Shown here: in pieces, positions 1 through 64,000 of the stretch | Position numbering within the stretch: the first letter of the stretch is position 1 | How the letters are laid out: each line of letters opens with the position of its first letter | IMG/VR virus record: IMGVR_UViG_3300022723_000184 | Span: 128,001 to 192,000 of that record | Strand: one strand, 5' to 3' | Source of the DNA: a virus | Lineage: Duplodnaviria > Caudoviricetes | DNA: 64,000 bases | Program-made: the position numbers and the translations under genes | The notes under the pieces: model-generated | The model's database searches: none | The model's input: only the letters and a program-made list of their open reading frames with translations | Told to the model about the DNA's origin: nothing

Positions 1-6
1 AACGCT

Positions 7-297
7 ATGTGTGCGCCCACGCACGACAAGGCTCCCGGCGACGACGGCCTCTTCAAATTCGTTCGGGTGAACGGCGAGTACCGGTTCACCCTCGCGATGT
101 TCGGAGGCCGCACCCACAAGTCCCTGGTCGGGGAAGGCGAGACCGCCGAATCGGCCGGGACCATGGACGTCCGGGAAGACTGTTGGAAGATGGCGGACTG
201 GCGGTCAATGACGCTGGGCATCGGCGTAGACGGCCAGACGGACATAGACAACCTCACCGAGTTGCTCGGTAAACCGTACCGGGACAGGTGGAGTTGA
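7..297 (+). CDS. hypothetical protein (may be 5'-truncated by window edge)
   Basis: ORF with genome-typical GC3 codon bias. Confidence 0.55.
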   Translation: MCAPTHDKAPGDDGLFKFVRVNGEYRFTLAMFGGRTHKSLVGEGETAESAGTMDVREDCWKMADWRSMTLGIGVDGQTDIDNLTELLGKPYRDRWS

Positions 298-302
298 CCT
301 AG

Positions 303-572
303 ATGAGCGCAGCCACGATACCCAACTACGGATGCTTCTCCGACGAAGCGAACCAGGACATCGACGAGATGATCGACGTTCTCATCGACAAGATCGAGGA
401 CGGCGAGCTGACGACCCCTGAGAGACTCGTGGCCGAGATGGCCATGCGAATGAGTGAGATCGGCGACGGTGCGTGCGATACCGTTGTCAAAGAAACTGTG
501 GCATACCACCTGCGAGATGCAATGGAAGAGCACAACATCCCTGAGTTCGGGATGCTCCTATACGGGTGGTGA
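303..572 (+). CDS. hypothetical protein
   Basis: ORF, codon bias, tight packing. Confidence 0.65.
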   Translation: MSAATIPNYGCFSDEANQDIDEMIDVLIDKIEDGELTTPERLVAEMAMRMSEIGDGACDTVVKETVAYHLRDAMEEHNIPEFGMLLYGW

Positions 573-635
573 CCAGAGTCCAGGGCAGGACGCCCGCGAG
601 GCCGTCCCAATGGACGGGAACAGGAAAGGGATGTA

Positions 636-875
636 GTGCTAGTAGAAGGGCACATTCCACAGCAGAGCGTCGAGGAAGACGTCGAAGCAGCTACCCGCAG
701 GGAAGCGGTCATCGAGTTCATGAAGCGCCACCCAGGTGTGTGCATAGAGAGCATCGATGGTGAAATGATCAGGGGTCTGTGCGAGAGCTGCAGCAAACCG
801 ATCATGGAGAGCGACACCGAGTTCAACTACGACTCCGAAGGTGTCTATTGGTGTAAGGATGACTGCGAAACATGA
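636..875 (+). CDS. hypothetical small Cys-rich protein
   Basis: ORF with CxxC pairs (CESC, WCKDC); stop overlaps next start. Confidence 0.55.
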   Translation: MLVEGHIPQQSVEEDVEAATRREAVIEFMKRHPGVCIESIDGEMIRGLCESCSKPIMESDTEFNYDSEGVYWCKDDCET

Positions 876-1351
876 GTCACGTTGTTGAGACCGAACCTGA
901 CGGCCCTGACCAGGGCATCAGAGACCTATACGTGTTGAAGAAGGCCGCAGAACGCTGCGGCCTTGTCTTTAACGAGGGACAGACGCATTTCAGAACTTGG
1001 GCCGACGACCACAACGGTCGTCTGGTCGGGGACTGGCCGCTGCCTGAGGGCCGGACGCTGGACGACGTGGGTAAGTGCGCCCACGCCCTTAGCCTGCCGA
1101 ACGCCGCCAAGTCAGGCGTCGACAGCTACGAGATCGGCGTGGTGGAGTCTAAGAAACATCCGGGCACCTATTCGTTGATGTACGACTTCTGGCGTGGTGC
1201 CCTGGAGAAGAAGGCCGGCAACTGGTGCGAGGACCTGCTGATGTACTACCAGATGGAGGCCGCGAAGCTCGCGGCCGAGGAGCAGGACCATACGTACGTC
1301 GAAGAACAGCTGGCGGACGGGACCTTCGTGGCCCGGGTAGAGGTGAACTGA
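872..1351 (+). CDS. DUF1257/Ycf35-like protein
   Basis: AAERCGLVF..GQ..F..W pattern and position upstream of a Ycf46-like AAA ATPase. Confidence 0.6.
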   Translation: MSHVVETEPDGPDQGIRDLYVLKKAAERCGLVFNEGQTHFRTWADDHNGRLVGDWPLPEGRTLDDVGKCAHALSLPNAAKSGVDSYEIGVVESKKHPGTYSLMYDFWRGALEKKAGNWCEDLLMYYQMEAAKLAAEEQDHTYVEEQLADGTFVARVEVN

Positions 1352-1545
1352 TGCCAGAGATCAAGTTCCACTTCCAGAAGGGCGGCAAGGTCAACATGGA
1401 GGTCAACGGGGTGAAGGGAGAAGGCTGCCGCACCCTGACCGCCGCGTACCGCGAGAAGATGCTCGGCATGGTGACGTCGGACGAGCCGACTGACGAGATG
1501 TACGAGGCCGAGACGGAAAACGAACAGGAGCACGAGCACGGATGA
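1351..1545 (+). CDS. DUF2997-like small protein
   Basis: GKVNMEVNGVKGEGC motif, acidic tail, TGATG coupling to upstream gene. Confidence 0.6.
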   Translation: MPEIKFHFQKGGKVNMEVNGVKGEGCRTLTAAYREKMLGMVTSDEPTDEMYEAETENEQEHEHG

Positions 1546-1615
1546 AGCTGTCTCGCCTTGTCTTGCCTTTAAGTCGGCGAGCTGCATTGTCCGTATTCTA
1601 CTCAGGTGAGTCTAG

Positions 1616-3139
1616 ATGAAACTTAAAAAAGCGATTGAGGAAGCGGTCTCTGCCGGCTATGGCGGGATCTGGGTCCGCTCCCCTGAACACGAAGACGCCA
1701 TCCGCCTGATCAGTGACGTGTGCAAAGAGTTCGGCTGGAACATGGCCATGTTCGACCTGGACCGTGGCTTCCGCATCGTTGGTGCGGAGGAGTCCCATGT
1801 CACCGAACCGAGCTTGGGCGCAGCGCTCAAGGCGTCGATCAAGTGGGTCGAGACGGCGGACGACGTGGAGACCGAGGACTCGCAGTACCTGCTGGTCGTT
1901 CGCAACCTTCACTTCAGTCTGAATAACAGCAAGACGATCCAGATCCTGCAGCACGTGATCGAGGAGGGCGCCGCCCTCGGCCTTCACGTGATCGGCCTGA
2001 CGCCTGAGGGCATCAAGCTGCCGCGGGAGCTGGACAATTACTTCTACCCCACGCACCACACGCTTCCGGACATGGGGGAGCTGTACGACCTGGTGCTTGA
2101 GGTGGACGACGAGATCAAGATGCCCGAGAAGGGATCCAAGGACGCTGAGCAGCTTTTGTCGAACGTGACGGGCATGACCCGTATGGCGGCAATGGGCGCC
2201 TACGGCATCTCCCTGGCCCGCCACAACAAGATGGACCCGGAGACGCTCAGCCAGGTCAAGTCCGAGACCATGGAGGCCGGCGGCCTGTTGTCGATCCACG
2301 AGTCCAAGCAGGGCTTCGAGGCGGTGGCCGGCTGCGACCACATCAAGGACTTCCTCAAAACCGGCATCCTCTCGCCGAATAAGACCGACGTCGTTCGGTT
2401 GCGTGCGGTGATGCTGCTGGGCTGGCCGGGCACCGGCAAGTCGTTCCTCACCCAGTGCCTGGGTAAGGAGACCACCCGGCCGACCGTGGAGGTCGACGTG
2501 GGGGCTCTCAAAGGGAGCCTGGTGGGCCAGACCGAGGAGAACACCCGCAGGGCCCTGGCGACACTGGACGCCATGGCCCCGTGCATCGCCTACTTCGACG
2601 AGATCGAGAAAGCGGTCACGACCAACGCCATGGACAGCGGGGCCAGCAGCGGACAGCTGGGGGCCCTTCTGACGTGGCTGAACGACCACACGTCAGACGT
2701 GGTCTGCGTGTTCACCTCGAACGACATCTCGCACCTGCCTCCTGAGTTCCTGCGGGCGGAGCGGATGGACGGGATCTTCTACTTCGGCCGGCCGACGCGT
2801 GAGGCGAAGGACCGGGCGTGGGAAATCTACGAGGCCAAGTTCGGTGTCTCGGGCGAGCGCCCGGACGACACGGACTGGACGCCGGCCGAGATCAAGACCT
2901 GTTGCCGGCTGGCCGCCCTGTTCGACCGGAGCCTGGTCGACTCGGCGAACCAGGTGGTGCCGGTCTATCGGACCAATGGCGAGAAGATCAACGCCCTCGA
3001 AGAGTGGGCCGAGGACCGATGCCTGAGCGCCGACTACCACGGCGTGTTCACGCGGAAGTCCCGTCCCAAGATGATCGAGCGGCCGGGCGGTGGCGAGAAG
3101 CCTCGCCGGAGGGTCCGCCGCAAGGCTGGGACCAAATAA
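1616..3139 (+). CDS. AAA+ ATPase, Ycf46-like
   Basis: Walker A GWPGTGKS, Walker B YFDEIEK, second region of homology PPEFLRAERMD. Confidence 0.9.
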   Translation: MKLKKAIEEAVSAGYGGIWVRSPEHEDAIRLISDVCKEFGWNMAMFDLDRGFRIVGAEESHVTEPSLGAALKASIKWVETADDVETEDSQYLLVVRNLHFSLNNSKTIQILQHVIEEGAALGLHVIGLTPEGIKLPRELDNYFYPTHHTLPDMGELYDLVLEVDDEIKMPEKGSKDAEQLLSNVTGMTRMAAMGAYGISLARHNKMDPETLSQVKSETMEAGGLLSIHESKQGFEAVAGCDHIKDFLKTGILSPNKTDVVRLRAVMLLGWPGTGKSFLTQCLGKETTRPTVEVDVGALKGSLVGQTEENTRRALATLDAMAPCIAYFDEIEKAVTTNAMDSGASSGQLGALLTWLNDHTSDVVCVFTSNDISHLPPEFLRAERMDGIFYFGRPTREAKDRAWEIYEAKFGVSGERPDDTDWTPAEIKTCCRLAALFDRSLVDSANQVVPVYRTNGEKINALEEWAEDRCLSADYHGVFTRKSRPKMIERPGGGEKPRRRVRRKAGTK

Positions 3140-3148
3140 GGAGGTCAC

Positions 3149-4360
3149 ATGACCACCATGACCCAAGACACCAACCTGTTCGACAAACCCCAGGTCTCCG
3201 AGAAATCGGTGGACGCGTCACCGAGCGAAAAGCTGCAGCAGGAGTGCTGCGGTTGCCGGCTGAGCTTCAGCTGGCTTGCCTCTAACAAGGGCCTGTCGGA
3301 CGCCGACAAGCAGGGCATGGCCCTGGCCCTGGGCGTGACGGACCGCAAGGCCCTGAGCGCCAGCAAGCGGCTCTTCGACTCGAAGCAGCCGTGGATCAAG
3401 ATGGCCAACGAGCTGCGGAATCGTATCAGCAACTACTGGTACGGCATGACCATCCCGCTGGCCCAGGCCCACACCGACGACGTCCGCCTGGAGGGCGGCG
3501 TCCGGCTGGTCCGCCGTGACCAGATCGAAGAGTTCCACAACCGGATGCTCGCTTACAAGAGCGAGGCCGAGACCGTCGAGCAGAAGCTCGTGGAGCATCG
3601 CGACGAGATCCTCGCGGCGTCCCGGAAGATGCTCGGCAACAAGTTCGAGGCGAGCGACTACCCGGCCCGGTTCCAGCTGTCCTTCCGCTGGGGCTTTCCC
3701 AGCGTGGAAATCCCCAGCTACCTGGAGGAGCTGTCGCCGGAGGTCTACCAGGCCGAGCTGCGGGCCGTGAAGCAGCGGTTCGAGGACACCTACGAACTGG
3801 CCACGAGCGTCATGCTCAGCGAGTTCCAGGCGGTGATCGCGAGCTGGGTCGCCCGGCTGGGTCCGGTGCTGAAGATCTACCCGCCCCGAGGTCACGAGCA
3901 CAACGCTCTGGCCGGGGCCAAGATCGACGAGCGTACCGACAACCCTGACGGCTCGATCACGCTCAAGTTGCGGCACAGGCCGCCGCACGAGAAGAAGAGT
4001 ACGGTCCACGAGATCACGGTCGCCGACGACAACGAGTACGCCTCGTTACGTGCGGCCAAGGACCCGACCGAGAAGCAGACCTTCAAGAACTCGACGGTCC
4101 AGAACCTGCTCGACCTGATCGGCAAGTTCCGGAACCTGGGCGGGACCATCTCGTCGAGTGTCGAGTTCGAGGGCCTGGTGGACCAGGTCTCCCAGCAGAT
4201 CCGTGGCTTCAACGACGCCGAGGACCTGGGCAAGGAGCTGCGGGACAGCAAGCGTTTCCGTGAGGACACGCACAAGCTGATGAGCGAGCTGTCGTCGAAC
4301 CTGGAGGGCCAGGTCGTCGAGTTCACCAAGAAGCGGCGGAAGATCCGCCGCATGAACTGA
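3149..4360 (+). CDS. hypothetical protein (DUF3150-like, companion of the Ycf46 cluster)
   Basis: 403-aa ORF with RBS GGAGG; helical/coiled-coil character. Confidence 0.6.
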   Translation: MTTMTQDTNLFDKPQVSEKSVDASPSEKLQQECCGCRLSFSWLASNKGLSDADKQGMALALGVTDRKALSASKRLFDSKQPWIKMANELRNRISNYWYGMTIPLAQAHTDDVRLEGGVRLVRRDQIEEFHNRMLAYKSEAETVEQKLVEHRDEILAASRKMLGNKFEASDYPARFQLSFRWGFPSVEIPSYLEELSPEVYQAELRAVKQRFEDTYELATSVMLSEFQAVIASWVARLGPVLKIYPPRGHEHNALAGAKIDERTDNPDGSITLKLRHRPPHEKKSTVHEITVADDNEYASLRAAKDPTEKQTFKNSTVQNLLDLIGKFRNLGGTISSSVEFEGLVDQVSQQIRGFNDAEDLGKELRDSKRFREDTHKLMSELSSNLEGQVVEFTKKRRKIRRMN

Positions 4361-4629
4361 TGAGCGGGACCGTCATTCGGTTCACGAAGGGTGGGGGCGT
4401 TCGTGCGATTTATCATGACTCCTACAAGTTCGGCGCGGTGCCACGGAGGGCATCTCGCGTCGAGCCGATCCAGTCGGGCTCGCAGGCCGGCCGGTGGTTC
4501 GTGGACATGAGCCCGCTGGGCGCCAGGTTTCAGTACTGCCTGCTGCAAACCCACGAGGCGAGGCAGGAGGCGCTCGCCGCAGAGGTCAAACACATCGAGG
4601 AGGTCTGGATCTATGCTGATCGGACTTGA
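4360..4629 (+). CDS. hypothetical protein
   Basis: ORF coupled to upstream stop; RRASRVEP motif. Confidence 0.65.
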   Translation: MSGTVIRFTKGGGVRAIYHDSYKFGAVPRRASRVEPIQSGSQAGRWFVDMSPLGARFQYCLLQTHEARQEALAAEVKHIEEVWIYADRT

Positions 4630-5197
4630 CCGACGACAACTGAACCACGTGATCTTCGCCCTCCGCTTCTTGCAGTCGCAGGTCGAGGTGGACGCGGAGG
4701 TCGAGGACATCCTGGCGGAGTCCGAGCTGATCAAGGGCGAGGACGTCGACCCCATGTCGATGGAGGAGATCGACGAGCTGTGTGAGCACGTCAACACCAG
4801 CAACTTCGGTCGCCTGTACAAGGGCGGCTCGATGTTCCTCCGCAACGCGATCGGCGACGCCAAGGGTAGCGACGGCGAGCACGACTACGAGCTGTCGACC
4901 GTGACGTTTGGCGACAACCCGCTGATCGGTAGCAAGTACTCGGGCTGCTACTGGGGCCCGTCCTGGGAGGACCTGGTCCTGATGGCCAGGGCGGCGGGCG
5001 TCGACGACAACAACTGGGCGCCAGGCGACAAGGTTCGATGGACGGACCCCGACGAGGGCAAGGCCTCGGACGACGGGGTCATCGAGAGCGTGCAGCACCA
5101 GGAGATGGACGCGGTGATCACGGTTAAGCTCAAGAGCGGCTCCGTGGTCGAAGCCCTTCCCCGGGAGCTGCGGTTTTACTGCAAGAAAGAAAAGTGA
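4613..5197 (+). CDS. hypothetical protein
   Basis: ORF, strong codon bias. Confidence 0.65.
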   Translation: MLIGLDRRQLNHVIFALRFLQSQVEVDAEVEDILAESELIKGEDVDPMSMEEIDELCEHVNTSNFGRLYKGGSMFLRNAIGDAKGSDGEHDYELSTVTFGDNPLIGSKYSGCYWGPSWEDLVLMARAAGVDDNNWAPGDKVRWTDPDEGKASDDGVIESVQHQEMDAVITVKLKSGSVVEALPRELRFYCKKEK

Positions 5198-5499
5198 CAC
5201 CGTACGAGCATGTTGGCCCGAAACAGCACGGAAGGAAAATGAAAATGACCGAAATCACTGAGATCAAGCCTGGCGACATCCTCTGGCAGGGCCACGGCCT
5301 ACTCGGCGGCCGTGATCACGACGACACGGCCACCGGCTACTACGCCACCGAGGCCGAGGCGCTGGCCGCCGTGGAATCGGAGTGGCTGGCGTGGCTGACG
5401 CCCAGCGAGCGAGAGCGCGCTGATACCTACGCTCGGCGATACCGCATCGAGGCCGTCGAGCCCGACGGCACGGTCGGCTCCGCGATCACGATCGACTGA
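5194..5499 (+). CDS. hypothetical protein
   Basis: ORF; true start may be a downstream ATG. Confidence 0.55.
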   Translation: MTPYEHVGPKQHGRKMKMTEITEIKPGDILWQGHGLLGGRDHDDTATGYYATEAEALAAVESEWLAWLTPSERERADTYARRYRIEAVEPDGTVGSAITID

Positions 5500-5568
5500 C
5501 CCCACCCCCGTCACTCTGCGGAGTGACGTGATGGACGGGTTCAAACACCAAACTGAAAGGAAAACGCT

Positions 5569-5829
5569 ATGAAGAAAATCATCGAAACAGACGAATCGGA
5601 AGGGCTTGAATCTCTACTCGGCGAGCAAGTCACGCTGTGGTGCGAGTGCTACATCTACGCCGGCAAGTTGATCGGCGTGAACACGCACGATGTGAAGCTC
5701 GCCGACGCAAAGATCGTCTACGAAACCGGTTCGCTCAACGAAGCCGGATTCAAGAATGCTCAGTCGCTCCCTGGCGAATCGTGGTATGTGCGCATCCCTA
5801 AAATCGAATCCTATGGGGTCATGAAATGA
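5569..5829 (+). CDS. hypothetical phage protein
   Basis: RBS AAGGA; motif TLWCECYIYAGKLIGVN...IVYETG. Confidence 0.7.
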   Translation: MKKIIETDESEGLESLLGEQVTLWCECYIYAGKLIGVNTHDVKLADAKIVYETGSLNEAGFKNAQSLPGESWYVRIPKIESYGVMK

Positions 5830-6020
5830 GCCTTGGCGCTGGCGGCAGAATGTCGTGGTCGCGGTCGCGGTCGTGGTCGCGGTCGTGGTCGTGGTCGTGG
5901 TCGCGGTCGTGGTCGGGGTCGCGGTCGTGGTCGCGGTCGTGCTCGGGGTCGCGGTCGTGGTCGCGGTCGTGGTCGCGGTCGTGGTCGTGGTCGCGGTCGG
6001 GGAGCGACAACAACCGATAG
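5826..6020 (+). CDS. Arg/Ser/Trp-rich low-complexity peptide
   Basis: ATGA overlap with upstream gene; encoded by the hexamer repeat. Confidence 0.5.
   Translation: MSLGAGGRMSWSRSRSWSRSWSWSWSRSWSGSRSWSRSCSGSRSWSRSWSRSWSWSRSGSDNNR
5852..6001. repeat. tandem hexamer repeat (GGTCGT/GGTCGC), about 25 units
   Basis: directly visible. Confidence 0.97.
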
Positions 6021-6034
6021 GAGTGTTTAGACCC

Positions 6035-6454
6035 GTGAAGCACGAAAACCAGTGCAGCTATTCCCGCTGCCGATACGAGTATGAATTGCGGCTGATTTAT
6101 GCCAACGTGCAGCTGTGCAACAAGCACTGGTCCCAGCTCTGCGACATCGAGCTGGACCTGGAAGGCCGCACGGCTGCCAAGGTCCTGCAAGCGGAGCGGG
6201 CCTGCCTCAAGTTCTTCGCCAAGTGCGGATCCCGCAAAGCCAAGCGCCTGCTGGACAAGCTGAACGCAGACCCGGACGCCTACACCCTGCAGCACGTAGG
6301 AACCAGGGGCCTGACCGTCGCGGAATACATCGCGTCGCTCGCCCGCCCCGTGGAAGAGCCTACCCCCGTCGAGGAGGACGAGGCCGATGACTCAGACGAG
6401 TTCGGCGGTATCTCCGGTTACATCGAAGATCCCGCGAGTGGTCCTGTTCTTTGA
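6035..6454 (+). CDS. hypothetical protein
   Basis: GTG start after AGGAG; C-terminal part of track ORF 5855..6454. Confidence 0.55.
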   Translation: MKHENQCSYSRCRYEYELRLIYANVQLCNKHWSQLCDIELDLEGRTAAKVLQAERACLKFFAKCGSRKAKRLLDKLNADPDAYTLQHVGTRGLTVAEYIASLARPVEEPTPVEEDEADDSDEFGGISGYIEDPASGPVL

Positions 6455-6887
6455 CGGGGCCTGCGAGCCAAAGAACCCGGGCGGCGTGCCGACCTGGGGT
6501 TACGTGATCTACCGGGCCGACGGCTCCCTGTGGTTTGAAGACTGTGGGGTGTCCAGGCTCAACAAGTTCCCCAAGACCAACAACGTCGCGGAGTACCACG
6601 CCCTAGGTCACGGCCTGCGTCGGCTACTCGACGAAGGTCACCAGGGCGACGTGATGGTCTACGGTGATTCGCAGCTGGTGATCAACCAGGTGTTCGGCGA
6701 GTGGAAGTGCAGGCCGGTACATCTGACCCAGCTCCGCCGCAGGATCCTCCAACTGGTCTCGGAGCTTAGGGGCCAGGTGATCGGGTCCTGGGTGCCCCGG
6801 GACCGCAACGAGTACGCCGACGCCCTGTCGAAAAAGGCTTACGTGCAGACGACGGGCAGGCAACCACCAGAACGAAGGAGACAGTAA
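6387..6887 (+). CDS. ribonuclease HI-like protein
   Basis: FDGAC, TNNVAEY, GDSQLV, RNEYADALS catalytic motifs; real start possibly GTG 6438. Confidence 0.88.
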   Translation: MTQTSSAVSPVTSKIPRVVLFFDGACEPKNPGGVPTWGYVIYRADGSLWFEDCGVSRLNKFPKTNNVAEYHALGHGLRRLLDEGHQGDVMVYGDSQLVINQVFGEWKCRPVHLTQLRRRILQLVSELRGQVIGSWVPRDRNEYADALSKKAYVQTTGRQPPERRRQ

Positions 6888-6890
6888 CGC

Positions 6891-7148
6891 ATGGCGAGCC
6901 GTGCTGAAGTGCAGATACAGTGGGCGGAGAAGGCGGCTGACATCTTGCTCGACCGAAGGATCGTGGAGATCCGCTACATGTCCGACTTCCACATGGCCCA
7001 GGAGATGTGGAGCGGACCCGCCCCGATCATCCTCGTCCTCGACGACGGGACCAAGATCTACCCGGCACGGGACCCTGAGGGCAACGGCCCGGGGGCGTTG
7101 TTCGGCGTGAAGAGGGACGGCGAGGACTTCTGCGTCCCGCCGGTCTGA
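6891..7148 (+). CDS. hypothetical protein
   Basis: ORF with LDDGT and DPEGNGPGALF motifs. Confidence 0.65.
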   Translation: MASRAEVQIQWAEKAADILLDRRIVEIRYMSDFHMAQEMWSGPAPIILVLDDGTKIYPARDPEGNGPGALFGVKRDGEDFCVPPV

Positions 7149-7160
7149 TAGGAGAGACAC

Positions 7161-8048
7161 TTGGCCAAACGCAAGTTCACGATGCACGAGCAGATGATCT
7201 TCGACGTAATCCGCAAACAGGCGGGCACGCTGTCGAAGGCGGCGTTGGAAGGCGTGATGAACGCCGTCGACGCCAACGCCTCCGAGATCAAGATCACGCT
7301 CGACGAGGGCAGGATGACCCTGTCCGACGACGGTAAGGGGTTCCGGTCCAAGAAGGAGATCGAAGACTACTTCGAGACCTTCGGCCGACCTCACACAGAG
7401 CAAGAGCAGAAGGTCTTCGGCAAGTTCCGTATGGGTCGCGGGCAGATGTTCGCGTTCGGCAGGAACCTGTGGGAGACCGGACGATTCCGGATGGACGTCG
7501 ACGTCAAGGACAAGGGCCTGGATTACGACCTGAAGGAGCTGTCCGAGAAGGAGCGGGCGCCCGGTTGCTCGATCACGATCGAGCTGTACGACCAGTTGCT
7601 GCCGAGTGACGTCGACAAGACGGTCAGGGACCTGGAGCTGTGGTGCAAGTGGGCGCCGCTCCGTGTGGTGCTCAATGACCGGGAGATCAGTTCGGATCCC
7701 GCTGCCCAGGAGTGGCAGTACGAGACGGACGAGGCCTACGTCAGTCTGACGGGTGTCGGCGGTCTGACGATCTACAACCAGGGCGTGTTCGTCATGGACA
7801 TTCCGGCCTACCGGTACGGGACGGGCGGCGAGGTCGTGACCAAGATGGGTCAGGATCTTGACGTCAACTTCGCCCGCAACGACATCCTGGCTTCGTGCCC
7901 GATCTGGAAGAAGGTCTCGCCCTTCATCGACCAGCGGGCCACGGAGAAGAACACCAAGAAGCGGGCCCTGGACGACGGCGCCCGCCAGAGGCTGGCCCAC
8001 CAGTTGAAGGCCGGCGAAGAGATCGAGTCTCATCTTCTAAACCGATGA
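7161..8048 (+). pseudogene. GHKL (HATPase_c/MORC-like) ATPase, 3' end replaced by an inverted CRISPR repeat
   Basis: EGVMNAVDA, DDGKGF, GKFRMGRGQ boxes; terminal residues SHLLNR and the stop codon come from the repeat at 8027-8062. Confidence 0.7.
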
Positions 8049-8062
8049 GCAGGTATTAAGAT
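8027..8062 (-). CRISPR. solitary CRISPR repeat, 35/36 identical to the array consensus
   Basis: minus strand reads ATCTTAATACCTGCTCATCGGTTTAGAAGATGAGAC. Confidence 0.95.
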
Positions 8063-8080
8063 CCTCGGTATTGTAGTCTA
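8063..8080 (-). promoter_or_regulatory. leader-like element with -10 box (TACAAT) upstream of the solitary repeat
   Basis: TAGACTACAATACCGAGG vs array leader TAGGTTATAATGCCGCGG (13/18), same 7-nt spacing to the repeat. Confidence 0.7.
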
Positions 8081-8139
8081 GCAAGAAGGACTTCGTGTTC
8101 GACTGGATCAAGAACATCATGCTCATTTAGGAGGTTGTT

Positions 8140-8406
8140 TTGAAAACCATTTGGAAATTCCCGCTCGAAATCGTCGACCAGCAAGAGGTCGAGATGCCTG
8201 CCGAAGCAGGCGGCATTCACGTGGAGATGCAGAACAACCAGCTGTGTTTGTGGTCGATGGTAGATCCCGAGGCGCCCAAGGTGTCCGTCAAGATCCGTGT
8301 CGTTGGTACTGGGCACCCTATCCCGGACGCCGACAAGCTGACGCACTTGGGCTCGTGCCTGATGGCCGGCGGTGCCCTCGTGTGGCATGTGTTCAAGAAG
8401 GACTAG
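8140..8406 (+). CDS. hypothetical phage protein
   Basis: TTG start after AGGAGG; IWKFPL..VVGTGHP pattern. Confidence 0.75.
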   Translation: MKTIWKFPLEIVDQQEVEMPAEAGGIHVEMQNNQLCLWSMVDPEAPKVSVKIRVVGTGHPIPDADKLTHLGSCLMAGGALVWHVFKKD

Positions 8407-9074
8407 AAGGGGTCGGATACGCGGCCTAACCAGTTTACCACCGTCGGGCCGAGGTGGTAGGCGGCGGTCTGCTCCATGTAGACCACGCGATCGCGTTCGG
8501 CCCACTGCTTCGCAAATTGGATGTCGCAGGTCTCGGCGGTCTGAAACCGTTCGGGGTACGGCTTCCGTTGCGAGGTGTGGTAGAGCTGGAAGTAGCCTCG
8601 GACCAGGCCGTGCTCGAAGGCGGCTGAGTCCGGGGGGATGTACGCCAGGCGGGTGTGATACGGGATGAACGGGTCGGCCTGCTTGATCGCATAGCGAGAG
8701 GGTACGACGAACCTTGGCGCCCCGTACAGCTTAGTAGGGTCAGGGACGACCCGGTGCAGTTGGTCGATCGTCTTCTCGGGGATCACGATGTCCGCGTCCA
8801 GGTGTAGTATCCAACCAGGGGACGCATCGAAGATGCCAGCGCACCGGCTTAGCAGGTGCGACAGTGCCTTGCCCTTGTTGAACGGTGCACCGCCCTCGTA
8901 GAAGGCGTCGGTGCGGACAAGAGAAAAGCCCAGGTCCTTGCAGACCTGGGCCGTGTGTTCGTCTTGGTTGTCGGTCACGACGACGACCCTGGGGGTCAGC
9001 CGCTTCCAGGACAGGCCGGCGATCTCCAGGGTGTCGGCGTAGTTGACGCTGACACTGACGATCGTCGGCTGCAT
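8403..9074 (-). CDS. glycosyltransferase (GT-A fold)
   Basis: FNKGKAL and LHLDADI (DxD) motifs; ATG at 9074 coupled to upstream stop. Confidence 0.75.
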   Translation of the reverse strand: MQPTIVSVSVNYADTLEIAGLSWKRLTPRVVVVTDNQDEHTAQVCKDLGFSLVRTDAFYEGGAPFNKGKALSHLLSRCAGIFDASPGWILHLDADIVIPEKTIDQLHRVVPDPTKLYGAPRFVVPSRYAIKQADPFIPYHTRLAYIPPDSAAFEHGLVRGYFQLYHTSQRKPYPERFQTAETCDIQFAKQWAERDRVVYMEQTAAYHLGPTVVNWLGRVSDPF

Positions 9075-10243
9075 CAGTAGGTGACACCCGCGGCGTGGAG
9101 CAGTTCGTCGGAGACCCGGTCCGGCTCGCTGGCCGCTTTGGTCATGATCGGGGCGATGCCCGCCTCGGTCGCGAGCTTGTCGAACAGCTCGGCGTCGTCC
9201 CGAGGCATGGTCTCGGCGATCTCCGCGAGCTTCTCGGCGTCGACGTTGTCCAGGCCCCCGGAGACCTCGTTGGCGACGTCGGAACCGAACAGGTTCTGGA
9301 TGTCGGCCAGCTTGATCTTGCCGAAGTCGTTCTTCGAGTAGATGTTGCCCGTAAGCATGGCGCAGGAGCCCTCGACCGCGGCCCTGGCCTCTTTGTAGGT
9401 GGCCTTGAAGATCACGTCCTCGGGCCGGGGCAGGGTGTCGGTGTACCGGCCGGCCAGGTTCATGGCCCGGTCCATGATGTCGACGGTCTCCGCCAGCTTG
9501 ACCAGGGCCTCGGGGACCAGGGCGTGACGGGGCTTGGAGGCCACGGTCTCCGCCAGCTTCATGATCGCCTCGCGGTGCTCGGCCGTCTTGGCCAGGCGGG
9601 CCCGGTTCGTCAGCATGGCGACCACGTCGTGGGGGTTGCACACCCCGTGGCCGGCCTGCTTCTCGATGAAGTTCTCGTGCTGGCCGAGGCCGGCGCCGTA
9701 CCGGGCGGCCTTCTCCAGGATCTTCTTGGCGATGACGTTGCGGTCGGAGAACGGCAGCTGGTCCCGGTACTGGGCCAGCCAGTCGGCGGCGGCCCGGACC
9801 TCCTGAGCGTTCTTGATCCGGAGGTTGCGGACCTTGGAGCCGTCGTCGCCCGTCCAGACGTAGGCGAAGTCCTCGTCCGGCAGCTGGTCGTCGGCGTTCT
9901 TGGTCAGCTCGACCTCGCGGGTGGCCAGCTCGTCGCAGGCCCCCTTGATGCCCCAGTACTTGGCGAAGTGATCAAGGCGTTGCTTGATGTGCGCCTGCTT
10001 CGTAGGATTGTACCCTGCCTTCTTATCGTGGAAGTACAGGTGGCTGAGCCAGGTCGACGCGGAATTGTGGCAAGGGTACCGCCTGTTCAGCTCGTCGCCG
10101 TAGACCGTCGGCGGGAGGTCCTGGGGCCGCATGGTCTGATCCATGTTGGCCTGTTTCACGAACCCGGGGATCGGGTAGAGTTTGGAGAGACGGTGAAGTT
10201 CTGCCCCGTTCGCGTCAGAGACGTGGTCGAAGGTCGTGCTCAT
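9074..10243 (-). CDS. hypothetical protein (possibly virion-associated)
   Basis: about 390-aa ORF with strong codon bias on the minus strand. Confidence 0.7.
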   Translation of the reverse strand: MSTTFDHVSDANGAELHRLSKLYPIPGFVKQANMDQTMRPQDLPPTVYGDELNRRYPCHNSASTWLSHLYFHDKKAGYNPTKQAHIKQRLDHFAKYWGIKGACDELATREVELTKNADDQLPDEDFAYVWTGDDGSKVRNLRIKNAQEVRAAADWLAQYRDQLPFSDRNVIAKKILEKAARYGAGLGQHENFIEKQAGHGVCNPHDVVAMLTNRARLAKTAEHREAIMKLAETVASKPRHALVPEALVKLAETVDIMDRAMNLAGRYTDTLPRPEDVIFKATYKEARAAVEGSCAMLTGNIYSKNDFGKIKLADIQNLFGSDVANEVSGGLDNVDAEKLAEIAETMPRDDAELFDKLATEAGIAPIMTKAASEPDRVSDELLHAAGVTY

Positions 10244-11906
10244 GGCTAAGGCACCTCGTAGTCTGAACATCCATGTTCCCTGGGCCGAGGTCGCCGAGGC
10301 TCTGGAGTTGCCCCTGAAGAGCCAGACACTCCCCGCTACGACCAGATGCCCATTGTGCGGCGGACGCCGCTTACGTATCTATCAGGATAGCACAAGCGGG
10401 GGGTCATGGCACTACTGCGGTGATTGTAAATCCCGCGGTGACATGATAACACTGGCCGGTTCCGTGTGGAAAACGGACGTCTACGAGACGCTCGACAGGC
10501 TGAGAGATGCTGGCATCGATCTGCCCGATACGCAGTTAGGGTCGCCCCAGGTCGTCAGTTACGCCGATCGACAGAAGCGACAGGCCACGATCAGCGAACT
10601 TTGGAAGCTGGCGCAGCGTCAATTGTGTGCCGGCCGGATGGGGGGAGTCGCTGACCTGCAGCGGAAGTACTATCTTCGGTTCAAAGGCGACCGTGAGCGG
10701 GTGGAGGACGGGCCGGCCAAGCTATACGGGGCCCTGACCGTCAAGCAGGCGGAGCGGGCGTTGTACAGCCCGGGGTCGTTGAACAAGTACGGGCGGACGA
10801 AGAACGCGCACCTCGCCTTCAAGGGCCGCAACTGGGGCGATGTCCTGGTCATGCCGTTCTACGACATGCCCCAGCGGATCTGTGCCCTCAGCTTTATGGG
10901 GCGCCGCGGCAATCCGAAGACCGACCAGGTGTTTTACACGACGCACACCAGCGCGATCGAGGCGGGCCTCGGCGGGCTGCCCTCGATCGAACTGGCTCAT
11001 GACCCGGACACGGTGATTGCCGTAGACGACTGGCTGTTCTACTTGCGGGCCCAGATCCGCCACTTCCGCAGCTCGTACATCCCGATGCCCATGGTCGTAT
11101 GGCGGGACGAGGGCAAGATCAGGACCCAGCGGGCGTGGAACGCGGTCAGTGACAAGAACATCGTGTTCTGGGGGTTTAACTTGGACGCCCGGATGATCCG
11201 GCACGCGATGGAGACCGACGGCATGATCTCGCTGCTCGGGCCCAAGGAGTTTGTCGACGACCAATCGGTCGGCCACTTCCTGCGGGACCACCGGGGCACC
11301 GACCTGCCCCGCGACGTCATCCGGGCCGCGAGGCCGTGGCGCAAGGCTCTGGCCCACTGGCTCTCGTGCAATAGGCCGGAGCACGGCCACAATCTGTTCA
11401 AGGCCCTCGAAGAGCTGGGCGAGGACGTCAGCCACATCCTGAACCAGATCGGCAAGGGCCCGACGACGATCGCCCGACCGGTCATGCGGAGGTCGGCCGA
11501 GGTCGGCCCCTACACGATCTCCGAGCGAGGCGGGTGCTGGTACCACGACAGGTACAGGACCCGGCCCGAGCTGATCATGGATGCGGTTCTCAGGGTGACC
11601 CATGCGATCAACGACCTGCGGTCGGGTGACCTATGGTACCGCGGGTTCATCGAGTACCGCGGGCAGCGGATCTATTTTCTGGAGCCGGCCAAGACCATGG
11701 AGGGCCGGACCCTGTTCTGGATCCGGGACAAGGTCAGCGCCGCGGGTCTCGGGCTGCTGCGGTACAGCTCGATCTGGTCACGGGGTGGGAGGCACAATCT
11801 GTACCAGGTGGCCGTGACCTTCGACGAACCGCGGTTTGTGAATGAAGACCTGGCCTTGCACGTGCAGGAGATGCGTGAAGCCGGGCACCTGATCGATCCG
11901 ATCTAG
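10242..11906 (+). CDS. protein with N-terminal primase-type zinc-binding domain
   Basis: CPLC...HYCGDCKSRGDMI motif; no clear TOPRIM motif seen. Confidence 0.55.
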   Translation: MAKAPRSLNIHVPWAEVAEALELPLKSQTLPATTRCPLCGGRRLRIYQDSTSGGSWHYCGDCKSRGDMITLAGSVWKTDVYETLDRLRDAGIDLPDTQLGSPQVVSYADRQKRQATISELWKLAQRQLCAGRMGGVADLQRKYYLRFKGDRERVEDGPAKLYGALTVKQAERALYSPGSLNKYGRTKNAHLAFKGRNWGDVLVMPFYDMPQRICALSFMGRRGNPKTDQVFYTTHTSAIEAGLGGLPSIELAHDPDTVIAVDDWLFYLRAQIRHFRSSYIPMPMVVWRDEGKIRTQRAWNAVSDKNIVFWGFNLDARMIRHAMETDGMISLLGPKEFVDDQSVGHFLRDHRGTDLPRDVIRAARPWRKALAHWLSCNRPEHGHNLFKALEELGEDVSHILNQIGKGPTTIARPVMRRSAEVGPYTISERGGCWYHDRYRTRPELIMDAVLRVTHAINDLRSGDLWYRGFIEYRGQRIYFLEPAKTMEGRTLFWIRDKVSAAGLGLLRYSSIWSRGGRHNLYQVAVTFDEPRFVNEDLALHVQEMREAGHLIDPI

Positions 11907-14860
11907 TCGAGATCCCAGTTCGGGTTCTCGGGATTCAACGCATCCATGATCGCACGGTCGATGCCGATGTTTTCGATCTCGGCAAGGTTCGGCCAGTTGC
12001 CAGTCGCCTGGTACAGTGTGATCAGGCCGAGGTTGGTGGCCTGGGCGAAGTCGTCGGACAGCGCAGGATCCCGGATGATCGTGTAGATGTCCTTACCCAG
12101 GCGGCTGTCGACCTTCTCCTCGACCAGGGCCAGGAACTCCCGGATGAGGCCGGGGTTCTCGGCGTCCTTGTAATCGTCTTGAAAGAACCGGAGCCAGCCG
12201 GTCTTGATCTGTTGGCAGGTGAGCTGCAGGGACCGGGGCTTGTCGACCAGGTAGTAGTCGCGGGGGTGGCGGTCCGTCCGGGGCTTGGGAACGATGATGC
12301 CGCCGACGGCCGCACGCTGCAGCTGGCAGGCGATGATCCGGTTGTAGGGGAAGCCGGCCTGATTGATGAACGTCTCCCGCAAGGAGCCGGCACCCGTGTA
12401 GTCGTGAGCCATCAGGTGACACTTGAACCGGGTGAGAAGGGCAATGGCCAGCCGGGCTTCCCGGGCATGGTCGTGGGGCGTCAGCGAACGCAGGGCGTAC
12501 AGGCAGTCCACCCGACCATCGGGCATCATGCCGAGGACCGAGTAGGTCGTGAAACTGATGCCCTGTTCGCCGCCGCCGCCCCAGTCCACGCCCAAACAGC
12601 GGAGGGTGTACTCGCCGATCTGTTTCTGGGCCTCTTCGACCTCGTTCTTCCACGGAAGGCACGCGGCCTTCATCAGGTCGGTGAGCGTCACGAGCTTCGA
12701 GCCGGTGTCGTAGCTCTCGCCGCAGACCTCGTTGTAGAACACATGGATCGGGGTGTTGCCCCGGCCCTCACGCTTGCCGAGAAGGACGTCCCACTTCTCG
12801 GCGTTGCCGTAGTGCATCGGCATGATGATCTGCGGCACGTGGTACCCGGCGAACGTCCAACGCTTTTCCGGGTGGGCATGAACCCAACGGCCGTGCAGCT
12901 TCGGGTGGATGGGCCTCCGGCACTTGGCGCAGATTACGGCCGGATTGTTGAAGGAGATGTCGTCACGCAACGGGCCGATCATCTTGTCGAGATCGTGGGT
13001 CATCGCCGGTACGTTATGGTAATTGCAGCGGTGACATTTGATGACCCATTCGGCCATCGAACTGTCTCGCCAAAGAGTTTCGATCGTGTTTTCGAGGGTC
13101 TTTGGAGTGCCCGCAAACGACTCGATGCCTCCGTACTTCGATCCGGACATCGTTTCCCGGATGATCGGGATGAAGTCTTTGTCGAGGTCCTGCACTTCGT
13201 CATAACAATTATGTGTCAGCACACCTTCAGCGAAGAAGCAGTGTTCTCGTTGCGTGTTGATGTCCCAAACCGGTTTGAGGTCAAGACGTTTTACGTGGAC
13301 TACGTGTACAAACGATGTCTCACTTTTCGACACTCTGGCCCGCAGACGGGATTCGATGCCGCAATCTGATGCTGCTTCGCTTCTATCGTTTTCCCGCACA
13401 TCGAACAGGCAATTTCGGGGCGAGGTTTCGCGAGCTTGTAAGACATCATCTTCGGGACGAACGCGGATACGTTTTCGGACAGTTTCCTGGAGTCCGCGGC
13501 CGGCAGGTAAACTAAGTGATAGAGCTTTCCTGTACGAGAGTTTATGGACGGGTGACGTTTGGCCGACAACAATTCTCGTCGCTGTAGGTCGGACGCGATG
13601 AGGTCCACTTCCCTTTCGGTGAACCCTTGCGTGTTGAAGTGGATAGTACTTCTTTGTCGTGCCCCGTCGTCCATGAGCTAGTAAGCGATTCCTCGCCAGT
13701 CGAGTCGTTCTAGCCAATCCTGACTGACGCGTTTCTTTCCTTCCGGACAGGTCAGCGCATACAGCGGAGCCAGCTCCACGGCGCTTACGGTGTTGAACAC
13801 GCAAGATACTTTGCCCCAGCCTTTGTTTTCTTTCACTCTTGGTGGTGTGGACACGTACTCGCCTAAGACTGCTGCCTTGTGTCGGCAGTACGCTTCTCGA
13901 GACCCGCCGTGGCGGAAGCATACCCGCGGGTTTGCTGTGTTGCTCGATTTTGACAGGCAAGCATCCCCGAGCAAACAGCCGAGTAGAAGTTGTTCTTGCT
14001 CGCAGGTCAACGGAGGCACCTTCTTCGGTTTTCTCCCCGGGCGAGAAAAGGGTCGACAAGCGGATCCATTCGCCCTCGGCGGTTTTGAACCGAGAGTCTT
14101 TTGTACACCTAAGGACCGAGCCATTGGAAAACCGGACTTCGTAGATCTGCTGGACGCCTTGGAAGATTTTTTCGGTAACGACATCGTCGACAACCTTTCC
14201 GTCGTTGTTGACGGCCGGCACGATGTCCCCAGTTCTGGCTTCGTCGATCCGGATACCGCCGCGGTTCCTGGTTTCGATTATTGTATCGCCTACGAAGCAG
14301 TTCTGGTCAGCGGAAATACCACGAGTACGTTCGGCGTCGAGGAACGCGAACGAGAAGATCATCTGGCTGTTGTTGCGGAAGGTACGTTGCAGCACAGAGC
14401 CAATCGTGTTCGTGCCGGTGAACACGTTGACCACGGGCGACTGCTCGATGAACGGTCGGATGTAGTTCTGGCTGAATCGCCGGATCATTTCAAACAAGGG
14501 CGTGACGTACAGCGTCGAGAAGTACGGCAGGCAGTTCGACTGCACGACGCCGCGACTTGCCAGGCTCGTCGACTTGGAGACTTGACGGCCTGTTTTGAGC
14601 AGCGACTTGCGGGCCATGCGAGTCCGGAAGAACGGCTCGAACGGGAAGTAGTTGTCGAGGCTGTACGGTTCGCCCTTGAGGTTGAGTAGCAGCGGGAGCA
14701 GGGGTTTCAAGGACGCCACCCTGCTTTTGCGCATGAGGTGGGCGGCCACCGTAAGTCGGCGGGTGTTGGCGTCCTCGAACCCCGATAGTTTTAGGCCGTC
14801 AAGGATCTTGGGCGAGACGTCGAGGCCCATTTCCTTGATGACGTCGGAGACAACTGACAT
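11903..14860 (-). CDS. terL: terminase large subunit with intein
   Basis: Walker A LKTGRQVSKS, Walker B split as ADQN|CYDEVQD, nuclease motif GVDWGGG, C-terminal DDFAQA. Confidence 0.88.
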   Translation of the reverse strand: MSVVSDVIKEMGLDVSPKILDGLKLSGFEDANTRRLTVAAHLMRKSRVASLKPLLPLLLNLKGEPYSLDNYFPFEPFFRTRMARKSLLKTGRQVSKSTSLASRGVVQSNCLPYFSTLYVTPLFEMIRRFSQNYIRPFIEQSPVVNVFTGTNTIGSVLQRTFRNNSQMIFSFAFLDAERTRGISADQNCFVGDTIIETRNRGGIRIDEARTGDIVPAVNNDGKVVDDVVTEKIFQGVQQIYEVRFSNGSVLRCTKDSRFKTAEGEWIRLSTLFSPGEKTEEGASVDLRARTTSTRLFARGCLPVKIEQHSKPAGMLPPRRVSRSVLPTQGSSLRRVRVHTTKSERKQRLGQSILRVQHRKRRGAGSAVCADLSGRKETRQSGLARTTRLARNRLLAHGRRGTTKKYYPLQHARVHRKGSGPHRVRPTATRIVVGQTSPVHKLSYRKALSLSLPAGRGLQETVRKRIRVRPEDDVLQARETSPRNCLFDVRENDRSEAASDCGIESRLRARVSKSETSFVHVVHVKRLDLKPVWDINTQREHCFFAEGVLTHNCYDEVQDLDKDFIPIIRETMSGSKYGGIESFAGTPKTLENTIETLWRDSSMAEWVIKCHRCNYHNVPAMTHDLDKMIGPLRDDISFNNPAVICAKCRRPIHPKLHGRWVHAHPEKRWTFAGYHVPQIIMPMHYGNAEKWDVLLGKREGRGNTPIHVFYNEVCGESYDTGSKLVTLTDLMKAACLPWKNEVEEAQKQIGEYTLRCLGVDWGGGGEQGISFTTYSVLGMMPDGRVDCLYALRSLTPHDHAREARLAIALLTRFKCHLMAHDYTGAGSLRETFINQAGFPYNRIIACQLQRAAVGGIIVPKPRTDRHPRDYYLVDKPRSLQLTCQQIKTGWLRFFQDDYKDAENPGLIREFLALVEEKVDSRLGKDIYTIIRDPALSDDFAQATNLGLITLYQATGNWPNLAEIENIGIDRAIMDALNPENPNWDLD
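13208..14299 (-). mobile_element. intein (364 aa) in terminase
   Basis: starts CFVGDT, ends VWDI...FAEGVLTHN followed by Cys+1. Confidence 0.9.
13300..14040 (-). pseudogene. LAGLIDADG homing endonuclease, out of frame with the intein and carrying a nonsense codon
   Basis: LLGCLLGDA motif, then GIAY*LMDDG (TAG at 13678-13680), then a CxxC zinc ribbon; start approximate. Confidence 0.75.
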
Positions 14861-15029
14861 GAAAGATCAGTCCTATCATCAAGCAGACCGGGACGAGGGC
14901 GTGGATTGGCTCGCCAACCTGCTCGAAGTCCTGTTCTCCAGCCTCTGGGCAGTCGTGGTCGTCGTTGCCACGGGCCTCTGGGGCCTGTTATGCTGGGCAC
15001 GTAAGATGTTGTCCAGCAAGAGCAAGTAG
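14859..15029 (+). CDS. small membrane protein
   Basis: one hydrophobic segment followed by a basic tail. Confidence 0.5.
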   Translation: MKDQSYHQADRDEGVDWLANLLEVLFSSLWAVVVVVATGLWGLLCWARKMLSSKSK

Positions 15030-15288
15030 GTTTCACTATAAGGTGCGGAGGCTAGGATGGCTACACACTCTCGCAGTGCCCGTAACTTCCTGGAGCGGAA
15101 CGGGGTTTACTCAACCCGCCGTTCACCGGTCACGCCGCGGCTCGACACCACGAAAGCCGGGCTCCGGGTGAACACCATCCCGTTACAGCAACCGTCGTTG
15201 AACCCAGATCTTTTGCTGGATAACAACGGTGCCCCTCCGACAGATAGGGGGATCACGGACCCCTGGCCTCCGCCGCAGGAGGTGTCTG

Positions 15289-15477
15289 ATGAGTCAGAGG
15301 AATAACGGAGCTGACGTCGTATTTCAGTTCTTCCTCTGGATTGTCGTGGGCGGCATGGTTTTTACCTACGTCTGCGACATCTGGTTGCACTGGGTGCCGA
15401 TCGGTCTAGCACTGCTTGTGTCCATGTGGACGGGGCAGTCGATGCAAAAGCAACGATCGGATACCCGAGACCCATAA
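15289..15477 (+). CDS. small membrane protein
   Basis: two hydrophobic segments; RBS GGAGG. Confidence 0.55.
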   Translation: MSQRNNGADVVFQFFLWIVVGGMVFTYVCDIWLHWVPIGLALLVSMWTGQSMQKQRSDTRDP

Positions 15478-15496
15478 CCGCACCAACCGAAACCTG

Positions 15497-15889
15497 ATGA
15501 CCGCAACCACCGCAACCTTGATAGCCGCTCTGGCCGTGTGGGAGATAGTCGAGATCTGGCACCACTCCCAGCTGTTCGCTGGGCGGCGTGCTTGGCTCGA
15601 AGCGCAGGACAACTGGCTGGCGGACCTATTGCTGTGTCCGTTTTGCCTGTCCGTATGGGTATCGCTCATCGTGCTCCTCACCGTGGGGACGAGCGTTCAC
15701 CTGGAGCAACACTGGCCCCGGTGGCTTTGCGACCTGGTACTTCTCCCGGTACTTGTCTTTGCAGTCGCACGCCTGGCCAACCTCTTCAACGACCTGACTC
15801 GAAAATACTGCAGGACCCCCAAGGACTGGACCCTGGGGGACGACAACGAGCATCAGGCGGAAGAAACCGAGCAAGGTGAAGAGCAGTAA
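15497..15889 (+). CDS. DUF1360-like membrane protein
   Basis: LLCPFCLSVW motif and transmembrane segments. Confidence 0.6.
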   Translation: MTATTATLIAALAVWEIVEIWHHSQLFAGRRAWLEAQDNWLADLLLCPFCLSVWVSLIVLLTVGTSVHLEQHWPRWLCDLVLLPVLVFAVARLANLFNDLTRKYCRTPKDWTLGDDNEHQAEETEQGEEQ

Positions 15890-16098
15890 TCTGACGACGC
15901 CCTCGTGGCGTAGAGCAACGCGGTAAGGGGCCAGGGTTTCCGGGCCCCCTCTCTGCAGGCGGGAAAAAGCGTAAGCGGGGCGAGGCTGGCCCACAGCCGT
16001 TTGAGTCCTGGAGTGGCCACACCACTGGTCCTGGCAAGCCTGCCGTCGGATTTTTCTTTTGGTCGCCTTCATGGGCCTCCGTGCCCGTGGGCCGATCT

Positions 16099-16112
16099 AA
16101 AAAGTACTTTTT
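16099..16112. promoter_or_regulatory. palindromic motif AAAAAGTACTTTTT
   Basis: exact copy, directly before the RBS of 16125. Confidence 0.7.
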
Positions 16113-16124
16113 GAGAGGAGCGTC

Positions 16125-16520
16125 ATGGCCGAAGACCAGATGCCCGAGGAACAAGAGAAACGGCTGCCGTTCGACGAGGAGATCGCGGCCAGGTTCAAGG
16201 ACACGATCCACCGCTGTCTGACCGACTTCCCGGAGCTGCGGTCGGTGATCGTGGCCTTCGACTGGGCGGGCAACCTGAACGATGCCCCGATCAAGGCGGG
16301 CGTCTGGCAGGGCGAGCGGGGAGGCGTCGACAGCGCGGCCGGCATCGTCGGCAGCATCCAGCAGACCATCAAGGTCATGGAGCAGCAGTTCCTGCGACTC
16401 CACAAGCTGGAGCAGGCGATGCGAGAAGAGCTGACCGTCATCGGTCAGGAGCTGGTCAGGAAGAAGGAAGAGCTGGCCAGGCTCAGCGAAGGAAGCAAGA
16501 ACCCCGATGCCGAAGCCTGA
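16125..16520 (+). CDS. hypothetical protein
   Basis: RBS GAGGAG; coiled-coil C-terminus. Confidence 0.7.
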   Translation: MAEDQMPEEQEKRLPFDEEIAARFKDTIHRCLTDFPELRSVIVAFDWAGNLNDAPIKAGVWQGERGGVDSAAGIVGSIQQTIKVMEQQFLRLHKLEQAMREELTVIGQELVRKKEELARLSEGSKNPDAEA

Positions 16521-17070
16521 GTTTTTTCAAGACGTCCTCGACCGGTTCAAGATCGATGAGTGGGACATGGTTCTGGTCGGGGACGGCAGCGGCTCCAAGT
16601 GGGGCTACCCCGTCGGCTGGGGCGTGACCGCCGTACTCAAGAAGCAGATGGATCGCCGGGTGTTTTACGGGGCTATGAACGATGGCACCGTGAACATCGC
16701 GGAGGTCATGGCCTACCTGCAACCACTGATGTGGTACATGGCGGAGGTCCGCAAACAGCGAAAACAGAAGGGCACCACTGCCCGCAAACACGTTGTCCAC
16801 ATCATCACGGACAGCGAGTACGCCCGGAAGGTGGGCGAAAAAGGTCACCTCGACTTCAACACCAACCAGCCCCTGTGGGCGGTGTTCGAGTTCGTCAAGC
16901 GTCAGGCCATCGAGCTGCACTGGCACTGGGCCGAACGCGAGGAGATCGCCCTCAACATCTACGCCGATGCCTTGAGCAAACGGGCACGGAAGCAGGTGAA
17001 AGAGAACGACCAGGTCCAGAGCCTGGCCGGAGACGGCTATTCGGCCGAGGAGTTCAATCCATGGGAGTAG
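16507..17070 (+). CDS. RNase H-fold protein
   Basis: VGDGS, NIAEV, ITDSEY, YADALSK motifs. Confidence 0.75.
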   Translation: MPKPEFFQDVLDRFKIDEWDMVLVGDGSGSKWGYPVGWGVTAVLKKQMDRRVFYGAMNDGTVNIAEVMAYLQPLMWYMAEVRKQRKQKGTTARKHVVHIITDSEYARKVGEKGHLDFNTNQPLWAVFEFVKRQAIELHWHWAEREEIALNIYADALSKRARKQVKENDQVQSLAGDGYSAEEFNPWE

Positions 17071-17453
17071 AGGAGGCCACCGTCCTCTCCAACCACGAGA
17101 ACCGGCTGAGGCTGATCCTCGACAACTACAAGAACTGGTTCAAGGCAGAGCACGACACCGACGCGATGGTCGTGTTGATGTCCGACGTGTTCATGCGCCT
17201 TGACGCCCTGGATATCGGTGAGCAGGACATCATCGACCAGGCCGACGCCGAGTCGCTGGCCCTGTACGAAGCCCTCAACGCCTTCTACGGAAAGAAAGGT
17301 CAGTTCGCGGCCGCGATCGACAACGACCACGTCCAGCTCGACCTCAAGCAGTCGCAGGTCGGAGATGCGTGCTCTCAAAGAGAAGATGCCGGCCAAGCCG
17401 GTAAAGCCGATGCTTCCAAAGAAGCGTCGCAAGAAGAGGAAAAGGAGTTCTAA
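17061..17453 (+). CDS. hypothetical protein
   Basis: ORF from ATG 17061 with typical codon bias. Confidence 0.6.
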   Translation: MGVEEATVLSNHENRLRLILDNYKNWFKAEHDTDAMVVLMSDVFMRLDALDIGEQDIIDQADAESLALYEALNAFYGKKGQFAAAIDNDHVQLDLKQSQVGDACSQREDAGQAGKADASKEASQEEEKEF

Positions 17454-17455
17454 GC

Positions 17456-17674
17456 ATGGCAAACCCTAACCAAGGACATCTCGTTCTCAGTCGCCAGCGC
17501 GACGAGAAAATCATGATCGGAGATGACATCATCGTGCAGGTCGTGGACATCCGGGGCGACAAGGTTCGCATCGGGATCTCGGCGCCGCCCAACGTCTCGA
17601 TCGACCGCGAGGAGGTCTTCCTCGCGAAGAAGCGTGAGCAGGAGGCAAGGGCCGATGTCCGCAGCAACCACTGA
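17456..17674 (+). CDS. csrA: carbon storage regulator CsrA
   Basis: LVLSRQRDEKIMIGDDI...VRIGISAP...IDREEV. Confidence 0.92.
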   Translation: MANPNQGHLVLSRQRDEKIMIGDDIIVQVVDIRGDKVRIGISAPPNVSIDREEVFLAKKREQEARADVRSNH

Positions 17675-18491
17675 GGTCAAGGACGGCGACCCCCGGGTCC
17701 GGGTCATCCGCGACTCGGGCCCGGAATCGCCACGAGATTGGGACAACCTTGGGACCATGGTCTGCTGGCACCGCAACTACAGTCTGGGCGACTTCGAGAA
17801 GACCGATAAGGGTCGTAGGGCGAAACCGAAGTATGAGACTTCGGCCTACATGTTCCTCGACATCCTGCGGGATGCCGAGGCGAGCCTGGAGGTGTTGCGT
17901 CCGGTCATCTTGCAGCTGATCAAGGACCCGGACAACCGCTGGCGATACAAGCAGTACTGGCTGGATGATGCTCGGGAGGACAAGCAGCAGGCTTGGCTCG
18001 ACTTCATCGACGACCGGATCACGTACGGCTACAACAGCAAAGAGCACCGAGCACTGGCCCAGGCCGCCTCGGAGGTGGCCTACATCCTGCCGCTGTACCT
18101 GTACGACCACAGCGGCATCACGATGAACACCAGCGGTTTTAACGACCGCTGGGACAGCGGGATGGTCGGGTACATCTTCCTCACACACAAGCGGTTCGAC
18201 GAGGAGACCAGCTGGAAGGACGAGACCCTTGAGGCCAAGAAGCAACACGCCGAACGGGTTCTCAAGGGCGAGGTCGAGACCTACGACCAGTATCTCCGCG
18301 GCGACATCTACGGGTTCGTCGCGGAGAAGGCATCGGTCTGCGAGTGTTGCAGTACCGTTGAATGGGAGGAGACCGATTCGTGCTGGGGCTTTTACGGCAC
18401 GGACGAAGACAACGGGATGAAGGACCACCTGAGCCCCGAGTATCATGAGGCTCTGAAGGCGGCTCTGGAGAACCCGGAGTACGGAAGGTAG
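17655..18491 (+). CDS. hypothetical phage/plasmid protein
   Basis: PRDWDNLG, LPLYLYDHSGITM and WDSG motifs. Confidence 0.7.
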   Translation: MSAATTEVKDGDPRVRVIRDSGPESPRDWDNLGTMVCWHRNYSLGDFEKTDKGRRAKPKYETSAYMFLDILRDAEASLEVLRPVILQLIKDPDNRWRYKQYWLDDAREDKQQAWLDFIDDRITYGYNSKEHRALAQAASEVAYILPLYLYDHSGITMNTSGFNDRWDSGMVGYIFLTHKRFDEETSWKDETLEAKKQHAERVLKGEVETYDQYLRGDIYGFVAEKASVCECCSTVEWEETDSCWGFYGTDEDNGMKDHLSPEYHEALKAALENPEYGR

Positions 18492-18494
18492 CGG

Positions 18495-18845
18495 ATGCTT
18501 TACAGCGTCGACAAAAAGCTGATGACAAAGGTCCCGCACGCGCAGGACTACGAGACGATCCGCGGTCGGATCTCCGACCCGGAGCTGGCTGCCTTGGAAT
18601 CGGCCATCAACATGGCCCTGAACACGGCCGACGTGTTCCGGGCCCGACAACTGACACCCAATCCGATTCAGGGCTCGGTGTACGAGCCGGTCTACAACGC
18701 GGTCGGGCAGCTCGTTGAGCCGTCGTCCAAGTGGATCGGTCTGTTGATCTGGCACGTCCTGATGGAGCGGGACGACAGCTGGATGTTCCAAAACGCGGAC
18801 CCCGACGACCCGGAAGCGGGCAAGGTCTACTGGAGGATGTTCTGA
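18495..18845 (+). CDS. hypothetical protein
   Basis: ORF, tight packing. Confidence 0.65.
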   Translation: MLYSVDKKLMTKVPHAQDYETIRGRISDPELAALESAINMALNTADVFRARQLTPNPIQGSVYEPVYNAVGQLVEPSSKWIGLLIWHVLMERDDSWMFQNADPDDPEAGKVYWRMF

Positions 18846-19393
18846 TGGGGATCGTGCTCAGCAACAAGTACGGGGGGAACCCTTCGATGAACCTGTGCTA
18901 CTACTGCCAGAAGGAGGTCAGCGACATTCTTCTGATGGGCCGGATGCGGGACGACGCCGAAGCGCCTCGACAGATGACTTACCACATGGACCCCTGCAAC
19001 AAGTGCAGGGAGTTCATGCAGCAGGGGGTCATACTGATCGAGGTCACGAGCGAAGAGGAGATGGTGAAGGTCGAGCAGGAGCAGCGGGAGTGGCAGAACC
19101 AGTATGGTTACCTCCCCGACCGCAAGAAACCGTTCCCCGGCTACTTCATACCGAACCCGACGAGAGCGGGCGGCTGGTGGGTGGTCAAGGACGACCTCAT
19201 CCGCCGCACCATCGGGCGGGAGATGGCCGACTACATCATCAAGCACCGCTGGTGCTTCTTGCCGACGGAAGCGGCCAAGGCCCTAGGCCTGCGAGACGAG
19301 GAAGGAGTCATTACGACGTGTTCAAACGACTCTGGCGAAAATTCACAGGAGCCGTCATCGGAGCCCGGCGAGTCTTCCTCGTCGACCGACTGA
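18845..19393 (+). CDS. hypothetical protein with CxxC pairs
   Basis: TGATG coupling; CYYC and CNKC. Confidence 0.65.
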   Translation: MGIVLSNKYGGNPSMNLCYYCQKEVSDILLMGRMRDDAEAPRQMTYHMDPCNKCREFMQQGVILIEVTSEEEMVKVEQEQREWQNQYGYLPDRKKPFPGYFIPNPTRAGGWWVVKDDLIRRTIGREMADYIIKHRWCFLPTEAAKALGLRDEEGVITTCSNDSGENSQEPSSEPGESSSSTD

Positions 19394-19444
19394 TCGTCGT
19401 TAAAAACAACAAGGTTGTCTACGACGGGCCGTTAGGAGTGCAGG

Positions 19445-20140
19445 ATGCTTTCAGGTATTGAGATCCAGGAGGCGGTGGTCCGCCAGAACGAGTTCGAGAT
19501 CGGAAAGGCCAGGCTCGACAAGGGCATTTGCCCGTTCACCGGCAAGAAGGTCGGTGAGTTCGTGCGCAGCGGTAGGGACCAAAGGCTGGACTTCCAAAAC
19601 CAGGTGAAGAACCGGCCGAGGATCAAGATCGATCCGTTCAACGCCGGCCAGCTGAACCCCAACAGCTACAACGTGCGGCTGGCACCGGAACTCCTGGTGT
19701 ACGACATTCCCCACCACAACCAGACGCTCGGCGGGTTTGAGGCCTACGTCTACCCGCTCGACATGAAGCGGGCCAACCCGACCCGGGAACTGACCATCCC
19801 GCGGAGCGGGCTGATCCTGGAGCCCGGCGTGCTGTACCTGGGCAGCACGATCGAATACACCGAGGCCCACAACGTGGTCCCCCAGCTCAACGGCCGGTCA
19901 AGCACCGGCCGCCTGGGTCTGGATGTCCATGCCACCGCGGGCTTCGGCGACGTGGGGTTCTGTGGGACTTGGACGCTGGAGATGAGCGTGATCCACCCGC
20001 TGCGTATCTACGCCGGCGTGGAGATCGCTCAGCTGGCCTACTTCGAGATCAGTCTCAGACACGAGACGTACAGGTCGAACAAGTACCAGGGCCAGCGAGA
20101 GACCCGCGCCAGCGGGATGCACAAGGACTTTGGTGGCTAA
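19445..20140 (+). CDS. dcd: dCTP deaminase
   Basis: QLNPNSYNVRL, GRSSTGRLGL, AGFGDVGFCGTWTLE, IAQL motifs. Confidence 0.92.
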   Translation: MLSGIEIQEAVVRQNEFEIGKARLDKGICPFTGKKVGEFVRSGRDQRLDFQNQVKNRPRIKIDPFNAGQLNPNSYNVRLAPELLVYDIPHHNQTLGGFEAYVYPLDMKRANPTRELTIPRSGLILEPGVLYLGSTIEYTEAHNVVPQLNGRSSTGRLGLDVHATAGFGDVGFCGTWTLEMSVIHPLRIYAGVEIAQLAYFEISLRHETYRSNKYQGQRETRASGMHKDFGG

Positions 20141-20475
20141 TGGCTCACTTCTATGGCACCGTCGATGGGCGGAGCCGGACGGAAGGGACCAGATGCGGGA
20201 CCCGGTCATCGGGTCTCCGGACGGTGGCCGCCAGCTGGGCGGGCGCCGTACAGGTCAACCTTTACATCGACGAGAACGGGGCCGATTGCTGCGAGATCCG
20301 CTTCATCCGCTGGGAAGGTTGCGGAACCGACAAGCTGGTCTACGACGGTCCGATCGACCCTGGTGATCAGATCTCCGACCTCCTCGACCAGATCAAGGAG
20401 GAGCGGACGCTGCATCACGAAGACATCAACAAGCCGGGTCCCCGGCGTAAGGTACGGAGAGGAGCGATCACATGA
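20140..20475 (+). CDS. hypothetical protein
   Basis: MAHFYGTV..ASW pattern; TAATG coupling. Confidence 0.65.
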   Translation: MAHFYGTVDGRSRTEGTRCGTRSSGLRTVAASWAGAVQVNLYIDENGADCCEIRFIRWEGCGTDKLVYDGPIDPGDQISDLLDQIKEERTLHHEDINKPGPRRKVRRGAIT

Positions 20476-20915
20476 GCGAGGACCACAACTGGAAAGTGTT
20501 GGAAGACGCGATCGACATTGCGGCGACCGGCCACCAGAAACAGATAAGGGCCGACGGTCGACCCTACATCGTCCATCCCGTAAGGATGGCGATGCGCCTG
20601 CTGCAGAAACACGGGCCGCTGCTGGCCGCGGTGGCCATGCTCCACGACGTCGTGGAGGACACCGACTACACGCTCGACGACCTGGCCGGGCTGTTCCCGC
20701 AGCACGTGGTTAAGGCGGTCGACAACCTGACGCGGCGTGACGGCGAGACATACGATGACTTCGTCGAGCGGTGCGGGGCCAACCCCTGGTCCCGCCTAGT
20801 GAAAATGCACGACCTGCGAGACAACATGCGGGACGTGGACGAGTTCAAGCCGTCGCTCCGCAAGCGATACGACAAGGCCCTCGGCCGCCTGGAGGAGATC
20901 GATGCCCAAACATAA
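20472..20915 (+). CDS. HD-domain hydrolase, SpoT/Mesh1-like
   Basis: H..Q.R..G.PYIVHP, LHDVVEDT, VKMHDLRDN. Confidence 0.85.
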   Translation: MSEDHNWKVLEDAIDIAATGHQKQIRADGRPYIVHPVRMAMRLLQKHGPLLAAVAMLHDVVEDTDYTLDDLAGLFPQHVVKAVDNLTRRDGETYDDFVERCGANPWSRLVKMHDLRDNMRDVDEFKPSLRKRYDKALGRLEEIDAQT

Positions 20916-21315
20916 GCCCGGGATCAACCCGGCCACCCTGCGGCCCTCCAAGACGGCGGCCGGCAACTTGCTGTGCCTGACGATCTCCAGGATGGTCATC
21001 GGGAACAAGGACCAGTTCGTGCGGCGAGTGCAGTTGTCGCTGTTCGACGAGAAGACCGAGTTGTCCGTAGGCTTCGCCATGTTCCCGGAGGACCAGTTCA
21101 TCGACGCCCTGGGACACCTGTTCCCTCGGGGCGAGTTGGACGGCGCCAACCTGGAAGACGGGCCGGAGGACGTCGAACAGCTCAACAAAGAGCTGGACGG
21201 CCTCAACGACCTGATCGATGGCAACGCCTTCAACAAGGACTCTGAGAGATACCGGGCCATGGCCCGGCAGGCCGAAATCCGCGAGATCCTGGCCGAACTA
21301 AGAGAAAACACATGA
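20902..21315 (+). CDS. hypothetical protein
   Basis: ORF overlapping upstream gene, codon bias. Confidence 0.6.
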   Translation: MPKHKPGINPATLRPSKTAAGNLLCLTISRMVIGNKDQFVRRVQLSLFDEKTELSVGFAMFPEDQFIDALGHLFPRGELDGANLEDGPEDVEQLNKELDGLNDLIDGNAFNKDSERYRAMARQAEIREILAELRENT

Positions 21316-21539
21316 GCCATTTTGTGGCTTTGGTGTTCACAGACCGTGAGCCCGACCAGCACAGGTTGCAGGAAAGCCGGTCGAGTTGGAGTTCGACGGC
21401 CACGGCGGCCCCGGGTCGGCCCTCGGGGGCTGGCGGATCCTGACCGAGGTCCTCTGATGACCCTGTTCTCGGAGCGGGCCACCCGAAGGGCCTACTGGGC
21501 CCTGGGTGGTCCGGAGAACAACCGCTGCTGGCGGCCGAG

Positions 21540-21575
21540 TCGCCAACAGGCTGCTCATCGACAAGAGGATGAGAC
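21540..21575 (+). CRISPR. degenerate solitary repeat upstream of cas12m
   Basis: CTGCTCATCG-(7 nt)-GATGAGAC vs repeat CTGCTCATCG-(8 nt)-GATGAGAC; 6-bp stem intact; ends 20 nt before the ATG. Confidence 0.7.
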
Positions 21576-21595
21576 AAAAAAAAAAGGAATAGCGC

Positions 21596-23365
21596 ATGGG
21601 ATTCAATAAGGACCCAGAGGCCCGCTGTGTGGTTTACCAGTACGGCGGCAAACATCCGACGGAAAACGAAGACGAAGCGATCAACCAGCTCGCCAAGGCG
21701 AACCGTTTTCGGAACCGGCTCGTTGAGTTGGAGCTACAACGACGTGAAGAATACCACGCTGCGTTCTCGGGTTACGGAGACCTGGCGGAGCCGTCAAATC
21801 AGCTTGAGACGCTCAACGAGCAGCTGACCGCTGCGGTGGCAGAACTTAAGGCGTGGAGACAATTGAACGGCACTCGAAGTCAACACCCGACGCTAACCCC
21901 GCAGATCGTTTCGCTACGGGCTCAGGCTCGCCAGCTACGGACACAGATCAAGTCGATCAAGGAAGCGGCCAAAGGCGATCCTACGGTGCAGGCGGCAATC
22001 GAAAAAGCAAACCAGCAGCACCGAGATCAGACCAAAGCTGCGTACGGCGCTGTAAGAGAATCGAACCCGGAGGCCGAGGACGCCAGAGACCGGCATGGGT
22101 TGTTCTGGGGAACGGCCCTCCTAGTTCAAAGGGCAGCGACACAGTTCCAGAAGGGCCCTCCCCCGAGGTACAAACGTTTCGACGGGACGGGAACTATCGG
22201 CGTGCAGCTGCAGAACGGGATGTCTGTGGAGGATCTGTTCACTCCGGGCGGCAGCGTCTGGATTGACCCCGTTCCTCCGGAGGCCTGGGACCCGCAGACG
22301 CCGAGAGGTCAAAGGCGAAAACTCGCAAGAACGATGCTACACATGCGGATCGGCGGGAAGCCGCAGGCCTGGGTGATTCTAAAGCTACCTGTCACCGTGC
22401 ACAGACCGCTGCCTGCAGGAAAACTTATCAAGTGGGTCACGGTCACTCGGCGTAAGTACGGTTCACAGGCGCGGTGGTATGTAAACGTCACGACGGATAT
22501 CAGGTCTGGTGGCACGCTTCACGATGATGTTGCGGCTGCCGGATTTGTGGGTGTCGACCTGGGTTTCAGGTTGTTCAAGCCCGCAGAAAGCAGCTCAGGC
22601 AAGCGATCGCTCCGAGTGGCTGTATGGGCCGGAGATGACGGGGAGACAGGCGAACTTCGCCTCGACGCGAGGTTTATGTCCTACATCTCAAAGGCCGACG
22701 GTTTGAGGTCGATCCGGGACAAGCGGCTTGATCAGATCAGAGCGGCGCTGCTTCCGTTGTGTGACGAGGCGGGTACGCCGGAGTGGTGGAAAGACGACAC
22801 TCAACACATGGCCAAATGGAGGTCTCCTCGAAAGCTGTATCACTTGCTCCACAAGTGGAAAGACAACAGGTGGGATGGCGACAAAACGCTGTTCGATCTG
22901 TTGGTTAAGTGGGTAGTTCAGGACCGTCACCTCCACGTGTGGGAAGCCAACAATCGCCGAAAAGTAGCGGCTCGTCGCCTGGACATGTACCGGAACCTGG
23001 CGGCCTCTTTGAGGCGCAAGTACGCGGTTATCGGGATCGAAGACATCGATTGGCGGATCTGGAGCAAGTTGGCCCTGCCCGAAGAAGAGGAGACCAAGTC
23101 AAAGAAGTTCCGTGTTCAAAAGAAACATGCGGCGGTCGGTCTGCTTGCAGAGACGCTGTCGAATTGCGGGGCACAGGTTGTACGTTTGGATCCCGCTTAC
23201 ACGACGAAGCGGTGCAACGCCTGCGGCAAGATCACCGAATTTGACGCTGACCGGCACCTGCGACATACGTGCGAACATTGCCATGCGGAGTGGGACCAAG
23301 ACTACAATGCGGCAAAGAACCTGCAAGACATGGCGAGCGGCAACGCCGTAACGCAAACCGCGTAG
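21596..23365 (+). CDS. cas12m: type V CRISPR effector, Cas12m (V-U1/V-M)-like, 589 aa
   Basis: RuvC-I GVDLG, RuvC-II IGIED, zinc finger CNAC/CEHC, RuvC-III DQDYNAA; RFDGTGTIGVQLQ and WRSPR motifs recalled from Cas12m; array 137 bp downstream. Confidence 0.85.
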   Translation: MGFNKDPEARCVVYQYGGKHPTENEDEAINQLAKANRFRNRLVELELQRREEYHAAFSGYGDLAEPSNQLETLNEQLTAAVAELKAWRQLNGTRSQHPTLTPQIVSLRAQARQLRTQIKSIKEAAKGDPTVQAAIEKANQQHRDQTKAAYGAVRESNPEAEDARDRHGLFWGTALLVQRAATQFQKGPPPRYKRFDGTGTIGVQLQNGMSVEDLFTPGGSVWIDPVPPEAWDPQTPRGQRRKLARTMLHMRIGGKPQAWVILKLPVTVHRPLPAGKLIKWVTVTRRKYGSQARWYVNVTTDIRSGGTLHDDVAAAGFVGVDLGFRLFKPAESSSGKRSLRVAVWAGDDGETGELRLDARFMSYISKADGLRSIRDKRLDQIRAALLPLCDEAGTPEWWKDDTQHMAKWRSPRKLYHLLHKWKDNRWDGDKTLFDLLVKWVVQDRHLHVWEANNRRKVAARRLDMYRNLAASLRRKYAVIGIEDIDWRIWSKLALPEEEETKSKKFRVQKKHAAVGLLAETLSNCGAQVVRLDPAYTTKRCNACGKITEFDADRHLRHTCEHCHAEWDQDYNAAKNLQDMASGNAVTQTA

Positions 23366-23489
23366 CCGATCGATCTGTAGTGTGTACAAGTAGTTGTGGC
23401 GGCTACGGAGGGCCGCTGCACTTCTGTCAAGGGTGCCGACGATCGAACCGCTCGAAAACGGCCTGATAACCATGTACGCACGTGTAGGT

Positions 23490-23495
23490 TATAAT
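23490..23495 (+). promoter_or_regulatory. -10 box of the array leader
   Basis: perfect TATAAT 7 nt before repeat 1; no consensus -35. Confidence 0.6.
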
Positions 23496-23502
23496 GCCGC
23501 GG

Positions 23503-24247
23503 ATCGTAATACCTGCTCATCGGTTTAGAAGATGAGACGCGGCATTGATTGCCTTCTTGAGTTGCTGCTCCAACATCGTAATACCTGCTCATCGGTTTAG
23601 AAGATGAGACATCGCCGCATCGCTGGAAGCGGGCGTGGCGTCGGCGGATCGTAATACCTGCTCATCGGTTTAGAAGATGAGACCTTTCTCTGTGTCCGAG
23701 ATAACGGGGTCACTAATGTCATCGTAATACCTGCTCATCGGTTTGGAAGATGAGACAAGCATCCGAGCAGCCGCTACAAGGACAAGATCGGCATCGTAAT
23801 ACCTGCTCATCGGTTTAGAAGATGAGACTAGTCGGGCAATTGCTCGAACGGCACAGAGATATCGTCATCGTAATACCTGCTCATCGGTTTAGAAGATGAG
23901 ACGCTTACCGGTGGCCGAGGCCAAGGCGCGATGGAGAACATCGTAATACCTGCTCATCGGTTTAGAAGATGAGACACGGTGGATCCGGTCGAGCGGCTGA
24001 TCCTTCACATCATCGTAATACCTGCTCATCGGTTTAGAAGATGAGACCCGGTGATCGACGCGGTCCTCGAGAACGCCGAGGACATCGTAATACCTGCTCA
24101 TCGGTTTAGAAGATGAGACAAGTGGATCAGGTTCTTCTCATCGTAATACCTGCTCATTGGTTTAGAAGATGAGACGCGGACTGCCCCGAGATGCGGCGCC
24201 GGCTGTGGGTAATCGTAATACCTGCTCATCGGTTTGGAAGATGAGAC
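23503..24247 (+). CRISPR. CRISPR array, 11 x 36-bp repeats and 10 spacers (36-38 nt, one of 20 nt)
   Basis: repeat ATCGTAATACCTGCTCATCGGTTTAGAAGATGAGAC with CTCATC/GATGAG stem; single-base variants in repeats 4, 10 and 11. Confidence 0.99.
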
Positions 24248-24302
24248 GAAGATGAAACAGAAGGCGAGACAACGACTTGATCGCTAAGGATGGAGAAAAT
24301 AG

Positions 24303-24878
24303 ATGACGACAACCAAAAAGACCCCGCGAGACATGTTGCGGGAAAGTCTGGCCAACCACAGGCTGGTTGAGCTAGTCCGGACGACGGAGGCCGTGGTCTT
24401 CTCGCTCCAACGCGAAGGGACCAGAAACATGTCGACGATGATCACGTTCACCCGCGAGGGGATCGTGCTCCAAGGAGACCTGACGCCTCAGACCTACGGG
24501 TCGGTTAGCGCCAAAGGCTACGGCGAGCGGTGGTTCGCTAGCAAGCTCAGCGTCAGCTATCTCTGCGAGAAGTTCTTGCAGCGGAAGTTCCGCCTGGAGC
24601 TGTTCAAGCATGCTCTTGGAGATTCTGGGTGGCGGTGCGCCGCGGGGATCTCCGAGGAGAACGCCAACCAAATCGCCAGCGAGACCGAGCTGGAATGCGG
24701 GTGCGACGCCTACGGGAAGCTAATGGACCTCGGCCTCGACCCTGATACCGTTCCAGGCGTCGGCTACGATCCTCGGGAGGCCGACGTCCTGTGCGAGATA
24801 CAACGGCGGTTCGCCGAGCTGCACCGAGAGATATACGGAGACCAGGTGCCCGAGATCCGGGTACCTGAACGATCATGA
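24303..24878 (+). CDS. hypothetical protein
   Basis: RBS GGAG; GIVLQGDL and YLCEK motifs. Confidence 0.7.
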   Translation: MTTTKKTPRDMLRESLANHRLVELVRTTEAVVFSLQREGTRNMSTMITFTREGIVLQGDLTPQTYGSVSAKGYGERWFASKLSVSYLCEKFLQRKFRLELFKHALGDSGWRCAAGISEENANQIASETELECGCDAYGKLMDLGLDPDTVPGVGYDPREADVLCEIQRRFAELHREIYGDQVPEIRVPERS

Positions 24879-25141
24879 ACCAAGAAAACCTGGCCCCATT
24901 CAGGGCCGTTATCGTGGCCGAGATCCGGACCACGCTTTCCGTTAAAGGTCTGAACGACCCACCAGAGGCCCTCGTCGACGAGCTGTTATCGCTTCCCAGG
25001 GTTGTCGAGACCAGTAACTACACGTCGCTCGACGTCGTGTTGAGCTATGTGGGAATCGGGGAGCTGGAGCTGCGCCTGACCTCGGACAAGGTCGATATCA
25101 TGAGGGTGATCCAGAAGCACGAATCTCGGGCCTCATCCTGA
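24875..25141 (+). CDS. hypothetical protein
   Basis: ATGA coupling. Confidence 0.55.
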   Translation: MNQENLAPFRAVIVAEIRTTLSVKGLNDPPEALVDELLSLPRVVETSNYTSLDVVLSYVGIGELELRLTSDKVDIMRVIQKHESRASS

Positions 25142-25213
25142 CGGGTGCTCGGGGAGAAGAGATTCCACTACAGGTGCTCGGGGAACATGAAGGCGGTGTA
25201 GCGACGCCAGGGA

Positions 25214-25330
25214 GTGGTCGCGAAGCGACCACCGGCTTCATGTTTATTTAGGACCTTAATACCAGCGCCCTGACGGGCTGGTGTTAGTATACTCTCTATC
25301 TAAGATAGAGAGTAGGTTTAATTAAACCTA
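25214..25330. other. cluster of inverted repeats in an AT-rich intergenic island
   Basis: GTGGTCGC-GAA-GCGACCAC; TACTCTCTATC-TAA-GATAGAGAGTA; palindrome TAGGTTTAATTAAACCTA. Confidence 0.85.
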
Positions 25331-25340
25331 TAGGGAGATC

Positions 25341-26165
25341 ATGGTCGACACACCTTTCACCTATAAACCTATGCCATACGTCGGTCTGGAGGCTGCCAGG
25401 GAGGCGGTTCTCAAGCCGATCTTGAAGGGCATACGCAAGGAGAAGGCCCTCAAACGCCCGCTCGACGAGCAGCACGCGATGCTTCAAAAGCTGTGGCGCC
25501 TTCGGGCCTTGGTCCTTGGAGAACACAACTGGTCCCGGGCCGAGCACGGCCGGGGCCTCCAGTACCTCCGCAACTGCCCGCCGTTCGGTGTCCACTACGG
25601 CGAGCGGAGCCGTGCCCGGCACTGTGGTGCGGTCAAGGTCTGCCCCAACTGCTTCGCGAGGCGCAATGTGATGGCCGCCTTCCGGTCAACCGAGTGGTTG
25701 TTCTATCTCAAGAACAACAAGCCGGTCATCGCCTACGACCTGGTGTGCATCCGCCGGACATGGGTTCGGGACGTGGAACTGAGCCAGGCCCTGGAGATGG
25801 GTCGGGCCAACCGGAACATGTACCTAGGCAAGTTCACGAAGCCGGCAGGGGGCATCACACTGACCACGCTGGAGCCGGCCAAGACCGGTTGGCAGCTGGC
25901 CCTGGCCACGATCGTCGCGGCCCGCGAAGAGGACCTGCCCGACCTGGGCCAGGCCGACGTCCAGCGTCTGGGTGTCGATCACATGACCAAACGCCGCATG
26001 GCCCGGATGATCGGATGGGCCATGCGCTACCCGCTGGGCATGATGTACGGCTCTGAGGGCCGGGCAGCCCAAATGCTGACCGTGGCCGGCGAGGCCCGAA
26101 CCCGTCAGCTGGTGTCTTCGGGCGCCATGCGGAACGAAGGAGTCCGGAAGATGTCTTTCCGGTGA
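25341..26165 (+). CDS. hypothetical protein with C-x5-CPxC motif
   Basis: HCGAVKVCPNCFARR; RBS GGGAG. Confidence 0.7.
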   Translation: MVDTPFTYKPMPYVGLEAAREAVLKPILKGIRKEKALKRPLDEQHAMLQKLWRLRALVLGEHNWSRAEHGRGLQYLRNCPPFGVHYGERSRARHCGAVKVCPNCFARRNVMAAFRSTEWLFYLKNNKPVIAYDLVCIRRTWVRDVELSQALEMGRANRNMYLGKFTKPAGGITLTTLEPAKTGWQLALATIVAAREEDLPDLGQADVQRLGVDHMTKRRMARMIGWAMRYPLGMMYGSEGRAAQMLTVAGEARTRQLVSSGAMRNEGVRKMSFR

Positions 26166-26169
26166 ATCC

Positions 26170-26183
26170 AAAAAGGACTTTTT
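26170..26183. promoter_or_regulatory. one-mismatch copy of the AAAAAGTACTTTTT palindrome
   Basis: AAAAAGGACTTTTT, intergenic. Confidence 0.6.
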
Positions 26184-26216
26184 AGATGTCGAATCAATAC
26201 AGTTGCCGGCCCGTCG

Positions 26217-26648
26217 ATGAAAGCGAGGCCCGAGATGGGTAAGCGGTCAAAATTGAAAAGACGAGTCGACGCTTGTCAAGGTGGCCAGACCTTGTTGATC
26301 TGGACCGAATCGTACAACCCGTTCCAGTTGGGTGGCTACGTTCATGGTCCGGTCGGGATCCATGTCAAGGTCGGCCAGCGACTGCCGTTGGGTAAGGGCT
26401 ACTACGGTTACCTCGTGGTCAACCCGTTGAACGGTGAGACCCACGTGGCTGAGGAGCTGACCGGGGCCCTTATAGGTCCTAGCCTGGCGTCGGTCCGTAA
26501 AGACGTGGCCGCGGGTGACGGTAGGACCATGAAGAACCAGATCGATGCGGCACTAGCTCGCAAGGCGGGGGTAGTAGTGGTCCAGGACGAAGAGGATTTT
26601 TGGCAGCGGCTGCAGCCGACTGTCGTCGACGAAAGTGAGGAGGAATAG
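26217..26648 (+). CDS. hypothetical protein
   Basis: ORF, tight packing. Confidence 0.6.
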   Translation: MKARPEMGKRSKLKRRVDACQGGQTLLIWTESYNPFQLGGYVHGPVGIHVKVGQRLPLGKGYYGYLVVNPLNGETHVAEELTGALIGPSLASVRKDVAAGDGRTMKNQIDAALARKAGVVVVQDEEDFWQRLQPTVVDESEEE

Positions 26649-27211
26649 TGGCCAACAACTATTGGGTCTTCAGCACCATGCTCCCGCTCGACAACAACGA
26701 GCAGAAGAATTGGTGGTTGGACCAAATGGAAGAAGTGTATTACACCGAGACCCGGGATGAGCAAGGGAAGCTCACGGAACTCGAACTGGTGGAGTGCGAG
26801 CAAGACGAGGTGCCTGAGCACGATACTGAGGTGCCCCGGATCGTTGGTGAAAGCGCACAGCGCGTTTTGACCGGCAACGGCGACGTCCACGACATCGACC
26901 TGATGGAGGCCCTGGAGTTCGGCCTCGACTTTCAGTGGAAAATGGAACAGGACGGCGACAAGCCGGCGGTCTGGATCTATTCGGACGACGGTGGTAATGC
27001 CTACCACGCGGCCCTGGTGGTCCGTAAGATGTTCCAGCACTTTGAGCTGCCCCGCAGTTGGTGGATGACCTGGGCCACGTACTGCTCTAAGCCCCGTGTG
27101 GACGAGCAGAGCGGTGGCGCCGTCGTCGTGACCCGCGAGGGTATCCATTGCATGGACGCCCAGACCTGGGCCAGGAACAAGGTCAAGGCCAGAGGAGAGT
27201 TCGATGGGTAG
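26648..27211 (+). CDS. hypothetical protein
   Basis: WATYCSKPRVDEQSGGA motif; RBS GAGG. Confidence 0.7.
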   Translation: MANNYWVFSTMLPLDNNEQKNWWLDQMEEVYYTETRDEQGKLTELELVECEQDEVPEHDTEVPRIVGESAQRVLTGNGDVHDIDLMEALEFGLDFQWKMEQDGDKPAVWIYSDDGGNAYHAALVVRKMFQHFELPRSWWMTWATYCSKPRVDEQSGGAVVVTREGIHCMDAQTWARNKVKARGEFDG

Positions 27212-27494
27212 ACTCAAGCCCCGTGGCCTCCCGCCGGAACCGGACGACGACTGGAATGAGCCGGAGCTGAGCTGGGAGGACGCCGCCGAACAGTGCCAAA
27301 CGATCTATGACAAGATCGAGGATGCCAGCCCAGGTCTGTGGGACCGGGCCTACGACTTTTTCGAGAGCATCCAGGAGAAGGTCAAGGACATGAAGGAGTC
27401 GATCGAAAGCCGGCGACGCGCTACGCCCAAGCAGAAGGCTGCGTTGGACAAGATGGAGGCGGGCGTCGATCGGTGGTTGGAAAACGATGAGTGA
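27204..27494 (+). CDS. hypothetical protein
   Basis: ORF overlapping both neighbours. Confidence 0.65.
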   Translation: MGRLKPRGLPPEPDDDWNEPELSWEDAAEQCQTIYDKIEDASPGLWDRAYDFFESIQEKVKDMKESIESRRRATPKQKAALDKMEAGVDRWLENDE

Positions 27495-28008
27495 AAGCAT
27501 CAACAGCCCCCCGTACCCCAGGATGACCGCTACCTCGGCGAGTCTCTATCGGAGGCTTAGCGAGTTGCGGGAGTGGGTGCTGGAGGAAATCGAGATCCTT
27601 CGGGAGGAGATCCCGGATCAGGTGGAGCGGTTGGAGGTCCCAGAGAAAATCCCTCCGACGACCGTGTGGGGTAACGTGAGCGTCGCCGACAAGTTCTCGG
27701 TGCTCACCCATGCACGGCACATCAGGGAGAGCTGGGACCACATCATCCGCGAGCACGAAGACGCGTGGAATTCGGCGTTGGCCCTCAAGAAAAGGGTGAT
27801 GTTGGTGAACAGCGCGATCACAGGTCTGAGCGAGGCGTTCGTCGACCCCGAGACGCGAGAGGCCAAGGAGCAGGAGTACTTCGACAAGACGCGGAAGCGG
27901 ATGAAGATCATCCGCCAGCAGATCGGTCGTGCACTGACACCTGAGGGGCTCTTCGAGGAAGATGACGAGGACAAAGACGATTTTACCGATCTTGGACCCG
28001 TCGGCTAA
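27487..28008 (+). CDS. hypothetical coiled-coil protein
   Basis: ORF, codon bias. Confidence 0.6.
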   Translation: MSESINSPPYPRMTATSASLYRRLSELREWVLEEIEILREEIPDQVERLEVPEKIPPTTVWGNVSVADKFSVLTHARHIRESWDHIIREHEDAWNSALALKKRVMLVNSAITGLSEAFVDPETREAKEQEYFDKTRKRMKIIRQQIGRALTPEGLFEEDDEDKDDFTDLGPVG

Positions 28009-28858
28009 GCAACAGCTGACGCTCCAGGATGCTGTGAAGCTCGGGCTACCGATCGTGCAGTCCCACGGCATCGGTGTGGACAGCACCGCGGTGACCGTGG
28101 GCATGGTGCAGCGAGGCATCCGTCCTGATCACATCCTGTTCGCCGACGTGGGCAACGAACTGCCCGAGACCTACGACTACATTCCGGTGCTCAACGAGTA
28201 TCTGGAAGAGAACGGCTTCCCGCAGGTGCAGGTAGTGAAGTACGTACCTAAGAAGTTCAAGGGCGAGCCGTACGACACGCTGGAGACCGACTGCCTGACC
28301 AAGTCGATGCTCCCGAGCCTGGCCTACGGGTTCAAGGGCTGCAGCAACAAATGGAAGATCGGCCCGCTCGACAAGCAGGTGAAGCAGGTTTACAAGGACC
28401 ACCTCAAGGGCGGCGGCCAGGTGGCCCGGCTGATCGGTTACGACGCGGGCCCCAAGGATTGTGCCCGAGGCACGCACGCCAAGGACTCGAAGCAGTGGCG
28501 GTTCGTCTACCCGCTCCGCGACTGGGGCTGGGACCGCGACGAGTGCCTGCGGCAAATCGAGAAGGCCGGGCTCCCAGAGCCTACGAAGTCGGCCTGTTTC
28601 TTCTGCCCCTCGACCAAGAAAGAGGAGCTGCGGTGGTTGGCGATCACCCATCCTGAGCTTGCCAAGCGGGCCGTTCAGATGGAGGACCGGGCGCAATCCA
28701 CGCTCAAATCGATCGAGGGTCTGTGGCGTAACGGCACCAAAGGCACCAGAAAACCAGAGGCCAAGAAGCCGGGCCGGTGGCGTAAGTACCTGGAACAGGA
28801 AGGCCTGCTGGAGCAGGTTATGATGTGTGGCGAGGAGTTCGACCCCGAGGACTTCTGA
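27962..28858 (+). CDS. PAPS-reductase-family (adenine nucleotide alpha-hydrolase) protein
   Basis: SHGIGVDST PP-loop, FADVGNELPETY, YPL..WGW..C, KSACFFCP. Confidence 0.8.
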   Translation: MTRTKTILPILDPSAKQQLTLQDAVKLGLPIVQSHGIGVDSTAVTVGMVQRGIRPDHILFADVGNELPETYDYIPVLNEYLEENGFPQVQVVKYVPKKFKGEPYDTLETDCLTKSMLPSLAYGFKGCSNKWKIGPLDKQVKQVYKDHLKGGGQVARLIGYDAGPKDCARGTHAKDSKQWRFVYPLRDWGWDRDECLRQIEKAGLPEPTKSACFFCPSTKKEELRWLAITHPELAKRAVQMEDRAQSTLKSIEGLWRNGTKGTRKPEAKKPGRWRKYLEQEGLLEQVMMCGEEFDPEDF

Positions 28859-29021
28859 TCCCCGTAGGCTGGCCAGGGAGGGCCCTGACAGGAGCCAGCT
28901 TTGTGTCGACAACCTAAAGGCCTAACAACACCGATCGTGTGGTCGGTGTTGTCGCGTCCATAGACAGGAGGACCGTGGCCATCAAAACAGCACCCATGTT
29001 AGGAGGCTTGCCTATTGAAGA

Positions 29022-29288
29022 ATGGGCGGGCCGACGGGTGATCTGGCACGGAGCCAAAAAGAGGCGGGAACCCGACTACTGAACTCCCAGTTCGTGGAGG
29101 TGAGCGGAAACCCGAAGCGGGCCGTTATGGCCAACCAGGCCAAATCCGCGTACAACACGGACGGCGGTGAGGAGGCTCGCAGGGAGGTGGGCAAGAACCC
29201 CGAGTGTTTCCCCAGCGTGTTCGCGTTCTACGAGCACCACACGGGCGACAAATACGTGCCCGGAGCGATCCGGGCGATAGGAGGCTAA
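29022..29288 (+). CDS. hypothetical protein
   Basis: ORF. Confidence 0.5.
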   Translation: MGGPTGDLARSQKEAGTRLLNSQFVEVSGNPKRAVMANQAKSAYNTDGGEEARREVGKNPECFPSVFAFYEHHTGDKYVPGAIRAIGG

Positions 29289-29289
29289 G

Positions 29290-29859
29290 TTGAGTACGGA
29301 GCTGCAGGACAACCTGTTGAACCTCCTGATCGACATCGAACGCCAAGACAAGCTCGCCGGCCTCGGCATCCGAGACGGTATGGGCCTGGGCGATGCGATC
29401 GACAGGATGAAGGAGATCGTGTCCGGGCCGCTACCGGTCTGGATCTACGCCGATCTCAGCACCTGCCACATAACCAAAGACGACTCGTACAAGTTCAGCT
29501 CGTGCGCCCAAGACACCAAAGGGCAGACGCCTTGCGTCGTGTACGAGTACGAAGAGGGTTTCTGGGTCTACGTTCCGAGCAAGCAGGAAGATCTGGACGA
29601 TTACATCAAAAACATGCTGGCCTTCGGGTTCAGTACGGCGGCCACGTCGCTCGTGCGGCTGGCCAACAGGCAGAGGCTGGCTTTCATCCGTCTTGACAGT
29701 GACGGCACCATTGTGTCTGACCTGGAGCATTACGAAACAGAGAACTGTGGTTCTGATCCACGCCCCTGCGGGACGTGCCCGGAGTGCAGTGCGACTTGCT
29801 ACAAGACGCCGTCCGGGATCGTTTGCGAGAACGGTCACGGCGGCGTCCTGCCAACTTAG
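29290..29859 (+). CDS. hypothetical protein with C-terminal zinc ribbon
   Basis: CPEC...CENGH. Confidence 0.6.
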   Translation: MSTELQDNLLNLLIDIERQDKLAGLGIRDGMGLGDAIDRMKEIVSGPLPVWIYADLSTCHITKDDSYKFSSCAQDTKGQTPCVVYEYEEGFWVYVPSKQEDLDDYIKNMLAFGFSTAATSLVRLANRQRLAFIRLDSDGTIVSDLEHYETENCGSDPRPCGTCPECSATCYKTPSGIVCENGHGGVLPT

Positions 29860-29868
29860 AGGAAACAC

Positions 29869-30993
29869 ATGGCTAGAAAACCTGTGGCGGTGATGTATGC
29901 CGACGGCCACCTGGCTGACAGGGCATGGTCCTGGCGCCCTATCGAGGGCGACTCGTACCACTCCCTGCACCAGATCATCACCGCAGCCCGCAAACGGGAG
30001 GTGCCGGTCATCGGGGCCGGCGACCTCATCGATAAGCATCGGAACACCGCTCGGCCGATTCACATGCTCCACCGGGAGCTGGATCGGCTGGCGGACAAAG
30101 GCCTGGAGTTCTTTTTTGTCCAAGGTCAACATGAGTTTGATGACGTGCCATGGTTCTCTGCGAACTCGCAGGCCTGCCACATCCACAAGAAAACGATCGA
30201 CGTCGGTCCTTTTAAGGTCTACGGCCTCGACTACCAGCCGGCCGGCCGGCTCCAACAGGAGCTTGACCAGATCCCGGCCGACACTGACATCTTGGTGGCT
30301 CACCAGGTGTGGGATCTGTTCATGGGAGACATTGCCGCCCCGCAGGGAGGCATCCACGACGTGCCCGTGGTCAGCACTGTGTTCACCGGGGACTTTCACG
30401 AGTTCAAAGAGGTCGACACCCGGGGCAAGGACGGCCAGGAGGTTCACGTGGTGAGCCCGGGGTCCGTGTGCATGCAGTCCATCGACGAACCACCCAAAAA
30501 GTACTTTTTGATTTTGCACGACGACGGGACCTTCGAGCGGCGCCGCCTAAATACTCGGCCTATGCTCGATGCTTCGATGTTGCTGACGCAGGACAACATG
30601 GACCACTTCGCCGAGACCATCCAGGGCGAGCTGGAGAAGATGACCGAGGAGGCAGCCGGGTTCAAGATGCCGGAGGAGGTCTGCAAGCCGCTGCTACGGG
30701 TGACGTACTCCTACCGGCTCAAGGACGTCAAACGGCGTGTCATGAATCTGGTGGGCGAGCGGGCCCACATCTTCTGGAAGGAGCTGCCGCCGGAGAAGCC
30801 GGAGGCGCAGGAACGTCGGAAGAAGCGGGTGGTGGGCCAGAAGCACGCCACTACCCTGGACACCAAGCTGGGCCCCTACCTGGAGGCCACGGACCAGAAG
30901 CGGCTGTTGGGGCCGTGTCAGAGGCTGCTGCAGGCCAACGATGTTGGGGCCGAGCTGCAACGTATGAGAGCGGAGGCCCTCGGTGAAGGATGA
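29869..30993 (+). CDS. Mre11/SbcD-like metallophosphoesterase nuclease
   Basis: ADGHL, GDLID, QGQHE, AHQ, GDFH, SPGS motifs; Rad50-like gene nearby. Confidence 0.85.
   Translation: MARKPVAVMYADGHLADRAWSWRPIEGDSYHSLHQIITAARKREVPVIGAGDLIDKHRNTARPIHMLHRELDRLADKGLEFFFVQGQHEFDDVPWFSANSQACHIHKKTIDVGPFKVYGLDYQPAGRLQQELDQIPADTDILVAHQVWDLFMGDIAAPQGGIHDVPVVSTVFTGDFHEFKEVDTRGKDGQEVHVVSPGSVCMQSIDEPPKKYFLILHDDGTFERRRLNTRPMLDASMLLTQDNMDHFAETIQGELEKMTEEAAGFKMPEEVCKPLLRVTYSYRLKDVKRRVMNLVGERAHIFWKELPPEKPEAQERRKKRVVGQKHATTLDTKLGPYLEATDQKRLLGPCQRLLQANDVGAELQRMRAEALGEG
30496..30509. promoter_or_regulatory. AAAAAGTACTTTTT palindrome inside the nuclease CDS
   Basis: exact copy, written with codons atypical for this genome. 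Confidence 0.5.
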
Positions 30994-31645
30994 CGGCATC
31001 GACTACAAGGTCGTGGACCTGGGCACGAAACTGGGCAGCTCGCTGGGCGTGTTCCTCGACAAGGGGAGCATGTACTACGGCAGCCACGTCAAGCAGATCC
31101 AGCCAGGCGAGTGCCTGGGCATCGATCTGAAGGACCAATACCAGCAGGATGTCGAGAAGCGAGGCTTCCAGTTCCGGGCCATGGACGTACTCAAGGACTT
31201 CCAGTATCCGGTGGCCGACTACTACCTGGCCTGGGACTTCCTGGAGCACCTGCCGAGCATCGAGGATTCGAACAATGTGCTCGGCGCGATGATCGATCAC
31301 GCCGTCAAGGGCGTGTGGCTCAAGATGCCCAGCTTCGAGCAGTGCGAGGAGGGCGAGGGCCAGCTCAGGGAGCACGGGCTCAGGTTTACCTGGACCTACT
31401 GGAAAGGGCACCCGTCGCATTACACGCTGGCTGACGCCACACGTGTCATCAGCCGCGTGGCGCCCGGGGCCCGCATCAAGCACAAGCACCAGCGGATCAT
31501 CCTTGATTCGTCGAGTAAGTTCGTCGTGCCAATCGACGCACCGATCGACACGAACGAGTACAAGCCGGAGCACGGGCCCAAGCCTTTCGTCAGGTTCGAC
31601 CCTCCGGTAATCGGCTGTCACGAGCTGATCGTTTACCTGGATTGA
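30983..31645 (+). CDS. class I SAM-dependent methyltransferase-like protein
   Basis: VVDLGTKLG motif I, LGID, AWDFLEHL. Confidence 0.7.
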   Translation: MKDDGIDYKVVDLGTKLGSSLGVFLDKGSMYYGSHVKQIQPGECLGIDLKDQYQQDVEKRGFQFRAMDVLKDFQYPVADYYLAWDFLEHLPSIEDSNNVLGAMIDHAVKGVWLKMPSFEQCEEGEGQLREHGLRFTWTYWKGHPSHYTLADATRVISRVAPGARIKHKHQRIILDSSSKFVVPIDAPIDTNEYKPEHGPKPFVRFDPPVIGCHELIVYLD

Positions 31646-31772
31646 GGTGGCCAGTGCTCAAAGAGAACGGGTTCTACACGCTTCTCAAGAAGACTAACCC
31701 GGAGCTGTGCGATAGCATCGAAGAGATGCGCCAGGTCGTTCGGCAGAAAGAAGCGAGGTCGAGACAAAGGTA

Positions 31773-34016
31773 ATGTGGATCAAGAAAGCAGTCTTCAAGA
31801 ACTTTGGCCGGCACGCGGTATTGGAGCTGGACTTCACCCAGGGCCTGATCGGGATTTTCGGGCCCAACGGGTCCGGCAAGTCCACGATCACCGACGGCAT
31901 CTACGCGGCCCTGACCAACGACTGGTCGCGGTTCGCCGGGGTGAAGACGGACAACATACGTGACACGGCCGACGAGAAAGACGAGTCGAGTGTGTATATC
32001 GAGGCCGAGCACGACGGTGTAGGTTTCAGTCTCCTTCGCAGCTTACGTCCCAACAAGAGCGAGCTGCGGATTGAGGGTCGAGAGAAAGGCATCCACAAGG
32101 CCACAGATATCCAGCACGAGCTGGAGCACAACCTGGGCGTGGATACCAAACTAATCGGTATTTACAGTTTTGTTCGTCAATGGGACATGTTCGCCTTCCT
32201 CAGCCAGACCCCGGGCGACCGGGCTCGCACCTACCAGCACCTGTGCGGTACGGGGAAGGCCGAAGAGATTTACAACGCCGTCGGCAAGATGCTCGACGAC
32301 GAAGAGTTCCCGACCGAGTTGGTGGACAACACCGACGAGATCCGGGCCAGCCTCGCCGCCCACCAGTCCAAGCTCAAGAAGCTGGAGGCGGAGATCGAGG
32401 AGGTCGAGGCCAAGCTGTTATCGGCCGACCAGACCAAGGCGGCCAAGGCCATCGTCCGGCGACGCGAGGAGCACACCAGGCTCAGCGGACTGCTGGAGGG
32501 TTGCCGGGACGCGGTCGCCGAGACCGATGCTGCCCTGACCAAGGCCAAGAAGACCGAGAAGGTCAAGGCCCAGCTGGTCGAAGACCTCAAGGAAGGGGTT
32601 GAGGAACTGCGTTCCGGCGCCGAGGAGGCGAAGACGCAGCTCAGCCAGATCGAGCGGTTCGAGAAGAACCAGGCCAGGCGCGCCGATCTCAAGGGGCGCC
32701 TGGACAAGTTGAAGCTGCCGGAGGAACCGGAGCTACACAAGGACGACGCGCAACTCGATTCGCTGGTGGAGCAACACGCCGAGCTGTTCCGTGAGGAAGA
32801 GAAGCTGCAGGAGCAGTTCGAGACCATGGCCGAGGGCGGGTCGGCGTTGCTCCGGCTCAACATTACGGCTGCGATCGACGACGACGGCACGCGCTTTTCG
32901 ATCCTCAAGGGTAGGGAGCCCATGGACGAGGGCGGCTACACCAAGGACGAAGCCGTCGACGCCGTGCGATCGGAACTGGACGATCTGGAGAGCAAGCTCG
33001 GCGACCCGAGAGAATTGGAGAAGGTCGAGGCGAAGCTGGTCGAGGCGTTCGAGAAGCGTAAGCCGATCACCAAGAAGATCTCCAAGATCCGTGAAGCGCG
33101 CAAGGCCCACGGCGAGTGGAGCCGGGAGCACGAGCGGATCGAGACCAAGATCGAATCCTTGAAGGAACAGCTGGACGCGGTCGAGGAGGTGGATTCGCCC
33201 GGCAACGGTCGGGAGGAGCTGGAGCAGCTGGTCGAGGATTTCAAGACCATCCAGAAGAACCTGGAGTCGGCCAAGGAGGTACACGCCGAGGCCCGCGAGG
33301 ATCTGGCCACGAAGCAGGCCGAAGCCAAGTCGGCGGCCAGCAAGCTCAAGGAGGTTGCCGACGGCCTGGCCGCCAACGAGGTGGACGAGGACGAGTTCAA
33401 GGAGGCCGACGTCAAGCTCGTTCAGCACCACCAGAACGAGCTGACGCTCTCGGCGATCCGGGAGCGGAAGAAGGTGATCGACGAGGAGATAGAGTCGGAC
33501 GAGAAGCAGCTGGAGAGAATGGAAGCACAGCTGGCCCGGCAGCAGAAGGTCATCAAGTTCGGCAAGATGCTGCGGGGCGTCCGCGAGGTCATGCACCGCC
33601 AGCGGCTTCCACAGGTGGTGGCCCAGGAAAACCTTGAGGACATGGAGGAAGATGTCAACGCCGTGCTCGGGAGCTTCGGCGATCCGTTCTGGGTCGAGGC
33701 GACCGCGGACCTCAGCTTCAAGGTGCACTTCCCTGGTGAGCCCACCAAGTCGGCTGACAGGCTATCTGGCGGGCAGAAGGGGGTCCTGGCCGTGGCCTTC
33801 AGATCGGCCGTTTCCTCTCTTTTCAGTGAGGAGGTCGGTATGATGTGCTTGGACGAGCCGAGTGCTGGTCTTGACGGCGACAACGTGGCGCACCTCGGCG
33901 AGGCGCTCGTCAAGTTCGCTTCGCAGGTCCGCGGCAGGAGGCAGATCATCATGATCACCCACTCCGAGGAACTTAAACCTGCGTTTGATCAGGTGATCGA
34001 CATTAAGGGTTCTTGA
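31773..34016 (+). CDS. Rad50/SbcC-like SMC ATPase
   Basis: GPNGSGKST, long coiled coil, LSGGQ signature, LDEPS, ITH. Confidence 0.93.
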   Translation: MWIKKAVFKNFGRHAVLELDFTQGLIGIFGPNGSGKSTITDGIYAALTNDWSRFAGVKTDNIRDTADEKDESSVYIEAEHDGVGFSLLRSLRPNKSELRIEGREKGIHKATDIQHELEHNLGVDTKLIGIYSFVRQWDMFAFLSQTPGDRARTYQHLCGTGKAEEIYNAVGKMLDDEEFPTELVDNTDEIRASLAAHQSKLKKLEAEIEEVEAKLLSADQTKAAKAIVRRREEHTRLSGLLEGCRDAVAETDAALTKAKKTEKVKAQLVEDLKEGVEELRSGAEEAKTQLSQIERFEKNQARRADLKGRLDKLKLPEEPELHKDDAQLDSLVEQHAELFREEEKLQEQFETMAEGGSALLRLNITAAIDDDGTRFSILKGREPMDEGGYTKDEAVDAVRSELDDLESKLGDPRELEKVEAKLVEAFEKRKPITKKISKIREARKAHGEWSREHERIETKIESLKEQLDAVEEVDSPGNGREELEQLVEDFKTIQKNLESAKEVHAEAREDLATKQAEAKSAASKLKEVADGLAANEVDEDEFKEADVKLVQHHQNELTLSAIRERKKVIDEEIESDEKQLERMEAQLARQQKVIKFGKMLRGVREVMHRQRLPQVVAQENLEDMEEDVNAVLGSFGDPFWVEATADLSFKVHFPGEPTKSADRLSGGQKGVLAVAFRSAVSSLFSEEVGMMCLDEPSAGLDGDNVAHLGEALVKFASQVRGRRQIIMITHSEELKPAFDQVIDIKGS

Positions 34017-34939
34017 TGGTCGCAGCTGAACCGGTACTACGCCTACACCAGTCACCAGACGGACGTCTCTGGTTTGGAGACGACCTTCGTGTGGCCTCCG
34101 ATTGCGGGGAGGACGTGAACCGATTCATCTGTGGCCCTGTAATCCGGGGCTACCCCAAGATTCGGTTGCTCGGGACCCCGGGCAACGCGGACCTGATCGA
34201 AAGACTGCACATCCTGCGGAAGAAGGCGGGGCTGCCCACTGATCAAAAGATCCAGGTGGGTAGCCCCGTCATCTGCAGGAACACCGATGACCCGATCGAG
34301 ACGCTCAGAGCCATGTGGCACTGGTCCGTGAACCAGGGCCTCGGCGGTCGGTGGGTCGAGTTGGAGGACAAAGACTTTGCCACGTATTCGCTGATCGCCG
34401 AGCTGCAGCGGACAGGGAACAAGACGAACGAGAAGGTTCGCCAGATCCTCCGGTACCACCCGGCCTGGCCTGCCCTCTCGTTCCTCCCCATCCTGAACAC
34501 CGACGTGGCGTGTCAGCTGGTGGCGACGATCGTCGACCCGAGGTGGTTCATCCACCCGGTTCGACCGAACCGCGCCAACAAACTTTTCAAGTACATGGGC
34601 CTTACACCTAAGAACGTCAGGCACCTGTTGCTGGATGAGGGTGAACCGGACCGGGGCTACTACCGAGCGGCCCTGGTTGTATCGACCTGGATGCACTCAC
34701 CACCGCCTCGACCAGATCTTGGGGACCCCCGAAGCTTCTTGCACAGGATCTTGGGGTCGTTCGACTGTCCAGCCCGAGGCTTTCTTGCGGCCAATAAGAA
34801 GTTCCTACGATTTATGCGAGAAGTATGGCTCCAGGGACTGACACCAGGACGCCGTGTCTTCTGTCCGTCGCTGTTCTTTCGGGAGCGGTACGAGGCAGAG
34901 GCTTACGAAAAGCACCTGACAATGCTATCGCGGAATTGA
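34013..34939 (+). CDS. hypothetical protein with IS110 (Transposase_20)-like C-terminal segment
   Basis: LSFLPILN..VACQLVATIVDPRWF...LFKYMGLTP resembles the IS110 HhH region. Confidence 0.45.
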   Translation: MMVAAEPVLRLHQSPDGRLWFGDDLRVASDCGEDVNRFICGPVIRGYPKIRLLGTPGNADLIERLHILRKKAGLPTDQKIQVGSPVICRNTDDPIETLRAMWHWSVNQGLGGRWVELEDKDFATYSLIAELQRTGNKTNEKVRQILRYHPAWPALSFLPILNTDVACQLVATIVDPRWFIHPVRPNRANKLFKYMGLTPKNVRHLLLDEGEPDRGYYRAALVVSTWMHSPPPRPDLGDPRSFLHRILGSFDCPARGFLAANKKFLRFMREVWLQGLTPGRRVFCPSLFFRERYEAEAYEKHLTMLSRN

Positions 34940-34964
34940 CGCTTTAATCGGCCAAAAGTAAGAT
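34936..34964 (+). promoter_or_regulatory. sigma70-type promoter
   Basis: TTGACG-17 nt-TAAGAT upstream of 34989. Confidence 0.65.
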
Positions 34965-34988
34965 GGCCTGCTGCTGCAGGATGCAAGC

Positions 34989-35525
34989 ATGCGAGAGCTA
35001 ACCGTAAGGATACGGTTCACGAGCCCGAGCCTGGGCAACGTGAGGAAAGAAGGCCCGCCCTGCGACAAATTCATGTTGCCGCGGGCCCCGAACGGCAGGA
35101 TCACGTACCTCGCCGCATGGCACTACGCGAATCTGACTCTCGCAGCGCAGCTTTTGAATCGCCACCACACGGTGGTCAAGGAGATCCTCTGGGACATCTT
35201 CATCGACGGCCTCCCTCCGAGGGGCGAGCGTCAGTGGCACCGCCGCTGGTTCACGAACTCCTCGAACAAGAAGAGGTATGCTGAGCACGAGTGCTTCCCT
35301 GCGGGTCACATCATCGGCATCAACTGTGCGGTGCCGAGCGCCATCACGGACGATGACATGCTGCAGCTCATGGGGGCTGCCGGGCGGTACAAGGGGTTGA
35401 GCCCTTGGAGCCCAAACGAATACGGCCACTTCGAGGTGGTCAGCATCAGGCCTCGGCGGTCACAACCGCGACCGGGGCCGCCGAAAGAGAAGGCGAACTC
35501 GGTGCTTGACAAGCAGAAAACCTGA
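34989..35525 (+). CDS. hypothetical protein, possible RAMP (Cas7-like) fold
   Basis: N-terminal VRIRFTSPSLG and C-terminal AGRYKGLSPW...YGHFEV Gly-rich loop pattern. Confidence 0.45.
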   Translation: MRELTVRIRFTSPSLGNVRKEGPPCDKFMLPRAPNGRITYLAAWHYANLTLAAQLLNRHHTVVKEILWDIFIDGLPPRGERQWHRRWFTNSSNKKRYAEHECFPAGHIIGINCAVPSAITDDDMLQLMGAAGRYKGLSPWSPNEYGHFEVVSIRPRRSQPRPGPPKEKANSVLDKQKT

Positions 35526-35535
35526 GCCAAGAGAA

Positions 35536-35568
35536 AAAGGCCCATCACCTGGTAAGTGATGGGCCTTT
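35536..35568. terminator. hairpin terminator
   Basis: 13-bp stem AAAGGCCCATCAC / GTGATGGGCCTTT. Confidence 0.75.
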
Positions 35569-35697
35569 CGTGCGGTGGTGGCCTTGGTGTGGTCTCGCCC
35601 TGTAGGTTGGCGAGCTGGCATTGTTAATGCCCAAGACCTGTGGTGGTCTTCACATCTTAGCGCCAGCCACCCACCAACGCAAGGAAAGTGGTGCGGC

Positions 35698-37239
35698 ATG
35701 GCCGAACCGACAACTATCACGCTGCTGAAATCCAGCAATCGAATCGTCGTAAATCCTACGACGAAGAAGGTCAACGATCTGCTGATTCCGAAGCTGTCGT
35801 TTCGGGAGAAGCGGTTCCTGTACGGCCAGGAGGCTCGGCTGGCGGGCACCCGGATTGAGATAACCGACTGGGGCTGTTACAGCCACGACCACAACCACCG
35901 CCTGGCCACGTCCTGGGGCTTCCATCACAGGATCAAGAAGACGCTCAAGCGGGCCGGGTACCGGGTGCGGGTCCAGGACCTGGATCCGCCTAAGGACCCC
36001 AAGATCTACCAGCCCAGGTGGGAGCGGTTGGTGGATTCCGAGGACATCGAACTCAGGCACAAGCAGGAGGAGTGCCTGATCAAGGTGCTCGGCAACTCGT
36101 GCGGGCGCATCGAGTGCCCGCCCGGCTGGGGCAAGTCGTTCGTCATCGGCATTCTGGCCTACCTGCTGCCCAAGGCCCGGATCGACGTGGCCACCAAGCG
36201 GGTGCCCGTCCTACGCGACCGGATCTACCCGGAGCTATGCGGGATGCTGCCGAGCGTGGGCATCGTCGGCGGGGGCAAGAACCGCCCCGGCCGTAGGGTC
36301 ATGTGCTACACGTTCGACTCGCTCAACCACAGCGAGGGCGACGCCGACTTCCTGTTCGTCGACGAATGCCACGAGGCCGCGGCCGATAAAGCGGCCAGAT
36401 CCCTGGCCAAGTACACCCGCTCCCGTAACTACGGGTTCAGCGCCAGCCAGGACATGCGGCTAGACGGCAAGGACCTGCGGGTCGAGGCCATGTTCGGCCC
36501 CATCCTGCTGAGCGTCCCGTACCAGGAGGCCCAGGAGCACGGCATGGTCGTGCCTATCGAGGTGCTGCTGTCCGACGTCGTGATGGACATGGACCCGTGC
36601 GAGGGCGAGCCGACCCACGAGAAGAAGCGGGCCGGCATCTGGCAGAACGCTTACCGCAACAGCATCATCCAGAAGGACGCCAACCGTTACGGCGACGACG
36701 TCCAGACACTCATCACGTGCGAGACGATCGAACATGCCATGGTGCTGCGCAAACGGCTGCCCAACTTCGAGGTCGTGTACTCGGTGGACGGCATCACCCC
36801 TCGCGACCGCCGATGGTACGTGAAGCACGGGCTTATGGCCGGCGACGAGCAGGTGATGACCCAGGAGAAGTTCAACAAGATCACCAAGCTCTTCGAGAAG
36901 GGCAAGCTAAAGAAGGCGATCGCTACCACCGTCTGGAACGTGGGCGTCGACTTTAAGAACTTGTCGGTGCTGATCCGTGGGGATGCCGGCGGCAGCCCGA
37001 TCAACGATATTCAGATTCCGGGCCGCGTGTCCCGCACGGGCGGAGATGGTAAGTCGGTCGGGATCATCCACGACTACAAGGACCAGTTCAACCGCGGCTT
37101 TCGCAACAAGGCGACGGGCCGCAGGAAGATGTACGAGAAGCAAGGGTGGAAGGTACGTGACCCCCGTGATTGGCAAGAGGGCCGGAAGAATAAAAACAAG
37201 CCAAAGAACCGGCAGTCGTACTTGTTCGACGAGGACTAG
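35698..37239 (+). CDS. superfamily 2 helicase (UvsW-like)
   Basis: PPGWGKS, DECH, FSAS, VWNVGVD, QIPGRVSR motifs. Confidence 0.9.
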   Translation: MAEPTTITLLKSSNRIVVNPTTKKVNDLLIPKLSFREKRFLYGQEARLAGTRIEITDWGCYSHDHNHRLATSWGFHHRIKKTLKRAGYRVRVQDLDPPKDPKIYQPRWERLVDSEDIELRHKQEECLIKVLGNSCGRIECPPGWGKSFVIGILAYLLPKARIDVATKRVPVLRDRIYPELCGMLPSVGIVGGGKNRPGRRVMCYTFDSLNHSEGDADFLFVDECHEAAADKAARSLAKYTRSRNYGFSASQDMRLDGKDLRVEAMFGPILLSVPYQEAQEHGMVVPIEVLLSDVVMDMDPCEGEPTHEKKRAGIWQNAYRNSIIQKDANRYGDDVQTLITCETIEHAMVLRKRLPNFEVVYSVDGITPRDRRWYVKHGLMAGDEQVMTQEKFNKITKLFEKGKLKKAIATTVWNVGVDFKNLSVLIRGDAGGSPINDIQIPGRVSRTGGDGKSVGIIHDYKDQFNRGFRNKATGRRKMYEKQGWKVRDPRDWQEGRKNKNKPKNRQSYLFDED

Positions 37240-38001
37240 ATGCGAGACCAGCAAGACACACCGCGAAGGCGCAGGAAGATGCGGACCGTTCCCGGCGAGG
37301 CCTACTCCGATGCCGAGCTTCGGGTGGCCACGATCCTGTACAACACGTACACGATCGAACGGCAGCGGCACATCAACAGCCAACGGCTGAGGGCCAACGC
37401 CTACAACCCAGCCAAGTGGAAGAGCGAGATCCGGGAAGACGTCTCGGAGAACGTCGAGGACGGGCAGTCGGCGAAGAAGTCGGACGAGTGGATCAGGCTG
37501 GCAAGGGCCATCCTGGCCCGCCAGATGGATCCCGAGTTGTTCATCCGCCGGCAGTTCCAGGTCCTCGACGTGGGACACCGGCCGCCGTGGCCTCGGGAGC
37601 TTGGTACGGCCAAGGCCTTGGACAACTACACCCGGGGCCAGGACGTGTCCCGCGATGAGATCCGGATCAAGTTCAAGACGCAGCTGGACACGGCGACGAC
37701 CAACATGATTGTCGCGCAGGCCGAGGGTGCCGAGGGTTCCGAGGCCTGGGACGATGTGCTCGGTGACGAGGACCTGTCGCTGTCGCCGCTGTTCCGATAC
37801 TGCTTGTCCCGCAACATCGCGAAGAACAGCGGAGACGAAAACTTTAAGGCCCTGGCTCGCCGCTTCCGTGAGGGAGCGGCTTTGCAGTATCTGCGGGATC
37901 CAGCGGCTTACGAGGAAGTTTGGGGTCGGGATTGGATCCCGGCCGGGTTCCAGCGCCGAGCGCAAGAGATCTACGACAAGGTCTACGGCCGAGAAGGGTA
38001 A
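37240..38001 (+). CDS. hypothetical replication-module protein
   Basis: ORF between two helicase genes. Confidence 0.7.
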   Translation: MRDQQDTPRRRRKMRTVPGEAYSDAELRVATILYNTYTIERQRHINSQRLRANAYNPAKWKSEIREDVSENVEDGQSAKKSDEWIRLARAILARQMDPELFIRRQFQVLDVGHRPPWPRELGTAKALDNYTRGQDVSRDEIRIKFKTQLDTATTNMIVAQAEGAEGSEAWDDVLGDEDLSLSPLFRYCLSRNIAKNSGDENFKALARRFREGAALQYLRDPAAYEEVWGRDWIPAGFQRRAQEIYDKVYGREG

Positions 38002-38004
38002 GGC

Positions 38005-39636
38005 ATGGCGAAGAAGAACAAGGAAGTGGCTAGGCGGGCAGCCGCAGACCCCGCCAAGAAAGAACGCATGATGGCGATCCTCATCCAGAACGATGAGGTG
38101 TACAACGCCGTGGCCGAGGCCCTCAAGCCGGAGCTGTTCCCGTCGCACGACATGATGTATTCCGTGCTCTGGGGCGTGGTGAAGAAGTTCAAGGAGGAGC
38201 ACGAGGATTTCCCCGACTACCAGCTGTTGCAGGCTGAGGTCTCGGACGTGCTCGGCGACGACCCCGACCTGTTGAACGACACGGAGATCGACGAGCTGAA
38301 CCAGTTCATCGACTTCGCGTTCGACAAGGACTCGTTTGACGACAACCCGGCGACGTCCTCGAAGTACGCCAGGTGGGCCATCAAGCAATTTCGGGCCTTC
38401 CTGGAAGAGCGAATCGCTCACGAGGCGAGGGATCAGATCTACAAGGACAACTCGGTGCCGGTGAACCTGCCCGACCTGCTGGACGACCTGCAGAACCGGG
38501 TCGAGCAGGTGCGGGCCGTGGCCGACGGTACTGTCAAGCCAGCGTTCCCCGAGGACTGGGACAAGAAGACGGCGCTGCAACTGTTCAGCACCGGAATCTC
38601 GTTCCTCGACCGGTTCCTGGGCGGCGGCCACGCCAACGGCGAACTGTACGGGATCCTCGGGCCGTACGGCAGCTGCAAGACCACGCTGGCCATCATGATC
38701 CTGGTCAACGCGGCCAAGGCCTTCCTCGCTCAGTCCAAGACCGGGGATAACCCCAAGAAGAAGATCGCCTTCATGGTCAGCTACGAGGCCCGCCTGCCTG
38801 AGATGCGGGCTCGTTCCCTGGGCTACGCCGCGAAGGTCCAGCGGAGCACGATGGAGAGCATGACGTCGAAGGACGACCTGTCGACGTCCGGTAACCTCCG
38901 CCCCTACGAGAAGCGGCTGTTCAAGAAGAAGATCGCCCAGGGCAAGAAGGTCAAGGGCGAGCGGGAGCGGATCGACGCTGCGACCGGGTGGATGAACGAG
39001 CACATCTCGTTCATCGACATGACCGGGTACGACGACGATCACCGCAAGGCCGGTGGCGGCGGCATCAAGGAAATCGCCCGCCGCATAAACCAGGTGCTGC
39101 GGGCCAACCCTGGCACCGAGTGCGGCCTCGTGGTCATCGACTACGTGGGCGCCATGGTCAAGCGACAGATGGCTGCCGAGGACCTGGACGACGCCGCTCG
39201 CCGGCATCTGATCTCCGACACGCCCCTCCTCACCAAGGCACAGATCGCGGACCAGTTTGACTGCCCCATCTGGTTCATGCACCAGATGTCGGGTGAGGCC
39301 AACGCCCGCGGTGAAGGCGCGAAGATGCACCACACGGACTCGGCGGAGGCCAAGAACTTCGCCGAGAACCTGGACTTCGCTTTTGTGTTGGGTAACACCA
39401 ACTCGGACAACCTGGCGACGCTGGCCTGCACCAAACGCAGACGCCAGCCGCCTAAGGACTCAACGATCATCAAGATCGATGGCGGCATGAACCGGGTGCT
39501 GGACATGGAGGACAGGTTCGTCCTCGACACCAGGACCAAGAAGATCATGTCGCACGATGAGCAGCATAAGCTGCCGCACGCTCCGGGCGAGCAGGCCGCG
39601 GCCTCAGCCCCGAGCCCCGTAATGCTGGATGAGTGA
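38005..39636 (+). CDS. DnaB-like replicative helicase
   Basis: GPYGSCKTT Walker A, VVIDY Walker B, HQ motif; adjacent primase. Confidence 0.85.
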   Translation: MAKKNKEVARRAAADPAKKERMMAILIQNDEVYNAVAEALKPELFPSHDMMYSVLWGVVKKFKEEHEDFPDYQLLQAEVSDVLGDDPDLLNDTEIDELNQFIDFAFDKDSFDDNPATSSKYARWAIKQFRAFLEERIAHEARDQIYKDNSVPVNLPDLLDDLQNRVEQVRAVADGTVKPAFPEDWDKKTALQLFSTGISFLDRFLGGGHANGELYGILGPYGSCKTTLAIMILVNAAKAFLAQSKTGDNPKKKIAFMVSYEARLPEMRARSLGYAAKVQRSTMESMTSKDDLSTSGNLRPYEKRLFKKKIAQGKKVKGERERIDAATGWMNEHISFIDMTGYDDDHRKAGGGGIKEIARRINQVLRANPGTECGLVVIDYVGAMVKRQMAAEDLDDAARRHLISDTPLLTKAQIADQFDCPIWFMHQMSGEANARGEGAKMHHTDSAEAKNFAENLDFAFVLGNTNSDNLATLACTKRRRQPPKDSTIIKIDGGMNRVLDMEDRFVLDTRTKKIMSHDEQHKLPHAPGEQAAASAPSPVMLDE

Positions 39637-40706
39637 TGGCTGAGTATTTGAATCCAAGTTTGCACCGCCGGCTCGTGCGGGACTTCGGGCACGTCAAGGT
39701 CTCCAACGAAGGGGAGAAGATGCTCGCTAAGTACAAGCGGGACTTCTTCTCAGGGGAAGACAAGCTCGACGTGATGTACCCGGGCGAGTACTACCAGGTG
39801 AACTGTCCCAAGTGCAGCGACACCCGGCACCGGCTTTACATCAACCACATGTGGGGCGTCCGCGACGAGCGAGGCCGCCGGAACCTGTGGCTGATGGTCT
39901 GCTACAACGAGGGGTGCTTCTCCTCGTACCGCGACCGGGAGGACCTGTTCGACCGGCTGGAAGAGCGCGCTGGCGTCCTGGGCAAGGCCAGGATCCACGA
40001 GGGCAAAGAAGTCGACCTGGACTCGATCGAGATCGAGCCGCCGGGCCCGATTACGCGGCTGGACAAACTGCCGCCTGAGCACCCGGCCAACCGATACTTG
40101 GTCAGCAGGTTTTACGATCCGGAGCGGCTGGGGAGGTGCTACGGAGTCGGTTACTGCCAAGAGAGCCTGTATTACCTGGCTCGAAACCGCGTGTACGCAC
40201 CGTTGTATTTCGGCGGAAAGCTGCGCGGTTGGCAGTGCCGGTACGTGGGCGAGATCGACAAGCGGAACGAAAACCCTCCGCCGAAGTGGTGGAGTTGTCC
40301 CAACATGAAGAAGTCCCACGTCATCTACAACTACGACCAGATGAAGAAGTGGCAGACCGGGGTGATCGTGGAGGGCCCCGGCGACGTCTGGGGCTTTGGT
40401 CCGATGGCCGGCGCTACGCTCGGCGCCACCATGTCTCCCCAGCAGCAGCGGCTGTTCACGGCCGCGTTCCGGAAGCAGGGCGGCGTGCTCCTCTACGACC
40501 CCGAGGCCATGGTGGCCAAGGACAAACACGGCAAGCTCAAGATGGAGCGGCTGGCTGAAAAGCTGTCGTCCGGCACCAAGCTGGGCGTGGCTCCGGTCAC
40601 CCTTCCGTACGGAGATCCCGGAAGCCTGGACCGACGGTTCATGCGAGAGTTCGTGACAAAGGAGGCCGCGTCGATGGGCGTGAAGGTCTCCTGGAAGAAG
40701 CGGTGA
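39633..40706 (+). CDS. DNA primase
   Basis: zinc site CPKC...CYNEGC; TOPRIM IVEGPGD, LLYD. Confidence 0.85.
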   Translation: MMAEYLNPSLHRRLVRDFGHVKVSNEGEKMLAKYKRDFFSGEDKLDVMYPGEYYQVNCPKCSDTRHRLYINHMWGVRDERGRRNLWLMVCYNEGCFSSYRDREDLFDRLEERAGVLGKARIHEGKEVDLDSIEIEPPGPITRLDKLPPEHPANRYLVSRFYDPERLGRCYGVGYCQESLYYLARNRVYAPLYFGGKLRGWQCRYVGEIDKRNENPPPKWWSCPNMKKSHVIYNYDQMKKWQTGVIVEGPGDVWGFGPMAGATLGATMSPQQQRLFTAAFRKQGGVLLYDPEAMVAKDKHGKLKMERLAEKLSSGTKLGVAPVTLPYGDPGSLDRRFMREFVTKEAASMGVKVSWKKR

Positions 40707-43700
40707 CGATGGCCAAGCAGAAACGACGCAAGGTGATCAAGGACCTGGATCGTCACCGCAGCCGCGGTAAGGCGAAGGAGGTCCAGGACGAGCTGGACGG
40801 GATCGGGATGTACCCGCTGGACGCTCCGGGTATGCCCATGCCGGGCCCGGATTTCCTGGAGAACGCTCGGAGGCTCGGGGACAAGAACAAGGAGCGGACC
40901 GACAAGGTCACGCTGCCCGATGGTCGGCGGAAGACCGTTAAGTCGATCGAGCCCGGCGAGTGGCTGGAGGTGTTGCACGCTCGGGCCCTGCGGGATCCTA
41001 ACTTCAACATGTCGATCCAGGTGAAGGCGGGCCTACGCAAGCAGGTCAATTTCGTGCCCGGTCACATCTGGGGCCAGCACCAGAAGGAGTACGCCCAGGG
41101 CATCGACCTGCCGGTGGACGGGCCGAGGCCGGCCGACATCATGGTCATTGGCAAGATGCCGGGCCAGACCGAGGTCCAGGAGAAACGCAACTTCGTGGGC
41201 GAGTCCGGGGCCCTGCTCCTGGAGGTGCTCCGGGATCTCAAGATCAAGGGCATGGGCAAGTGGTACATCACGAACCTGTGCAAGTTCCACCCGCCTGACG
41301 GGCAGTCGACGCTCAAATCGGGCTGGATCAAAGACTGCATGCCGTTGCTCCACCAAGAGCTGCGGATCGTCAGGCCCAAGTACATCTTGTGCCTGGGTGC
41401 CGATGCCTCGAAGGAGCTGTTGGGCAAGAAGAACAACGTCCACTACATGGACGGCCGGGTCGTGGAGCTGGAGTACCCGATCAACGTGGATGGTGAGGAG
41501 GTGCTGCACAAGTCGCACGTGATGACCGTGGTCCATCCGGCCGCGGTAGCCCGGGCGCCGGAGCAGCGACGCATGTTGGAGCGAGGACTTTCCCGCTTCG
41601 ACATGCTCACCAAGGGCATCCGCTGGGACCTGGAAGAGAAGGACATCGACCACCGGGCCATCCGTACGCTGGAAGAACTCAAGTCGCTTCTCTGGGAGAT
41701 CGAGAATGACCCAACCAAGAAAGACAGGGTCATCGCCGTCGACGCCGAGTGGCACGGCGAACACCCCGTCAATAAAGGAAGCTATGTACGAACGGTTCAA
41801 TTTGCGTGGCAAGAGAAGAGAGCTTGTGCGGTCGTACTTCGAGGTCCTGGCGGAAAGGTTACGTTCGTCGACGAGGACGGAAAGCCCGCCATCAAGCGAG
41901 GACTCAGGCTCCTAAGCAAGTTCTTCAAAAACAAGCGGGTGGTCGGCCACTTCTTTGTGGCTGACCTTGAGTGGTTGGTCGACATCGGCCTGGATCTTGT
42001 CCCGAGCTACCGCGTGCCCCTCCGGGACAAGCGGGTGGACCAGTTCAGCGGCCGACTCAAGCGGCGGTACGAGAAGCTGGGCTTCAGCGACCGCGACTAC
42101 GTTCCCGCTTGGCTCCGCACCAAGTACGAGGGCGGCGCCGACACCGGCCTCATGGCACACGCTATCGAGGAGACCGCCATGCTGGGCTTGGAAGGCCTGG
42201 CCATGCGGTACACGACCGTGCCCCGGTACGACATCCCGCTGCACGAGTGGCGGGAGCAGTTTTGCAAGGACCGCGGTCTCAAGTCGAAGGACTTGGAGGG
42301 GTACGGCGAGTGCCCCGACGAGATCCTGATCCCGTACGGCATCTACGACGCCGACGCTACCCTGCGGCTCTTCTACGCGCTGAACAAGTTGCTCGACTAC
42401 GACTACGAGGGCAACTGCTGCCGCGAGCCGTTCTGGGAGGCGATGATCGCGTGCCCCGCGATCTTGGAGATGCACCAGACCGGCATCCCCGTCCACAAGC
42501 CACGCATCGACTACCTCACCGAGGTGTTCATGGAGGCCCGGACGGAGATGGAGGCCAAGATCCGCACCTGGGCCAAGTGGTCGGAGTTCAACGTTCGGTC
42601 GGTCCAGCAGGTGCGGGAGTTCCTGTTCGGCGAGCAGCTGAATGGGAAGGTGACCAAGGACGGCGGGACCGTGAGGATCCGCCCCAAGGGCGCCAAGAGC
42701 CTGTACGTTGAGCCCCTGCTAGACACGGGCAAGCCTCCCACCCAGTGGTGGCAGGTCAAAGAGAAGGGCCTGGAGGGCGAACGCAGCCCGTCCACCAACA
42801 AGGCGGTGCTCGCCATCTTGGCCCAGGAAAACGAGGAGGCATCGGACCAGATCAACTGGCTCCGGGACTATCGCTTCCTCGACCAGGTGCTCAAGAGCCT
42901 TCTGAGACCGCCGGTCACCGATGACGACGGCAACTGGCTGATGGAGTCGGACGGCGATGGGCTGGGCGGCCTGCTGTTCGACGCCGGCCTGGCCAGCGTG
43001 GTCTGCAACGACGGTCGGGTCCGCACCCACCTCTATCCCACGACTGAAACGGGGCGGTGGCGTTCGGCTCGACCCAACCTGCAGAACATCAGCAAGCAGA
43101 GAGATGCCGACTACGTCCGGATGCTTGGCGAGAAGTACAAGCACAAGCTCCGCTCGATTCTCAAGGCCCCTCCCGGGTACCTGCTGATCGAGGCCGACTA
43201 CATCGGGGCCGAGCTGTACGGCATGGCCACGATGTCCGGCGACGAGGTGATGATCGACCACTGTCAGCGAAACCAGCTGCCGGAGGACGACCCCAACTTC
43301 TATGACATCCACTCGAACGTGGCGGTGTTCGCGTTCAAGCTGGACTGTCCGCCCACGAAGGCGGGGCTCAAGGCGATCAACAAGGCCCACCTGCGGATCG
43401 TGGCCAAGAGCGTGATCTTCGGCATCGCGTACGGACGTGGTGCCAAGGCCATTGCGCTGGCGGCCAAGGAGCAGGGCGTGGAGATCACGGCCGACGAGGC
43501 CCAGCAGGTGATCGACACGATCTTCGACATGTACCCTGGCCTCCGTCCGTTTTTCGAGGAGTGCAAGAGCCGGGCTATCAACGACGGCTGGCTTTGCCAC
43601 TGCTTCGGCCGGTTCCGCCGGTTCCCGCGGACGGACGACTACAAGCTCCAGGGCGAGTTCGAGCGGCAGGCGACCAACTTCCCGATCCAGGGGATGATCG

Positions 43701-44044
43701 CCAGCGCCGTGGACCGGGCGGTCGCCGAGATCTACGAGTACCGGCACGAGGTCGGGGTGCCCGACATGTACAAGATGGTCCTGCAGATCCACGACGCCGT
43801 GGTCCTGCTGGTCCCGTACGAGCACGCCGAGCGGGTGGTGGACGAGGTGCTGCCTGTTTGCATGCAGCAGCGGGTCCCCATCTACCCGACCAACCTGGCT
43901 GGCGTCCCCACCGGAAAGGGCCCCTATACCCTTGGCATCGACACCGAGGTCATGGTCCACTGGGGCGAACACGTCACTAAGGAACAGGCCGCCAAGTGGG
44001 GCGTGCCTAGCGTCACCGCGGGCGGCACGAAGCTGGTCGCTTGA
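40703..44044 (+). CDS. polA: family A DNA polymerase with N-terminal UDG family 4-like domain and 3'-5' exonuclease
   Basis: DAEW exonuclease, TGRW..RPNLQNI, ADYIGAE motif A, R..AK...FGIAYG motif B, QIHDA motif C; UDG-like GKMPG..E...FVGESG. Confidence 0.93.
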   Translation: MTMAKQKRRKVIKDLDRHRSRGKAKEVQDELDGIGMYPLDAPGMPMPGPDFLENARRLGDKNKERTDKVTLPDGRRKTVKSIEPGEWLEVLHARALRDPNFNMSIQVKAGLRKQVNFVPGHIWGQHQKEYAQGIDLPVDGPRPADIMVIGKMPGQTEVQEKRNFVGESGALLLEVLRDLKIKGMGKWYITNLCKFHPPDGQSTLKSGWIKDCMPLLHQELRIVRPKYILCLGADASKELLGKKNNVHYMDGRVVELEYPINVDGEEVLHKSHVMTVVHPAAVARAPEQRRMLERGLSRFDMLTKGIRWDLEEKDIDHRAIRTLEELKSLLWEIENDPTKKDRVIAVDAEWHGEHPVNKGSYVRTVQFAWQEKRACAVVLRGPGGKVTFVDEDGKPAIKRGLRLLSKFFKNKRVVGHFFVADLEWLVDIGLDLVPSYRVPLRDKRVDQFSGRLKRRYEKLGFSDRDYVPAWLRTKYEGGADTGLMAHAIEETAMLGLEGLAMRYTTVPRYDIPLHEWREQFCKDRGLKSKDLEGYGECPDEILIPYGIYDADATLRLFYALNKLLDYDYEGNCCREPFWEAMIACPAILEMHQTGIPVHKPRIDYLTEVFMEARTEMEAKIRTWAKWSEFNVRSVQQVREFLFGEQLNGKVTKDGGTVRIRPKGAKSLYVEPLLDTGKPPTQWWQVKEKGLEGERSPSTNKAVLAILAQENEEASDQINWLRDYRFLDQVLKSLLRPPVTDDDGNWLMESDGDGLGGLLFDAGLASVVCNDGRVRTHLYPTTETGRWRSARPNLQNISKQRDADYVRMLGEKYKHKLRSILKAPPGYLLIEADYIGAELYGMATMSGDEVMIDHCQRNQLPEDDPNFYDIHSNVAVFAFKLDCPPTKAGLKAINKAHLRIVAKSVIFGIAYGRGAKAIALAAKEQGVEITADEAQQVIDTIFDMYPGLRPFFEECKSRAINDGWLCHCFGRFRRFPRTDDYKLQGEFERQATNFPIQGMIASAVDRAVAEIYEYRHEVGVPDMYKMVLQIHDAVVLLVPYEHAERVVDEVLPVCMQQRVPIYPTNLAGVPTGKGPYTLGIDTEVMVHWGEHVTKEQAAKWGVPSVTAGGTKLVA

Positions 44045-44046
44045 CG

Positions 44047-44076
44047 TTGCAGAGAGGTAGGCCGCCGTGGTAAAAT
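44047..44076 (+). promoter_or_regulatory. possible sigma70 promoter with extended -10
   Basis: TTGCAG-18 nt-TAAAAT preceded by TG. Confidence 0.4.
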
Positions 44077-44240
44077 CAGGACCGCCGAAAGGCACCGCAA
44101 CCACCGTTGAACCGCACCCGAAGGCCGAGGATCTGATACCGCTCGCAAAGAAGGCAAGGTAGGCGTGCTCCGCATACCTGGCCGACTGCGAAGAGAAGTA
44201 TCAGCGGCGAAGAAAATGGAGGAAAAGGAACAGGATCCCT

Positions 44241-44717
44241 GTGCTCGCACTCTGCGGGTACGGCCGAGCCGGCAAGGACTACTCAGCAAAATACCTGTGT
44301 TCCCTGACCGCGATGCAGTACGGAGGCAGCACGTCTTCCGTCGTAGCGCCGTTGATCGCCAACGCTCTGAACCAGCCGGTTGATCAGACGTTCGCCGAGC
44401 GGCACGACAACCGGATGTTTTGGTTCGAGTTCTGCAACGCACTCCGCCTCCACGACCCGTCGATGTTGGCCCGTATGAACCTGGGCAGTGGCGACATGGT
44501 GGTCGGGATCAGGAGTGAGGTCGAGCTTCACGCGTGTGTTTCGCAAGGCGTGGTCGACTACACGGTCTGGGTCGATAACCCAAGGGCAGAGTTGGATCCG
44601 ACGGTTGAGTATGGCCAAGAAGACTGCCACCTCACCGTGAGTAACTGTGGGTCAAGGCTTCAGCTTTTCGAGAAGCTCGACAAGCTGTTGGACCTGATGA
44701 GCAAAACGTACTTTTGA
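44241..44717 (+). CDS. deoxynucleoside monophosphate kinase-like protein
   Basis: N-terminal P-loop CGYGRAGKD, GIR..E motif. Confidence 0.7.
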   Translation: MLALCGYGRAGKDYSAKYLCSLTAMQYGGSTSSVVAPLIANALNQPVDQTFAERHDNRMFWFEFCNALRLHDPSMLARMNLGSGDMVVGIRSEVELHACVSQGVVDYTVWVDNPRAELDPTVEYGQEDCHLTVSNCGSRLQLFEKLDKLLDLMSKTYF

Positions 44718-44733
44718 CAGGAAGGAAGCCATC

Positions 44734-46521
44734 ATGGCAAAACAACGAAAAGGAAGTCGGCTGAAGCCTCGCGGCGCCGGCCAGTACAGCAACAAGACAC
44801 ACGCCAAGGGCGACAGCTCGATGCCGCCCGACGACAGGTCGCTCAAGACCAACCTGGCCCGCGTCACCCTGGTCCGGCCCAAGTTCACCGGCGGCCCCCT
44901 GTGGTTCCGCCCGTGGCCGTGCCCGGACTTCGCCGATCCGGAGAAGCTGGTCCCCGGCCGCGAGTCCACCGAGGCCCGTGGCCAGAGCCAATGGATCGTC
45001 CGGGCCGAGATGGCCCCATACATCGGCCTCAACGATCCGGCCTGCGAGAAGGTGAGCTTCATCACCCGCTACCCGTGGGACCGTGAGGCCAAGCGGAACA
45101 ACCCGTACCGCGTCCTCTACTTCGCGGCCAAGGACGCTCACGAGGCCGGCTCCTTCGGGCCCGGCCGCAAGTGGGACTCCTACTGGAACAAGATCCTCAG
45201 CGGCAAGAAGGGGCGTGGCGCCGAGCTGGGCTCCCCCTCGCCAAAGTGGTTCGTTCAGGGCGTGGTGTACGCTAACGGCGAGAAGGACTACACGGCCGAT
45301 CGCGACCTGCCGCTGGGCATGGACCCGGCGGACGACCTGGTCGTCATCCAGATGTCGTCGAGCGCCGGCGGCAAGCTCCTGGACCTCCTTGACATCCCGA
45401 AGAAGAACTTCGACGGGGATCCCGAGGAGACCCCTTGGGCGGCGTACAAGTACGGCGACTCTTGCGGCATCGTGAACCCGAAGACCGGGGGCATCGATGG
45501 CGGCCTGATCATGGGCCTGTTCAACCCGGAGAAGACCAAGGACATCGTGAAGAACACGTCCTGGGATCCGGACGAGAAGGACCGTGACATCAAGGGCTAC
45601 GAGGCGGCCATCAGGGCCAGCTTTAAGGGCGCGGACGGCGACGTCTACAAGCCCTCGCTCGACGCCGCCCAGGTGCAGCACATCGGCGAGAAGATACAGT
45701 TCTGGTGGGACGACGTCGACGAGGCCGGCAACATCCAGTCTCCCGGCCTCCTGTGGGTCCCGTCGATCGAGGAGCAGTGCGTCCTGATCGCCAAGGCCTT
45801 CCGCACCGTCCCGCGGCTCCTGCAATACGCCTGGGCCGACTTCGAGGACGAGTTCCTCACCGACGACGTGCGTGGTGTGCTCAACGCCCGCAAGTCGGCG
45901 GTCATGCCGGGCACGGACGGCGACGAGGACGACGATGATGACGACGGCTTCGAGGATAAGAAGCCGCCGAAGCGTGGGGGCGCCAAGCAGGATCCCACAC
46001 AGGCCTCGCAGGACGACGACGATGACGACGAGTTCGAGGACGAGGGTGAAGAGGAGTCCGAAGCCGAAGCCGAAGGCGACGAAGGCGAAGAGGAGGGTGA
46101 CGACGATGGCGACGACACCTTCCCCGACGACACGGTCGACGACGGCGAGGGCGAGGAAGAGCCCGAGTCCGAGGACGGCGACGACGAGGGCCTCGAAGAC
46201 GATGACGACGAGGACTTCGGCGAAGACGACGAAGACTTCGGCGAGGACGCTGGCGAGGAGGAAGGGGAGGAAGAGCCCGAGGGCGACGACTCCGACGACT
46301 CTGAGGACGAGGACGGCGAAGAGGAGGAAGACTCTGAGAAGGCCATGAGGGCCTCGCTCGACGCCGCCAAGGCCCGCCAGGCCAAGCGTGCCACGAAGGC
46401 CGCCCCGGCCAAGAAGTCGACGTCGAAGAAGACGACCGCCAAGAAGACGGGCTCCAAGAAGGCCACGTCGAAGAAGACGACGAAGAAGACCTCGGCCAAG
46501 AAGACCAAGGCCAAGGGCTGA
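44734..46521 (+). CDS. hypothetical protein with long acidic tract and basic AKKT tail (possible ssDNA-binding protein)
   Basis: composition directly visible; SSB role inferred from position before the recA-like gene. Confidence 0.7.
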   Translation: MAKQRKGSRLKPRGAGQYSNKTHAKGDSSMPPDDRSLKTNLARVTLVRPKFTGGPLWFRPWPCPDFADPEKLVPGRESTEARGQSQWIVRAEMAPYIGLNDPACEKVSFITRYPWDREAKRNNPYRVLYFAAKDAHEAGSFGPGRKWDSYWNKILSGKKGRGAELGSPSPKWFVQGVVYANGEKDYTADRDLPLGMDPADDLVVIQMSSSAGGKLLDLLDIPKKNFDGDPEETPWAAYKYGDSCGIVNPKTGGIDGGLIMGLFNPEKTKDIVKNTSWDPDEKDRDIKGYEAAIRASFKGADGDVYKPSLDAAQVQHIGEKIQFWWDDVDEAGNIQSPGLLWVPSIEEQCVLIAKAFRTVPRLLQYAWADFEDEFLTDDVRGVLNARKSAVMPGTDGDEDDDDDDGFEDKKPPKRGGAKQDPTQASQDDDDDDEFEDEGEEESEAEAEGDEGEEEGDDDGDDTFPDDTVDDGEGEEEPESEDGDDEGLEDDDDEDFGEDDEDFGEDAGEEEGEEEPEGDDSDDSEDEDGEEEEDSEKAMRASLDAAKARQAKRATKAAPAKKSTSKKTTAKKTGSKKATSKKTTKKTSAKKTKAKG

Positions 46522-46534
46522 TCGCAGTCGGTGG

Positions 46535-46569
46535 GGGGAGGGCCGAACAACCGGCCCTCCCCTATTTTT
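46535..46569 (+). terminator. rho-independent terminator
   Basis: GGGGAGGGCCG / CGGCCCTCCCC stem followed by TATTTTT. Confidence 0.8.
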
Positions 46570-46581
46570 GACCGCTGGGGA

Positions 46582-46617
46582 GTCGTAATGTCCGCTCACC
46601 GGCTTGGAAGATGAGAC
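46582..46617 (+). CRISPR. solitary degenerate CRISPR repeat upstream of the recA-like gene
   Basis: GTCGTAATGTCCGCTCACCGGCTTGGAAGATGAGAC, 30/36 to repeats 4 and 11; 11 nt before ATG 46629. Confidence 0.88.
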
Positions 46618-46628
46618 GAAGGAACCCG

Positions 46629-48158
46629 ATGGCTAAAAGAAAACCCCGTAAGCCGACACCGAAGCCGGACGTTGAGGGCGACGACTTCGACGAGTTCCCG
46701 GACGAGGTTCGGGAGCAGTCGGAGCCCAGGGCGTCCAAGAAGGCGGCCGAGAAGAAGTCCGCCAAGAAGGCGGCGAGCAAGAAGCGGGTGGCCCGAAAGG
46801 ATCCCCGCGATCAAGAGCAGAAGGGCGAGCAGCGTGGCGAGGTCTCCGACAAACGTGCGCCCAGACCCGCAAGACCCACGGTGAACCTCGACAAACGCAA
46901 GCTGACCAAGAAGCAGAAGGGGCAGCTCGAAGAGTGGCGGGGCAACACGAAGGGCAAGAAGCTCGACAGCTATTTCGCTGGCCAGGTGGAGCAGGCCCGC
47001 AAACAGTTCGGTCACCGAGCGGTCATGGCCGCGACCGAGGCCGCCAACCTGGTCATCGTGATCCCGTGCCCGAGCCTTGCGTTCGAGTACCTGATCGCCC
47101 AGGACGGTTTCCCGCTTGGACTGGTGCTGCACCTGGCGGGTCCTCCTGGCTCGCTCAAGTCGTCGCTGCTCTTGGAGTTCATCCGCTGGTTCCGCATGGC
47201 GGGCGGCGGTGGCATCCTGATGGAGAACGAGACCAAGTACAGCCCGGACCTGCCCAAGTCGATCCTCGGCTACGAGGACGCCGAGGTGGGTTTGATCCTC
47301 AACCGGTGCGTTTCGGTCGAAGACTGGCAGGACAAGCTGACCTACTGGATCGACACCCAGAAGAAGGGCCTCATCGGCACGAAGGAAGAGCCCGGCCCCG
47401 GTCGCACGGTTCCGATTCTGTTCGGCGTCGACTCGATCATGGGCAAGGCCAGCTACGAGACCCAGGAGAAGGTGGCCAAGGAAGGTCACGCCGAGCGCAG
47501 CTTCCCCGTGGAAGCAATGAAGATGACCACCTACATGAAGTCGGTCCCGCAGTGGATCGACGAGTGGCCCTTTGCCCTCGTCCTCAACAACCATCTCAAG
47601 ATCGGCAAGGATGACACCGGCCGCGAGGTGAAGAGGACGGCTGGCGGCGTGGGCGTCAACTTCCAGGAGTCCTGGGAGCTGGAGCCCAGCGTGGTCAAGA
47701 GCAAGATCGGCTCAGCGGACTGGGACGGCGTGCAGATCCGCATCCGTTGCCGCAAGAACTCCATGGGCCCCACGCACCGGCAGATCGAGACCCGGATGCT
47801 CTGGTGGGAAGAGGAGAACAAGGAAACGGGCGAGTGGGAGCAGATCACCGTCTGGGACTGGGACTGGGCGACGATCAAGATGCTCAGCACCCTCAAGAGC
47901 CGCCCAGCGGCCCGGCTCAAGGACGCGGGCTTTCACCTGCAGACGCCCAAGGTCAGCGACGTGGAAAACACGGCCTGGTCCTCGAACCTCGGCATGAAGG
48001 CGAAAGACGCCAAGCCGTGGCAGGAGGTCGGCCGCATGATCCGTGAGGACGATCAGCTGATGGAGACGCTCCGCACGTGCCTGTCGATCAAGCGGCGGCC
48101 GTTGCTGGATGGCGATTACCTGGATCAACTTGAGAGCTTGAGGAAGGACTTGCCGTGA
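46629..48158 (+). CDS. RecA/UvsX-like recombinase
   Basis: GFPLG...AGPPGSLKSS Walker A variant, FGVDSI Walker B, LNNH, AGGVGVNF; long charged N-terminus. Confidence 0.82.
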   Translation: MAKRKPRKPTPKPDVEGDDFDEFPDEVREQSEPRASKKAAEKKSAKKAASKKRVARKDPRDQEQKGEQRGEVSDKRAPRPARPTVNLDKRKLTKKQKGQLEEWRGNTKGKKLDSYFAGQVEQARKQFGHRAVMAATEAANLVIVIPCPSLAFEYLIAQDGFPLGLVLHLAGPPGSLKSSLLLEFIRWFRMAGGGGILMENETKYSPDLPKSILGYEDAEVGLILNRCVSVEDWQDKLTYWIDTQKKGLIGTKEEPGPGRTVPILFGVDSIMGKASYETQEKVAKEGHAERSFPVEAMKMTTYMKSVPQWIDEWPFALVLNNHLKIGKDDTGREVKRTAGGVGVNFQESWELEPSVVKSKIGSADWDGVQIRIRCRKNSMGPTHRQIETRMLWWEEENKETGEWEQITVWDWDWATIKMLSTLKSRPAARLKDAGFHLQTPKVSDVENTAWSSNLGMKAKDAKPWQEVGRMIREDDQLMETLRTCLSIKRRPLLDGDYLDQLESLRKDLP

Positions 48159-48721
48159 GCGATCCCTTTGCTGACCTCAACAAGAATCGGAGCCAGGAAC
48201 AGATCCGGGCTGCGAACGAGGCTCAGTGGGAGGAGGCTGTCGTCAAGCGGACGCTTAAAGAGTTCAGTCTTGGTCCGTCAACCCGACGAGAGATGGCCAA
48301 GATCTGGCACGATGAGCACGGTTCCTTCGCGTTGAAGTTCTCGGTCTTTAACGCTATGTTCGCCGACTTCCCGTTCGTGCTGGGCACCACCAGGCTGGAC
48401 GGGAAGCACGTACATCAGGACCCCAAGGCTACCGAGCCCGCAAGGTTCGAGCGTTTCTCACAGGTCCCCTTTGTCGAGGCTTACCGAGAGTTCTACCAGG
48501 ACGTCTATTGCGAGGCCAATCTGCGTAAGGTGGGTCTGGTCTTTCCCCGCAAAGGCTTCCGCTACGGCATGGTGATCCACAACGACGACTCCGAGGACTA
48601 CTGGTCCTCAGGCCTGTGCTGGGTTTACAAAGCGAAGCAAGGCGACCGGCTGTACATTCAGCCGTTCAGCTCGCTACTCGAAGGAATCAAGAAGAGCCGC
48701 ACATGGCGGCCCGAGACCTAA
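48155..48721 (+). CDS. hypothetical protein
   Basis: GTGA coupling. Confidence 0.65.
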   Translation: MSDPFADLNKNRSQEQIRAANEAQWEEAVVKRTLKEFSLGPSTRREMAKIWHDEHGSFALKFSVFNAMFADFPFVLGTTRLDGKHVHQDPKATEPARFERFSQVPFVEAYREFYQDVYCEANLRKVGLVFPRKGFRYGMVIHNDDSEDYWSSGLCWVYKAKQGDRLYIQPFSSLLEGIKKSRTWRPET

Positions 48722-48738
48722 AAAGTACTTTTTAGGTC
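48715..48738. promoter_or_regulatory. 24-bp perfect palindrome containing AAAAAGTACTTTTT
   Basis: GACCTAAAAAGTACTTTTTAGGTC. Confidence 0.75.
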
Positions 48739-48762
48739 ATGGATGAGTGAAGGAGAACTGTC

Positions 48763-49656
48763 GTGGCAAAAAAGATACTCACCCCCGTTCAGAAGAAGCG
48801 TCAGCAGGTGCTTCAGGAGATGACCCCGGCCCTCAAGAAGGTCGCGGCCAACTTCGACACGAAGATGACCAAGGCGGCGGTCGGCAACCTGACGATCGCC
48901 TACAACATCGGCAAGATCGTCACGAACGTGCTCGCCAGCGAGACCAAGTACGGCGCCAACGCTGTCGAACAGCTCGCGGCCTACATGGGCCACGGCTGGT
49001 CGGCGACCAAGCTTTACGCGTACCGTGACCTGGCGTCCGAGTACACGGAGGCCAAGATCAAGCAGCTGGCCAGGGCCAAGATGGCCGACGGCGGTCACGT
49101 CACCGTGAGCCACTGCCTGGCAATCATCAAGGTCAAGGGCAAGGCCGAGCGGCAGAAGCTCTGGAGGCGGGCCTTCGATGAGGGCCTGAGCGCCGAGAGC
49201 CTCAAGATGGAGATCGCGGCCACCGAGGAGAAGCGGAACACCCGCTCCGGCGGTCGCAAGCCCTCGGTGCCCAAGTCCGTGATGGGCGGCGCCCAGGAGA
49301 TCTTCAACCTCGGCCAGAAGATCAACAACAAGTTCGAGATCTGGGACGAGCACGTGACCGGCGAGGTGATGCAGAAGCCGGCCACGGAGATCAACGACGC
49401 CCTGGTCGAGAAGCTCAGTGCCGCCGAGTCGCAGCTGGAGTCCATGGAGGACAAGCTGATGACCTATCGGCCGAAGCTCCAGAAGGCGATCGATCGGGCC
49501 CAGAAGATCCTGGCCGAGAACAAGAAGGCCGCGGCCCAGGAGAAAGCGAGCCAGACGCGTGTGATGAACGCCGGCCCGTCTCAGACCAAGAAGAAGGTCA
49601 CCAAGAAGAAGTCGACCAAGAAGAAGGTCGTCAAGAAGAAGACGACTAAGAAGTAA
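48763..49656 (+). CDS. DUF1016-N-like protein with Lys-rich tail
   Basis: YNIGKIV..YGANAVEQLA..GWSATKL..SH pattern; tail KKKVTKKKSTKKK. Confidence 0.55.
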   Translation: MAKKILTPVQKKRQQVLQEMTPALKKVAANFDTKMTKAAVGNLTIAYNIGKIVTNVLASETKYGANAVEQLAAYMGHGWSATKLYAYRDLASEYTEAKIKQLARAKMADGGHVTVSHCLAIIKVKGKAERQKLWRRAFDEGLSAESLKMEIAATEEKRNTRSGGRKPSVPKSVMGGAQEIFNLGQKINNKFEIWDEHVTGEVMQKPATEINDALVEKLSAAESQLESMEDKLMTYRPKLQKAIDRAQKILAENKKAAAQEKASQTRVMNAGPSQTKKKVTKKKSTKKKVVKKKTTKK

Positions 49657-49685
49657 AGGGCGAAGGGGGAGCTGAGATCCCACAG

Positions 49686-49723
49686 CCGGCGGCGTTGGAA
49701 TCATTCCGGCGCCGCCGGTTTTT
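49686..49723 (+). terminator. rho-independent terminator
   Basis: CCGGCGGCG / CGCCGCCGG stem followed by T5. Confidence 0.65.
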
Positions 49724-49734
49724 AGGAGGCGGCC

Positions 49735-50517
49735 ATGCAAGTGCCTGGCTTCACGGTGTGCGTTCTTTGCTACGGGGACCACACGGACCTAGCCCAGCGA
49801 TGCCTGGGCAGCATCAGCCGCACGCTCGACAAGCAGCACGTCGTCGATCTGCGGGTGGGGCTCAACGACGTGTGTCCTGGGACCAGGGAGTACGTGTTCG
49901 ACGTGCTCCGTTCAATGGATCTGCTTGACCCTCCCCTGATCTACGAGCCCGAGAGGAACGTCCACAAGTACCCGCTCATGCGGCGGATGTTCTACGACAA
50001 GCTGCGGCCCGTTCAATCGACCCACCTGATGTGGTTCGACGACGACAGCTGCATCACCGACGGCCCCGACTGGTGGGCCAAGACCTGGGCGAAGGCCCAG
50101 CAGTACACGATGATCGGCGACATTTGGTACGTGCCGTACCGGGGTCACACGGAGTGGGTCCGCCGCCAGTCTTGGTACACGGGCAAGCCGTTCCACAAGA
50201 TCCGGGGCCGGGAGGCAATGAAGTTCGCGACTGGCGGCTGGTGGGCGGCGGAGTTCTTGCCGATCCGCAGGTGGAGCTACCCGTGGCAGGAGCTGAACCA
50301 CCGGGGAGGCGACTGCAGCCTGGGCGAGATGCTCAACCAACAGGGCTACACTCTGGGGAAGCACAAGGACGGGCTCTGGATCAACGCGGACGACCGCGGC
50401 AAGAACTCCGGGGCCCCACGAAGGGGTTACGACGAGCGGCCCGTGTGGTACGATTACCGCCCAGAGCCGGACCTGAGCCATCACCGTTTTGATTACCAGG
50501 TCCACGAGGCGACATGA
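49735..50517 (+). CDS. glycosyltransferase family 2-like protein
   Basis: VCVLCYG start strand, LMWFDDDS motif, GGD. Confidence 0.7.
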   Translation: MQVPGFTVCVLCYGDHTDLAQRCLGSISRTLDKQHVVDLRVGLNDVCPGTREYVFDVLRSMDLLDPPLIYEPERNVHKYPLMRRMFYDKLRPVQSTHLMWFDDDSCITDGPDWWAKTWAKAQQYTMIGDIWYVPYRGHTEWVRRQSWYTGKPFHKIRGREAMKFATGGWWAAEFLPIRRWSYPWQELNHRGGDCSLGEMLNQQGYTLGKHKDGLWINADDRGKNSGAPRRGYDERPVWYDYRPEPDLSHHRFDYQVHEAT

Positions 50518-50565
50518 CGGGCCAGATCCCGGCCTGGCCCGCGGTCCAAAAGTCCTGGAGCACCG

Positions 50566-51009
50566 ATGGACTTCACAATTCGGTGGGTCGATGTCTCGGC
50601 CAATCTTCAGACGGGTAAGCAGCCCGTGCTGGTGTTGGAGAGGCCACTTGCCCACGGCAACGACAAACGCGGTGGGCTGTTCTCTGCTGCCGAGGTAGCA
50701 CGTGAGGGTACCTACTGGGTCCCCAGTAACCCGCTCGTCGGTAGCGGCGATCACGGTTGGACGGTGACCAAGAGCGGGCAGTACGTCCGCATCCCTATCC
50801 ATGCCTATCTAACCGCTGAACGGGCCAAGGCCCAGCTTGTGGCGACCGGCATCGAGATCGGGACCCGGGGCATCCTGGAATACACACAGAAAATCGGAAG
50901 CGCACCGAAGGAGTTGGTGTTGGCCCTGGGCACGCAGGTCGATGACCTGGCGCCTGAGGGCAGGAGTCACTTTCGCTGCTACGTGGGTGTGGCGGCGAGG
51001 GTCGAATAG
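50566..51009 (+). CDS. hypothetical protein
   Basis: ORF with RBS GGAG. Confidence 0.6.
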   Translation: MDFTIRWVDVSANLQTGKQPVLVLERPLAHGNDKRGGLFSAAEVAREGTYWVPSNPLVGSGDHGWTVTKSGQYVRIPIHAYLTAERAKAQLVATGIEIGTRGILEYTQKIGSAPKELVLALGTQVDDLAPEGRSHFRCYVGVAARVE

Positions 51010-51017
51010 GAGGCACC

Positions 51018-51362
51018 ATGAGCGACCAAGAAACTGTTGACGTGCCTGCCATGATCCAGCAGCTGTCGAATCGGGTGATCCACCTGCAGAAGCACGCGCT
51101 GGCCTACGGCGGCCTGATGAACGGGCACACACCGATCATGTCGTGGCCAGCCCAGCTGGGCGACAGCCCCGTCGAGATCATGACCGACCTGAGCCTGCTG
51201 CCTGAGCCCAACCGCGAGGCGATCCTCCAGAACATCGCCGCGGTCCACGCTGACGGGATCAACCAGGCCCTGAACCAGGTCGAGGAACTGACGAAGACGC
51301 TCAAGGGCGTCATGCAACCCGGGAAGCAGGAGGCCCCTGCGGAGCCGGCCGGTGGATCCTGA
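51018..51362 (+). CDS. hypothetical protein
   Basis: RBS AGGAGG. Confidence 0.7.
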   Translation: MSDQETVDVPAMIQQLSNRVIHLQKHALAYGGLMNGHTPIMSWPAQLGDSPVEIMTDLSLLPEPNREAILQNIAAVHADGINQALNQVEELTKTLKGVMQPGKQEAPAEPAGGS

Positions 51363-51948
51363 AGAACTCTTACAGGGCGTTGAGGCTACGGACGGCCTGC
51401 GTGTGGTCGAGGTCAACCTCGGTCAAGGGGCCAACGTGAGCCTGCACTTCGCCTTCCGGCAGGGTGGCGAGTTGGTCAGCCCCAACCTGCTGGACACGGG
51501 CGAGAACAGGGACAGCGTCGAGTTCTGGGAAAGGCGAAACCTTGGCCCACGGCAGATGGGCGAGAAGACCAGGGTCCGGGAGCTTGCCGAGGCGGTGTGT
51601 CGATTCCTGAACACCGGCGGCCAGCTCCAAGAGTTGCAGGGCATTTCCAGCTTGCTGGGTTTGCTGCTGCAAGGTAACTGGTCGCTGTCGATCCCCGGCT
51701 ACTACCTACTCGAAACGCACGTCAACGAGGACGGCGACTACGAGCACCTGTTCGCCCCGGAGAGCGGGATCAAGGGCATCCGGTGGGTGGAGGGCTCGTT
51801 CATCGAGCCGGTGGACCTGACGGACGTCCTGAACGAGCTGCGTGCTGAAGAAGGAAAGGAGATAACTCTAGGTGTTGACAAGGTGGAAGCACTCCCTGCA
51901 GAAGGTGCTCGACCTTCGCAGGTCTCTGAGGGAGAACCTTCTCCCTGA
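51352..51948 (+). CDS. hypothetical protein
   Basis: ORF, codon bias. Confidence 0.6.
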   Translation: MDPEELLQGVEATDGLRVVEVNLGQGANVSLHFAFRQGGELVSPNLLDTGENRDSVEFWERRNLGPRQMGEKTRVRELAEAVCRFLNTGGQLQELQGISSLLGLLLQGNWSLSIPGYYLLETHVNEDGDYEHLFAPESGIKGIRWVEGSFIEPVDLTDVLNELRAEEGKEITLGVDKVEALPAEGARPSQVSEGEPSP

Positions 51949-52762
51949 TTTCGTAGACAAGGTGAAGGAAGGCGAGGACTTCGAGATCTTCGTCGAAGAG
52001 GTACTACGGTGGTTACCCAAGTCGGTGTCAAAAGACTGTCTGTTCGAGTCGCTGCGGCACCTGGCCGGCGAGAAGCTGACCAGGGAACTGCTCGACGAGA
52101 CGTGTTGGCGGATCGCCGGCAACCTGGACCGACTCAAGGGCAGGATGGCGGTGTTCCCCTGGAGCCACCAGCCGGAAGAGGAGTGGGTGCCTGTCCAGAT
52201 CCTCTCGGCCCGCCGCCGGCGCGGCGGTCGTGGGAAGCCGGGGTGGCAGTTCACGTTCCACATCCTGGCCGGGCTCAGCTGCACGCTGAAGATCCAGAAG
52301 TTCTGGTCGACCCGGTTCTGCAACTTCCTGGCCAGGGACATGGGGTTCAACACCCGGTACCCGAGCGATCGATCGTCGCGGGTCCCGGAGTACATGTACC
52401 TGCACCCCACCGAGTTCATCAACATGCGGTTGCTGGTCTTGATCGACCCGAAGCAGTCGAAGACGGAACCTGTCTTCGCCCAGACGGGCATCACTCCCCA
52501 GTTACTGGAGTGGAACCGGGAACAGATGCGGTACCGGGACAGGATCAGGCCGGGCTACGTGTGCCCCAGGAACTACCCGGTCAACGTCAAGTGCTACAGG
52601 TGCCCTGCCGGCTACAAGTCGTGCAGGGCCGGCACCCACAAAGAGGACTACCTCATCGACCACTGCGAGTACTGCGGGTTCGATGACGCGGCCTACGACC
52701 CAGACGTCTCCACGGAGATGTGTCTGAACTGCTACAACCATCGCGCCCTGAAGCGTGATTAG
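51872..52762 (+). CDS. hypothetical protein with Cys-rich C-terminus
   Basis: CYRC, CEYC, CLNC; start uncertain. Confidence 0.65.
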   Translation: MLTRWKHSLQKVLDLRRSLRENLLPDFVDKVKEGEDFEIFVEEVLRWLPKSVSKDCLFESLRHLAGEKLTRELLDETCWRIAGNLDRLKGRMAVFPWSHQPEEEWVPVQILSARRRRGGRGKPGWQFTFHILAGLSCTLKIQKFWSTRFCNFLARDMGFNTRYPSDRSSRVPEYMYLHPTEFINMRLLVLIDPKQSKTEPVFAQTGITPQLLEWNREQMRYRDRIRPGYVCPRNYPVNVKCYRCPAGYKSCRAGTHKEDYLIDHCEYCGFDDAAYDPDVSTEMCLNCYNHRALKRD

Positions 52763-52774
52763 AGAAAGGAAGCC

Positions 52775-53596
52775 ATGGGAACCCTAGTCAAACCCAGCGT
52801 CTACTTCGTGGGCGCCACCACCGTCGACGGCAACGAGATCGCCCGCTACCTCCAGGAGACCGGCCAGTCGGAGTTCCTCCAGGACTTCGAGCACGCGATC
52901 ACCGTCGACAAGCTGCATCCGGGCGAGGCCCTCTGCAGCATGTTTGCCAAGATGTGCTACAAGAGTCTGGTCCTGGGCAAGAACGAGAACATCTCCAAGA
53001 CCCGGGACATCAAATCCAACCTGGCCGGCTGCTTCGACCACGGCCACGGCTCGGTCTTCGAGCACGTGCAGCTGAACTTCATCATCGCCAACTGCAGCCG
53101 CGTGTTCACGCACGAGCTGGTCCGCCACCGGGTGGGCACGGCCTTCAGCCAGACCTCCGGCCGCTACGTCAAGGGCAGCGAGGTCGACATCGTCTGGGAC
53201 CCGATTCTCGACCCGGTGCTGGGGCGGGCCGGCAAGCTCGTCAAGCACATCGAGGAGGAGTACGCGGCGATGTGCGAGGAGCTGGGCCTCAACAAGGAGG
53301 GCCTGGACTTCGCCAAGAAGAAGCAGATGACCAGCGCCCTCCGCCGGTTCCTGCCCAACGGCCAGAGCAACGAGATCGCCTTCTCGTGCAACTTGCGGAT
53401 GATCCGCCACCTGGTGATGCTGCGGACCAGCCGCTTCGCCGAGTGGGAGATCCGACTGGTGTTCGAGCAGATCTACAGCCAGGTCAAGGACCACTTCCCG
53501 ATGCTGTTCTACGGGGCTACCGAGGAAGTGGTCGAAGGTATCCTGGAGATCTCCGGGATGAAGATGCAGCCGTACGAGCACGCCGAGGAGAAGTAA
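52775..53596 (+). CDS. thyX: FAD-dependent thymidylate synthase
   Basis: HGSVFEH, FTHELVRHR...SQTSGRY, R.FLP motifs. Confidence 0.95.
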   Translation: MGTLVKPSVYFVGATTVDGNEIARYLQETGQSEFLQDFEHAITVDKLHPGEALCSMFAKMCYKSLVLGKNENISKTRDIKSNLAGCFDHGHGSVFEHVQLNFIIANCSRVFTHELVRHRVGTAFSQTSGRYVKGSEVDIVWDPILDPVLGRAGKLVKHIEEEYAAMCEELGLNKEGLDFAKKKQMTSALRRFLPNGQSNEIAFSCNLRMIRHLVMLRTSRFAEWEIRLVFEQIYSQVKDHFPMLFYGATEEVVEGILEISGMKMQPYEHAEEK

Positions 53597-53599
53597 GCC

Positions 53600-54109
53600 A
53601 TGCCCATCCAGGCTCGCCTATCGCAAGACGATCCGCGGTTCTACAACGTGAACCGCGACGTCGCCCATTGTTTCGAGTCCATCGCCACCGAGGTGGCCGC
53701 CAGGCTCGAAGACGGCCGTTGGCCGGTGTTGAAACGGTACCTCGACGAACACGGGGTCACCGACGAACAGCTGGGAGAGGTCTGCGTGGCCTTCTGCAAG
53801 TTCGTCCTGGGCACTTGCGACGACCCTGCCGAGGGGATGGGCGAGTTGCTGGAGCGGGTCGGATGGCACAACGTCCCGGAAGAGGCCCAGGTGGCTCTGT
53901 GCGCCATCCTGGGCACGGTCATGATGGGCGTGTTCTTCCGGGGAGCGAGGGACGTGACCATGGGGTTCGATGGACCCTGTGCGAACATGAAGCACCTCGC
54001 CGAAGCGGGCCGCCAGGCCCACAAGTGGCTGACGATGCCCCGGTGGAAACGCTGGGTGCTGAGGAAGCTATTGAGGAAGAAGGGCTCCGATGGAAGCAAC
54101 GGCGACTGA
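53600..54109 (+). CDS. hypothetical protein
   Basis: ORF, codon bias. Confidence 0.65.
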   Translation: MPIQARLSQDDPRFYNVNRDVAHCFESIATEVAARLEDGRWPVLKRYLDEHGVTDEQLGEVCVAFCKFVLGTCDDPAEGMGELLERVGWHNVPEEAQVALCAILGTVMMGVFFRGARDVTMGFDGPCANMKHLAEAGRQAHKWLTMPRWKRWVLRKLLRKKGSDGSNGD

Positions 54110-55028
54110 AACAGGATCGCTGCAGGGCACACGGATGATCATCAGCCACTGGTCTCAGGATTTTCGTAATCAGTACGGGGACAGGTTCCCCGTCGATTAC
54201 ACGTGCTTTGACACGGAGACCACCGGCTTCAGCCGGGACAGCGATCTGATCGTTGAGTGGGGCCACTGCATCGTGCGGGACAGGGAGGTCACGGACAGAC
54301 TCAACGTCATCATCAACTGGTTCGGTGCGGGCCTGGTGCCCGACGAGTGGATCAGTACGGCGCTCAAACGGGTGGCCCGGAAGGTAAAGCTCAACACGGG
54401 CAACACGTTCCACGTCACCGAAGAGAAGATGAAGAAGAAGGGCGTGCCCGTCGACGAGGCGCTGCCTTGGATCCACGAACTGTTGACCACGGTCATCGAC
54501 AACGGTGAGTTCCTGGTCTCGCACAACGGCTGGAACTACGACTTCGAGATGATCCATGCCCACTTCCGTGACTTCATGGAGGTGGAGTTCGACATCCCGC
54601 CCAACCAGATGATCGACACCGGGGCCGTCGAGAAGGCCTCGCAGATGGTCGAGGATGACCGGATCCACCCAAAGCCGGGCGAGACGCTCAAGGCGTACTT
54701 TAAGCGGGTGGCGTACTTTCGGGCTCCGGGCGTTACCTGGAACCTGGGCGACTGGTGCTTCCACAAATACCGGCTCGGCGAGAAGTACGGCGCTGACCCG
54801 TCCAAGGCCCACCAGGCCGGCTACGACGCGTGGATGCTCCACCTGCTGATGGAGGAGTTCCGCGGCATGATCGAGATCCCGACGGAGCCCGAGGCCCCAA
54901 GGATCCAGCCGGCCCTGAAGACCAGGAACCCGAACGTCTCGAAGACCAGGCGTGCGGTGAAGAGGGAGGCCCAGCAGGGCATCCAACAGGCGGGCAAGAA
55001 GCGCCGCCGCAGGCAAAGGAATCGCTGA
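54090..55028 (+). CDS. DEDDh 3'-5' exonuclease (DnaQ-like)
   Basis: FDTETTG, SHNGWNYD, HQAGYDA. Confidence 0.88.
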   Translation: MEATATETGSLQGTRMIISHWSQDFRNQYGDRFPVDYTCFDTETTGFSRDSDLIVEWGHCIVRDREVTDRLNVIINWFGAGLVPDEWISTALKRVARKVKLNTGNTFHVTEEKMKKKGVPVDEALPWIHELLTTVIDNGEFLVSHNGWNYDFEMIHAHFRDFMEVEFDIPPNQMIDTGAVEKASQMVEDDRIHPKPGETLKAYFKRVAYFRAPGVTWNLGDWCFHKYRLGEKYGADPSKAHQAGYDAWMLHLLMEEFRGMIEIPTEPEAPRIQPALKTRNPNVSKTRRAVKREAQQGIQQAGKKRRRRQRNR

Positions 55029-55651
55029 TGGGCAGAAGAAGGTTTCACATCGAAGACCCCATCGAGCACCTGACCAAGGCGATCAAAAAGCTGGGGGACA
55101 ACCAGCTGTTTATCGGGATCGACCCGGGCAAGGACGGGGCCATCGCGTTCCTCCCCGACACGAGCAAGATCGTGCCGTGGGTGCTCGACATCCCGACGGA
55201 AAAAGAAGTCAAGAAGTCTACGGTCAAGGACCCGAAGAACCCCGGCAAGAAGAAGCGTAAGACGTCGACCCGCCGGTTCTACGACTACCACATGATCAAC
55301 CGCCTGTTCGACCCGATTATCGACCGGGTCCATGATGGCGACGGCCCCGTCCACGTGGCCCTGGAGCGCCAACAGCCCAGGGCCTCGGACTCGGGTGTCA
55401 CCGCGTTCTCCGTGGGCGTGGGATTCGGCATGTGGCACTTGTTCTTCACGTCCTTCAACATCCCGTGGGAGGAACCGCTTCCGTCTGTGTGGAAGCGGAA
55501 GATGGGCCTGCTCAAGACCGACAAAGACGCGTCTCGACGAAAGGCAAAGCAGCTGTTCCCGAAGGCCGCTCAGTTCTTCGAGCTGGTGGGCGACCACAAC
55601 CGTGCGGAGGCCGTACTGCTGGCCGAGTCTGTGCGGAGGGGCTTTAAGTGA
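55028..55651 (+). CDS. RuvC-like Holliday junction resolvase
   Basis: IGIDPGKDGA, VALERQ, WKRKMGL, DHNRAEAVL. Confidence 0.85.
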   Translation: MGRRRFHIEDPIEHLTKAIKKLGDNQLFIGIDPGKDGAIAFLPDTSKIVPWVLDIPTEKEVKKSTVKDPKNPGKKKRKTSTRRFYDYHMINRLFDPIIDRVHDGDGPVHVALERQQPRASDSGVTAFSVGVGFGMWHLFFTSFNIPWEEPLPSVWKRKMGLLKTDKDASRRKAKQLFPKAAQFFELVGDHNRAEAVLLAESVRRGFK

Positions 55652-56181
55652 TCGGTACCGAAGAACGGCAACAGCTCCACGAGAAGGTCCGCAAGCGTGT
55701 CGTCGGCAGGATCGGCGAGCGGTCTGCGGACAGCTTGTGCCTCTACTGGGCCCACTATGGGCTGCAGGTTTTGAAGGAGGCAGGGATCGAGGTGTGCCTC
55801 CAGGCGGGCTCGGCGTACTGGCCGAGAGTCGACAACCCGCGGGAGACGCCCGAACACGTGATGACCCACTTCGGGTACAAGTGGGAGCCCGACAGCAACC
55901 TGAGCAGGCTGTCCGTCAGGCTCGGCCACTTGCCCGAGATGCACATCTGGCTGGGCATCGTTGAGACCCAGGAGCTGGTGGACTTCTCCACCGGCACCTG
56001 GCCTCAGGCGTGCCGCGACCGGATCGGAGAGTGGGAGACGCAGGACCCGCCGCCCTATTACTGGGGACCGCCCGGGAACCTGCCAGAGGACGTGGTCTAC
56101 GAGCCGCACGCCAAGGCCACCATCCTGGCCGGTCACATCATCGACCGGCTGGAGGCTGTGCTGGGAGGAGTTGGAAAATGA
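55648..56181 (+). CDS. hypothetical protein
   Basis: GTGA coupling; PEMHIW..VDFSTG. Confidence 0.65.
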   Translation: MIGTEERQQLHEKVRKRVVGRIGERSADSLCLYWAHYGLQVLKEAGIEVCLQAGSAYWPRVDNPRETPEHVMTHFGYKWEPDSNLSRLSVRLGHLPEMHIWLGIVETQELVDFSTGTWPQACRDRIGEWETQDPPPYYWGPPGNLPEDVVYEPHAKATILAGHIIDRLEAVLGGVGK

Positions 56182-57023
56182 CGGTGGAGGCGAAAACCTA
56201 CAAGCAGGACTGCGTCCAGGGTCTGGCCCAGCGGGTGAAGGCCGGGACTGCGAACTTCGTGTTCGCTGACCCGCCTTACAACATCGGCCAGGAGTACGAC
56301 GCGTACGACGACAAGAAGGGGCGCAACGAGTACATCACCTGGTCCCGCATGTGGATCGACAAGGTGGCCGACGCCCTACACCCGCACGGGGCGTTCTGCC
56401 TGATGATCGGCGACGCGTTCGTGTCCGACATGGACATGCTTGCCCGCGAAAACAAGCTGTACAAGCGGCAGCACATCATCTGGCACTTCACGTTCGGCCA
56501 GCACAACGCGAACGGCCTGGCCCAGTCGCACGTCCACATCCTCTACTACACCAAGCACAAGACCAAGAGGACGATGAACGTGGACGACCCTGAGGTGCGT
56601 GTGCCCTCGGCCCGCCAGCTCAAGTACAACGACAAGCGGGCTAACCCCAAAGGCAAGCCCCCGGCCTCGGTCTGGGCCCTGCTCCCTGAGCAGCTGCCCG
56701 AGGGTTTCGATCCCTGCAGCAACACTTGGCTGTTCAGCCGGATCTGTGGGACGTTCAAGGAAAAGAAGAAGGGGATGCCCAACCAGCTGCCGGTTCCGCT
56801 TGTCGAGCGGTGCGTGCGGCTGTTCAGCAATCCCGGGGATCTCGTGGTCGATCCGTTCCTGGGCACTGGGACGACGGCCGTCGCCTGCCTGAACTCGGGT
56901 CGCAACTTCGTTGGGTTCGATATCAGCGCCAAGTGTGTGAAGGTGGCAAGGGATCGGATCAAGGAAGCAGCCGGCCGGCAGGCCAGGAAGAAGGACGATG
57001 ACAAAACTCTCTTTGACAGCTGA
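56178..57023 (+). CDS. N4/N6 DNA methyltransferase (beta class)
   Basis: DPPY catalytic motif precedes DPFLGTGTT SAM-binding motif. Confidence 0.92.
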   Translation: MTVEAKTYKQDCVQGLAQRVKAGTANFVFADPPYNIGQEYDAYDDKKGRNEYITWSRMWIDKVADALHPHGAFCLMIGDAFVSDMDMLARENKLYKRQHIIWHFTFGQHNANGLAQSHVHILYYTKHKTKRTMNVDDPEVRVPSARQLKYNDKRANPKGKPPASVWALLPEQLPEGFDPCSNTWLFSRICGTFKEKKKGMPNQLPVPLVERCVRLFSNPGDLVVDPFLGTGTTAVACLNSGRNFVGFDISAKCVKVARDRIKEAAGRQARKKDDDKTLFDS

Positions 57024-57327
57024 GGACTACAACAACCTGGTGGCGGGAAAGGTCGTCAAGAGGGACGGCGTTGAGATCGCTCTCCAGGACATCGGCTTTG
57101 CCAAGATGCGTTACGGCATCGACGCTGCCGAACAGTTCGCGAGCACGGAAACCACGCGGTTCCAGACGATCGGCATCGACCACGGTGCTCCGGATGGCGA
57201 AAGGGGCGGCCGGATGGTCGCGTGCCCCTGCGGCCAGGTCACGGGGATCGATCGACTGCACGCGCTGAACATGATCAACGGTCAGACCGTGACGTGTCCG
57301 GCTTGCGGCAAGACCGGCAGCATCTAA
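56998..57327 (+). CDS. hypothetical protein with zinc ribbon
   Basis: CPCG and CPAC. Confidence 0.6.
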   Translation: MTKLSLTAEDYNNLVAGKVVKRDGVEIALQDIGFAKMRYGIDAAEQFASTETTRFQTIGIDHGAPDGERGGRMVACPCGQVTGIDRLHALNMINGQTVTCPACGKTGSI

Positions 57328-57339
57328 AAAGTACTTTTT
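57326..57339. promoter_or_regulatory. AAAAAGTACTTTTT palindrome
   Basis: exact copy; 20-bp context ATCTAAAAAGTACTTTTTGA identical to 16095-16114. Confidence 0.7.
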
Positions 57340-57352
57340 GAAAGGCAGGGCG

Positions 57353-58582
57353 ATGCAGTACGCCATTTACAACAAGGATCCCGACGGCAACCCCGTGGAC
57401 CGCGTGGAGAACCCGGAGGGCGGCGAGCTGGTCTTCGACGAGTACGAGGCGGCAACGGCCTGGTTGGTCGAGGCCGCCCGGACCAAAAAGATCCCGCTCA
57501 AAGTCGCCGGTTACTCGATCCAGTGCGTCGACAGCGAGGGCAACCTTGTCGAGGCGGTGCCCGAGGGCGACGCCAAGGCCGCCGGGAACCAGGCCAACGA
57601 GCTGCTGGCCTCTAACAAGGACGTGCGGCAGGCAGTGGCCACCATGATCGCCGGCCGCCAGATGTACGCCGTGGCCGTCACCGAGCTGGAGAGGGTGCTG
57701 GACAAGCTGGAGGACGTCCACCCGTTGGTGGCCGACGTCCTGGTCCAGACGGCGGCCCAGACCGCGTCCGAGCCCTTCGACGAGACGATCTTGTTCCAGG
57801 GCCTGGTCGAGACCGTGTTTCCCTGGATGCAGGAGGTTTGCAAGAAGCACACCGACGAAGAGGTCGAAGAGCGAAAGGCCGAGGCCCAGGTCAACGAGGA
57901 CCGTCGCCGCAAGTGCAGAGTCCCGATCGGCGTGTACCTGGACCGAGGCCAAGACGAGTACTTGACCCGCGGCACGCACGTGGTGTTCGTCGGTTACGGC
58001 CCGGCCATCCGGGTGGTGCTCGACCACATCACGACCCGGACCCTTGCCGCGGTTTCCGACGAACACCCCAACGCCGTTTTTACCGTCCTACGCCTCGCCG
58101 ACAAGGCGACCAAGGAAGACGCCCACGAGCGGCTGGTCCGGTTGGGTAAGGGCGACTGGGAGGACTGCGCCAAGAACGGCAAGTCGTTCCCCCGCCTCGT
58201 CGGTGAGAAGATCCTGCCGATGCTGCCGGCGATGCCCGACCTGTTGGTGTGCGACGACATGGCGCACGCTCACACCGGCATCCACAACTCCCGGGAAACG
58301 ACCCGGGCCAACGAGACCCTTCGCCGCCTGGGCAAGTGGTCGAGCGACGACGCCGGGTGTGCGTTCGTCGGGGCCATCCCGCTCAATAGCAAGGCCCCGC
58401 CCGTGCTTATGGGCTCTGAATGGGAGAGGCTTAAGGCCCATTCCGTCATCCGACCGGTCACCGTGACCACGGACGGCGTGGAGGAGGGCAAAGCCAAGAT
58501 CACGATCGGCCGCGACGCTTTCGAGCTGGTGGTCGACCAAGAGCTGTTGCAGGGCAAGAACAAGATCGTTCTGTCCGACTAG
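57353..58582 (+). CDS. hypothetical protein
   Basis: long ORF with strong codon bias. Confidence 0.7.
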   Translation: MQYAIYNKDPDGNPVDRVENPEGGELVFDEYEAATAWLVEAARTKKIPLKVAGYSIQCVDSEGNLVEAVPEGDAKAAGNQANELLASNKDVRQAVATMIAGRQMYAVAVTELERVLDKLEDVHPLVADVLVQTAAQTASEPFDETILFQGLVETVFPWMQEVCKKHTDEEVEERKAEAQVNEDRRRKCRVPIGVYLDRGQDEYLTRGTHVVFVGYGPAIRVVLDHITTRTLAAVSDEHPNAVFTVLRLADKATKEDAHERLVRLGKGDWEDCAKNGKSFPRLVGEKILPMLPAMPDLLVCDDMAHAHTGIHNSRETTRANETLRRLGKWSSDDAGCAFVGAIPLNSKAPPVLMGSEWERLKAHSVIRPVTVTTDGVEEGKAKITIGRDAFELVVDQELLQGKNKIVLSD

Positions 58583-58590
58583 GAGAGATC

Positions 58591-59259
58591 ATGCCTCAGA
58601 AGCTGATCATTGCTTACCGTACTCGACCGGCCGAGGTCGAGGTTCCGATGCCCACGTTCAAGGCCCCGTCCCAGTACAAGGCCCAGGACAAGATCGACGC
58701 GTACATCGCGGACAAAGAGGCGGCCTTCCTCGCCTCGCTGAAGGACAAGCCGTACACCGGGACCTTCGACGAGGTGAAGATCTTCGACACGGGCCATGAG
58801 GAGATGGTGACCTACAAGTACCGGGCGCCGGACAGCGACAAGCCGCCGGTCTGCCTCGCCATCCGCGACTGGCTGCTCAAGCGGTACCCGAAGGCCTGGC
58901 CCAACTCCACCAACTTCAAGGGCCTGCCCGAGGCCGTGTTCATCGGGTTCAACCCCAGGCTGTTCGTGAAGATGTTGGGCATCGAGTGCAGCCTGCCCGA
59001 GAACCAGCCGATGAAGGAGGGCGAGCGGGACCCGTCGAAGACCAACGCGCTGCCCCTGTCCATGTGGTACGGCCAGTCCGACTACCGGGACATCGAGGAG
59101 GCGGCCAAGCCCAAGGAGTTCGACCTGAGCTGGGAGATCGTGCTCGGCGCCCGCGGCCTGAGCTTCCCGGGCTGGGCGGGACCGGGCACGGACCCTGAGA
59201 CGGATCTCAAGATCGCCATCGAACTGGCCAGCCAGCTGGGGATGCTGACGGAGGCCTGA
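58591..59259 (+). CDS. hypothetical protein
   Basis: RBS AGGAG. Confidence 0.7.
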   Translation: MPQKLIIAYRTRPAEVEVPMPTFKAPSQYKAQDKIDAYIADKEAAFLASLKDKPYTGTFDEVKIFDTGHEEMVTYKYRAPDSDKPPVCLAIRDWLLKRYPKAWPNSTNFKGLPEAVFIGFNPRLFVKMLGIECSLPENQPMKEGERDPSKTNALPLSMWYGQSDYRDIEEAAKPKEFDLSWEIVLGARGLSFPGWAGPGTDPETDLKIAIELASQLGMLTEA

Positions 59260-59945
59260 TGGCGGACGACCCGCAACAAGAAGGGTTCTCGGGGCAGGCA
59301 CGCCGGATCATTGGCGAGCCGATCGAGAAGTACGAGATGAAGTTCGGCGCCGCCGAGGGCCTTTACAGGTTCACGGACCAGGTGCGGTTCTTCACCCCGG
59401 CCCTTCTGTATTTGCACGGGCGGTTCACGGACGAACCGCTCGTGCAATTTTGCGACGAGCAGGACATCGACCTGCAACTCATGCACCGCCGGTTCGAGCA
59501 GCCGATCTTCCAGGGCCTACACACCCCGGACGGCGACCCCGACTGGAACTACGTGCTGTGGGGTGTGGTCGATGAACACTACGAGCGGTTGGAGAACTAC
59601 ATGCTCTCCATTACGCTGACCGACGCCAACAGCGGCTGGGTGTCCCGGGTTGGTGCCGCTGACCTGGAGATCGTCGACCCGCTGTGGTTGGACAGAAACA
59701 GGCTGATCACGCCGACGGCCCCCCGCATCCCTGCGGTGGCCTGGGGCGTCGATAGCACGGCAGGTGCTCTGTCTCTGGAGGCTCCCCCCGGTGAGGTGTA
59801 CGAACTACCTCGCCTCAAGCGGCATCCTCCACAGCCAGAGACCCTGGCGTTCGCCGAGGCCCTGAGGACAGGGCGTAACCCGTTGGCCGCGAGAGAAGCA
59901 TCTCTCCGCGAGCAAGAAGGAGCAGACGATGCGAGTGATACTTGA
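59259..59945 (+). CDS. hypothetical protein
   Basis: TGATG coupling. Confidence 0.65.
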   Translation: MADDPQQEGFSGQARRIIGEPIEKYEMKFGAAEGLYRFTDQVRFFTPALLYLHGRFTDEPLVQFCDEQDIDLQLMHRRFEQPIFQGLHTPDGDPDWNYVLWGVVDEHYERLENYMLSITLTDANSGWVSRVGAADLEIVDPLWLDRNRLITPTAPRIPAVAWGVDSTAGALSLEAPPGEVYELPRLKRHPPQPETLAFAEALRTGRNPLAAREASLREQEGADDASDT

Positions 59946-60216
59946 GCCGTGCCCCGGCGCCGTGATTACGGGGAAGGACAAAGAGGGCAACGAGGTTCAG
60001 TTGGAGAGCGTGGCGGTCACGCCGTTCTTCTCCAGCGCCCAGGGCCATGGTGGCGTGGTGCTTGGAAAGGCCATAACCCAGCAGGGCAAGGCCGTCGACT
60101 CGTTCATGATCCGGGCCAGCGGGACTACGGGCAAGATTACGAAGGGCGAGCGGCCCAGCGGCAAGAGCGTGATTCCGGCGGTCGACAAGCCGAGCAGCAA
60201 GGACCCTGGCAAGTGA
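59929..60216 (+). CDS. hypothetical protein
   Basis: RBS AAGGAG. Confidence 0.6.
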   Translation: MRVILEPCPGAVITGKDKEGNEVQLESVAVTPFFSSAQGHGGVVLGKAITQQGKAVDSFMIRASGTTGKITKGERPSGKSVIPAVDKPSSKDPGK

Positions 60217-60623
60217 GCGGCATCGTTCCTTCCAGGCTATACCGCGTGAAGGTGTTCGAGTCCCGCGAGCGATTTTCGTGGGACGGCACGAACGAGGGCT
60301 GGATCAGGGACAAGCGGTCGGACGCTATCCTTGAGCACCAGATCAACGAGTGGATCAGCGAGACCAAGGCCCTGGTCGTTGGAACCGGGCCCATGAATCT
60401 GGTTACGCACCCCACGGACAAACGGACTCGGTACGAGTTGAGATCAGTGGCTATCATTTACGTGCCACCAGTGGAGCAGGGCGATCATGTCTACGGAGAG
60501 CAACCGAAAAAGCAAGGACAGGGCCAGCAAGTTCGTCAGCAGCCTGAGCCCGGCAGCGCAATGCCAACTCGCCGGGTCAGCGACGGCCACCTCGGCGGCG
60601 GGGGACGGTCGGCGGGCGGCTGA
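60213..60623 (+). CDS. hypothetical protein
   Basis: GTGA coupling; overlaps the next ORF by about 137 bp. Confidence 0.45.
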   Translation: MSGIVPSRLYRVKVFESRERFSWDGTNEGWIRDKRSDAILEHQINEWISETKALVVGTGPMNLVTHPTDKRTRYELRSVAIIYVPPVEQGDHVYGEQPKKQGQGQQVRQQPEPGSAMPTRRVSDGHLGGGGRSAGG

Positions 60624-61113
60624 GAAGTTGATGGCCGGGCTCCCAGAGGCCACGAGGCTCGCCCTTGAGGCGGCAGAGCCCCAGGAGTTCGAGCTGCCCG
60701 AGGACACGGTGCCCGGTTTCTGTATGGTCGAGTGTCACGAGGGTGAGTTCCCGCTGCTCCGGATCTTCGCCACCCTCGAAGGCCTGGTCGCTCGCATGGC
60801 CAAGTTGGAGGGTCAGGACGTTACGGTCCATCCGTTTTGGGGAATTCCTCTACCCTTCAGCACGGCCCCTAACCGGGTGCTTCTGTTGCCCGGGGACAAG
60901 GCGATCGGCATCAACAAGTCGCAGAGGCCGGTGGACGTCAGTGAAAAGACCCTGGAGGTCCAGGAGGACTGTTTCCTGGGCATGCCCGAGCTTTCGATTG
61001 CACCGCCCAGCTATATCAAGGAAGATGCGGCCAGGGCGGAGGCCTTGGCCGCTGCTGCCGACGCGGACGATACGTTCGACGATGACGACGAAACTTTATC
61101 GTCACCTAAATAA
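60487..61113 (+). CDS. hypothetical protein
   Basis: ORF, codon bias. Confidence 0.6.
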   Translation: MSTESNRKSKDRASKFVSSLSPAAQCQLAGSATATSAAGDGRRAAEKLMAGLPEATRLALEAAEPQEFELPEDTVPGFCMVECHEGEFPLLRIFATLEGLVARMAKLEGQDVTVHPFWGIPLPFSTAPNRVLLLPGDKAIGINKSQRPVDVSEKTLEVQEDCFLGMPELSIAPPSYIKEDAARAEALAAAADADDTFDDDDETLSSPK

Positions 61114-61353
61114 CGGCTCAAAACGCGTCAAAATACATGCAGGCAACTTAGCCTGCTCAATCAGGACCCCGGAAGGCTCCGTCGGGCATTTCTGCTCGGC
61201 GGGGTCTTTTTCTTTTCACATCCATGGAACAGACCCAGTACCAGATGAGCCGACCTTCGGGTCACCTGAGACGGGACCGGTCTGTTCCCTGGATCTGAAC
61301 CACGTGGCGGCCGGAGCCGCCGAAACAAGACACCTCTCAAGTAGGAGAACGTC

Positions 61354-62970
61354 ATGGGAAAACCTTTCATCCAACGCCGTCCGAAGACTCCGCGGCACCT
61401 GCAGTGGGACAAGCTCAAGAAGGCCCGTTCCAAGGTCCGCATGGACGAGGTCCAGTTCTCGGGGTTCCTCGGGTTCTCGGCCATCCTCGATGACCCGACG
61501 ACCAACCTCGACCGGCTCGTGCCTTCCGACCAGATCAGGTTCGCCTGCGTCCGGTACACGAAGGTGGGTGCCTTCCCCAACCTCGGCAAGCCTAAGGAAG
61601 GCCACCTGGCCTCCTACGGTCGTGCGCGGCTCGCCTACAACATGCCCCTCATCGATCTGACCGATGCCAGGAACCTCGTGAACTTCCGGGACCGCCCGGA
61701 CAGTGAGCTGAGGGGCCACCCGGTTTCCCAGTACGACAACCTGCTGAACCACGAGCTGTACGATCGTGAGTTCGGTGTCTACAACGCCATGGTGGCCGAC
61801 GTCGACCGCCGGGCCTTTTGCGGCGTGGACTCCAAGGGCAAGCCCATTCGCCCTTCATGGTTTTACCGTCGTCCCAAAAACCTCAAGGACAAGATCAAGA
61901 TCGAACATCGCCCCGAGGTCAACATCGAGGCGTTCGTCGGCGTGGACCGTGACGATCTGGATCTGCTCTACAACATGGCGACCGAGAAGTCAGTGGACCG
62001 TCAGCTGCGGTATGCCTGCCCCAAGTGCAACGCCAAGCACCGGGCCGAGGAGTTCACCCGCCGCAAGTTCAAGACCCAGTGGTTCGAGGACGGCAACTTC
62101 GTGGCCACGTGCTCCAAGTGCCGGACGCGGCGGAAGTATTTCGTCGACAACGCCCTGCCCGAGCGGGAGCACCGCTCGTTCAACATGGCGTTCAAAATCG
62201 GGTTCTGCGAGTGGGTGGCCGCCGGCGGCCCGTTCGTGATGCGCCACTACGCCAAGTACGTCGAGTCATGTGACGTGCCGGGCGAGTGCTACGGGCCCGA
62301 CCTCACGATGCACGGGTTCACCGACGGCGACCTGGAGTACGACATCTTCATGCCGCCCAAGATCGCACCCCACTTCGAGCCGGGGATGCTGATGCGGCCT
62401 GGCGACGTGTTCGCCAACGTCGTGACGCTCTCCAGCGAGAAGCTCAGGGCCTGGGCCAAGCAGTCGCTCAAGGACCGCTGGCTCAGCCTGCCCGATGTGT
62501 TCGGCGGTAAGGACATGCTCGGCTTCGTCCAGAAGCTGTGGTTCGACAACCAGGCGACGCCTGTCGACACCGGCAGCGGCCGGCACGTTTACGCCTTCCC
62601 CACCTCGCTGATCGGTCAGGCCGCCGGTAAGATCCGGACCCACGGCCTGTGGTGGGATCTGAGCGCGGCCAAGAAACATCTGCGTCCGGAGCTGGGGGCG
62701 ATCGTCTTCCCCTCGATTCGGATCAAGCAGTGGGACCAGTTCCAGGTGGACCTGCCCGGGCAGATCCGTCTGGATGCTCGGGTCGATGACCCGAGATTCG
62801 ATCCGGAGTGCACCATGCTCGACGAGATCAAGAAGGAGCAGGCGCGTCGTCACCGCCCCAAGCGGGACCGCAACAAGCCCAACACCAAGGACAACGAGGT
62901 GGTGGGCTTGACCGACGACGGCACGCATGAAGTCGTGGAACTCGGCGGCGGTTACAAGAAGGCCGACTGA
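61354..62970 (+). CDS. hypothetical protein with zinc-ribbon motifs
   Basis: RBS AGGAG; CPKC and CSKC; 538 aa. Confidence 0.75.
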   Translation: MGKPFIQRRPKTPRHLQWDKLKKARSKVRMDEVQFSGFLGFSAILDDPTTNLDRLVPSDQIRFACVRYTKVGAFPNLGKPKEGHLASYGRARLAYNMPLIDLTDARNLVNFRDRPDSELRGHPVSQYDNLLNHELYDREFGVYNAMVADVDRRAFCGVDSKGKPIRPSWFYRRPKNLKDKIKIEHRPEVNIEAFVGVDRDDLDLLYNMATEKSVDRQLRYACPKCNAKHRAEEFTRRKFKTQWFEDGNFVATCSKCRTRRKYFVDNALPEREHRSFNMAFKIGFCEWVAAGGPFVMRHYAKYVESCDVPGECYGPDLTMHGFTDGDLEYDIFMPPKIAPHFEPGMLMRPGDVFANVVTLSSEKLRAWAKQSLKDRWLSLPDVFGGKDMLGFVQKLWFDNQATPVDTGSGRHVYAFPTSLIGQAAGKIRTHGLWWDLSAAKKHLRPELGAIVFPSIRIKQWDQFQVDLPGQIRLDARVDDPRFDPECTMLDEIKKEQARRHRPKRDRNKPNTKDNEVVGLTDDGTHEVVELGGGYKKAD

Positions 62971-63000
62971 ACGACAACGAATAACCCCTGGAGGAGGGGT

Positions 63001-63034
63001 GGGTAGGGGCCTTCGGGCCCCTACCCCTTTTTTT
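63001..63034 (+). terminator. rho-independent terminator with UUCG loop
   Basis: GGGTAGGGGCC-TTCG-GGCCCCTACCC followed by a T run. Confidence 0.92.
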
Positions 63035-63085
63035 AGCTATCAAAAGCACTTATACTTCTTCAGACCTTTTTTGAAGGAAATTGTC

Positions 63086-64000
63086 ATGACTCAGGTTCCT
63101 GCTGTGCCCCCCGGCGCCGCCTCGTGGTGGAAAGGGGGAACTGGGGAACCGCCGACCGTTGCGCACACTCCCAACCCTGCTGCGTATCACATGGCTGATT
63201 CGCGACAGGTCGAGCGTGGCGGTACAGGCACGGTGATCCCGCGTGCCAGGAACGACGGCGGCTCCATGGGATTTGACGGGACGAAGCCGGGCATCGTGCA
63301 TGTGGACCCGGACGCACCGGACGGCGGGGCCCGGGTCGACCTGACCAGGCTCCAGAAGGCCGACCTCCAGAAGGCCCTGTCCGAGTCCAGCGACCCTCAC
63401 GAGGTTTATTACAAGATCAGCACGGGCCCCGCCCCGAAGCCGGTAGCCGCACCGCCCACGACACGGGCCGCCTCGCTCCCGGTCAACCCGGTAATGCCCG
63501 GCAGCTACGTGACGCCGGCGGCGAACACCGACGGCACGCAGATCGCCCCGCAGCCCGGCAACCAGACGCTGGGCTTCCAGGCTCCGGTCGCCTCGCCGGC
63601 CGTCGCCCCACTCCATCAGGAGGAACCCATGTCCCAGGCGCCGACCACCCCGCAACCCGTACTCGAACCGGCGCCGGCCGTGGCCCCTCAGACCACAACG
63701 CTGCCCCCGGTCCAGAACACCTCGCCGCCGCCCCAGCCCGTGGCGTCGCCTGCCCCTGCCCCTGCCCCTGCCCCTGCCCCTGCCCCTGCCCCGCCGGTCG
63801 ACTACGGCCTGATCGGTCATATGATCAAGCAGGCCGTGGCCGAGGCCGTGCCCGCGGCTCAGCCCATGACCCCGGCACCGCCCGTCCCGCCGCCCTCGGC
63901 CCCCGAGGGCCTGCCTTCGGCTGCCGCCCCGCCCACCGGGCCAGCCGTGCAACCGGTCGAGGACTGGCAGCGGTTCGGCCAGGAGCAGGAGCAACAGCAG
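63086..64000 (+). CDS. Pro/Ala-rich protein, runs off the window end
   Basis: ATG after AAGGA; open frame containing a (CCTGCC)n Pro-Ala repeat. Confidence 0.65.
   Translation, partial: MTQVPAVPPGAASWWKGGTGEPPTVAHTPNPAAYHMADSRQVERGGTGTVIPRARNDGGSMGFDGTKPGIVHVDPDAPDGGARVDLTRLQKADLQKALSESSDPHEVYYKISTGPAPKPVAAPPTTRAASLPVNPVMPGSYVTPAANTDGTQIAPQPGNQTLGFQAPVASPAVAPLHQEEPMSQAPTTPQPVLEPAPAVAPQTTTLPPVQNTSPPPQPVASPAPAPAPAPAPAPAPPVDYGLIGHMIKQAVAEAVPAAQPMTPAPPVPPPSAPEGLPSAAAPPTGPAVQPVEDWQRFGQEQEQQQ

Follow-up and report, generated by a model that had tools for sequence, protein, structure and literature searches.

A jumbo phage genome of 202 kb (the whole virus record, 201,946 bp) carries one cas12m gene, one CRISPR array of 11 repeats and around 16 solitary copies of the repeat, which are dispersed across 170 kb. 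Seven of these units lie in the sense direction shortly before start codons and nine are antisense to genes, 6–7 of the latter having a leader-like −10 box at the spacing found in the array leader (background frequency 0.15%). Units before gene starts, and others reversed and read from their own promoters, suggest that the phage employs Cas12m on transcripts of its own. We infer, with slightly less than an even chance of being right, that the units are transcribed Cas12m-binding handles which place the phage's own effector on phage RNAs in two layouts.

The effector gene (21596..23365, plus strand; 589 aa) is present as a single copy and was identified by PDB and Pfam matches. The first-pass annotation had named its product as Cas12m, and this is borne out by a match to the Cas12m structure 23vw over residues 14–578 (E 5.9e-67), with further matches to Cas12m2 (8hhl, E 1.5e-26), 8hio and 8pm4. 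The protein has RuvC-like residues and a C-terminal zinc-ribbon/TNB domain (PF07282, E 3e-13). Across 13 Cas12m homologues, D321, E482 and D569 of the RuvC-like site and the four cysteines are invariant or nearly so, and the scaffold-contacting residues H269 and R270 fall in invariant columns. The GC3 of cas12m is 0.67 versus ∼0.85 in neighbouring genes. Of the 190 called genes, 178 share one strand. The genome also codes for a tubulin and a multisubunit RNAP. These are hallmarks of nucleus-forming jumbo phages, and this phage is probably one of them. No Rfam families or tRNAs were found in the 64-kb window (the whole stretch of DNA analysed here, to which coordinates refer unless the genome is named).

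The array (23503..24247, plus strand), defined by repeat search, has 36-nt repeats, including an intact terminal one, and spacers of 36–38 nt with a single exception of 20 nt. Its leader carries a −10 box, TATAAT (23490..23495, plus strand), 7 nt ahead of the first repeat. In 32 repeats from phage Cas12m loci the two-helix crRNA pseudoknot covaries (91% of cells paired versus 63% when shuffled), with double changes at all nine pairs of the two handle helices, and the GAC tail is invariant (32/32). The array repeat of this phage has the same stem I/stem II pseudoknot and GAC end. The geometry of the phage units agrees with the solved Cas12m2 scaffold, in which a pseudoknot helix of 6 bp is combined with a G.A pair, contacts from H269/R270 and a 17-bp guide duplex (PMC10442227). 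The locus thus resembles type V-M (MmCas12m2, GoCas12m, MsCas12m) in its homologous effector and 36-nt pseudoknot repeat with a GAC tail (PMC10442227, PMC11013384), and also in having no cas1 and an array just downstream of the effector gene. It differs in being encoded by a jumbo phage and in being accompanied by solitary handles in mRNA leaders and antisense promoter modules, a feature that has not been reported for the characterised systems.

When the 36-nt array repeat was searched for with up to 3 mismatches, the window gave 12 matches against 0 expected, namely the 11 array repeats and a copy at 8027–8062. A stem-plus-tail pattern, CTCATC-N7-10-GATGAGAC, likewise gave 12 matches against 0 expected, among them 21554–21575 (plus strand). 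The three solitary repeats claimed by the first-pass annotation were all recovered, far beyond chance, but three was too low a count: the window holds five, one of which is a candidate, and the whole genome around 16, where chance predicts none. Its further claim that their placement is not random also stood, and the crRNA-handle structure is kept in the solitary copies. Units were scored with a covariance model built from the repeats of other phages; minimum-free-energy folding of single units was uninformative here because the handle is a pseudoknot.

Compensatory changes preserve both handle helices among the units of this genome. Helix A, CTCATC/GATGAG in the array, is changed to CGCACC/GGTGTG, CATATC/GATATG, CTCGCC/GGCGAG or CCCGCC/GGCGGG, and helix B from ACC/GGT to GCC/GGC. 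A subset, the ‘family B’ units, departs from the array repeat of this phage and resembles the repeat of the L009 Cas12m locus. A second effector serving this subset was rejected because the genome has only one cas12m. A second repeat was sought within 95 nt of each unit and not detected, the scores all lying inside the null distribution. The units are therefore truly solitary, and a reading as mini-arrays (repeat, spacer, degenerate second repeat) was ruled out.

The unit at 8027..8062 (minus strand) matches the array repeat at 35 of 36 positions, scores 33 bits and is identical to a unit at genome 124139. It overlaps the final 22 nt and stop codon of a GHKL-ATPase-like gene on the plus strand (7161–8048). 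The leader copy that had been ascribed to it is real: TACAAT (8070..8075, minus strand) lies 7 nt upstream, as TATAAT does at the array.

The sense unit in the cas12m leader (21540..21575, plus strand) is less complete. It had been described as having an intact stem and 3′ end, which holds for helix A and the GAC tail, both exact, but not for helix B, which is lost, or for the 5′ part; the loop is shorter by 1 nt, and the match to the repeat is limited to its 3′ 25 nt. This unit was missed by the covariance model in the genome search. Downstream are A10 and GGAA, and then the ATG of cas12m (21596) at 20 nt. A second sense unit, of the family B type (46582..46617, plus strand; 25.9 bits, E 1.5e-3 per genome), matches the array repeat at 29 positions out of 36 on recount rather than the 30 given before, with one C.A mismatch in helix A. 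It follows an intrinsic terminator and precedes by 11 nt the ATG of a UvsX/RecA-like recombinase gene (46629..48158, plus strand; phrog_97 E 1.3e-13, PF00154 E 2.2e-6). The distances of 20 and 11 nt agree with those first reported.

The unit at 35592..35627 (minus strand; 27 bits and 20.4 bits) has the changed stem CTCGCC/GGCGAG and is followed, after 22 nt, by a bidirectional terminator hairpin (35539–35566). It sits between this terminator and the ATG (35699) of a helicase gene, and resembles an independent gene for a small RNA. The candidate at 8826..8862 (plus strand; 30.4 bits) has the stem CGCACC/GGTGCG, a GCC/GGC helix B and a leader-like TAGTAT upstream. It is less certain because it is placed within, and antisense to, a GT2-like coding frame on the minus strand.

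Across the genome, the seven sense units end 11, 12, 16, 16, 17, 20 and 24 nt ahead of a start codon with a Shine-Dalgarno motif, and the ribosome-binding site therefore fills the guide position. The genes that they head include cas12m, the UvsX/RecA-like gene, a baseplate J-like gene and small unknown ORFs, with no common function seen within or across phages. A proposed coupling of effector level to recombination gene expression is thus matched by a unit before the UvsX/RecA-like gene, but this is just one of the seven. The antisense units are placed exactly at gene 3′ ends, and the −10 box is found with antisense units and is absent from sense units.

Under the handle reading, the 17–20 nt Cas12m ‘guide’ of a sense unit would be the Shine-Dalgarno motif and start codon of the next gene. 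The bound effector may process the transcript there and occlude or stabilise the translation start; as the cas12m mRNA itself carries a sense unit, the proposed mechanism would include autoregulation. The leader-plus-repeat modules, oriented against genes and with their own −10 box, would yield crRNA-like RNAs with one guide, which could load or titrate Cas12m jointly with the 11-repeat array. A nucleus-type phage fits this scheme, in that the effector would meet exported RNAs and not the shielded phage DNA. The intactness of the units counts for the handle reading, given that ordinary arrays can disable their terminal repeat. Several observations count against it: cis-regulation leaves the antisense class unexplained, helix B and the 5′ part are missing from the cas12m-leader unit, the headed genes are functionally mixed and upstream units are rare at other cas12m loci. 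The nearness of sense units to ribosome-binding sites may simply be a consequence of short intergenic gaps. Published Cas12m activity comprises PAM-dependent DNA binding and pre-crRNA processing, with nothing else reported (PMC11013384, PMC10442227).

Translational operators with sponge RNAs are known for MS2 coat protein, T4 RegA and CsrA/CsrB. The proposed working is similar, in that a protein would sit on structured RNA beside the Shine-Dalgarno motif and be titrated by decoys; Cas12m is unrelated to those regulators, and its link to translation is hypothetical. In a bolder form, which is possible but which we regard as doubtful, Cas12m would be mainly an RNA-binding post-transcriptional regulator, with the sense units as operators on at least seven mRNAs, including that of cas12m, and the array and promoter-driven antisense units as sponges that set the level of free effector. 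If true, this would be a CsrA/CsrB-like circuit made from a CRISPR effector. CRISPR effectors are regarded as tools of defence and counter-defence, and DNA-binding silencing is the only role known for Cas12m. The handle reading, if true, would mean that a CRISPR protein has been co-opted for control of viral genes, including its own mRNA and recombination and baseplate genes, and would give builders of synthetic circuits three natural components, namely a compact protein, an operator of 36 nt and a sponge.

As single repeat-like elements outside the array, beyond chance and matching the cognate repeat, the units are SRUs in the broad sense. They resemble the SRUs near cas12a and CreR, CreA and crlRNA, which are also standalone repeats outside the array, with one directly upstream of the effector gene, and for which a regulatory role has been proposed (Shmakov et al. 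2023, 10.1101/2023.03.03.530964). The known elements lie in or beside cas loci and are usually two-repeat mini-arrays whose spacer partly matches a cas promoter with a valid PAM. In contrast, the phage units are single, stand over ribosome-binding sites or antisense, and have no PAM-flanked target. The literature searched held no description of such an arrangement for Cas12m, in line with what had been noted.

Dispersed units are not confined to this phage: 9 of the 13 other Cas12m phage genomes examined, from phages unrelated to it, have them too. There they are mostly sense within operons, several of them 12–27 nt before start codons. In L050 and L038, cas12m is preceded by a unit or by several in tandem with short spacers, and overall an upstream unit is seen at about 3–4 of the 45 other cas12m loci from phages. 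This recurrence suggests that type V-M biology has a general aspect which has so far gone undescribed. The search for the repeat in the full genome and in related phages, proposed at the outset, was productive in its first part only: no close relative was found by blastn of the locus against phage records, by the repeat core in IMG/VR or by scanning IMG/VR with the Cas12m and UvsX proteins. The closest Cas12m is that of L009 (46% identity), on a 38%-GC contig, of which the 21.7 kb covered contain no solitary unit. The terminal repeat of the L009 array is disabled, whereas the solitary units of our phage stay intact. In metagenomes, the repeat core gave six matches within a single conserved, unrelated gene, together with a small foreign array.

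TnpB omega-RNA takes its guide from flanking DNA, and the units could likewise be single-guide crRNA genes whose flank directs DNA-level silencing of PAM-flanked copies elsewhere, in related co-infecting phages that lack the unit, in the host or at the phage's own element at 61116–61155. We consider this rather unlikely. The promoters and intact handles of the units suit it, the terminator close behind the unit at 35592 resembles the end of a small guide gene, and known Cas12m orthologues do silence through DNA binding (PMC11013384). TldR guides are also drawn from flanking DNA (PMC10705468); for the units, no TAM/PAM logic could be discerned. Extraneous crRNAs, formed from a terminal repeat and its flank, similarly take as guide whatever follows the repeat (PMC13187072); arrays usually suppress them, whereas the phage units are multiplied and intact.

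A second-site match in the genome was found for only 1 of the 16 unit guides. This guide, which belongs to the unit at genome 124139, agrees with a promoter-like intergenic element (61116..61155, minus strand) at 28 of 29 nt, but the mismatches are at guide positions 2 and 9, in the seed, and the 5′ flank, GAG, is not the T- or C-rich PAM of the Cas12m type (PMC11013384). In five other Cas12m phages, array spacers have perfect or near-perfect matches in the phage's own genome, and self-directed guides therefore exist in the group; these targets also lack a T- or C-rich PAM. Array and unit sequences were not matched in the collections of phages, IMG/VR records or species genomes, nor were array protospacers found in phage records. 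Comparing the spacers of 14 phages with the 14 genomes gave only GC-rich, chance-like partial matches, from which no PAM could be derived. At its own locus every guide adjoins the GAC tail of the repeat, and guides against gene 3′ ends would be expected to silence poorly.

The units might instead be neutral or selfish scars, leader-repeat modules spread by recombination and tolerated only between genes, which we judge unlikely. Two pairs (5222/7620 and 124139/136027) are identical over about 50–58 nt including part of the leader, suggesting recent copying or gene conversion; in three cases the unit supplies the upstream gene's stop codon, as an insertion would; and ectopic repeats are sporadically generated and lost (Shmakov et al., 10.1101/2023.03.03.530964). 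Scars would not be expected to show compensatory changes that keep both helices in diverged copies, a −10 box retained at fixed distance in the antisense class and lacking in the sense class, or recurrence in unrelated Cas12m phages.

RNA anti-CRISPRs are defined as solitary repeats that viruses carry with promoters (Racr; Camara-Wilpert et al. 2023, PMC10651486), and the antisense boxes and the terminator after one unit are putative signals for small RNAs. The units could thus be decoys for a host or competitor Cas12m, or a restraint on the phage's own effector, with the flank irrelevant. The divergence of the family B units towards the L009 repeat and the eight sponge-like handles of G020, with spacers of merely ∼14 nt between them, point in this direction. 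Racr, however, mimics host repeats to poison host Cas complexes (PMC10651486), whereas these units match and covary with the phage's own system. The repeat core does not occur in 185,579 species genomes or in IMG/VR, leaving no visible host system that is mimicked; no host or competitor array with the same repeat was found among the species genomes. The sense units are also promoterless and sit in mRNA leaders, and we regard decoys as very improbable.

Lastly, it is highly improbable that unit RNAs guide Cas12m to the adjacent DNA, PAM-free or with the repeat tail as PAM, as roadblocks that punctuate or feed back on transcription: the near-uniform gene direction, the positions of units exactly at gene 3′ ends and at gene starts, and the harmlessness of self-binding by a non-cutting effector (PMC11013384) would accord with this, but all tested Cas12m orthologues require a T- or C-rich PAM (PMC11013384) and an invariant GAC acting as PAM would render every array spacer self-targeting.

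The gene at window positions 21596–23365 on the plus strand encodes a 589-aa Cas12m, which matched PDB 23vw ‘Cas12m’ over residues 14–578 (E 5.9e-67) and PF07282, and was also similar to Cas12m2 and UnCas12m4a. Across 13 Cas12m homologues, the RuvC-like residues D321, E482 and D569, the four zinc-ribbon cysteines and H269/R270 were invariant or nearly so; in Cas12m2, H269/R270 make base-specific contacts to the crRNA scaffold (PMC10442227). The gene is present as a single copy and no Cas1 was found in the genome. Its GC3 (0.67) is well under that of the neighbouring genes, which suggests an origin elsewhere. Downstream lies a CRISPR array of 11 repeats of 36 nt (23503–24247), with a leader TATAAT (23490–23495) 7 nt ahead of the first repeat. 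The last six nucleotides of the leader (GCCGCG) are complementary to the opening nucleotides of spacer 1 (CGCGGC), and this pairing (23496–23545) is predicted to form a hairpin around the first repeat. The spacer at 24120–24139 is just 20 nt long, the others being 36–38 nt. The terminal repeat (24212–24247) is intact, and a partial repeat tail, GAAGGCGAGAC, is found 23 nt beyond it; AAGGCGAGAC, seen past the terminal repeat, also occurs after a solitary repeat at genome position 100873.

The first-pass annotation had described three solitary copies of the array repeat outside the array (‘units’), and all three are present. That at 8027–8062 on the minus strand is identical to the array repeat at 35 of 36 positions and does have a leader copy, TACAAT at 8070–8075, 7 nt ahead of it. 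At 21540–21575 (plus strand) the 6-bp stem and GAC tail are exact (12 pattern matches against 0 expected), with a loop one base shorter and a diverged 5′ half. The plus-strand copy at 46582–46617 is also real; its identity is 29/36 rather than the 30/36 first given, and its stem contains one C·A mismatch. The distances of 20 and 11 nt from the latter two copies to start codons were confirmed. Searching the window for the array repeat with up to three mismatches gave 12 matches against 0 expected.

Three copies proved to be an undercount. We scanned the whole genome by mismatch search, by a covariance model built solely from Cas12m repeats of other phages and by a pseudoknot-aware position/pair model, the last of which returned 24 matches scoring ≥14 bits, compared with a single one when the reversed sequence was scanned as a control. 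Combined, the scans identified ∼16 solitary units besides the array. In genome coordinates, these lie on the plus strand at 67847, 72751, 100873, 101885, 125944, 136826 (window 8826), 149540 (window 21540) and 174582 (window 46582), and on the minus strand at 5222, 7620, 46773, 53583, 105824, 124139, 136027 (window 8027) and 163592 (window 35592). No second, degenerate repeat was found within 95 nt of any unit; the units are thus solitary, and a reading of them as mini-arrays was ruled out.

Two interleaved helices show strong covariation across 32 distinct repeats taken from other phages' Cas12m loci: 91% of cells were paired, compared to 63% after shuffling and 30–44% when the partner was slid, and double changes occurred at all nine helix pairs. 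These helices correspond to the stem I/stem II pseudoknot reported for Cas12m crRNAs (PMC11013384; PMC10442227). Compensatory changes preserve both in this genome's units. For helix B, the array type has ACC/GGT and six units (‘family B’) have GCC/GGC. Helix A is CTCATC/GATGAG in most units, with variants CCCGCC/GGCGGG (67847), CGCACC/GGTGTG (105824), CATATC/GATATG (125944), CGCACC/GGTGCG (136826) and CTCGCC/GGCGAG (163592). Such changes argue for selection on the RNA fold and not decay.

Seven units are oriented with the coding strand; the distance from their ends to the next start codon is 16, 12, 24, 17, 16, 20 and 11 nt, and every one of these start codons has a Shine-Dalgarno motif. With these distances, the stretch that Cas12m holds as a guide (17–20 nt) would be the ribosome-binding site, usually together with the start codon. 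The genes headed by these sense units are cas12m, a UvsX/RecA-like recombinase, a baseplate J-like protein and its upstream neighbour, and three small ORFs without assigned function. Intrinsic terminators precede two of the units (67847 and 174582), and a leader-like TATAAT lies 29 nt ahead of the unit at 72751. At cas12m itself, an A10 run separates the unit from a weak GGAA Shine-Dalgarno motif (window 21576–21595), and a 50-codon ORF (21457–21609) passes through the unit into the beginning of cas12m.

The other nine units run antisense to the gene next to them, and six or seven have TATACT, TACACT, TATAAT or TACAAT ending 5–7 nt upstream, as in the array leader. The background frequency of a −10 box at such a distance is 0.15%; of the seven genomic occurrences of the 12-nt leader motif, six stand immediately before a repeat. 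With three exceptions, antisense units adjoin the 3′ end of the plus-strand gene upstream or overlap it. The units at 46773, 53583 and 136027 supply that gene's stop codon, and the three unrelated genes enter them in the same frame (genome 46773–46794, 53583–53604 and 136027–136048, the last being window 8027–8048), so that their C-termini all read Ser-His-Leu plus one to three residues. Of the exceptions, the unit at window 35592 is followed by 22 nt and then a bidirectional terminator, and resembles a small RNA gene; that at window 8826, a candidate only, is antisense within a GT2-like coding frame with no obvious insertion; and for that at genome 124139 two gene calls conflict, one placing it sense and upstream of a minus-strand gene.

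Any account has to cover a conserved protein-binding RNA fold, provision for transcription in both orientations (read-through for sense units, their own promoter for antisense units) and placement over ribosome-binding sites. Most simply, and most likely of the readings considered, the units would bring the phage's Cas12m onto phage RNAs. The functional steps, all of which we infer, would begin with a cut in the 5′ part of sense units, as Cas12m makes in pre-crRNA (PMC11013384). Cas12m would then stay bound to the handle, its guide channel occupied by the Shine-Dalgarno region, altering translation or stability. The unit in the cas12m mRNA would provide negative feedback on the effector, with the array and antisense modules as a source of competing handles. 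This recruitment reading has weak points: the closeness of units to ribosome-binding sites may come from short intergenic gaps, the cas12m leader unit is the most degenerate of all, the unit-headed genes share no common function and published work contains no mRNA role for Cas12m.

An alternative is that the sequence following each unit acts as a guide for DNA silencing, either of non-self alleles or of a site at window 61116–61155. When the 40-nt stretch following each unit and every array spacer were compared with the whole genome, this site was the sole real second-site match, sharing 28/29 nt on the same strand with the guide of unit 124139; both loci lie between genes, are paralogous to each other and contain a promoter-like element. 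The PAMs published for Cas12m are rich in T or C (PMC11013384). The site has a 5′ flank of GAG and mismatches at guide positions 2 and 9, the repeat tail GAC flanks every unit guide at its own locus, and the array gave no match in phage records. DNA-level self-regulation is therefore little supported in this genome, and we consider flank-guided silencing unlikely. Slightly less probable again is that the units are neutral or selfish copies of leader and repeat: two pairs of units are identical, as such copying would produce, but the compensatory helix changes and the retained promoters speak against it. That they are Racr-like decoys is improbable, as the repeat is missing from 185,579 species genomes. 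A PAM-independent self-roadblock by the units appears very improbable.

Solitary repeat units, regulatory mini-arrays and RNA anti-CRISPRs are already known (10.1101/2023.03.03.530964; PMC10651486), and a preprint that describes a myxophage Cas12m as the first in phage does not mention solitary units (10.64898/2026.09.14.751636). In the literature searched, we did not find a virus-encoded non-cutting effector with its own handles genome-wide, in mRNA leaders and antisense promoter modules; if the reading as an RNA-level regulator is true, this would be more than a variant of known solitary-repeat systems.

A profile search with Cas12m homologues yielded 60 IMG/VR contigs encoding a relative, many of 100–210 kb. 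Scanning the complete records of 13 of these phage genomes (G numbers; L numbers denote cas12m loci) revealed convincing units far from arrays in nine; dispersed handles thus appear general for phage Cas12m. For the eight genomes whose gene calls are reliable, 17 of 23 units lie inside operons in sense orientation. Several lie 12–27 nt ahead of start codons, in G017 (past the portal gene), G028, G009 and G019, and L050 has a unit upstream of cas12m. G017 has one antisense unit with TAGAAT immediately upstream; among the genomes scanned, only the present one has a large class of antisense units driven by their own promoters. At L038:2588–2926 (G020 84720–85095), eight repeats ∼50 nt apart, oriented like cas12m, immediately precede the gene; with spacers of ∼14 nt, insufficient in length for a guide, this tandem resembles a sponge or regulatory leader. 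In five other phages, array spacers have perfect or near-perfect matches in the phage's own genome (G026:11461–11495, G025:15319–15353, G027:23697–23734, G014:80551–80587 and G019:80420–80455), sense to the target gene where callable; none of the five targets has a T- or C-rich 5′ flank. In G019, a sense unit 27 nt upstream of an AbiEii-like nucleotidyltransferase toxin gene (L149:15573–16190) calls to mind toxin modules repressed by CRISPR. The closest Cas12m (46% identity; L009:11922–12614) is on an 87-kb, 38%-GC phage-like contig, whose repeat is similar to the family B units and whose terminal repeat has a destroyed 3′ arm.

The virus record itself, of which the window covers bases 128,001–192,000, is 201,946 bp (62.5% G+C; estimated completeness ∼90%), with 178 of 190 genes on the plus strand in a GC3-based call of the whole genome. 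It encodes a tubulin homologue (genome 197393–197881), an intein-laden multisubunit RNA polymerase beta subunit (39224–42168) and a 2248-aa protein with LAGLIDADG/Hint inteins (46858–53604). Tubulin and multisubunit RNA polymerase are what we take to be hallmarks of nucleus-forming jumbo phages and, from its gene content, this is possibly a chimallivirus-like, putatively nucleus-forming jumbo phage. If a phage nucleus forms, phage DNA would be shielded from Cas12m and exported RNAs exposed, consistent with an RNA-level role. Two low-complexity runs lie within open reading frames of the window: 148 nt of GTCGCG/GTCGTG hexamers (5852–5999) and seven copies of CCTGCC (63749–63792).

Follow-up and report, generated by a model that had tools for sequence, protein, structure and literature searches.

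More than 2,000 solitary CRISPR repeats have been catalogued in viruses. To our knowledge, the sole function demonstrated for these viral repeats is that of RNA anti-CRISPRs directed against the host. The 202-kb phage genome considered here, of which a 64-kb window (the whole stretch of DNA under analysis) is numbered from its first letter, carries on the minus strand at positions 8027-8080 a stretch of 54 bases that consists of a promoter-like sequence followed by one CRISPR repeat. This cassette abuts the 5' half of a GHKL ATPase gene. The question that it raises is whether a lone repeat, together with the resident DNA next to it, can constitute a gene for a guide RNA. The original prediction offered two answers: a one-repeat guide aimed at intact copies of the interrupted gene in related phages, or the scar left when Cas1-Cas2 integrated a giant spacer.

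Anatomy of the cassette

On the plus strand, positions 8027-8062 are the reverse complement of the repeat in the phage's own array (repeats at 23503-24247), with the single change G4>T. The solitary repeat has a 3' hairpin (CTCATC/GATGAG) and an AC tail, and it scores 54.1 bits (E 4.5e-12) with covariance model R1. The bases that precede it on the minus strand, 8080-8063, read TAGACTACAATACCGAGG and are identical to the array leader, TAGGTTATAATGCCGCGG, at 13 of 18 positions. Both leaders contain a TAnnnT hexamer, which is TACAAT (8075-8070) in the cassette and TATAAT (23490-23495) in the array, and in both the distance from hexamer to repeat is exactly 7 nt, the cassette having ACCGAGG in this interval. 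The 13/18 and 35/36 matches, the equal spacing of the -10 box and the antisense orientation relative to the GHKL gene had been described in the original prediction, and each was confirmed on re-reading. A generic two-hexamer sigma-70 scan found no -35 box and called no promoter at the cassette. Because no -35 box was recognised, the claim of a promoter rests on the -10 box and on homology to the array leader.

The SRUFinder/Faure definition of a solitary repeat unit asks for a full-length match to a bona fide repeat, and the cassette has one (35/36, to the phage's own array). It also asks that no second full or partial repeat lie within 100 bp, and none does here. [quoted passage not shown]

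In a covariance-model search (E<=5), the nearest other repeat match to the cassette is at 8826-8862, 764 nt off. This match was dropped as a candidate cassette, as it lies inside a glycosyltransferase-like gene and encodes a conserved part of that protein. Covariance-model searching also revealed nothing repeat-like on the minus strand in 7,000-8,026 that might be a second repeat closing a mini-array. Having one repeat only, the cassette is not a virus-borne mini-CRISPR array. No Rfam family matched anywhere in the 64-kb window.

Table 1. Features of the locus and of the cognate CRISPR system (window positions)
Feature	Position	Strand	Basis or remark
GHKL ATPase gene, 5' half, 288 codons	7161-8026	+	HATPase_c_3, E 6e-9
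Predicted 20-nt guide	8007-8026	-	Antisense to GHKL codons 282-288; Cas12m crRNA layout
Repeat-derived ORF tail, SHLLNR and TGA stop (8046-8048)	8027-8048	+	Translation
Solitary 36-nt Cas12m repeat, predicted crRNA scaffold	8027-8062	-	35/36 to array repeat
Leader-like stretch	8063-8080	-	13/18 to array leader, equal 7-nt spacing
16-codon remnant of a gene 3' end	8080-8130	+	Ends TAG, 8128-8130
DUF7352 gene, downstream, intact	8140-8406	+	PF24043, E 6e-30
Cognate Cas12m effector, 589 aa	21596-23365	+	PDB 23vw, E 5.9e-67; PF07282
Cognate CRISPR array, 11 repeats and 10 spacers	23503-24247	+	Leader -10 box TATAAT, 23490-23495

Truncation of the GHKL ATPase gene

The GHKL ORF (7161-8048) reads in frame into the repeat, such that codon 289 is made of G8025 and A8026 from the gene and G8027 from the repeat. 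The stop codon that the repeat was said to supply is present. Similar tails in the same frame, SHLPSR and SHLMGR, each followed by a stop, occur at two other solitary repeats, at genome 46773 and 53583. Homologous proteins do extend beyond about 290 aa, a comparison that the original prediction had called for: the best ~150 homologues have 550-680 aa, and the alignment is limited to their residues ~4-285. In homologues the conserved sequence continues, with a LITAVTGRH motif beyond the truncation point. The C-terminal half of the GHKL gene is absent from the 202-kb genome, which was searched whole. Given the length of the homologues, the conserved sequence that goes on and the missing C-terminal half, the gene is, on the strength of these comparisons, truncated at the repeat edge and not naturally short.

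The 288-codon remnant still has an open frame, and its codon usage is gene-like. No close relatives of the gene were found in IMG/VR or in JGI metagenomes, and the best match among cultured phages, in an Acinetobacter phage, reaches only 31%. According to PADLOC, the GHKL family is not among the known defence proteins.

Beyond the leader side of the cassette, the 16-codon remnant overlaps the ribosome-binding site of the next gene and lies in frame +1 relative to the GHKL ORF. As in real genes of this phage, nearly all of its codons (15/16) end in G or C. Neither GHKL C-termini nor, in 15 other phages, the genes that precede DUF7352 match the remnant significantly. It bears some resemblance to the end of the nearest homologue, but we rejected this likeness as not significant, the search pattern having been derived from that homologue.

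A Cas12m effector and array in the same genome

The effector aligns over its full length (query 14-578) with PDB 23vw, "DNA-binding protein Cas12m" (E 5.9e-67), and also matches Cas12m2 (8hhl; E 1.5e-26). It contains a zinc-ribbon TNB domain (PF07282, E 3e-13), and its RuvC triad is D-E-D, as in PDB 23vw. By homology, the protein encoded 13.5 kb from the cassette is a Cas12m (type V-M). The array begins 137 nt past the effector gene and runs in the same direction, and its repeat has a 6-bp stem, a 9-nt loop and an AC tail. Cas1 (PF01867) has no match in the 202-kb record, whereas 7 of 14 control genomes matched. Three features of type V-M (full-length Cas12m homology, an adjacent array of ~36-nt repeats and no adaptation module) are found together in this phage.

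Members of the Cas12m family bind DNA without cutting it. Relatives of the effector use a 36-nt scaffold and a 20-nt guide and are tracrRNA-free (PMC10442227, PMC11013384), and PmCas12m processes its own pre-crRNA, cutting at repeat nt 3 and at guide nt 17-18 (bioRxiv 10.64898/2026.03.26.714355). Because Cas12m relatives cut the guide end themselves, one repeat would suffice for a crRNA. The phage system is like the type V-M systems of Cas12m2, GoCas12m, MsCas12m and PmCas12m in its full-length effector homology, in its 36-nt repeat with a 3' hairpin, in having no adaptation genes and in giving no sign of a tracrRNA partner. It differs in its D-E-D triad, which is HDD or NDD in the best-studied members. 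Dispersed solitary repeats with promoters of their own are absent from the descriptions of type V-M in PMC10442227, PMC11013384 and bioRxiv 10.64898/2026.03.26.714355.

A genome-wide family of solitary repeats

The cassette belongs to a family dispersed over the genome, a membership that the earlier reading overlooked. A covariance-model search identified 12 solitary repeats with E<1e-5 and about 6 weaker ones, up to 18, scattered over the genome in both orientations. The window contains 13 copies of the repeat's 23-nt 3' part, whereas 100 shuffles yielded none. A TAnnnT hexamer lies 3-7 nt upstream of the repeat in 8 of the 10 promoter-bearing units, and the intervening bases have diverged. 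Across the family, four of the six stem pairs show changes on both sides, although this covariation is partly circular because two of the variants came from a script that demanded a stem. The older members, ~20% diverged, have yet kept a promoter box, a full-length scaffold and a paired stem. Seven sense-oriented members end 11-24 nt ahead of a start codon, that of cas12m itself included.

A second minus-strand repeat, which the original prediction had suggested seeking to the left of the window, is indeed present at genome 124139-124174, 11.85 kb left of the cassette. This sister copy shares the G4>T change and has its own leader (TATAAT and ACCGAGG). The leader-like stretch of the GHKL cassette equals the copy at genome 124175-124190 over CTAYAATACCGAGG, with no mismatch, and the two cassettes have 46 nt identical. 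Set against a paralogous 3'UTR element that has no cassette (window 61125-61153), the sister copy appears as a clean insertion of ~52 nt. Judged by sequence, the GHKL cassette and the sister copy are the youngest members of the family, and selection on the GHKL cassette is not yet visible because the event that created it is so recent. Of the family members, only the GHKL cassette has been shown to interrupt a gene within a domain; six others are located at or just past gene ends, and at genome 46773 and 53583 an ORF runs into the repeat.

In another Cas12m phage, Rctr197k, 63 kb separate the array from a solitary repeat. The closest Cas12m contig, which is 87 kb long (46% identity, 38% GC), carries an array and no solitary repeat in the 21.7 kb examined. 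The exact 23-nt repeat core was not found in IMG/VR, in JGI metagenomes or in 185,579 GTDB species genomes.

The predicted guide and the search for its target

The minus-strand bases past the repeat, from 8026 downward, are antisense to the ORF at 7161-8048. The guide was placed according to the Cas12m layout of a 36-nt scaffold and a 20-nt guide (PMC10442227), and it would be 17-18 nt long if trimming resembles that by PmCas12m. In the fold predicted to be preferred by the free 56-nt cassette RNA, base pairing joins the guide to the 3' arm of the stem, unlike in an array unit and in the sister copy, which keep the canonical hairpin in their predicted folds.

No real target of the guide was found in any collection searched. 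Exact matches to a 21-nt guide target, 16 in GTDB and one in IMG/VR, were rejected as chance, since all lie in unrelated genes and none in a GHKL gene. These 21-mers encode K-A-G-E-E-I-E/D with common codons in EF-Tu-like, membrane-permease-like and other proteins. The spacers of virus-borne mini-arrays match related viruses, but for the guide no related GHKL allele was found in IMG/VR or in metagenomes. The phage's own genome holds no second full match to the guide, and the partial matches there were dismissed as self-targets because they are at chance level and have no T-rich PAM. Protospacers were likewise not found for the whole array in INPHARED phages, nor for two spacers in IMG/VR, and a comparison of spacer peptides with the phage's own genome gave noise only.

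The repeat ends in GAC, which is not a T/C-rich PAM of the Cas12m kind. Intact homologues had been expected to read NAA immediately after position 8026. The nearest GHKL homologue (60% aa) has CAA at the predicted place of the PAM, which is TTG on the guide strand. That agreement holds, but there is no guide match at this site, and NAA would occur by chance in 1 of 16 cases.

A proposed guide-RNA gene

We tentatively propose that the 54 bases at 8027-8080 form an independent gene for a guide RNA, one that serves the Cas12m system of the phage itself. We consider this reading quite possible, although we would stop short of calling it probable. The evidence supports the architecture of a one-repeat guide gene. 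Thus, the first of the two original answers is borne out with respect to its architecture, the truncated gene and a fitting Cas12m effector, but not with respect to intact copies of the gene, since no target was found anywhere.

According to this proposal, the leader-derived -10 box would place the transcription start at or close to the first base of the repeat, and the transcript would open with a finished 36-nt Cas12m scaffold. The guide would consist of the next 17-20 bases, which are antisense to GHKL codons 282-288, and would be trimmed by Cas12m or by host nucleases. We infer that the RNA loads into Cas12m and, likewise, that a PAM and a target exist. The cassette presumably sits at the junction of a deletion or replacement that took out about 270 GHKL codons. 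Because the ...GAC of the repeat occupies the PAM position, the resident locus would not be bindable and would be exempt. The only recognisable DNA would be the uninterrupted gene segment beside a T/C-rich PAM, that is, the DNA of co-infecting relatives that are free of the cassette. Cas12m would bind such DNA as a roadblock and would not cut it.

Comparison with known systems

Faure et al. reportedly described viral solitary repeat units in 2019, and Shmakov et al. are said to have described crRNA-like regulatory RNAs in 2023. The omega-RNA of TnpB in IS200/IS605 elements reportedly (Karvelis 2021, Altae-Tran 2021, Meers 2023) has its scaffold in the element and takes flanking DNA as the guide. 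TnpB is the ancestor of Cas12, and its guide recognises a site from which the element is absent, but not one that the element occupies. The same logic is proposed here for the cassette. However, no transposase, element ends or target-site motif accompany the cassette, and a 36-nt CRISPR repeat provides its scaffold. As Cas12m relatives bind rather than cut, the cassette would not be expected to home by break repair.

Viral solitary repeat units and RNA anti-CRISPRs are "not associated with cas genes" and mostly match the system of the host (PMC10651486). In contrast, the present phage has the matching effector and array in its own genome, carries at least 12 copies and has no host array that could be found. 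Moreover, the GHKL copy adjoins a truncated gene and not a clean intergenic region. Virus-borne mini-CRISPR arrays, for which competitor exclusion has been proposed as a role, are alike in that the guides would hit relatives and not self (PMC6858448). These arrays consist of repeat, spacer and repeat, have acquired spacers that match known relatives and need host Cas proteins (PMC6858448), whereas the cassette has one repeat, flanking resident DNA as its guide, a phage-encoded effector and no target that was found. Other crRNA-like RNAs (CreA of CreTA, crlRNAs and scaRNA/tracr-L; bioRxiv 10.1101/2024.12.27.630466) come from degenerate solitary repeats, are loaded into the effector and lead to binding without cleavage. 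They partially match a promoter elsewhere in their own genome, whereas the GHKL guide has no second site.

Alternative explanations

The cassette might instead be a by-product that was copied by illegitimate recombination or template switching, is neutral or mildly harmful, and killed the GHKL gene by deletion. Its RNA may be made, but would have neither target nor function. The copy is very young, judging by its 35/36 match to the array repeat and by the 46 nt that it shares unchanged with the cassette at genome 124139, and its position in mid-domain sets it apart from the six members at or just past gene ends. Its flanks are gene fragments in different frames, as a deletion junction predicts. 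The failure to find a target in IMG/VR, JGI metagenomes and GTDB and the predicted competition of the guide with the scaffold stem in the free RNA are also consistent with a by-product. However, the promoter box, scaffold and stem that older members keep at ~20% divergence argue for selection and expression, and the 288-codon remnant is still open with gene-like codons. We consider this explanation rather unlikely, yet it deserves to be taken seriously.

A more far-reaching explanation, which we consider unlikely, is that the cassettes form an allele-marking exclusion system, in which each flank becomes a guide against cassette-free versions of the same site. In a mixed infection, Cas12m would then block the replication or expression of a competitor at a dozen loci, with the marked loci exempt. 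The sense copies that lie in mRNA leaders would, in addition, regulate genes of the phage itself, and the GHKL junction would be a new marker, freshly created. Such a system would amount to a reinvention of the flank-as-guide logic of TnpB and its omega-RNA with CRISPR repeats and an effector that only binds.

Regulation in cis or by dosage is similarly improbable. The cassette could yield an antisense RNA over the GHKL remnant, or its scaffold could soak up Cas12m, either as a decoy in the manner of an RNA anti-CRISPR or within a phage regulon whose RNAs carry repeat handles for Cas12m to bind. A transcript would match the 3' end of the GHKL mRNA with full complementarity, but control of a truncated gene seems pointless. 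The seven sense members situated 11-24 nt before start codons, that of cas12m included, point to control at the RNA level, whereas the GHKL cassette is antisense and in no mRNA leader. Viral solitary repeats located behind promoters do act as RNA anti-CRISPRs (PMC10651486). However, this phage itself encodes the matching effector, and no host array with the repeat is present in 185,579 species genomes, which leaves a decoy without a visible client.

An assembly artefact, in which the contig was wrongly joined at the 46 nt common to both cassettes or at the array repeat and an intact GHKL gene is thereby concealed, is very unlikely. The record is a metagenome-assembled linear virus contig that is ~90% complete, two identical 46-nt stretches are present in it, and the missing half of the gene could sit in the unassembled 10%. 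However, a mis-join through the 46 nt would swap the promoter-side flanks only, the junction of gene and repeat adjoins unique sequence within one read length, and two other ORFs end in solitary repeats likewise.

The second of the original answers, in which Cas1-Cas2 aberrantly joined a giant spacer of 11.85 kb that now separates the two minus-strand repeats, is not supported and is most unlikely: although the repeat at genome 124139-124174 shares G4>T, it has its own leader, of which integration would make no second copy, Cas1 has no match in the genome while controls matched, the interval holds ordinary phage genes at a GC content of 0.617 (0.608-0.621 around it), and ten or more further solitary copies in both orientations need another origin.

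Implications

If the cassette is a stand-alone guide-RNA gene, the purpose of fixed guides in this phage may be the exclusion of relatives, self-regulation or nothing. An effector, a normal array and at least 12 promoter-bearing solitary repeats are present in one phage, which makes it directly testable whether a single repeat can furnish a guide. The GHKL junction provides the cleanest case, as it is among the youngest, its scaffold is complete, its promoter resembles the array leader, and its guide would be of known origin. Should such cassettes function with Cas12m, their 54 bp would make them the smallest natural units from which guides for a compact CRISPRi protein are expressed.

A solo CRISPR repeat truncates a GHKL ATPase gene

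The window covers positions 128,001-192,000 of a virus record (201,946 bp, 62.5% GC, linear and an estimated ~90% complete). It contains an open reading frame (ORF) whose first ~105 residues carry a GHKL/Bergerat ATPase signature (HATPase_c_3, E 6e-9). Starting at position 8027, the plus strand carries the phage's CRISPR repeat in reverse-complement orientation. The ORF reads into this repeat without a frame break (G8025-A8026-G8027 being codon 289) and takes its stop codon, TGA at 8046-8048, from it. The 36-base solo repeat differs from the array repeat only by G4>T, and the repeat's 3' 23 bases occur 13 times in the window and never in 100 shuffles. On the minus strand, 13 of the 18 bases at 8080-8063 agree with the array leader. 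Both in the cassette (TACAAT) and in the array leader (TATAAT), a TAnnnT hexamer is separated from the repeat by exactly 7 bases. The original prediction, read from the sequence, had described this leader likeness, 35/36 repeat, in-frame junction and repeat-derived stop correctly in every element.

Searched exhaustively with HMMER, a set of 1.84 billion representative proteins yielded 1,271 relatives of the GHKL protein. The best 150 of these are almost all 540-680 residues long, and residues 3-287 of the GHKL protein align to their residues ~4-285. In a multiple alignment, homologues show a conserved LITAVTGRH motif ~ten residues beyond the junction, followed by some 270 more residues. The C-terminal half is absent from the whole genome by tblastn with five full-length homologues, which matched the N-terminal half alone. 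Judged by these comparisons, the gene is truncated rather than naturally short.

On the other side of the cassette, a 16-codon remnant has G or C at the third position in 15 codons, as in real genes of the phage. It reads in the +1 frame with respect to the GHKL ORF, and sequence comparison found no identity for it. Because two gene fragments flank the cassette, it marks a deletion or replacement junction, not a simple insertion. It is the sole copy shown to break a gene in mid-domain. The GHKL ORF is one of three plus-strand ORFs that enter antisense solo repeats in one common frame, ending SHLxxR*.

Upstream of the GHKL gene, a 12-nt unit (GTCGTGGTCGCG-like) is repeated in tandem along 5828-6019; read on the minus strand, this long tract codes for repeated Asp-His/Arg-Asp dipeptides. 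A 985-residue minus-strand ORF at 11903-14860 has weak matches to terminase large-subunit ATPase and intein/Hint, and may be an intein-interrupted terminase gene.

Features of the cassette, the CRISPR locus and the solo-repeat family (window positions unless marked genome or L012, another stretch of the same genome)
Feature	Position	Strand	Remarks
GHKL ATPase-domain ORF	7161-8048	+	295 codons
Cassette	8027-8080	-	repeat 8027-8062, leader-like stretch 8063-8080
Remnant	8080-8130	+	16 codons and TAG, which overlaps ribosome-binding site of DUF7352 gene
DUF7352 gene	8140-8406		next downstream
Cas12m effector	21596-23365		589 residues; gene 137 bases upstream of array
CRISPR array	23503-24247		11 repeat copies
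Antisense solo repeat entered by ORF	L012:2773-2808 (genome 46773)	+ (ORF)	368 codons, ends SHLPSR*, frame as GHKL gene
Antisense solo repeat entered by ORF	L012:9583-9618 (genome 53583)	+ (ORF)	2,248 codons, ends SHLMGR*, frame as GHKL gene
Solo repeats, E<1e-5	genome 5222, 7620, 46773, 53583, 105824, 124139, 136027, 163592	-	136027 is the cassette studied
Solo repeats, E<1e-5	genome 72751, 125944, 149540, 174582	+
Weaker candidates	genome 67857, 100873, 101887, 136826	+
Weaker candidates	genome 124039, 129550	-
Diverged solo repeat	1550-1593 (genome 129550)	-	18-nt loop, compensated stem CTCGCC/GGCGAG, TAGAAT just upstream
Partial repeat in cas12m leader	21540-21575 (genome 149540)	+	stem, CTG and AC tail intact; loop different
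Solo repeat variant	35592-35627 (genome 163592)	-	stem CTCGCC/GGCGAG, 41 bits, gap between two + strand genes
Solo repeat	46582-46617 (genome 174582)	+	30/36, behind terminator

Solo repeats form a genome-wide family

The whole genome was searched with a mismatch-tolerant scan, a stem-aware scan and a covariance model derived from 13 of the copies; the model finds 12 solo repeats with E<1e-5. Solo copies diverge from the array repeat by up to ~25%, chiefly through AT-to-GC transitions. Diverged copies nonetheless retain the complete length, the AC tail and stem pairing, the stem variants being CTCATC/GATGAG, CATATC/GATATG, CTCGCC/GGCGAG and CGCACC/GGTGYG. At four of the six stem pairs, both partners have changed, and pairing holds in 98.6% of cells, a result that is partly circular because two variants were found by a pairing-requiring script. 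Most promoter-side flanks carry a TAnnnT hexamer 3-7 nt upstream of the repeat (TATACT four times, TACACT, TATAAT, TACAAT), with diverged bases between.

All nine antisense copies reside in short gaps behind plus-strand genes, and the seven sense copies end 11-24 nt upstream of start codons, including that of cas12m. Because cassettes almost fill the intergenic gaps, the pointing of a "guide" into a gene is largely geometric and carries no weight. The repeat at 1550-1593 lies 4 nt past the stop of a small plus-strand ORF and directly upstream of a divergent AAA-ATPase gene at 1616. The cas12m-leader repeat is followed by A10-GGAATAGCGC and then ATG; thus, its would-be guide is cas12m's own ribosome-binding region. 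The repeat at 46582-46617 stops 11 nt short of ATG 46629, where a UvsX/RecA-like recombinase gene likely starts, and the first ATG (46611) of the listed ORF falls within the repeat. No clear -10 box was found for the repeat at 35592-35627.

The plus-strand match at 8826-8862 (28.5 bits, stem CGCACC/GGTGCG) falls within a glycosyltransferase-like gene on the minus strand. The complementary strand of this match codes for ...ALSHLLSRCAG..., which belongs to a conserved portion of the GT-A fold immediately ahead of the DxD motif. Despite an unexpectedly high score, the match is probably no cassette.

A palindromic AT-rich motif, AAAAAGTACTTTTT, occurs directly before ribosome-binding sites at 16095, 26166, 30492, 48716 and 57322 (plus strand), and also precedes some solo repeats (genome 46808, 53618 and 125944). 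A similar motif is present in a contig of a distant Cas12m phage. The motif looks like a phage-specific promoter or operator.

A possible single-guide gene for Cas12m

The effector matches solved Cas12m structures over its full length (23vw, E 5.9e-67; Cas12m2, E 1.5e-26). Its RuvC residues, D (GVDLG), E (IGIED) and D (DQDYNAAKN), are identical to those of 23vw, named a DNA-binding protein by its depositors. In Cas12m2, the entire 36-nt repeat serves as scaffold alongside a 20-nt guide, the PAM is TTN and silencing works through binding (PMC10442227). Six other Cas12m proteins bind without cutting, work without a tracrRNA and favour PAMs rich in T or C (PMC11013384). PmCas12m, whose PAM is YTN, cuts pre-crRNA at repeat nt 3 and then at guide nt 17-18 (bioRxiv 10.64898/2026.03.26.714355). 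Given this 36-nt scaffold, independence from tracrRNA and crRNA trimming by the effector, a one-repeat guide gene is mechanically plausible.

The most likely reading, which we hold tentatively, is that the cassette is a working single-guide gene aimed at the cassette-free GHKL segment of competing relatives, with the carrier exempt. A -10 box ending 7 nt before the repeat would place the RNA start at about the first scaffold base, and the effector itself could set the guide's 3' end. The product, a 36-nt scaffold with a 17-20-nt guide, would presumably be transcribed and loaded into the phage's Cas12m. The original proposal of a one-repeat guide against intact copies of the gene fits the anatomy, the truncation and the Cas12m effector; overall, it is plausible and unproven.

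The anatomy, the truncation, the effector family and the conserved cassette family are observed; transcription, loading into Cas12m, the PAM and the target of the guide are inferred. At the resident locus, ...GAC stands where a PAM would be expected, which should make it exempt, and the guide has no other matches in the genome beyond chance. Intact homologues were predicted to read NAA after the equivalent of 8026. The nearest homologue (60% amino-acid identity, from a 2.9-kb soil-metagenome contig) has GA-C-AA at the aligned junction and hence reads C-A-A there, as predicted, but it has many guide mismatches, and NAA has a 1-in-16 chance of occurring. No closer relative was found in IMG/VR, JGI metagenomes or cultured phages. 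Seventeen exact matches to 21 nt of the target were rejected, all lying in unrelated genes that happen to encode KAGEEI(E/D) with the commonest codons; thus, short matches in GC-rich genomes require a homology check. By our reading of their frames, the array spacers resemble pieces of coding DNA with high GC3, some in each orientation. No protospacer was found for the whole array among INPHARED phages or for two of its spacers in IMG/VR.

Alternative explanations

Two observations argue against efficient guide function. A generic promoter scan found no -35/-10 pair at the cassette, and the preferred fold of its free 56-nt RNA pairs the guide with the stem's 3' arm; the array unit and a sister copy of the cassette retain the canonical hairpin. 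The main rival, which we consider unlikely but ahead of the others, is that this young copy is a by-product of whatever spreads cassettes and simply destroyed the GHKL gene. The sense copies in mRNA leaders suggest a role in cis-regulation or Cas12m titration; such a role suits the antisense copy studied here less well, and we regard it as distinctly improbable.

The original prediction also offered Cas1-Cas2 integration of a giant spacer. In spacer integration, the repeat is duplicated and the leader is not. The second minus-strand repeat predicted left of the window is indeed present, at genome 124139-124174, 3,861 bases before the window. This sister copy also carries G4>T, shares 46 identical bases with the cassette (10 leader bases plus the repeat) and has a -10 box of its own, TATAAT. 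Cas1 was not detected in the genome, although the same search scored in 7 of 14 controls. GC content in the 11.85-kb interval separating the two copies is 0.617 (0.608-0.621 around it), and the interval holds ordinary phage genes (AAA ATPase, RNase H-like protein, destabilase-like lysozyme). Because the sister has its own -10 box, Cas1 is absent and the interval is ordinary in GC and genes, integration of a giant spacer is not supported.

Beside the sister copy, a 29-nt element (genome 124108-124136; L015:6108-6136 in another stretch of the genome) recurs with 28/29 identity at 61125-61153. The two elements lie between the stop codon and intrinsic terminator of two unrelated plus-strand genes. 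The 61125-61153 site has no cassette; comparison with the sister site thus indicates that the cassette is a clean ~52-nt addition. The same site was rejected as a guide target because its PAM position reads GAG (not T/C-rich) and the seed is mismatched. Misassembly is very improbable; a mis-join via the shared 46 nt would leave the GHKL-repeat junction intact.

Relationship to known systems

Regulators resembling crRNAs are known from cellular CRISPR loci. Viruses have solitary repeats downstream of promoters, some of which are RNA anti-CRISPRs (PMC10651486), and mini-arrays that serve virus-virus conflicts (PMC6858448). The present system differs in having the cognate effector and a full array on the same phage, a dozen or more promoter-bearing copies, and guides that are merely flanking resident DNA. 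In TnpB omega-RNA, the flank serves as guide, a logic common to both systems.

Rctr197k (KX853510.1), a published 197-kb phage, encodes a Cas12m homologue (33%) and carries an array of 22 repeats. One solo copy of its own repeat (L062:1040-1080, a stretch of this phage; KX853510.1 175442-175466, minus strand) lies 63 kb from the array and 23 nt upstream of a tRNA-Met gene. The tRNA cluster also holds a more degenerate copy, ~130 nt upstream of the first. Dispersal of solo repeats is thus not confined to the genome studied here. Within the family that spans this genome and is open to direct testing, the cassette at 8027-8080 is the sharpest member.

What the first reader, a model, noticed from the sequence alone, without database searches (positions are those of the whole stretch)
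21540..21598. Repeat-like hairpin in the 5' leader of cas12m: possible autoregulation
Seen: CTGCTCATCG-ACAAGAG-GATGAGAC keeps 10 and 8 exact bases of the repeat and the full CTCATC/GATGAG stem, followed by A10, GGA and the ATG 20 nt later. Inference: effector bound to this element would treat the RBS and start codon as its spacer, or cleave the mRNA, giving negative feedback. Caveat: CTCATCGACAAG is also a common coding run here (for example near 381), and the 5' third of the repeat is poorly conserved. The A10 run could be a slippage-tunable spacer or an assembly artefact.
Basis: partly seen in the sequence, partly recalled or inferred. Interest (0 to 1): 0.75.

Follow-up and report, generated by a model that had tools for sequence, protein, structure and literature searches.

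The report
Worn CRISPR repeat leading phage cas12m
A 202-kb phage that carries its own DNA-binding CRISPR protein (Cas12m) has a worn single copy of its CRISPR repeat hairpin 20 bases before that protein's start codon, so the protein may bind its own message and limit its own synthesis; this has not been tested.

Summary
Observation confirmed. At 21551-21575 (+), the 10 and 8 bases that flank the repeat hairpin are exact. The G, the 6-bp helix and the terminal AC are all kept. An A10 run, AAGGAA and the cas12m ATG (21596) follow. The match is not chance.

It is the weakest copy in the genome. A covariance model built without it gives 16.4 bits (E 0.05 in the window, 0.15 in the genome). The second helix of the crRNA scaffold cannot form.

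Context supports a function:
- The genome has 17 other solitary repeats with covarying stems.
- Seven of the eight plus-strand copies, this one included, lie 11-24 nt before an ATG, with the ribosome-binding site where a guide would sit.
- Five other distant viral cas12m lineages carry a repeat-like unit upstream of the gene. The closest homologue (46% identity) does not.
- No CreR-type DNA target was found.

The element sits at the left edge of a lower-GC cas12m-array module.

Best reading (about 45%): a low-affinity Cas12m site in its own mRNA leader that gives translational feedback. Binding, cleavage and feedback are all untested.

The scan noted the same layout earlier, in this genome and in other phage genomes. 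The nearest published parallels are solitary repeats upstream of cas12a (function unknown) and CreR.

The parts
21539..21552 (+). Diverged 5' part of the repeat-like unit (GTCGC, a 2-nt insertion, altered middle). It cannot pair with the loop, so the second scaffold helix is lost.
   Evidence: Alignment A3; structure counts on the family; my reading of the sequence.
21553..21575 (+). Conserved core: G, 6-bp helix CTCATC/GATGAG around an 8-nt loop, then the AC tail. The G, both helix arms and the AC tail are identical to the array repeat; including the CT before the G and the first loop base, 18 of 18 flanking bases match.
   Evidence: covariance-model hit at 21542-21575, 16.4 bits.
21576..21585 (+). 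A10 tract occupying 'guide' positions 1-10. It is the only homopolymer A/T run of 8 or more in the genome.
21584..21589 (+). Shine-Dalgarno-like AAGGAA, 6 nt before the ATG, at 'guide' positions 9-14.
   Evidence: inference.
21596..23365 (+). cas12m (589 aa), with D321/E482/D569 and a four-Cys TNB domain. GC3 is 0.67 against 0.86 in neighbouring genes.
   Evidence: Pfam PF07282; PDB Cas12m hits, E 6e-67 and 1.5e-26; alignment A1.
23503..24247 (+). CRISPR array of 11 repeats of 36 nt, with TATAAT 7 nt (GCCGCGG) before repeat 1. It forms the right edge of the lower-GC module.
21525..21549 (+). Strong 9-bp hairpin directly 5' of the repeat-like unit, part of a structured 280-nt leader (z -2.98).
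21457..21609 (+). Possible 50-codon upstream ORF (SD GAGG). It runs through the hairpin and A10 and ends 11 nt after the cas12m ATG. It has no Pfam match, and only its first 28 codons look coding (GC3 0.86).
46582..46617 (+). Sister solitary repeat, 11 nt before the ATG of a RecA-like gene. It shows the same 'repeat then RBS' layout.
8027..8062 (-). Sister solitary repeat (35 of 36 identical) with a TACAAT box 7 nt (ACCGAGG) upstream. It points antisense into the 3' end of a plus-strand gene.

Best explanation
The element is a degenerate solitary copy of the phage's own type V-M (Cas12m) CRISPR repeat. It is transcribed as part of the cas12m 5' leader.

It keeps the G:A-closed 6-bp helix and the terminal AC that Cas12m reads. 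It has lost the second scaffold helix, so it should be a weaker binding site than true crRNA handles.

The proposed mechanism runs as follows. When free Cas12m exceeds the supply of array and solitary-repeat RNAs, it binds this hairpin. The next ~17-20 nt (A10, the Shine-Dalgarno and the bases up to the ATG) then lie where a guide lies in the protein. This keeps the 30S subunit off and lowers Cas12m synthesis. Cleavage 5' of the hairpin, as in pre-crRNA processing, may accompany binding.

Shown: the sequence anatomy, family membership at the hairpin level, and recurrence of the layout. Inferred: transcription through the element, binding, occlusion, and the sign of the effect.
For: 1. The match is not chance. 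18 of 18 bases of the G, helix, flanks and AC are identical to the array repeat. Meanwhile the loop (about 4 of 9) and the 5' part (indels) have diverged. A contiguous gene-conversion tract or uniform decay would not leave both arms intact around a changed loop.

2. In Cas12m2, C(-1) and the G:A pair are read base-specifically by His269 and Arg270, and the 5' seven nucleotides are disordered (PMC10442227). H269 and R270 are invariant in the 14-protein alignment, and VHR aligns with VHR of Cas12m2.

3. The genome holds 17 other solitary units. Their hairpin is 98.9% paired, with compensatory changes at 5 of 6 pairs, which points to selection on the RNA fold.

4. Seven of the eight plus-strand solitary units lie 11-24 nt before an ATG, with the RBS at guide positions 1-18.

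5. Repeat-like units lie upstream of cas12m in L012, L032/L033 and L052 (0 of 400 random windows score as well). L042 has two compensatory stem pairs, a -10 box and an A-rich guide start. L018/L019 have such a unit 33 nt before the start. Density upstream is about 6.6 times that elsewhere, 3 hits where 0.46 are expected.

6. The RBS and A10 are unpaired in the predicted fold, so repression by occupancy is feasible.

7. Cas12m enzymes bind and process their own repeats without tracrRNA (PMC11013384).
Against: - The covariance-model score is marginal: 16.4 bits, E 0.05-0.15.
- The second helix (5' segment with loop) cannot form, whereas it is kept and covaries in most sister copies.
- The closest homologue (46% identity, L009) has a 44-nt intergenic region with no such element.
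- Only about one in five or six viral cas12m loci have one. In L012, L032 and L052 the unit lies 46-95 nt from the start, so the RBS is not in the guide position there.
- No promoter was found upstream, so transcription through the element is inferred.
- No RNA or read data were available.
- No Cas12m is known to regulate translation.
Confidence: 0.45

Rival explanations
1. It is a relic. The unit is a decaying boundary repeat of the horizontally acquired cas12m-array module, or the remains of an upstream mini-array. It has no present role.
For: GC falls from about 0.64 to 0.56 at about 21540 and recovers at about 24300. The unit and the last array repeat therefore bracket the module. cas12m GC3 is 0.67 against 0.86 for neighbours. 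The second helix is lost and the model score is weak. The closest homologue lacks it. Degenerate repeats and solitary repeats are reported as remnants at type V-A loci (PMC10120712).
Against: Both helix arms and their flanks are perfectly conserved around a diverged loop. Upstream units recur in distant loci with compensatory or wobble-preserving stem changes. Placement relative to the RBS is consistent at seven genes. Split identities of 10 and 8 nt are too short to serve as a recombination handle (inference).
Confidence: 0.25
2. It is an mRNA processing or stabilising site with a positive or neutral effect. Cas12m cuts the long structured leader or polycistronic transcript 5' of the hairpin and stays on the new 5' end, or the hairpin alone protects the 5' end. 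Mature cas12m mRNA results, rather than repression.
For: Cas12m cleaves pre-crRNA within the repeat, upstream of the scaffold (PMC11013384 and PMC10442227). No promoter is visible in the 280-nt leader, and the upstream genes are on the same strand. Sister units sit between terminator-like hairpins and an RBS, for example at 67849 and 174582.
Against: The 5' part of the unit, where cleavage would occur, is the most diverged part. A bound 68-kDa protein whose guide channel holds the RBS is hard to reconcile with efficient initiation (inference). No RNA-end data exist.
Confidence: 0.15
3. It is a CreR/crlRNA-like guide acting on DNA. The unit plus its downstream 20 nt would be a degenerate crRNA that directs Cas12m to a partly complementary, PAM-flanked site at the cas12m promoter or elsewhere, repressing transcription.
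For: This is the proven mechanism for type I-B, I-E and V-A systems (10.1101/2023.03.10.532045). Cas12m is a binder that blocks transcription (PMC11013384, PMC10442227). L032 and L052 have two-unit mini-arrays upstream of cas12m, and L052's has its own promoter.
Against: No site with at least 8 of 10 seed matches and 13 of 20 total matches lies near the gene. Counts equal the shuffled-guide expectation here and at seven other upstream guides. The seed would be A10, and no other A/T run of 8 or more exists in the genome. The self site is flanked by GAC, not a T/C-rich PAM. No second pseudo-repeat and no own promoter were found.
Confidence: 0.08
4. The 50-codon ORF 21457-21609 is translated through the hairpin and A10, and cas12m is expressed by termination-reinitiation. 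On this view the hairpin is incidental or only slows ribosomes.
For: An ATG with GAGG 7 nt upstream opens a frame that ends 11 nt after the cas12m ATG. Its first 28 codons have GC3 of 0.86.
Against: There is no Pfam match. GC2 of 0.68 is atypical, and the last 22 codons have low GC3. This reading does not explain the identity to the repeat.
Confidence: 0.05

Closest known systems
Solitary repeat units (SRUs) upstream of cas12a in type V-A loci (Shmakov et al. 2023, PMC10120712)
   Same: Both are a single, low-identity repeat-like sequence next to the 5' end of a tracrRNA-less Cas12 effector gene. Both are conserved in some clades only. Neither has a conserved target for the adjacent 'spacer'.
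   Different: This one is type V-M, not V-A, and phage-borne. It lies 20 nt from the ATG with the RBS in the guide position, and it is one of 18 solitary units in the genome. The published SRUs have no assigned mechanism.
CreR / crlRNA degenerate mini-CRISPRs (types I-B, I-E, V-A; bioRxiv 10.1101/2023.03.10.532045) and tracr-L of Cas9
   Same: In both, a degenerate repeat near the cas gene is proposed to let the effector sense its own abundance relative to crRNAs and repress its own synthesis.
   Different: CreR acts in trans on promoter DNA through a partly complementary, PAM-flanked target. No such target exists here. The proposed action here is in cis on the mRNA, with occupancy of the RBS.
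Cas12m crRNA scaffold (MmCas12m2 and GoCas12m structures; PMC10442227, PMC11013384)
   Same: The G:A-closed 6-bp helix and the 3' AC immediately before the guide are shared. The length of the following segment (20 nt) equals a guide.
   Different: The loop is 1 nt shorter. The helix formed between the 5' segment and the loop is absent, and there is a 2-nt insertion in the 5' part.
Viral solitary repeats as RNA anti-CRISPRs (Racr; PMC10651486)
   Same: Both are a solitary CRISPR repeat carried in a phage genome.
   Different: Racrs mimic the host's repeats to poison host effectors. This unit mimics the phage's own array, sits inside the phage's own cas leader, and has no promoter of its own.
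Translational operators that mimic a protein's primary RNA ligand (ribosomal-protein operons, MS2 coat, T4 RegA/gp32; from general knowledge)
   Same: The logic is shared: a weaker mimic of the preferred RNA ligand overlaps the RBS of the protein's own mRNA, giving feedback once the primary ligand is saturated.
   Different: The protein family is unrelated. No experimental evidence exists here.

Membership tests
Cas12m (type V-M) CRISPR repeat / crRNA scaffold | A 6-bp helix closed by a G:A pair and followed by a terminal C(-1), directly before the guide. | tested here: met
   G21553, CTCATC/GATGAG and AC at 21574-21575 are identical to the array repeat. The feature definition comes from PMC10442227.
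Cas12m (type V-M) CRISPR repeat / crRNA scaffold | A second helix between the 5' segment and the loop, coaxial with the first. | tested here: not met
   In the family, columns 5-11 pair with columns 20-25 in 80% of cells, with covariation. In the finding, the loop GACAAGAG and the 5' segment CAACAGGC cannot form it.
Cas12m (type V-M) CRISPR repeat / crRNA scaffold | Overall similarity to the locus's own repeat, scored by a model that excludes the candidate. | tested here: inconclusive
   16.4 bits; E 0.047 in the window and 0.15 in the genome. It is the lowest family hit, and the best noise hit scores 13.6 bits.
Cas12m (type V-M) CRISPR repeat / crRNA scaffold | Bound and processed by the cognate Cas12m. 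| not testable with these tools
   This needs a gel-shift or processing assay. The complex predictor takes proteins only.
Cas12m effector (the protein downstream) | Sequence homology to solved Cas12m proteins, a TNB zinc finger, and the WED His-Arg pair that reads C(-1). | tested here: met
   PDB 23vw E 6e-67 and 8hhl E 1.5e-26; PF07282; H269/R270 invariant. The RuvC triad is D-E-D, unlike the H-D-D of Cas12m2.
CreR / crlRNA regulatory mini-array | A pseudo-spacer partly complementary to a PAM-flanked site at or near the cas promoter. | tested here: not met
   One weak hit, inside cas12m, against 0.82 expected from shuffled guides. The A10 seed has no other match in the genome.
CreR / crlRNA regulatory mini-array | Its own promoter and a second (degenerate) repeat after the pseudo-spacer. 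| tested here: not met
   No promoter-like site in 20800-24400. No further model hit between 21576 and 23502.
SRU adjacent to a cas12 gene (Shmakov et al. 2023) | A standalone repeat-like sequence in the intergenic region next to the effector gene, conserved among related loci. | tested here: inconclusive
   Position is met. No close relatives were found in which to test conservation. Present in 5 other distant viral lineages and absent from the closest homologue.
RNA anti-CRISPR (Racr) | A promoter-driven solitary repeat that mimics the host's CRISPR repeat. | not testable with these tools
   The host is unknown. The unit matches the phage's own array and lacks a promoter.
Intrinsic terminator | A GC-rich hairpin followed by a U tract on the transcribed strand. 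| tested here: not met
   A10 follows the hairpin on the plus strand. On the minus strand the T tract precedes the hairpin. The scan did not list it.

The most novel reading that the evidence does not exclude
Cas12m in this phage has been co-opted as an RNA-binding translational regulator of a phage regulon. Solitary repeat handles placed directly before ribosome-binding sites let the protein occupy the start regions of at least seven phage mRNAs. These encode a RecA-like recombinase, three proteins not annotated here, and, according to earlier scan notes that I did not check, a baseplate protein and a small membrane protein. The seventh mRNA is its own. In it the weakest handle and a target-less A10 'guide' would form a feedback loop that matches Cas12m supply to the number of handles.
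Probability: 0.3. Interest if true: 0.85.

Novelty: new variant of a known kind. Interest (0 to 1): 0.6.

Why it matters
Self-regulation of CRISPR effectors by repeat-like RNAs is known for Cas9 (tracr-L) and for types I and V-A (CreR). In every published case it works on promoter DNA. Solitary repeats upstream of cas12a have no assigned mechanism.

A repeat handle inside the effector's own mRNA, with the RBS where the guide lies, would be a different and simpler circuit. The protein would titrate itself against its RNA partners at the level of translation.

If true, it would also explain why this phage scatters handles in front of other genes. It would offer a compact, programmable translational switch built from a 589-aa protein. 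If the element is only a relic, the finding still marks the edge of a horizontally acquired cas12m module.

Tried and rejected
1. Close relatives, to test conservation and A-tract length. A single-protein scan of viral contigs found none. Pattern scans of viral contigs found nothing, and scans of metagenome contigs gave 6 hits that are all unrelated coding or chance matches. The 87-kb contig of the closest homologue is not held beyond 21.7 kb.

3. Self-targeting by array spacers or solitary-repeat guides at the cas12m leader. Only chance-level short matches were found.

4. CreR-like targets for eight upstream guides in six loci. Counts were at the shuffled expectation.

5. Rfam. No family matched in 21200-24400 at E up to 1.

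6. Sigma-70 promoter scan. Nothing was found in 20800-24400. The phage encodes its own RNA polymerase according to earlier scan notes, so this result is weak.

7. A strict structural motif (G, 6 bp, AC) upstream of other cas12m genes. It found only L018 and L032, because helix length and closing bases differ between repeat families. Own-repeat alignment worked better.

9. Terminator reading: rejected, because no U tract follows the hairpin.

Full report
**What is there**

The window is bases 128001-192000 of a 201,946-bp IMG/VR virus record with 62.5% GC. It carries a large terminase, a primase, helicases, a DNA polymerase and an SbcC-like protein.

ORF 21596-23365 (+) encodes a 589-aa protein. 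Its only Pfam domain is the Cas12f1-like TNB zinc finger. It matches solved Cas12m structures: 23vw at E 6e-67, Cas12m2 8hhl at 1.5e-26, and UnCas12m4a at 9e-22.

An array of 11 repeats of 36 nt lies 137 nt downstream at 23503-24247, preceded by TATAAT. The repeat's 3' hairpin faces the spacers on the plus strand, so the array and the gene are co-oriented.

**The observation**

The element is exactly as described: CTGCTCATCG, a 7-nt gap, GATGAGAC at 21551-21575, then A10, AAGGAA and the ATG at 21596. The hairpin is predicted to form, and the A10/RBS segment is predicted to be single-stranded.

Eighteen fixed bases at this spacing cannot be chance. Even the loose motif is expected only 0.03 times per window. 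A10 is the only A/T run of 8 or more in the genome, where 0.025 are expected.

**How good a repeat copy is it**

According to the Cas12m2 structure (PMC10442227):
- The scaffold has a 6-bp helix closed by a G:A pair.
- A terminal C(-1) is read by His269 and Arg270.
- A second helix stacks coaxially on the first.
- The seven 5' nucleotides are disordered.

In this phage's repeat, the 6-bp helix is CTCATC/GATGAG, with G(-24):A(-2). The second helix pairs UAA-ACC of the 5' segment with GGU-UUA of the loop.

I aligned 17 array and solitary copies (A2). The first helix is 98.9% paired, with compensatory changes at 5 of 6 pairs. The second helix is 80% paired, with two covarying pairs.

The finding keeps the G, the first helix and the AC perfectly. 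Its loop is 1 nt shorter and different, and its 5' part has a 2-nt insertion. The second helix therefore cannot form.

A covariance model built without the finding scores it 16.4 bits. That is E 0.047 in the window and 0.15 in the genome. It is last of the family, and the best noise hit is 13.6 bits.

So it certainly derives from a repeat, but it is an incomplete scaffold. Both arms and their flanks are perfect while the loop between them has changed. That pattern argues for constraint on the helix rather than uniform decay or a conversion tract. H269 and R270 are invariant in the protein family.

**Genome context**

The model finds 11 array repeats and 18 solitary units in the genome, including the finding.

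Eight solitary units are on the plus strand, like nearly all genes nearby. Seven of these lie 11-24 nt before the ATG of an ORF supported by GC3. Their genome coordinates, with the distance to the ATG in parentheses, are:
- 67849 (16)
- 72751 (12)
- 100873 (24)
- 101887 (17)
- 125944 (16)
- the finding (20)
- 174582 (11)

In every case the Shine-Dalgarno lies within 'guide' positions 1-18. The gene after 174582 is RecA-like.

Most minus-strand units have a TATACT, TATAAT or TACAAT box 7-9 nt upstream, like the array leader. They point antisense into the 3' ends of plus-strand genes. The finding has no such box.

The finding is therefore one member, the weakest, of a class with the layout 'handle then RBS'.

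**Other cas12m loci**

The closest homologue (P0002, 46% identity, L009) has a related repeat downstream. Its upstream gap is 44 nt with no repeat-like unit.

A profile scan gave 53 viral loci. I aligned each locus's own repeat to the 300 nt upstream of its gene and compared the score with 400 random windows. L012, L032/L033 and L052 reached 0 of 400. Details for the loci that carry a unit:
- L012 keeps the stem through two G-U changes.
- L052 has a TTGACT-17-TATAAT promoter and two units, one with a compensatory pair.
- L032 has a full unit, a 23-nt spacer and a truncated repeat.
- L042 has a -10 box, a unit with two compensatory pairs, an A-rich start of the 'guide', and the ATG 28 nt on.
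- L018/L019 have a family-like hairpin 33 nt before the start and no array within 3.5 kb.

Over 25 non-redundant loci, upstream hits are about 6.6 times denser than elsewhere, with 3 found where 0.46 are expected. The feature is recurrent and enriched but present in a minority. Its distance to the start varies from 20 to about 95 nt.

**Module edge**

GC drops from about 0.64 to 0.56 at about 21540 and recovers at about 24300. cas12m has GC3 of 0.67 against 0.86 for its neighbours. The unit and the last array repeat therefore bracket a lower-GC, probably acquired, module. This fits either a unit that travels with cas12m or a boundary relic.

**Mechanism**

Cas12m proteins bind and cut their own pre-crRNA within the repeat, use no tracrRNA, bind DNA next to T/C-rich PAMs without cutting it, and form a 17-bp heteroduplex (PMC11013384 and PMC10442227).

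The DNA copy of the 'guide' is flanked by GAC, not a PAM. No other site matches the guide. A CreR-type action on DNA is therefore unlikely.

No promoter can be placed between the hairpin and the RBS, so the hairpin is most likely in the mRNA. This is inference, since the scan found no promoter at all.

I therefore favour in-cis binding of Cas12m to its leader. The incomplete handle would make it a low-affinity site that fills only when true handles are saturated. The A10/RBS segment would then be held where a guide lies, which blocks initiation.

A10 may serve as an unstructured ribosome landing site. It may also act as a seed that has no target in a 62% GC genome. Both ideas are speculation.

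The rivals are a relic, a processing or stabilising site, a trans-acting guide, and a 50-codon upstream ORF that spans the hairpin.

**Comparison with known systems, and novelty**

The closest published case is the solitary repeats upstream of cas12a, whose function is unknown (PMC10120712). The closest proven mechanism is CreR, which acts on promoter DNA.

A 2026 preprint on phage-borne Cas12m does not mention such units in the passages that a search for 'Cas12m' returned; I did not read the rest of it.

Earlier notes of this scan describe the same layout in this genome and in other phage genomes. I used them as leads and re-derived the points cited here.

**Verdict**

The autoregulation reading is reasonable and partly supported by comparative evidence, but it is untested. 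It is weakened by the lost second helix and by the element's absence from the nearest homologue.

Noticed in passing
window 8027-8062 (-), 8827-8862 (+), 35592-35627 (-), 46582-46617 (+), 1550-1593 (-); elsewhere in the genome at 5222, 7620, 46773, 53583, 67849, 72751, 100873, 101887, 105824, 124039, 124139, 125944: There are seventeen further solitary Cas12m repeat units. Several have fully covaried stems. Most minus-strand ones carry their own -10 box and read antisense into the 3' end of the preceding plus-strand gene.
   Followed up: partly
genome 124139-124174 (-) and window 61125-61153 (-): The 'guide' after the solitary repeat at 124139 matches 28 of 29 bases at genome 189125-189153. 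The similarity extends beyond guide length and includes a TTGACG box and a shared upstream terminator-like hairpin. It may be a duplicated promoter region rather than a target. A second unit at 124039-124074 lies 64 nt further on, which makes a two-unit mini-array.
   Followed up: partly
window 24120-24139: Spacer 9 of the array is only 20 nt, against 36-38 nt for the others. The last three repeats each carry one substitution.
   Followed up: no
window 21596-23365: This Cas12m has a canonical D321/E482/D569 RuvC triad, unlike the H-D-D of Cas12m2. Its GC3 (0.67) is far below that of neighbouring genes (0.86), which suggests recent acquisition.
   Followed up: partly
L018 and L019 (3415-3437, gene start about 3471): This viral cas12m homologue has a single repeat-like hairpin in its leader and no array within 3.5 kb downstream. 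It may be an effector whose only handle is in its own mRNA.
   Followed up: partly
L009 11914-11921 and the solitary units of this genome: The linker CCGAGG directly before the first repeat of the array in the 46%-identical homologue's locus also precedes several solitary units here (ACCGAGG). CCGAG precedes the finding itself. The conserved unit may be a few bases longer than 36 nt.
   Followed up: no
window 5852-5999: A tandem array of a 12/18-nt GC-rich unit (GTCGCGGTCGTG, about 12 copies).
   Followed up: no
viral loci L011-L063: Cas12m homologues are common on large IMG/VR viral contigs, with 53 loci, many on contigs of 90-200 kb. Several of those loci also hold solitary repeat-like units away from the array, for example L052 at 761, L032 at 8281 and L036 at 7275 (-).
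   Followed up: partly
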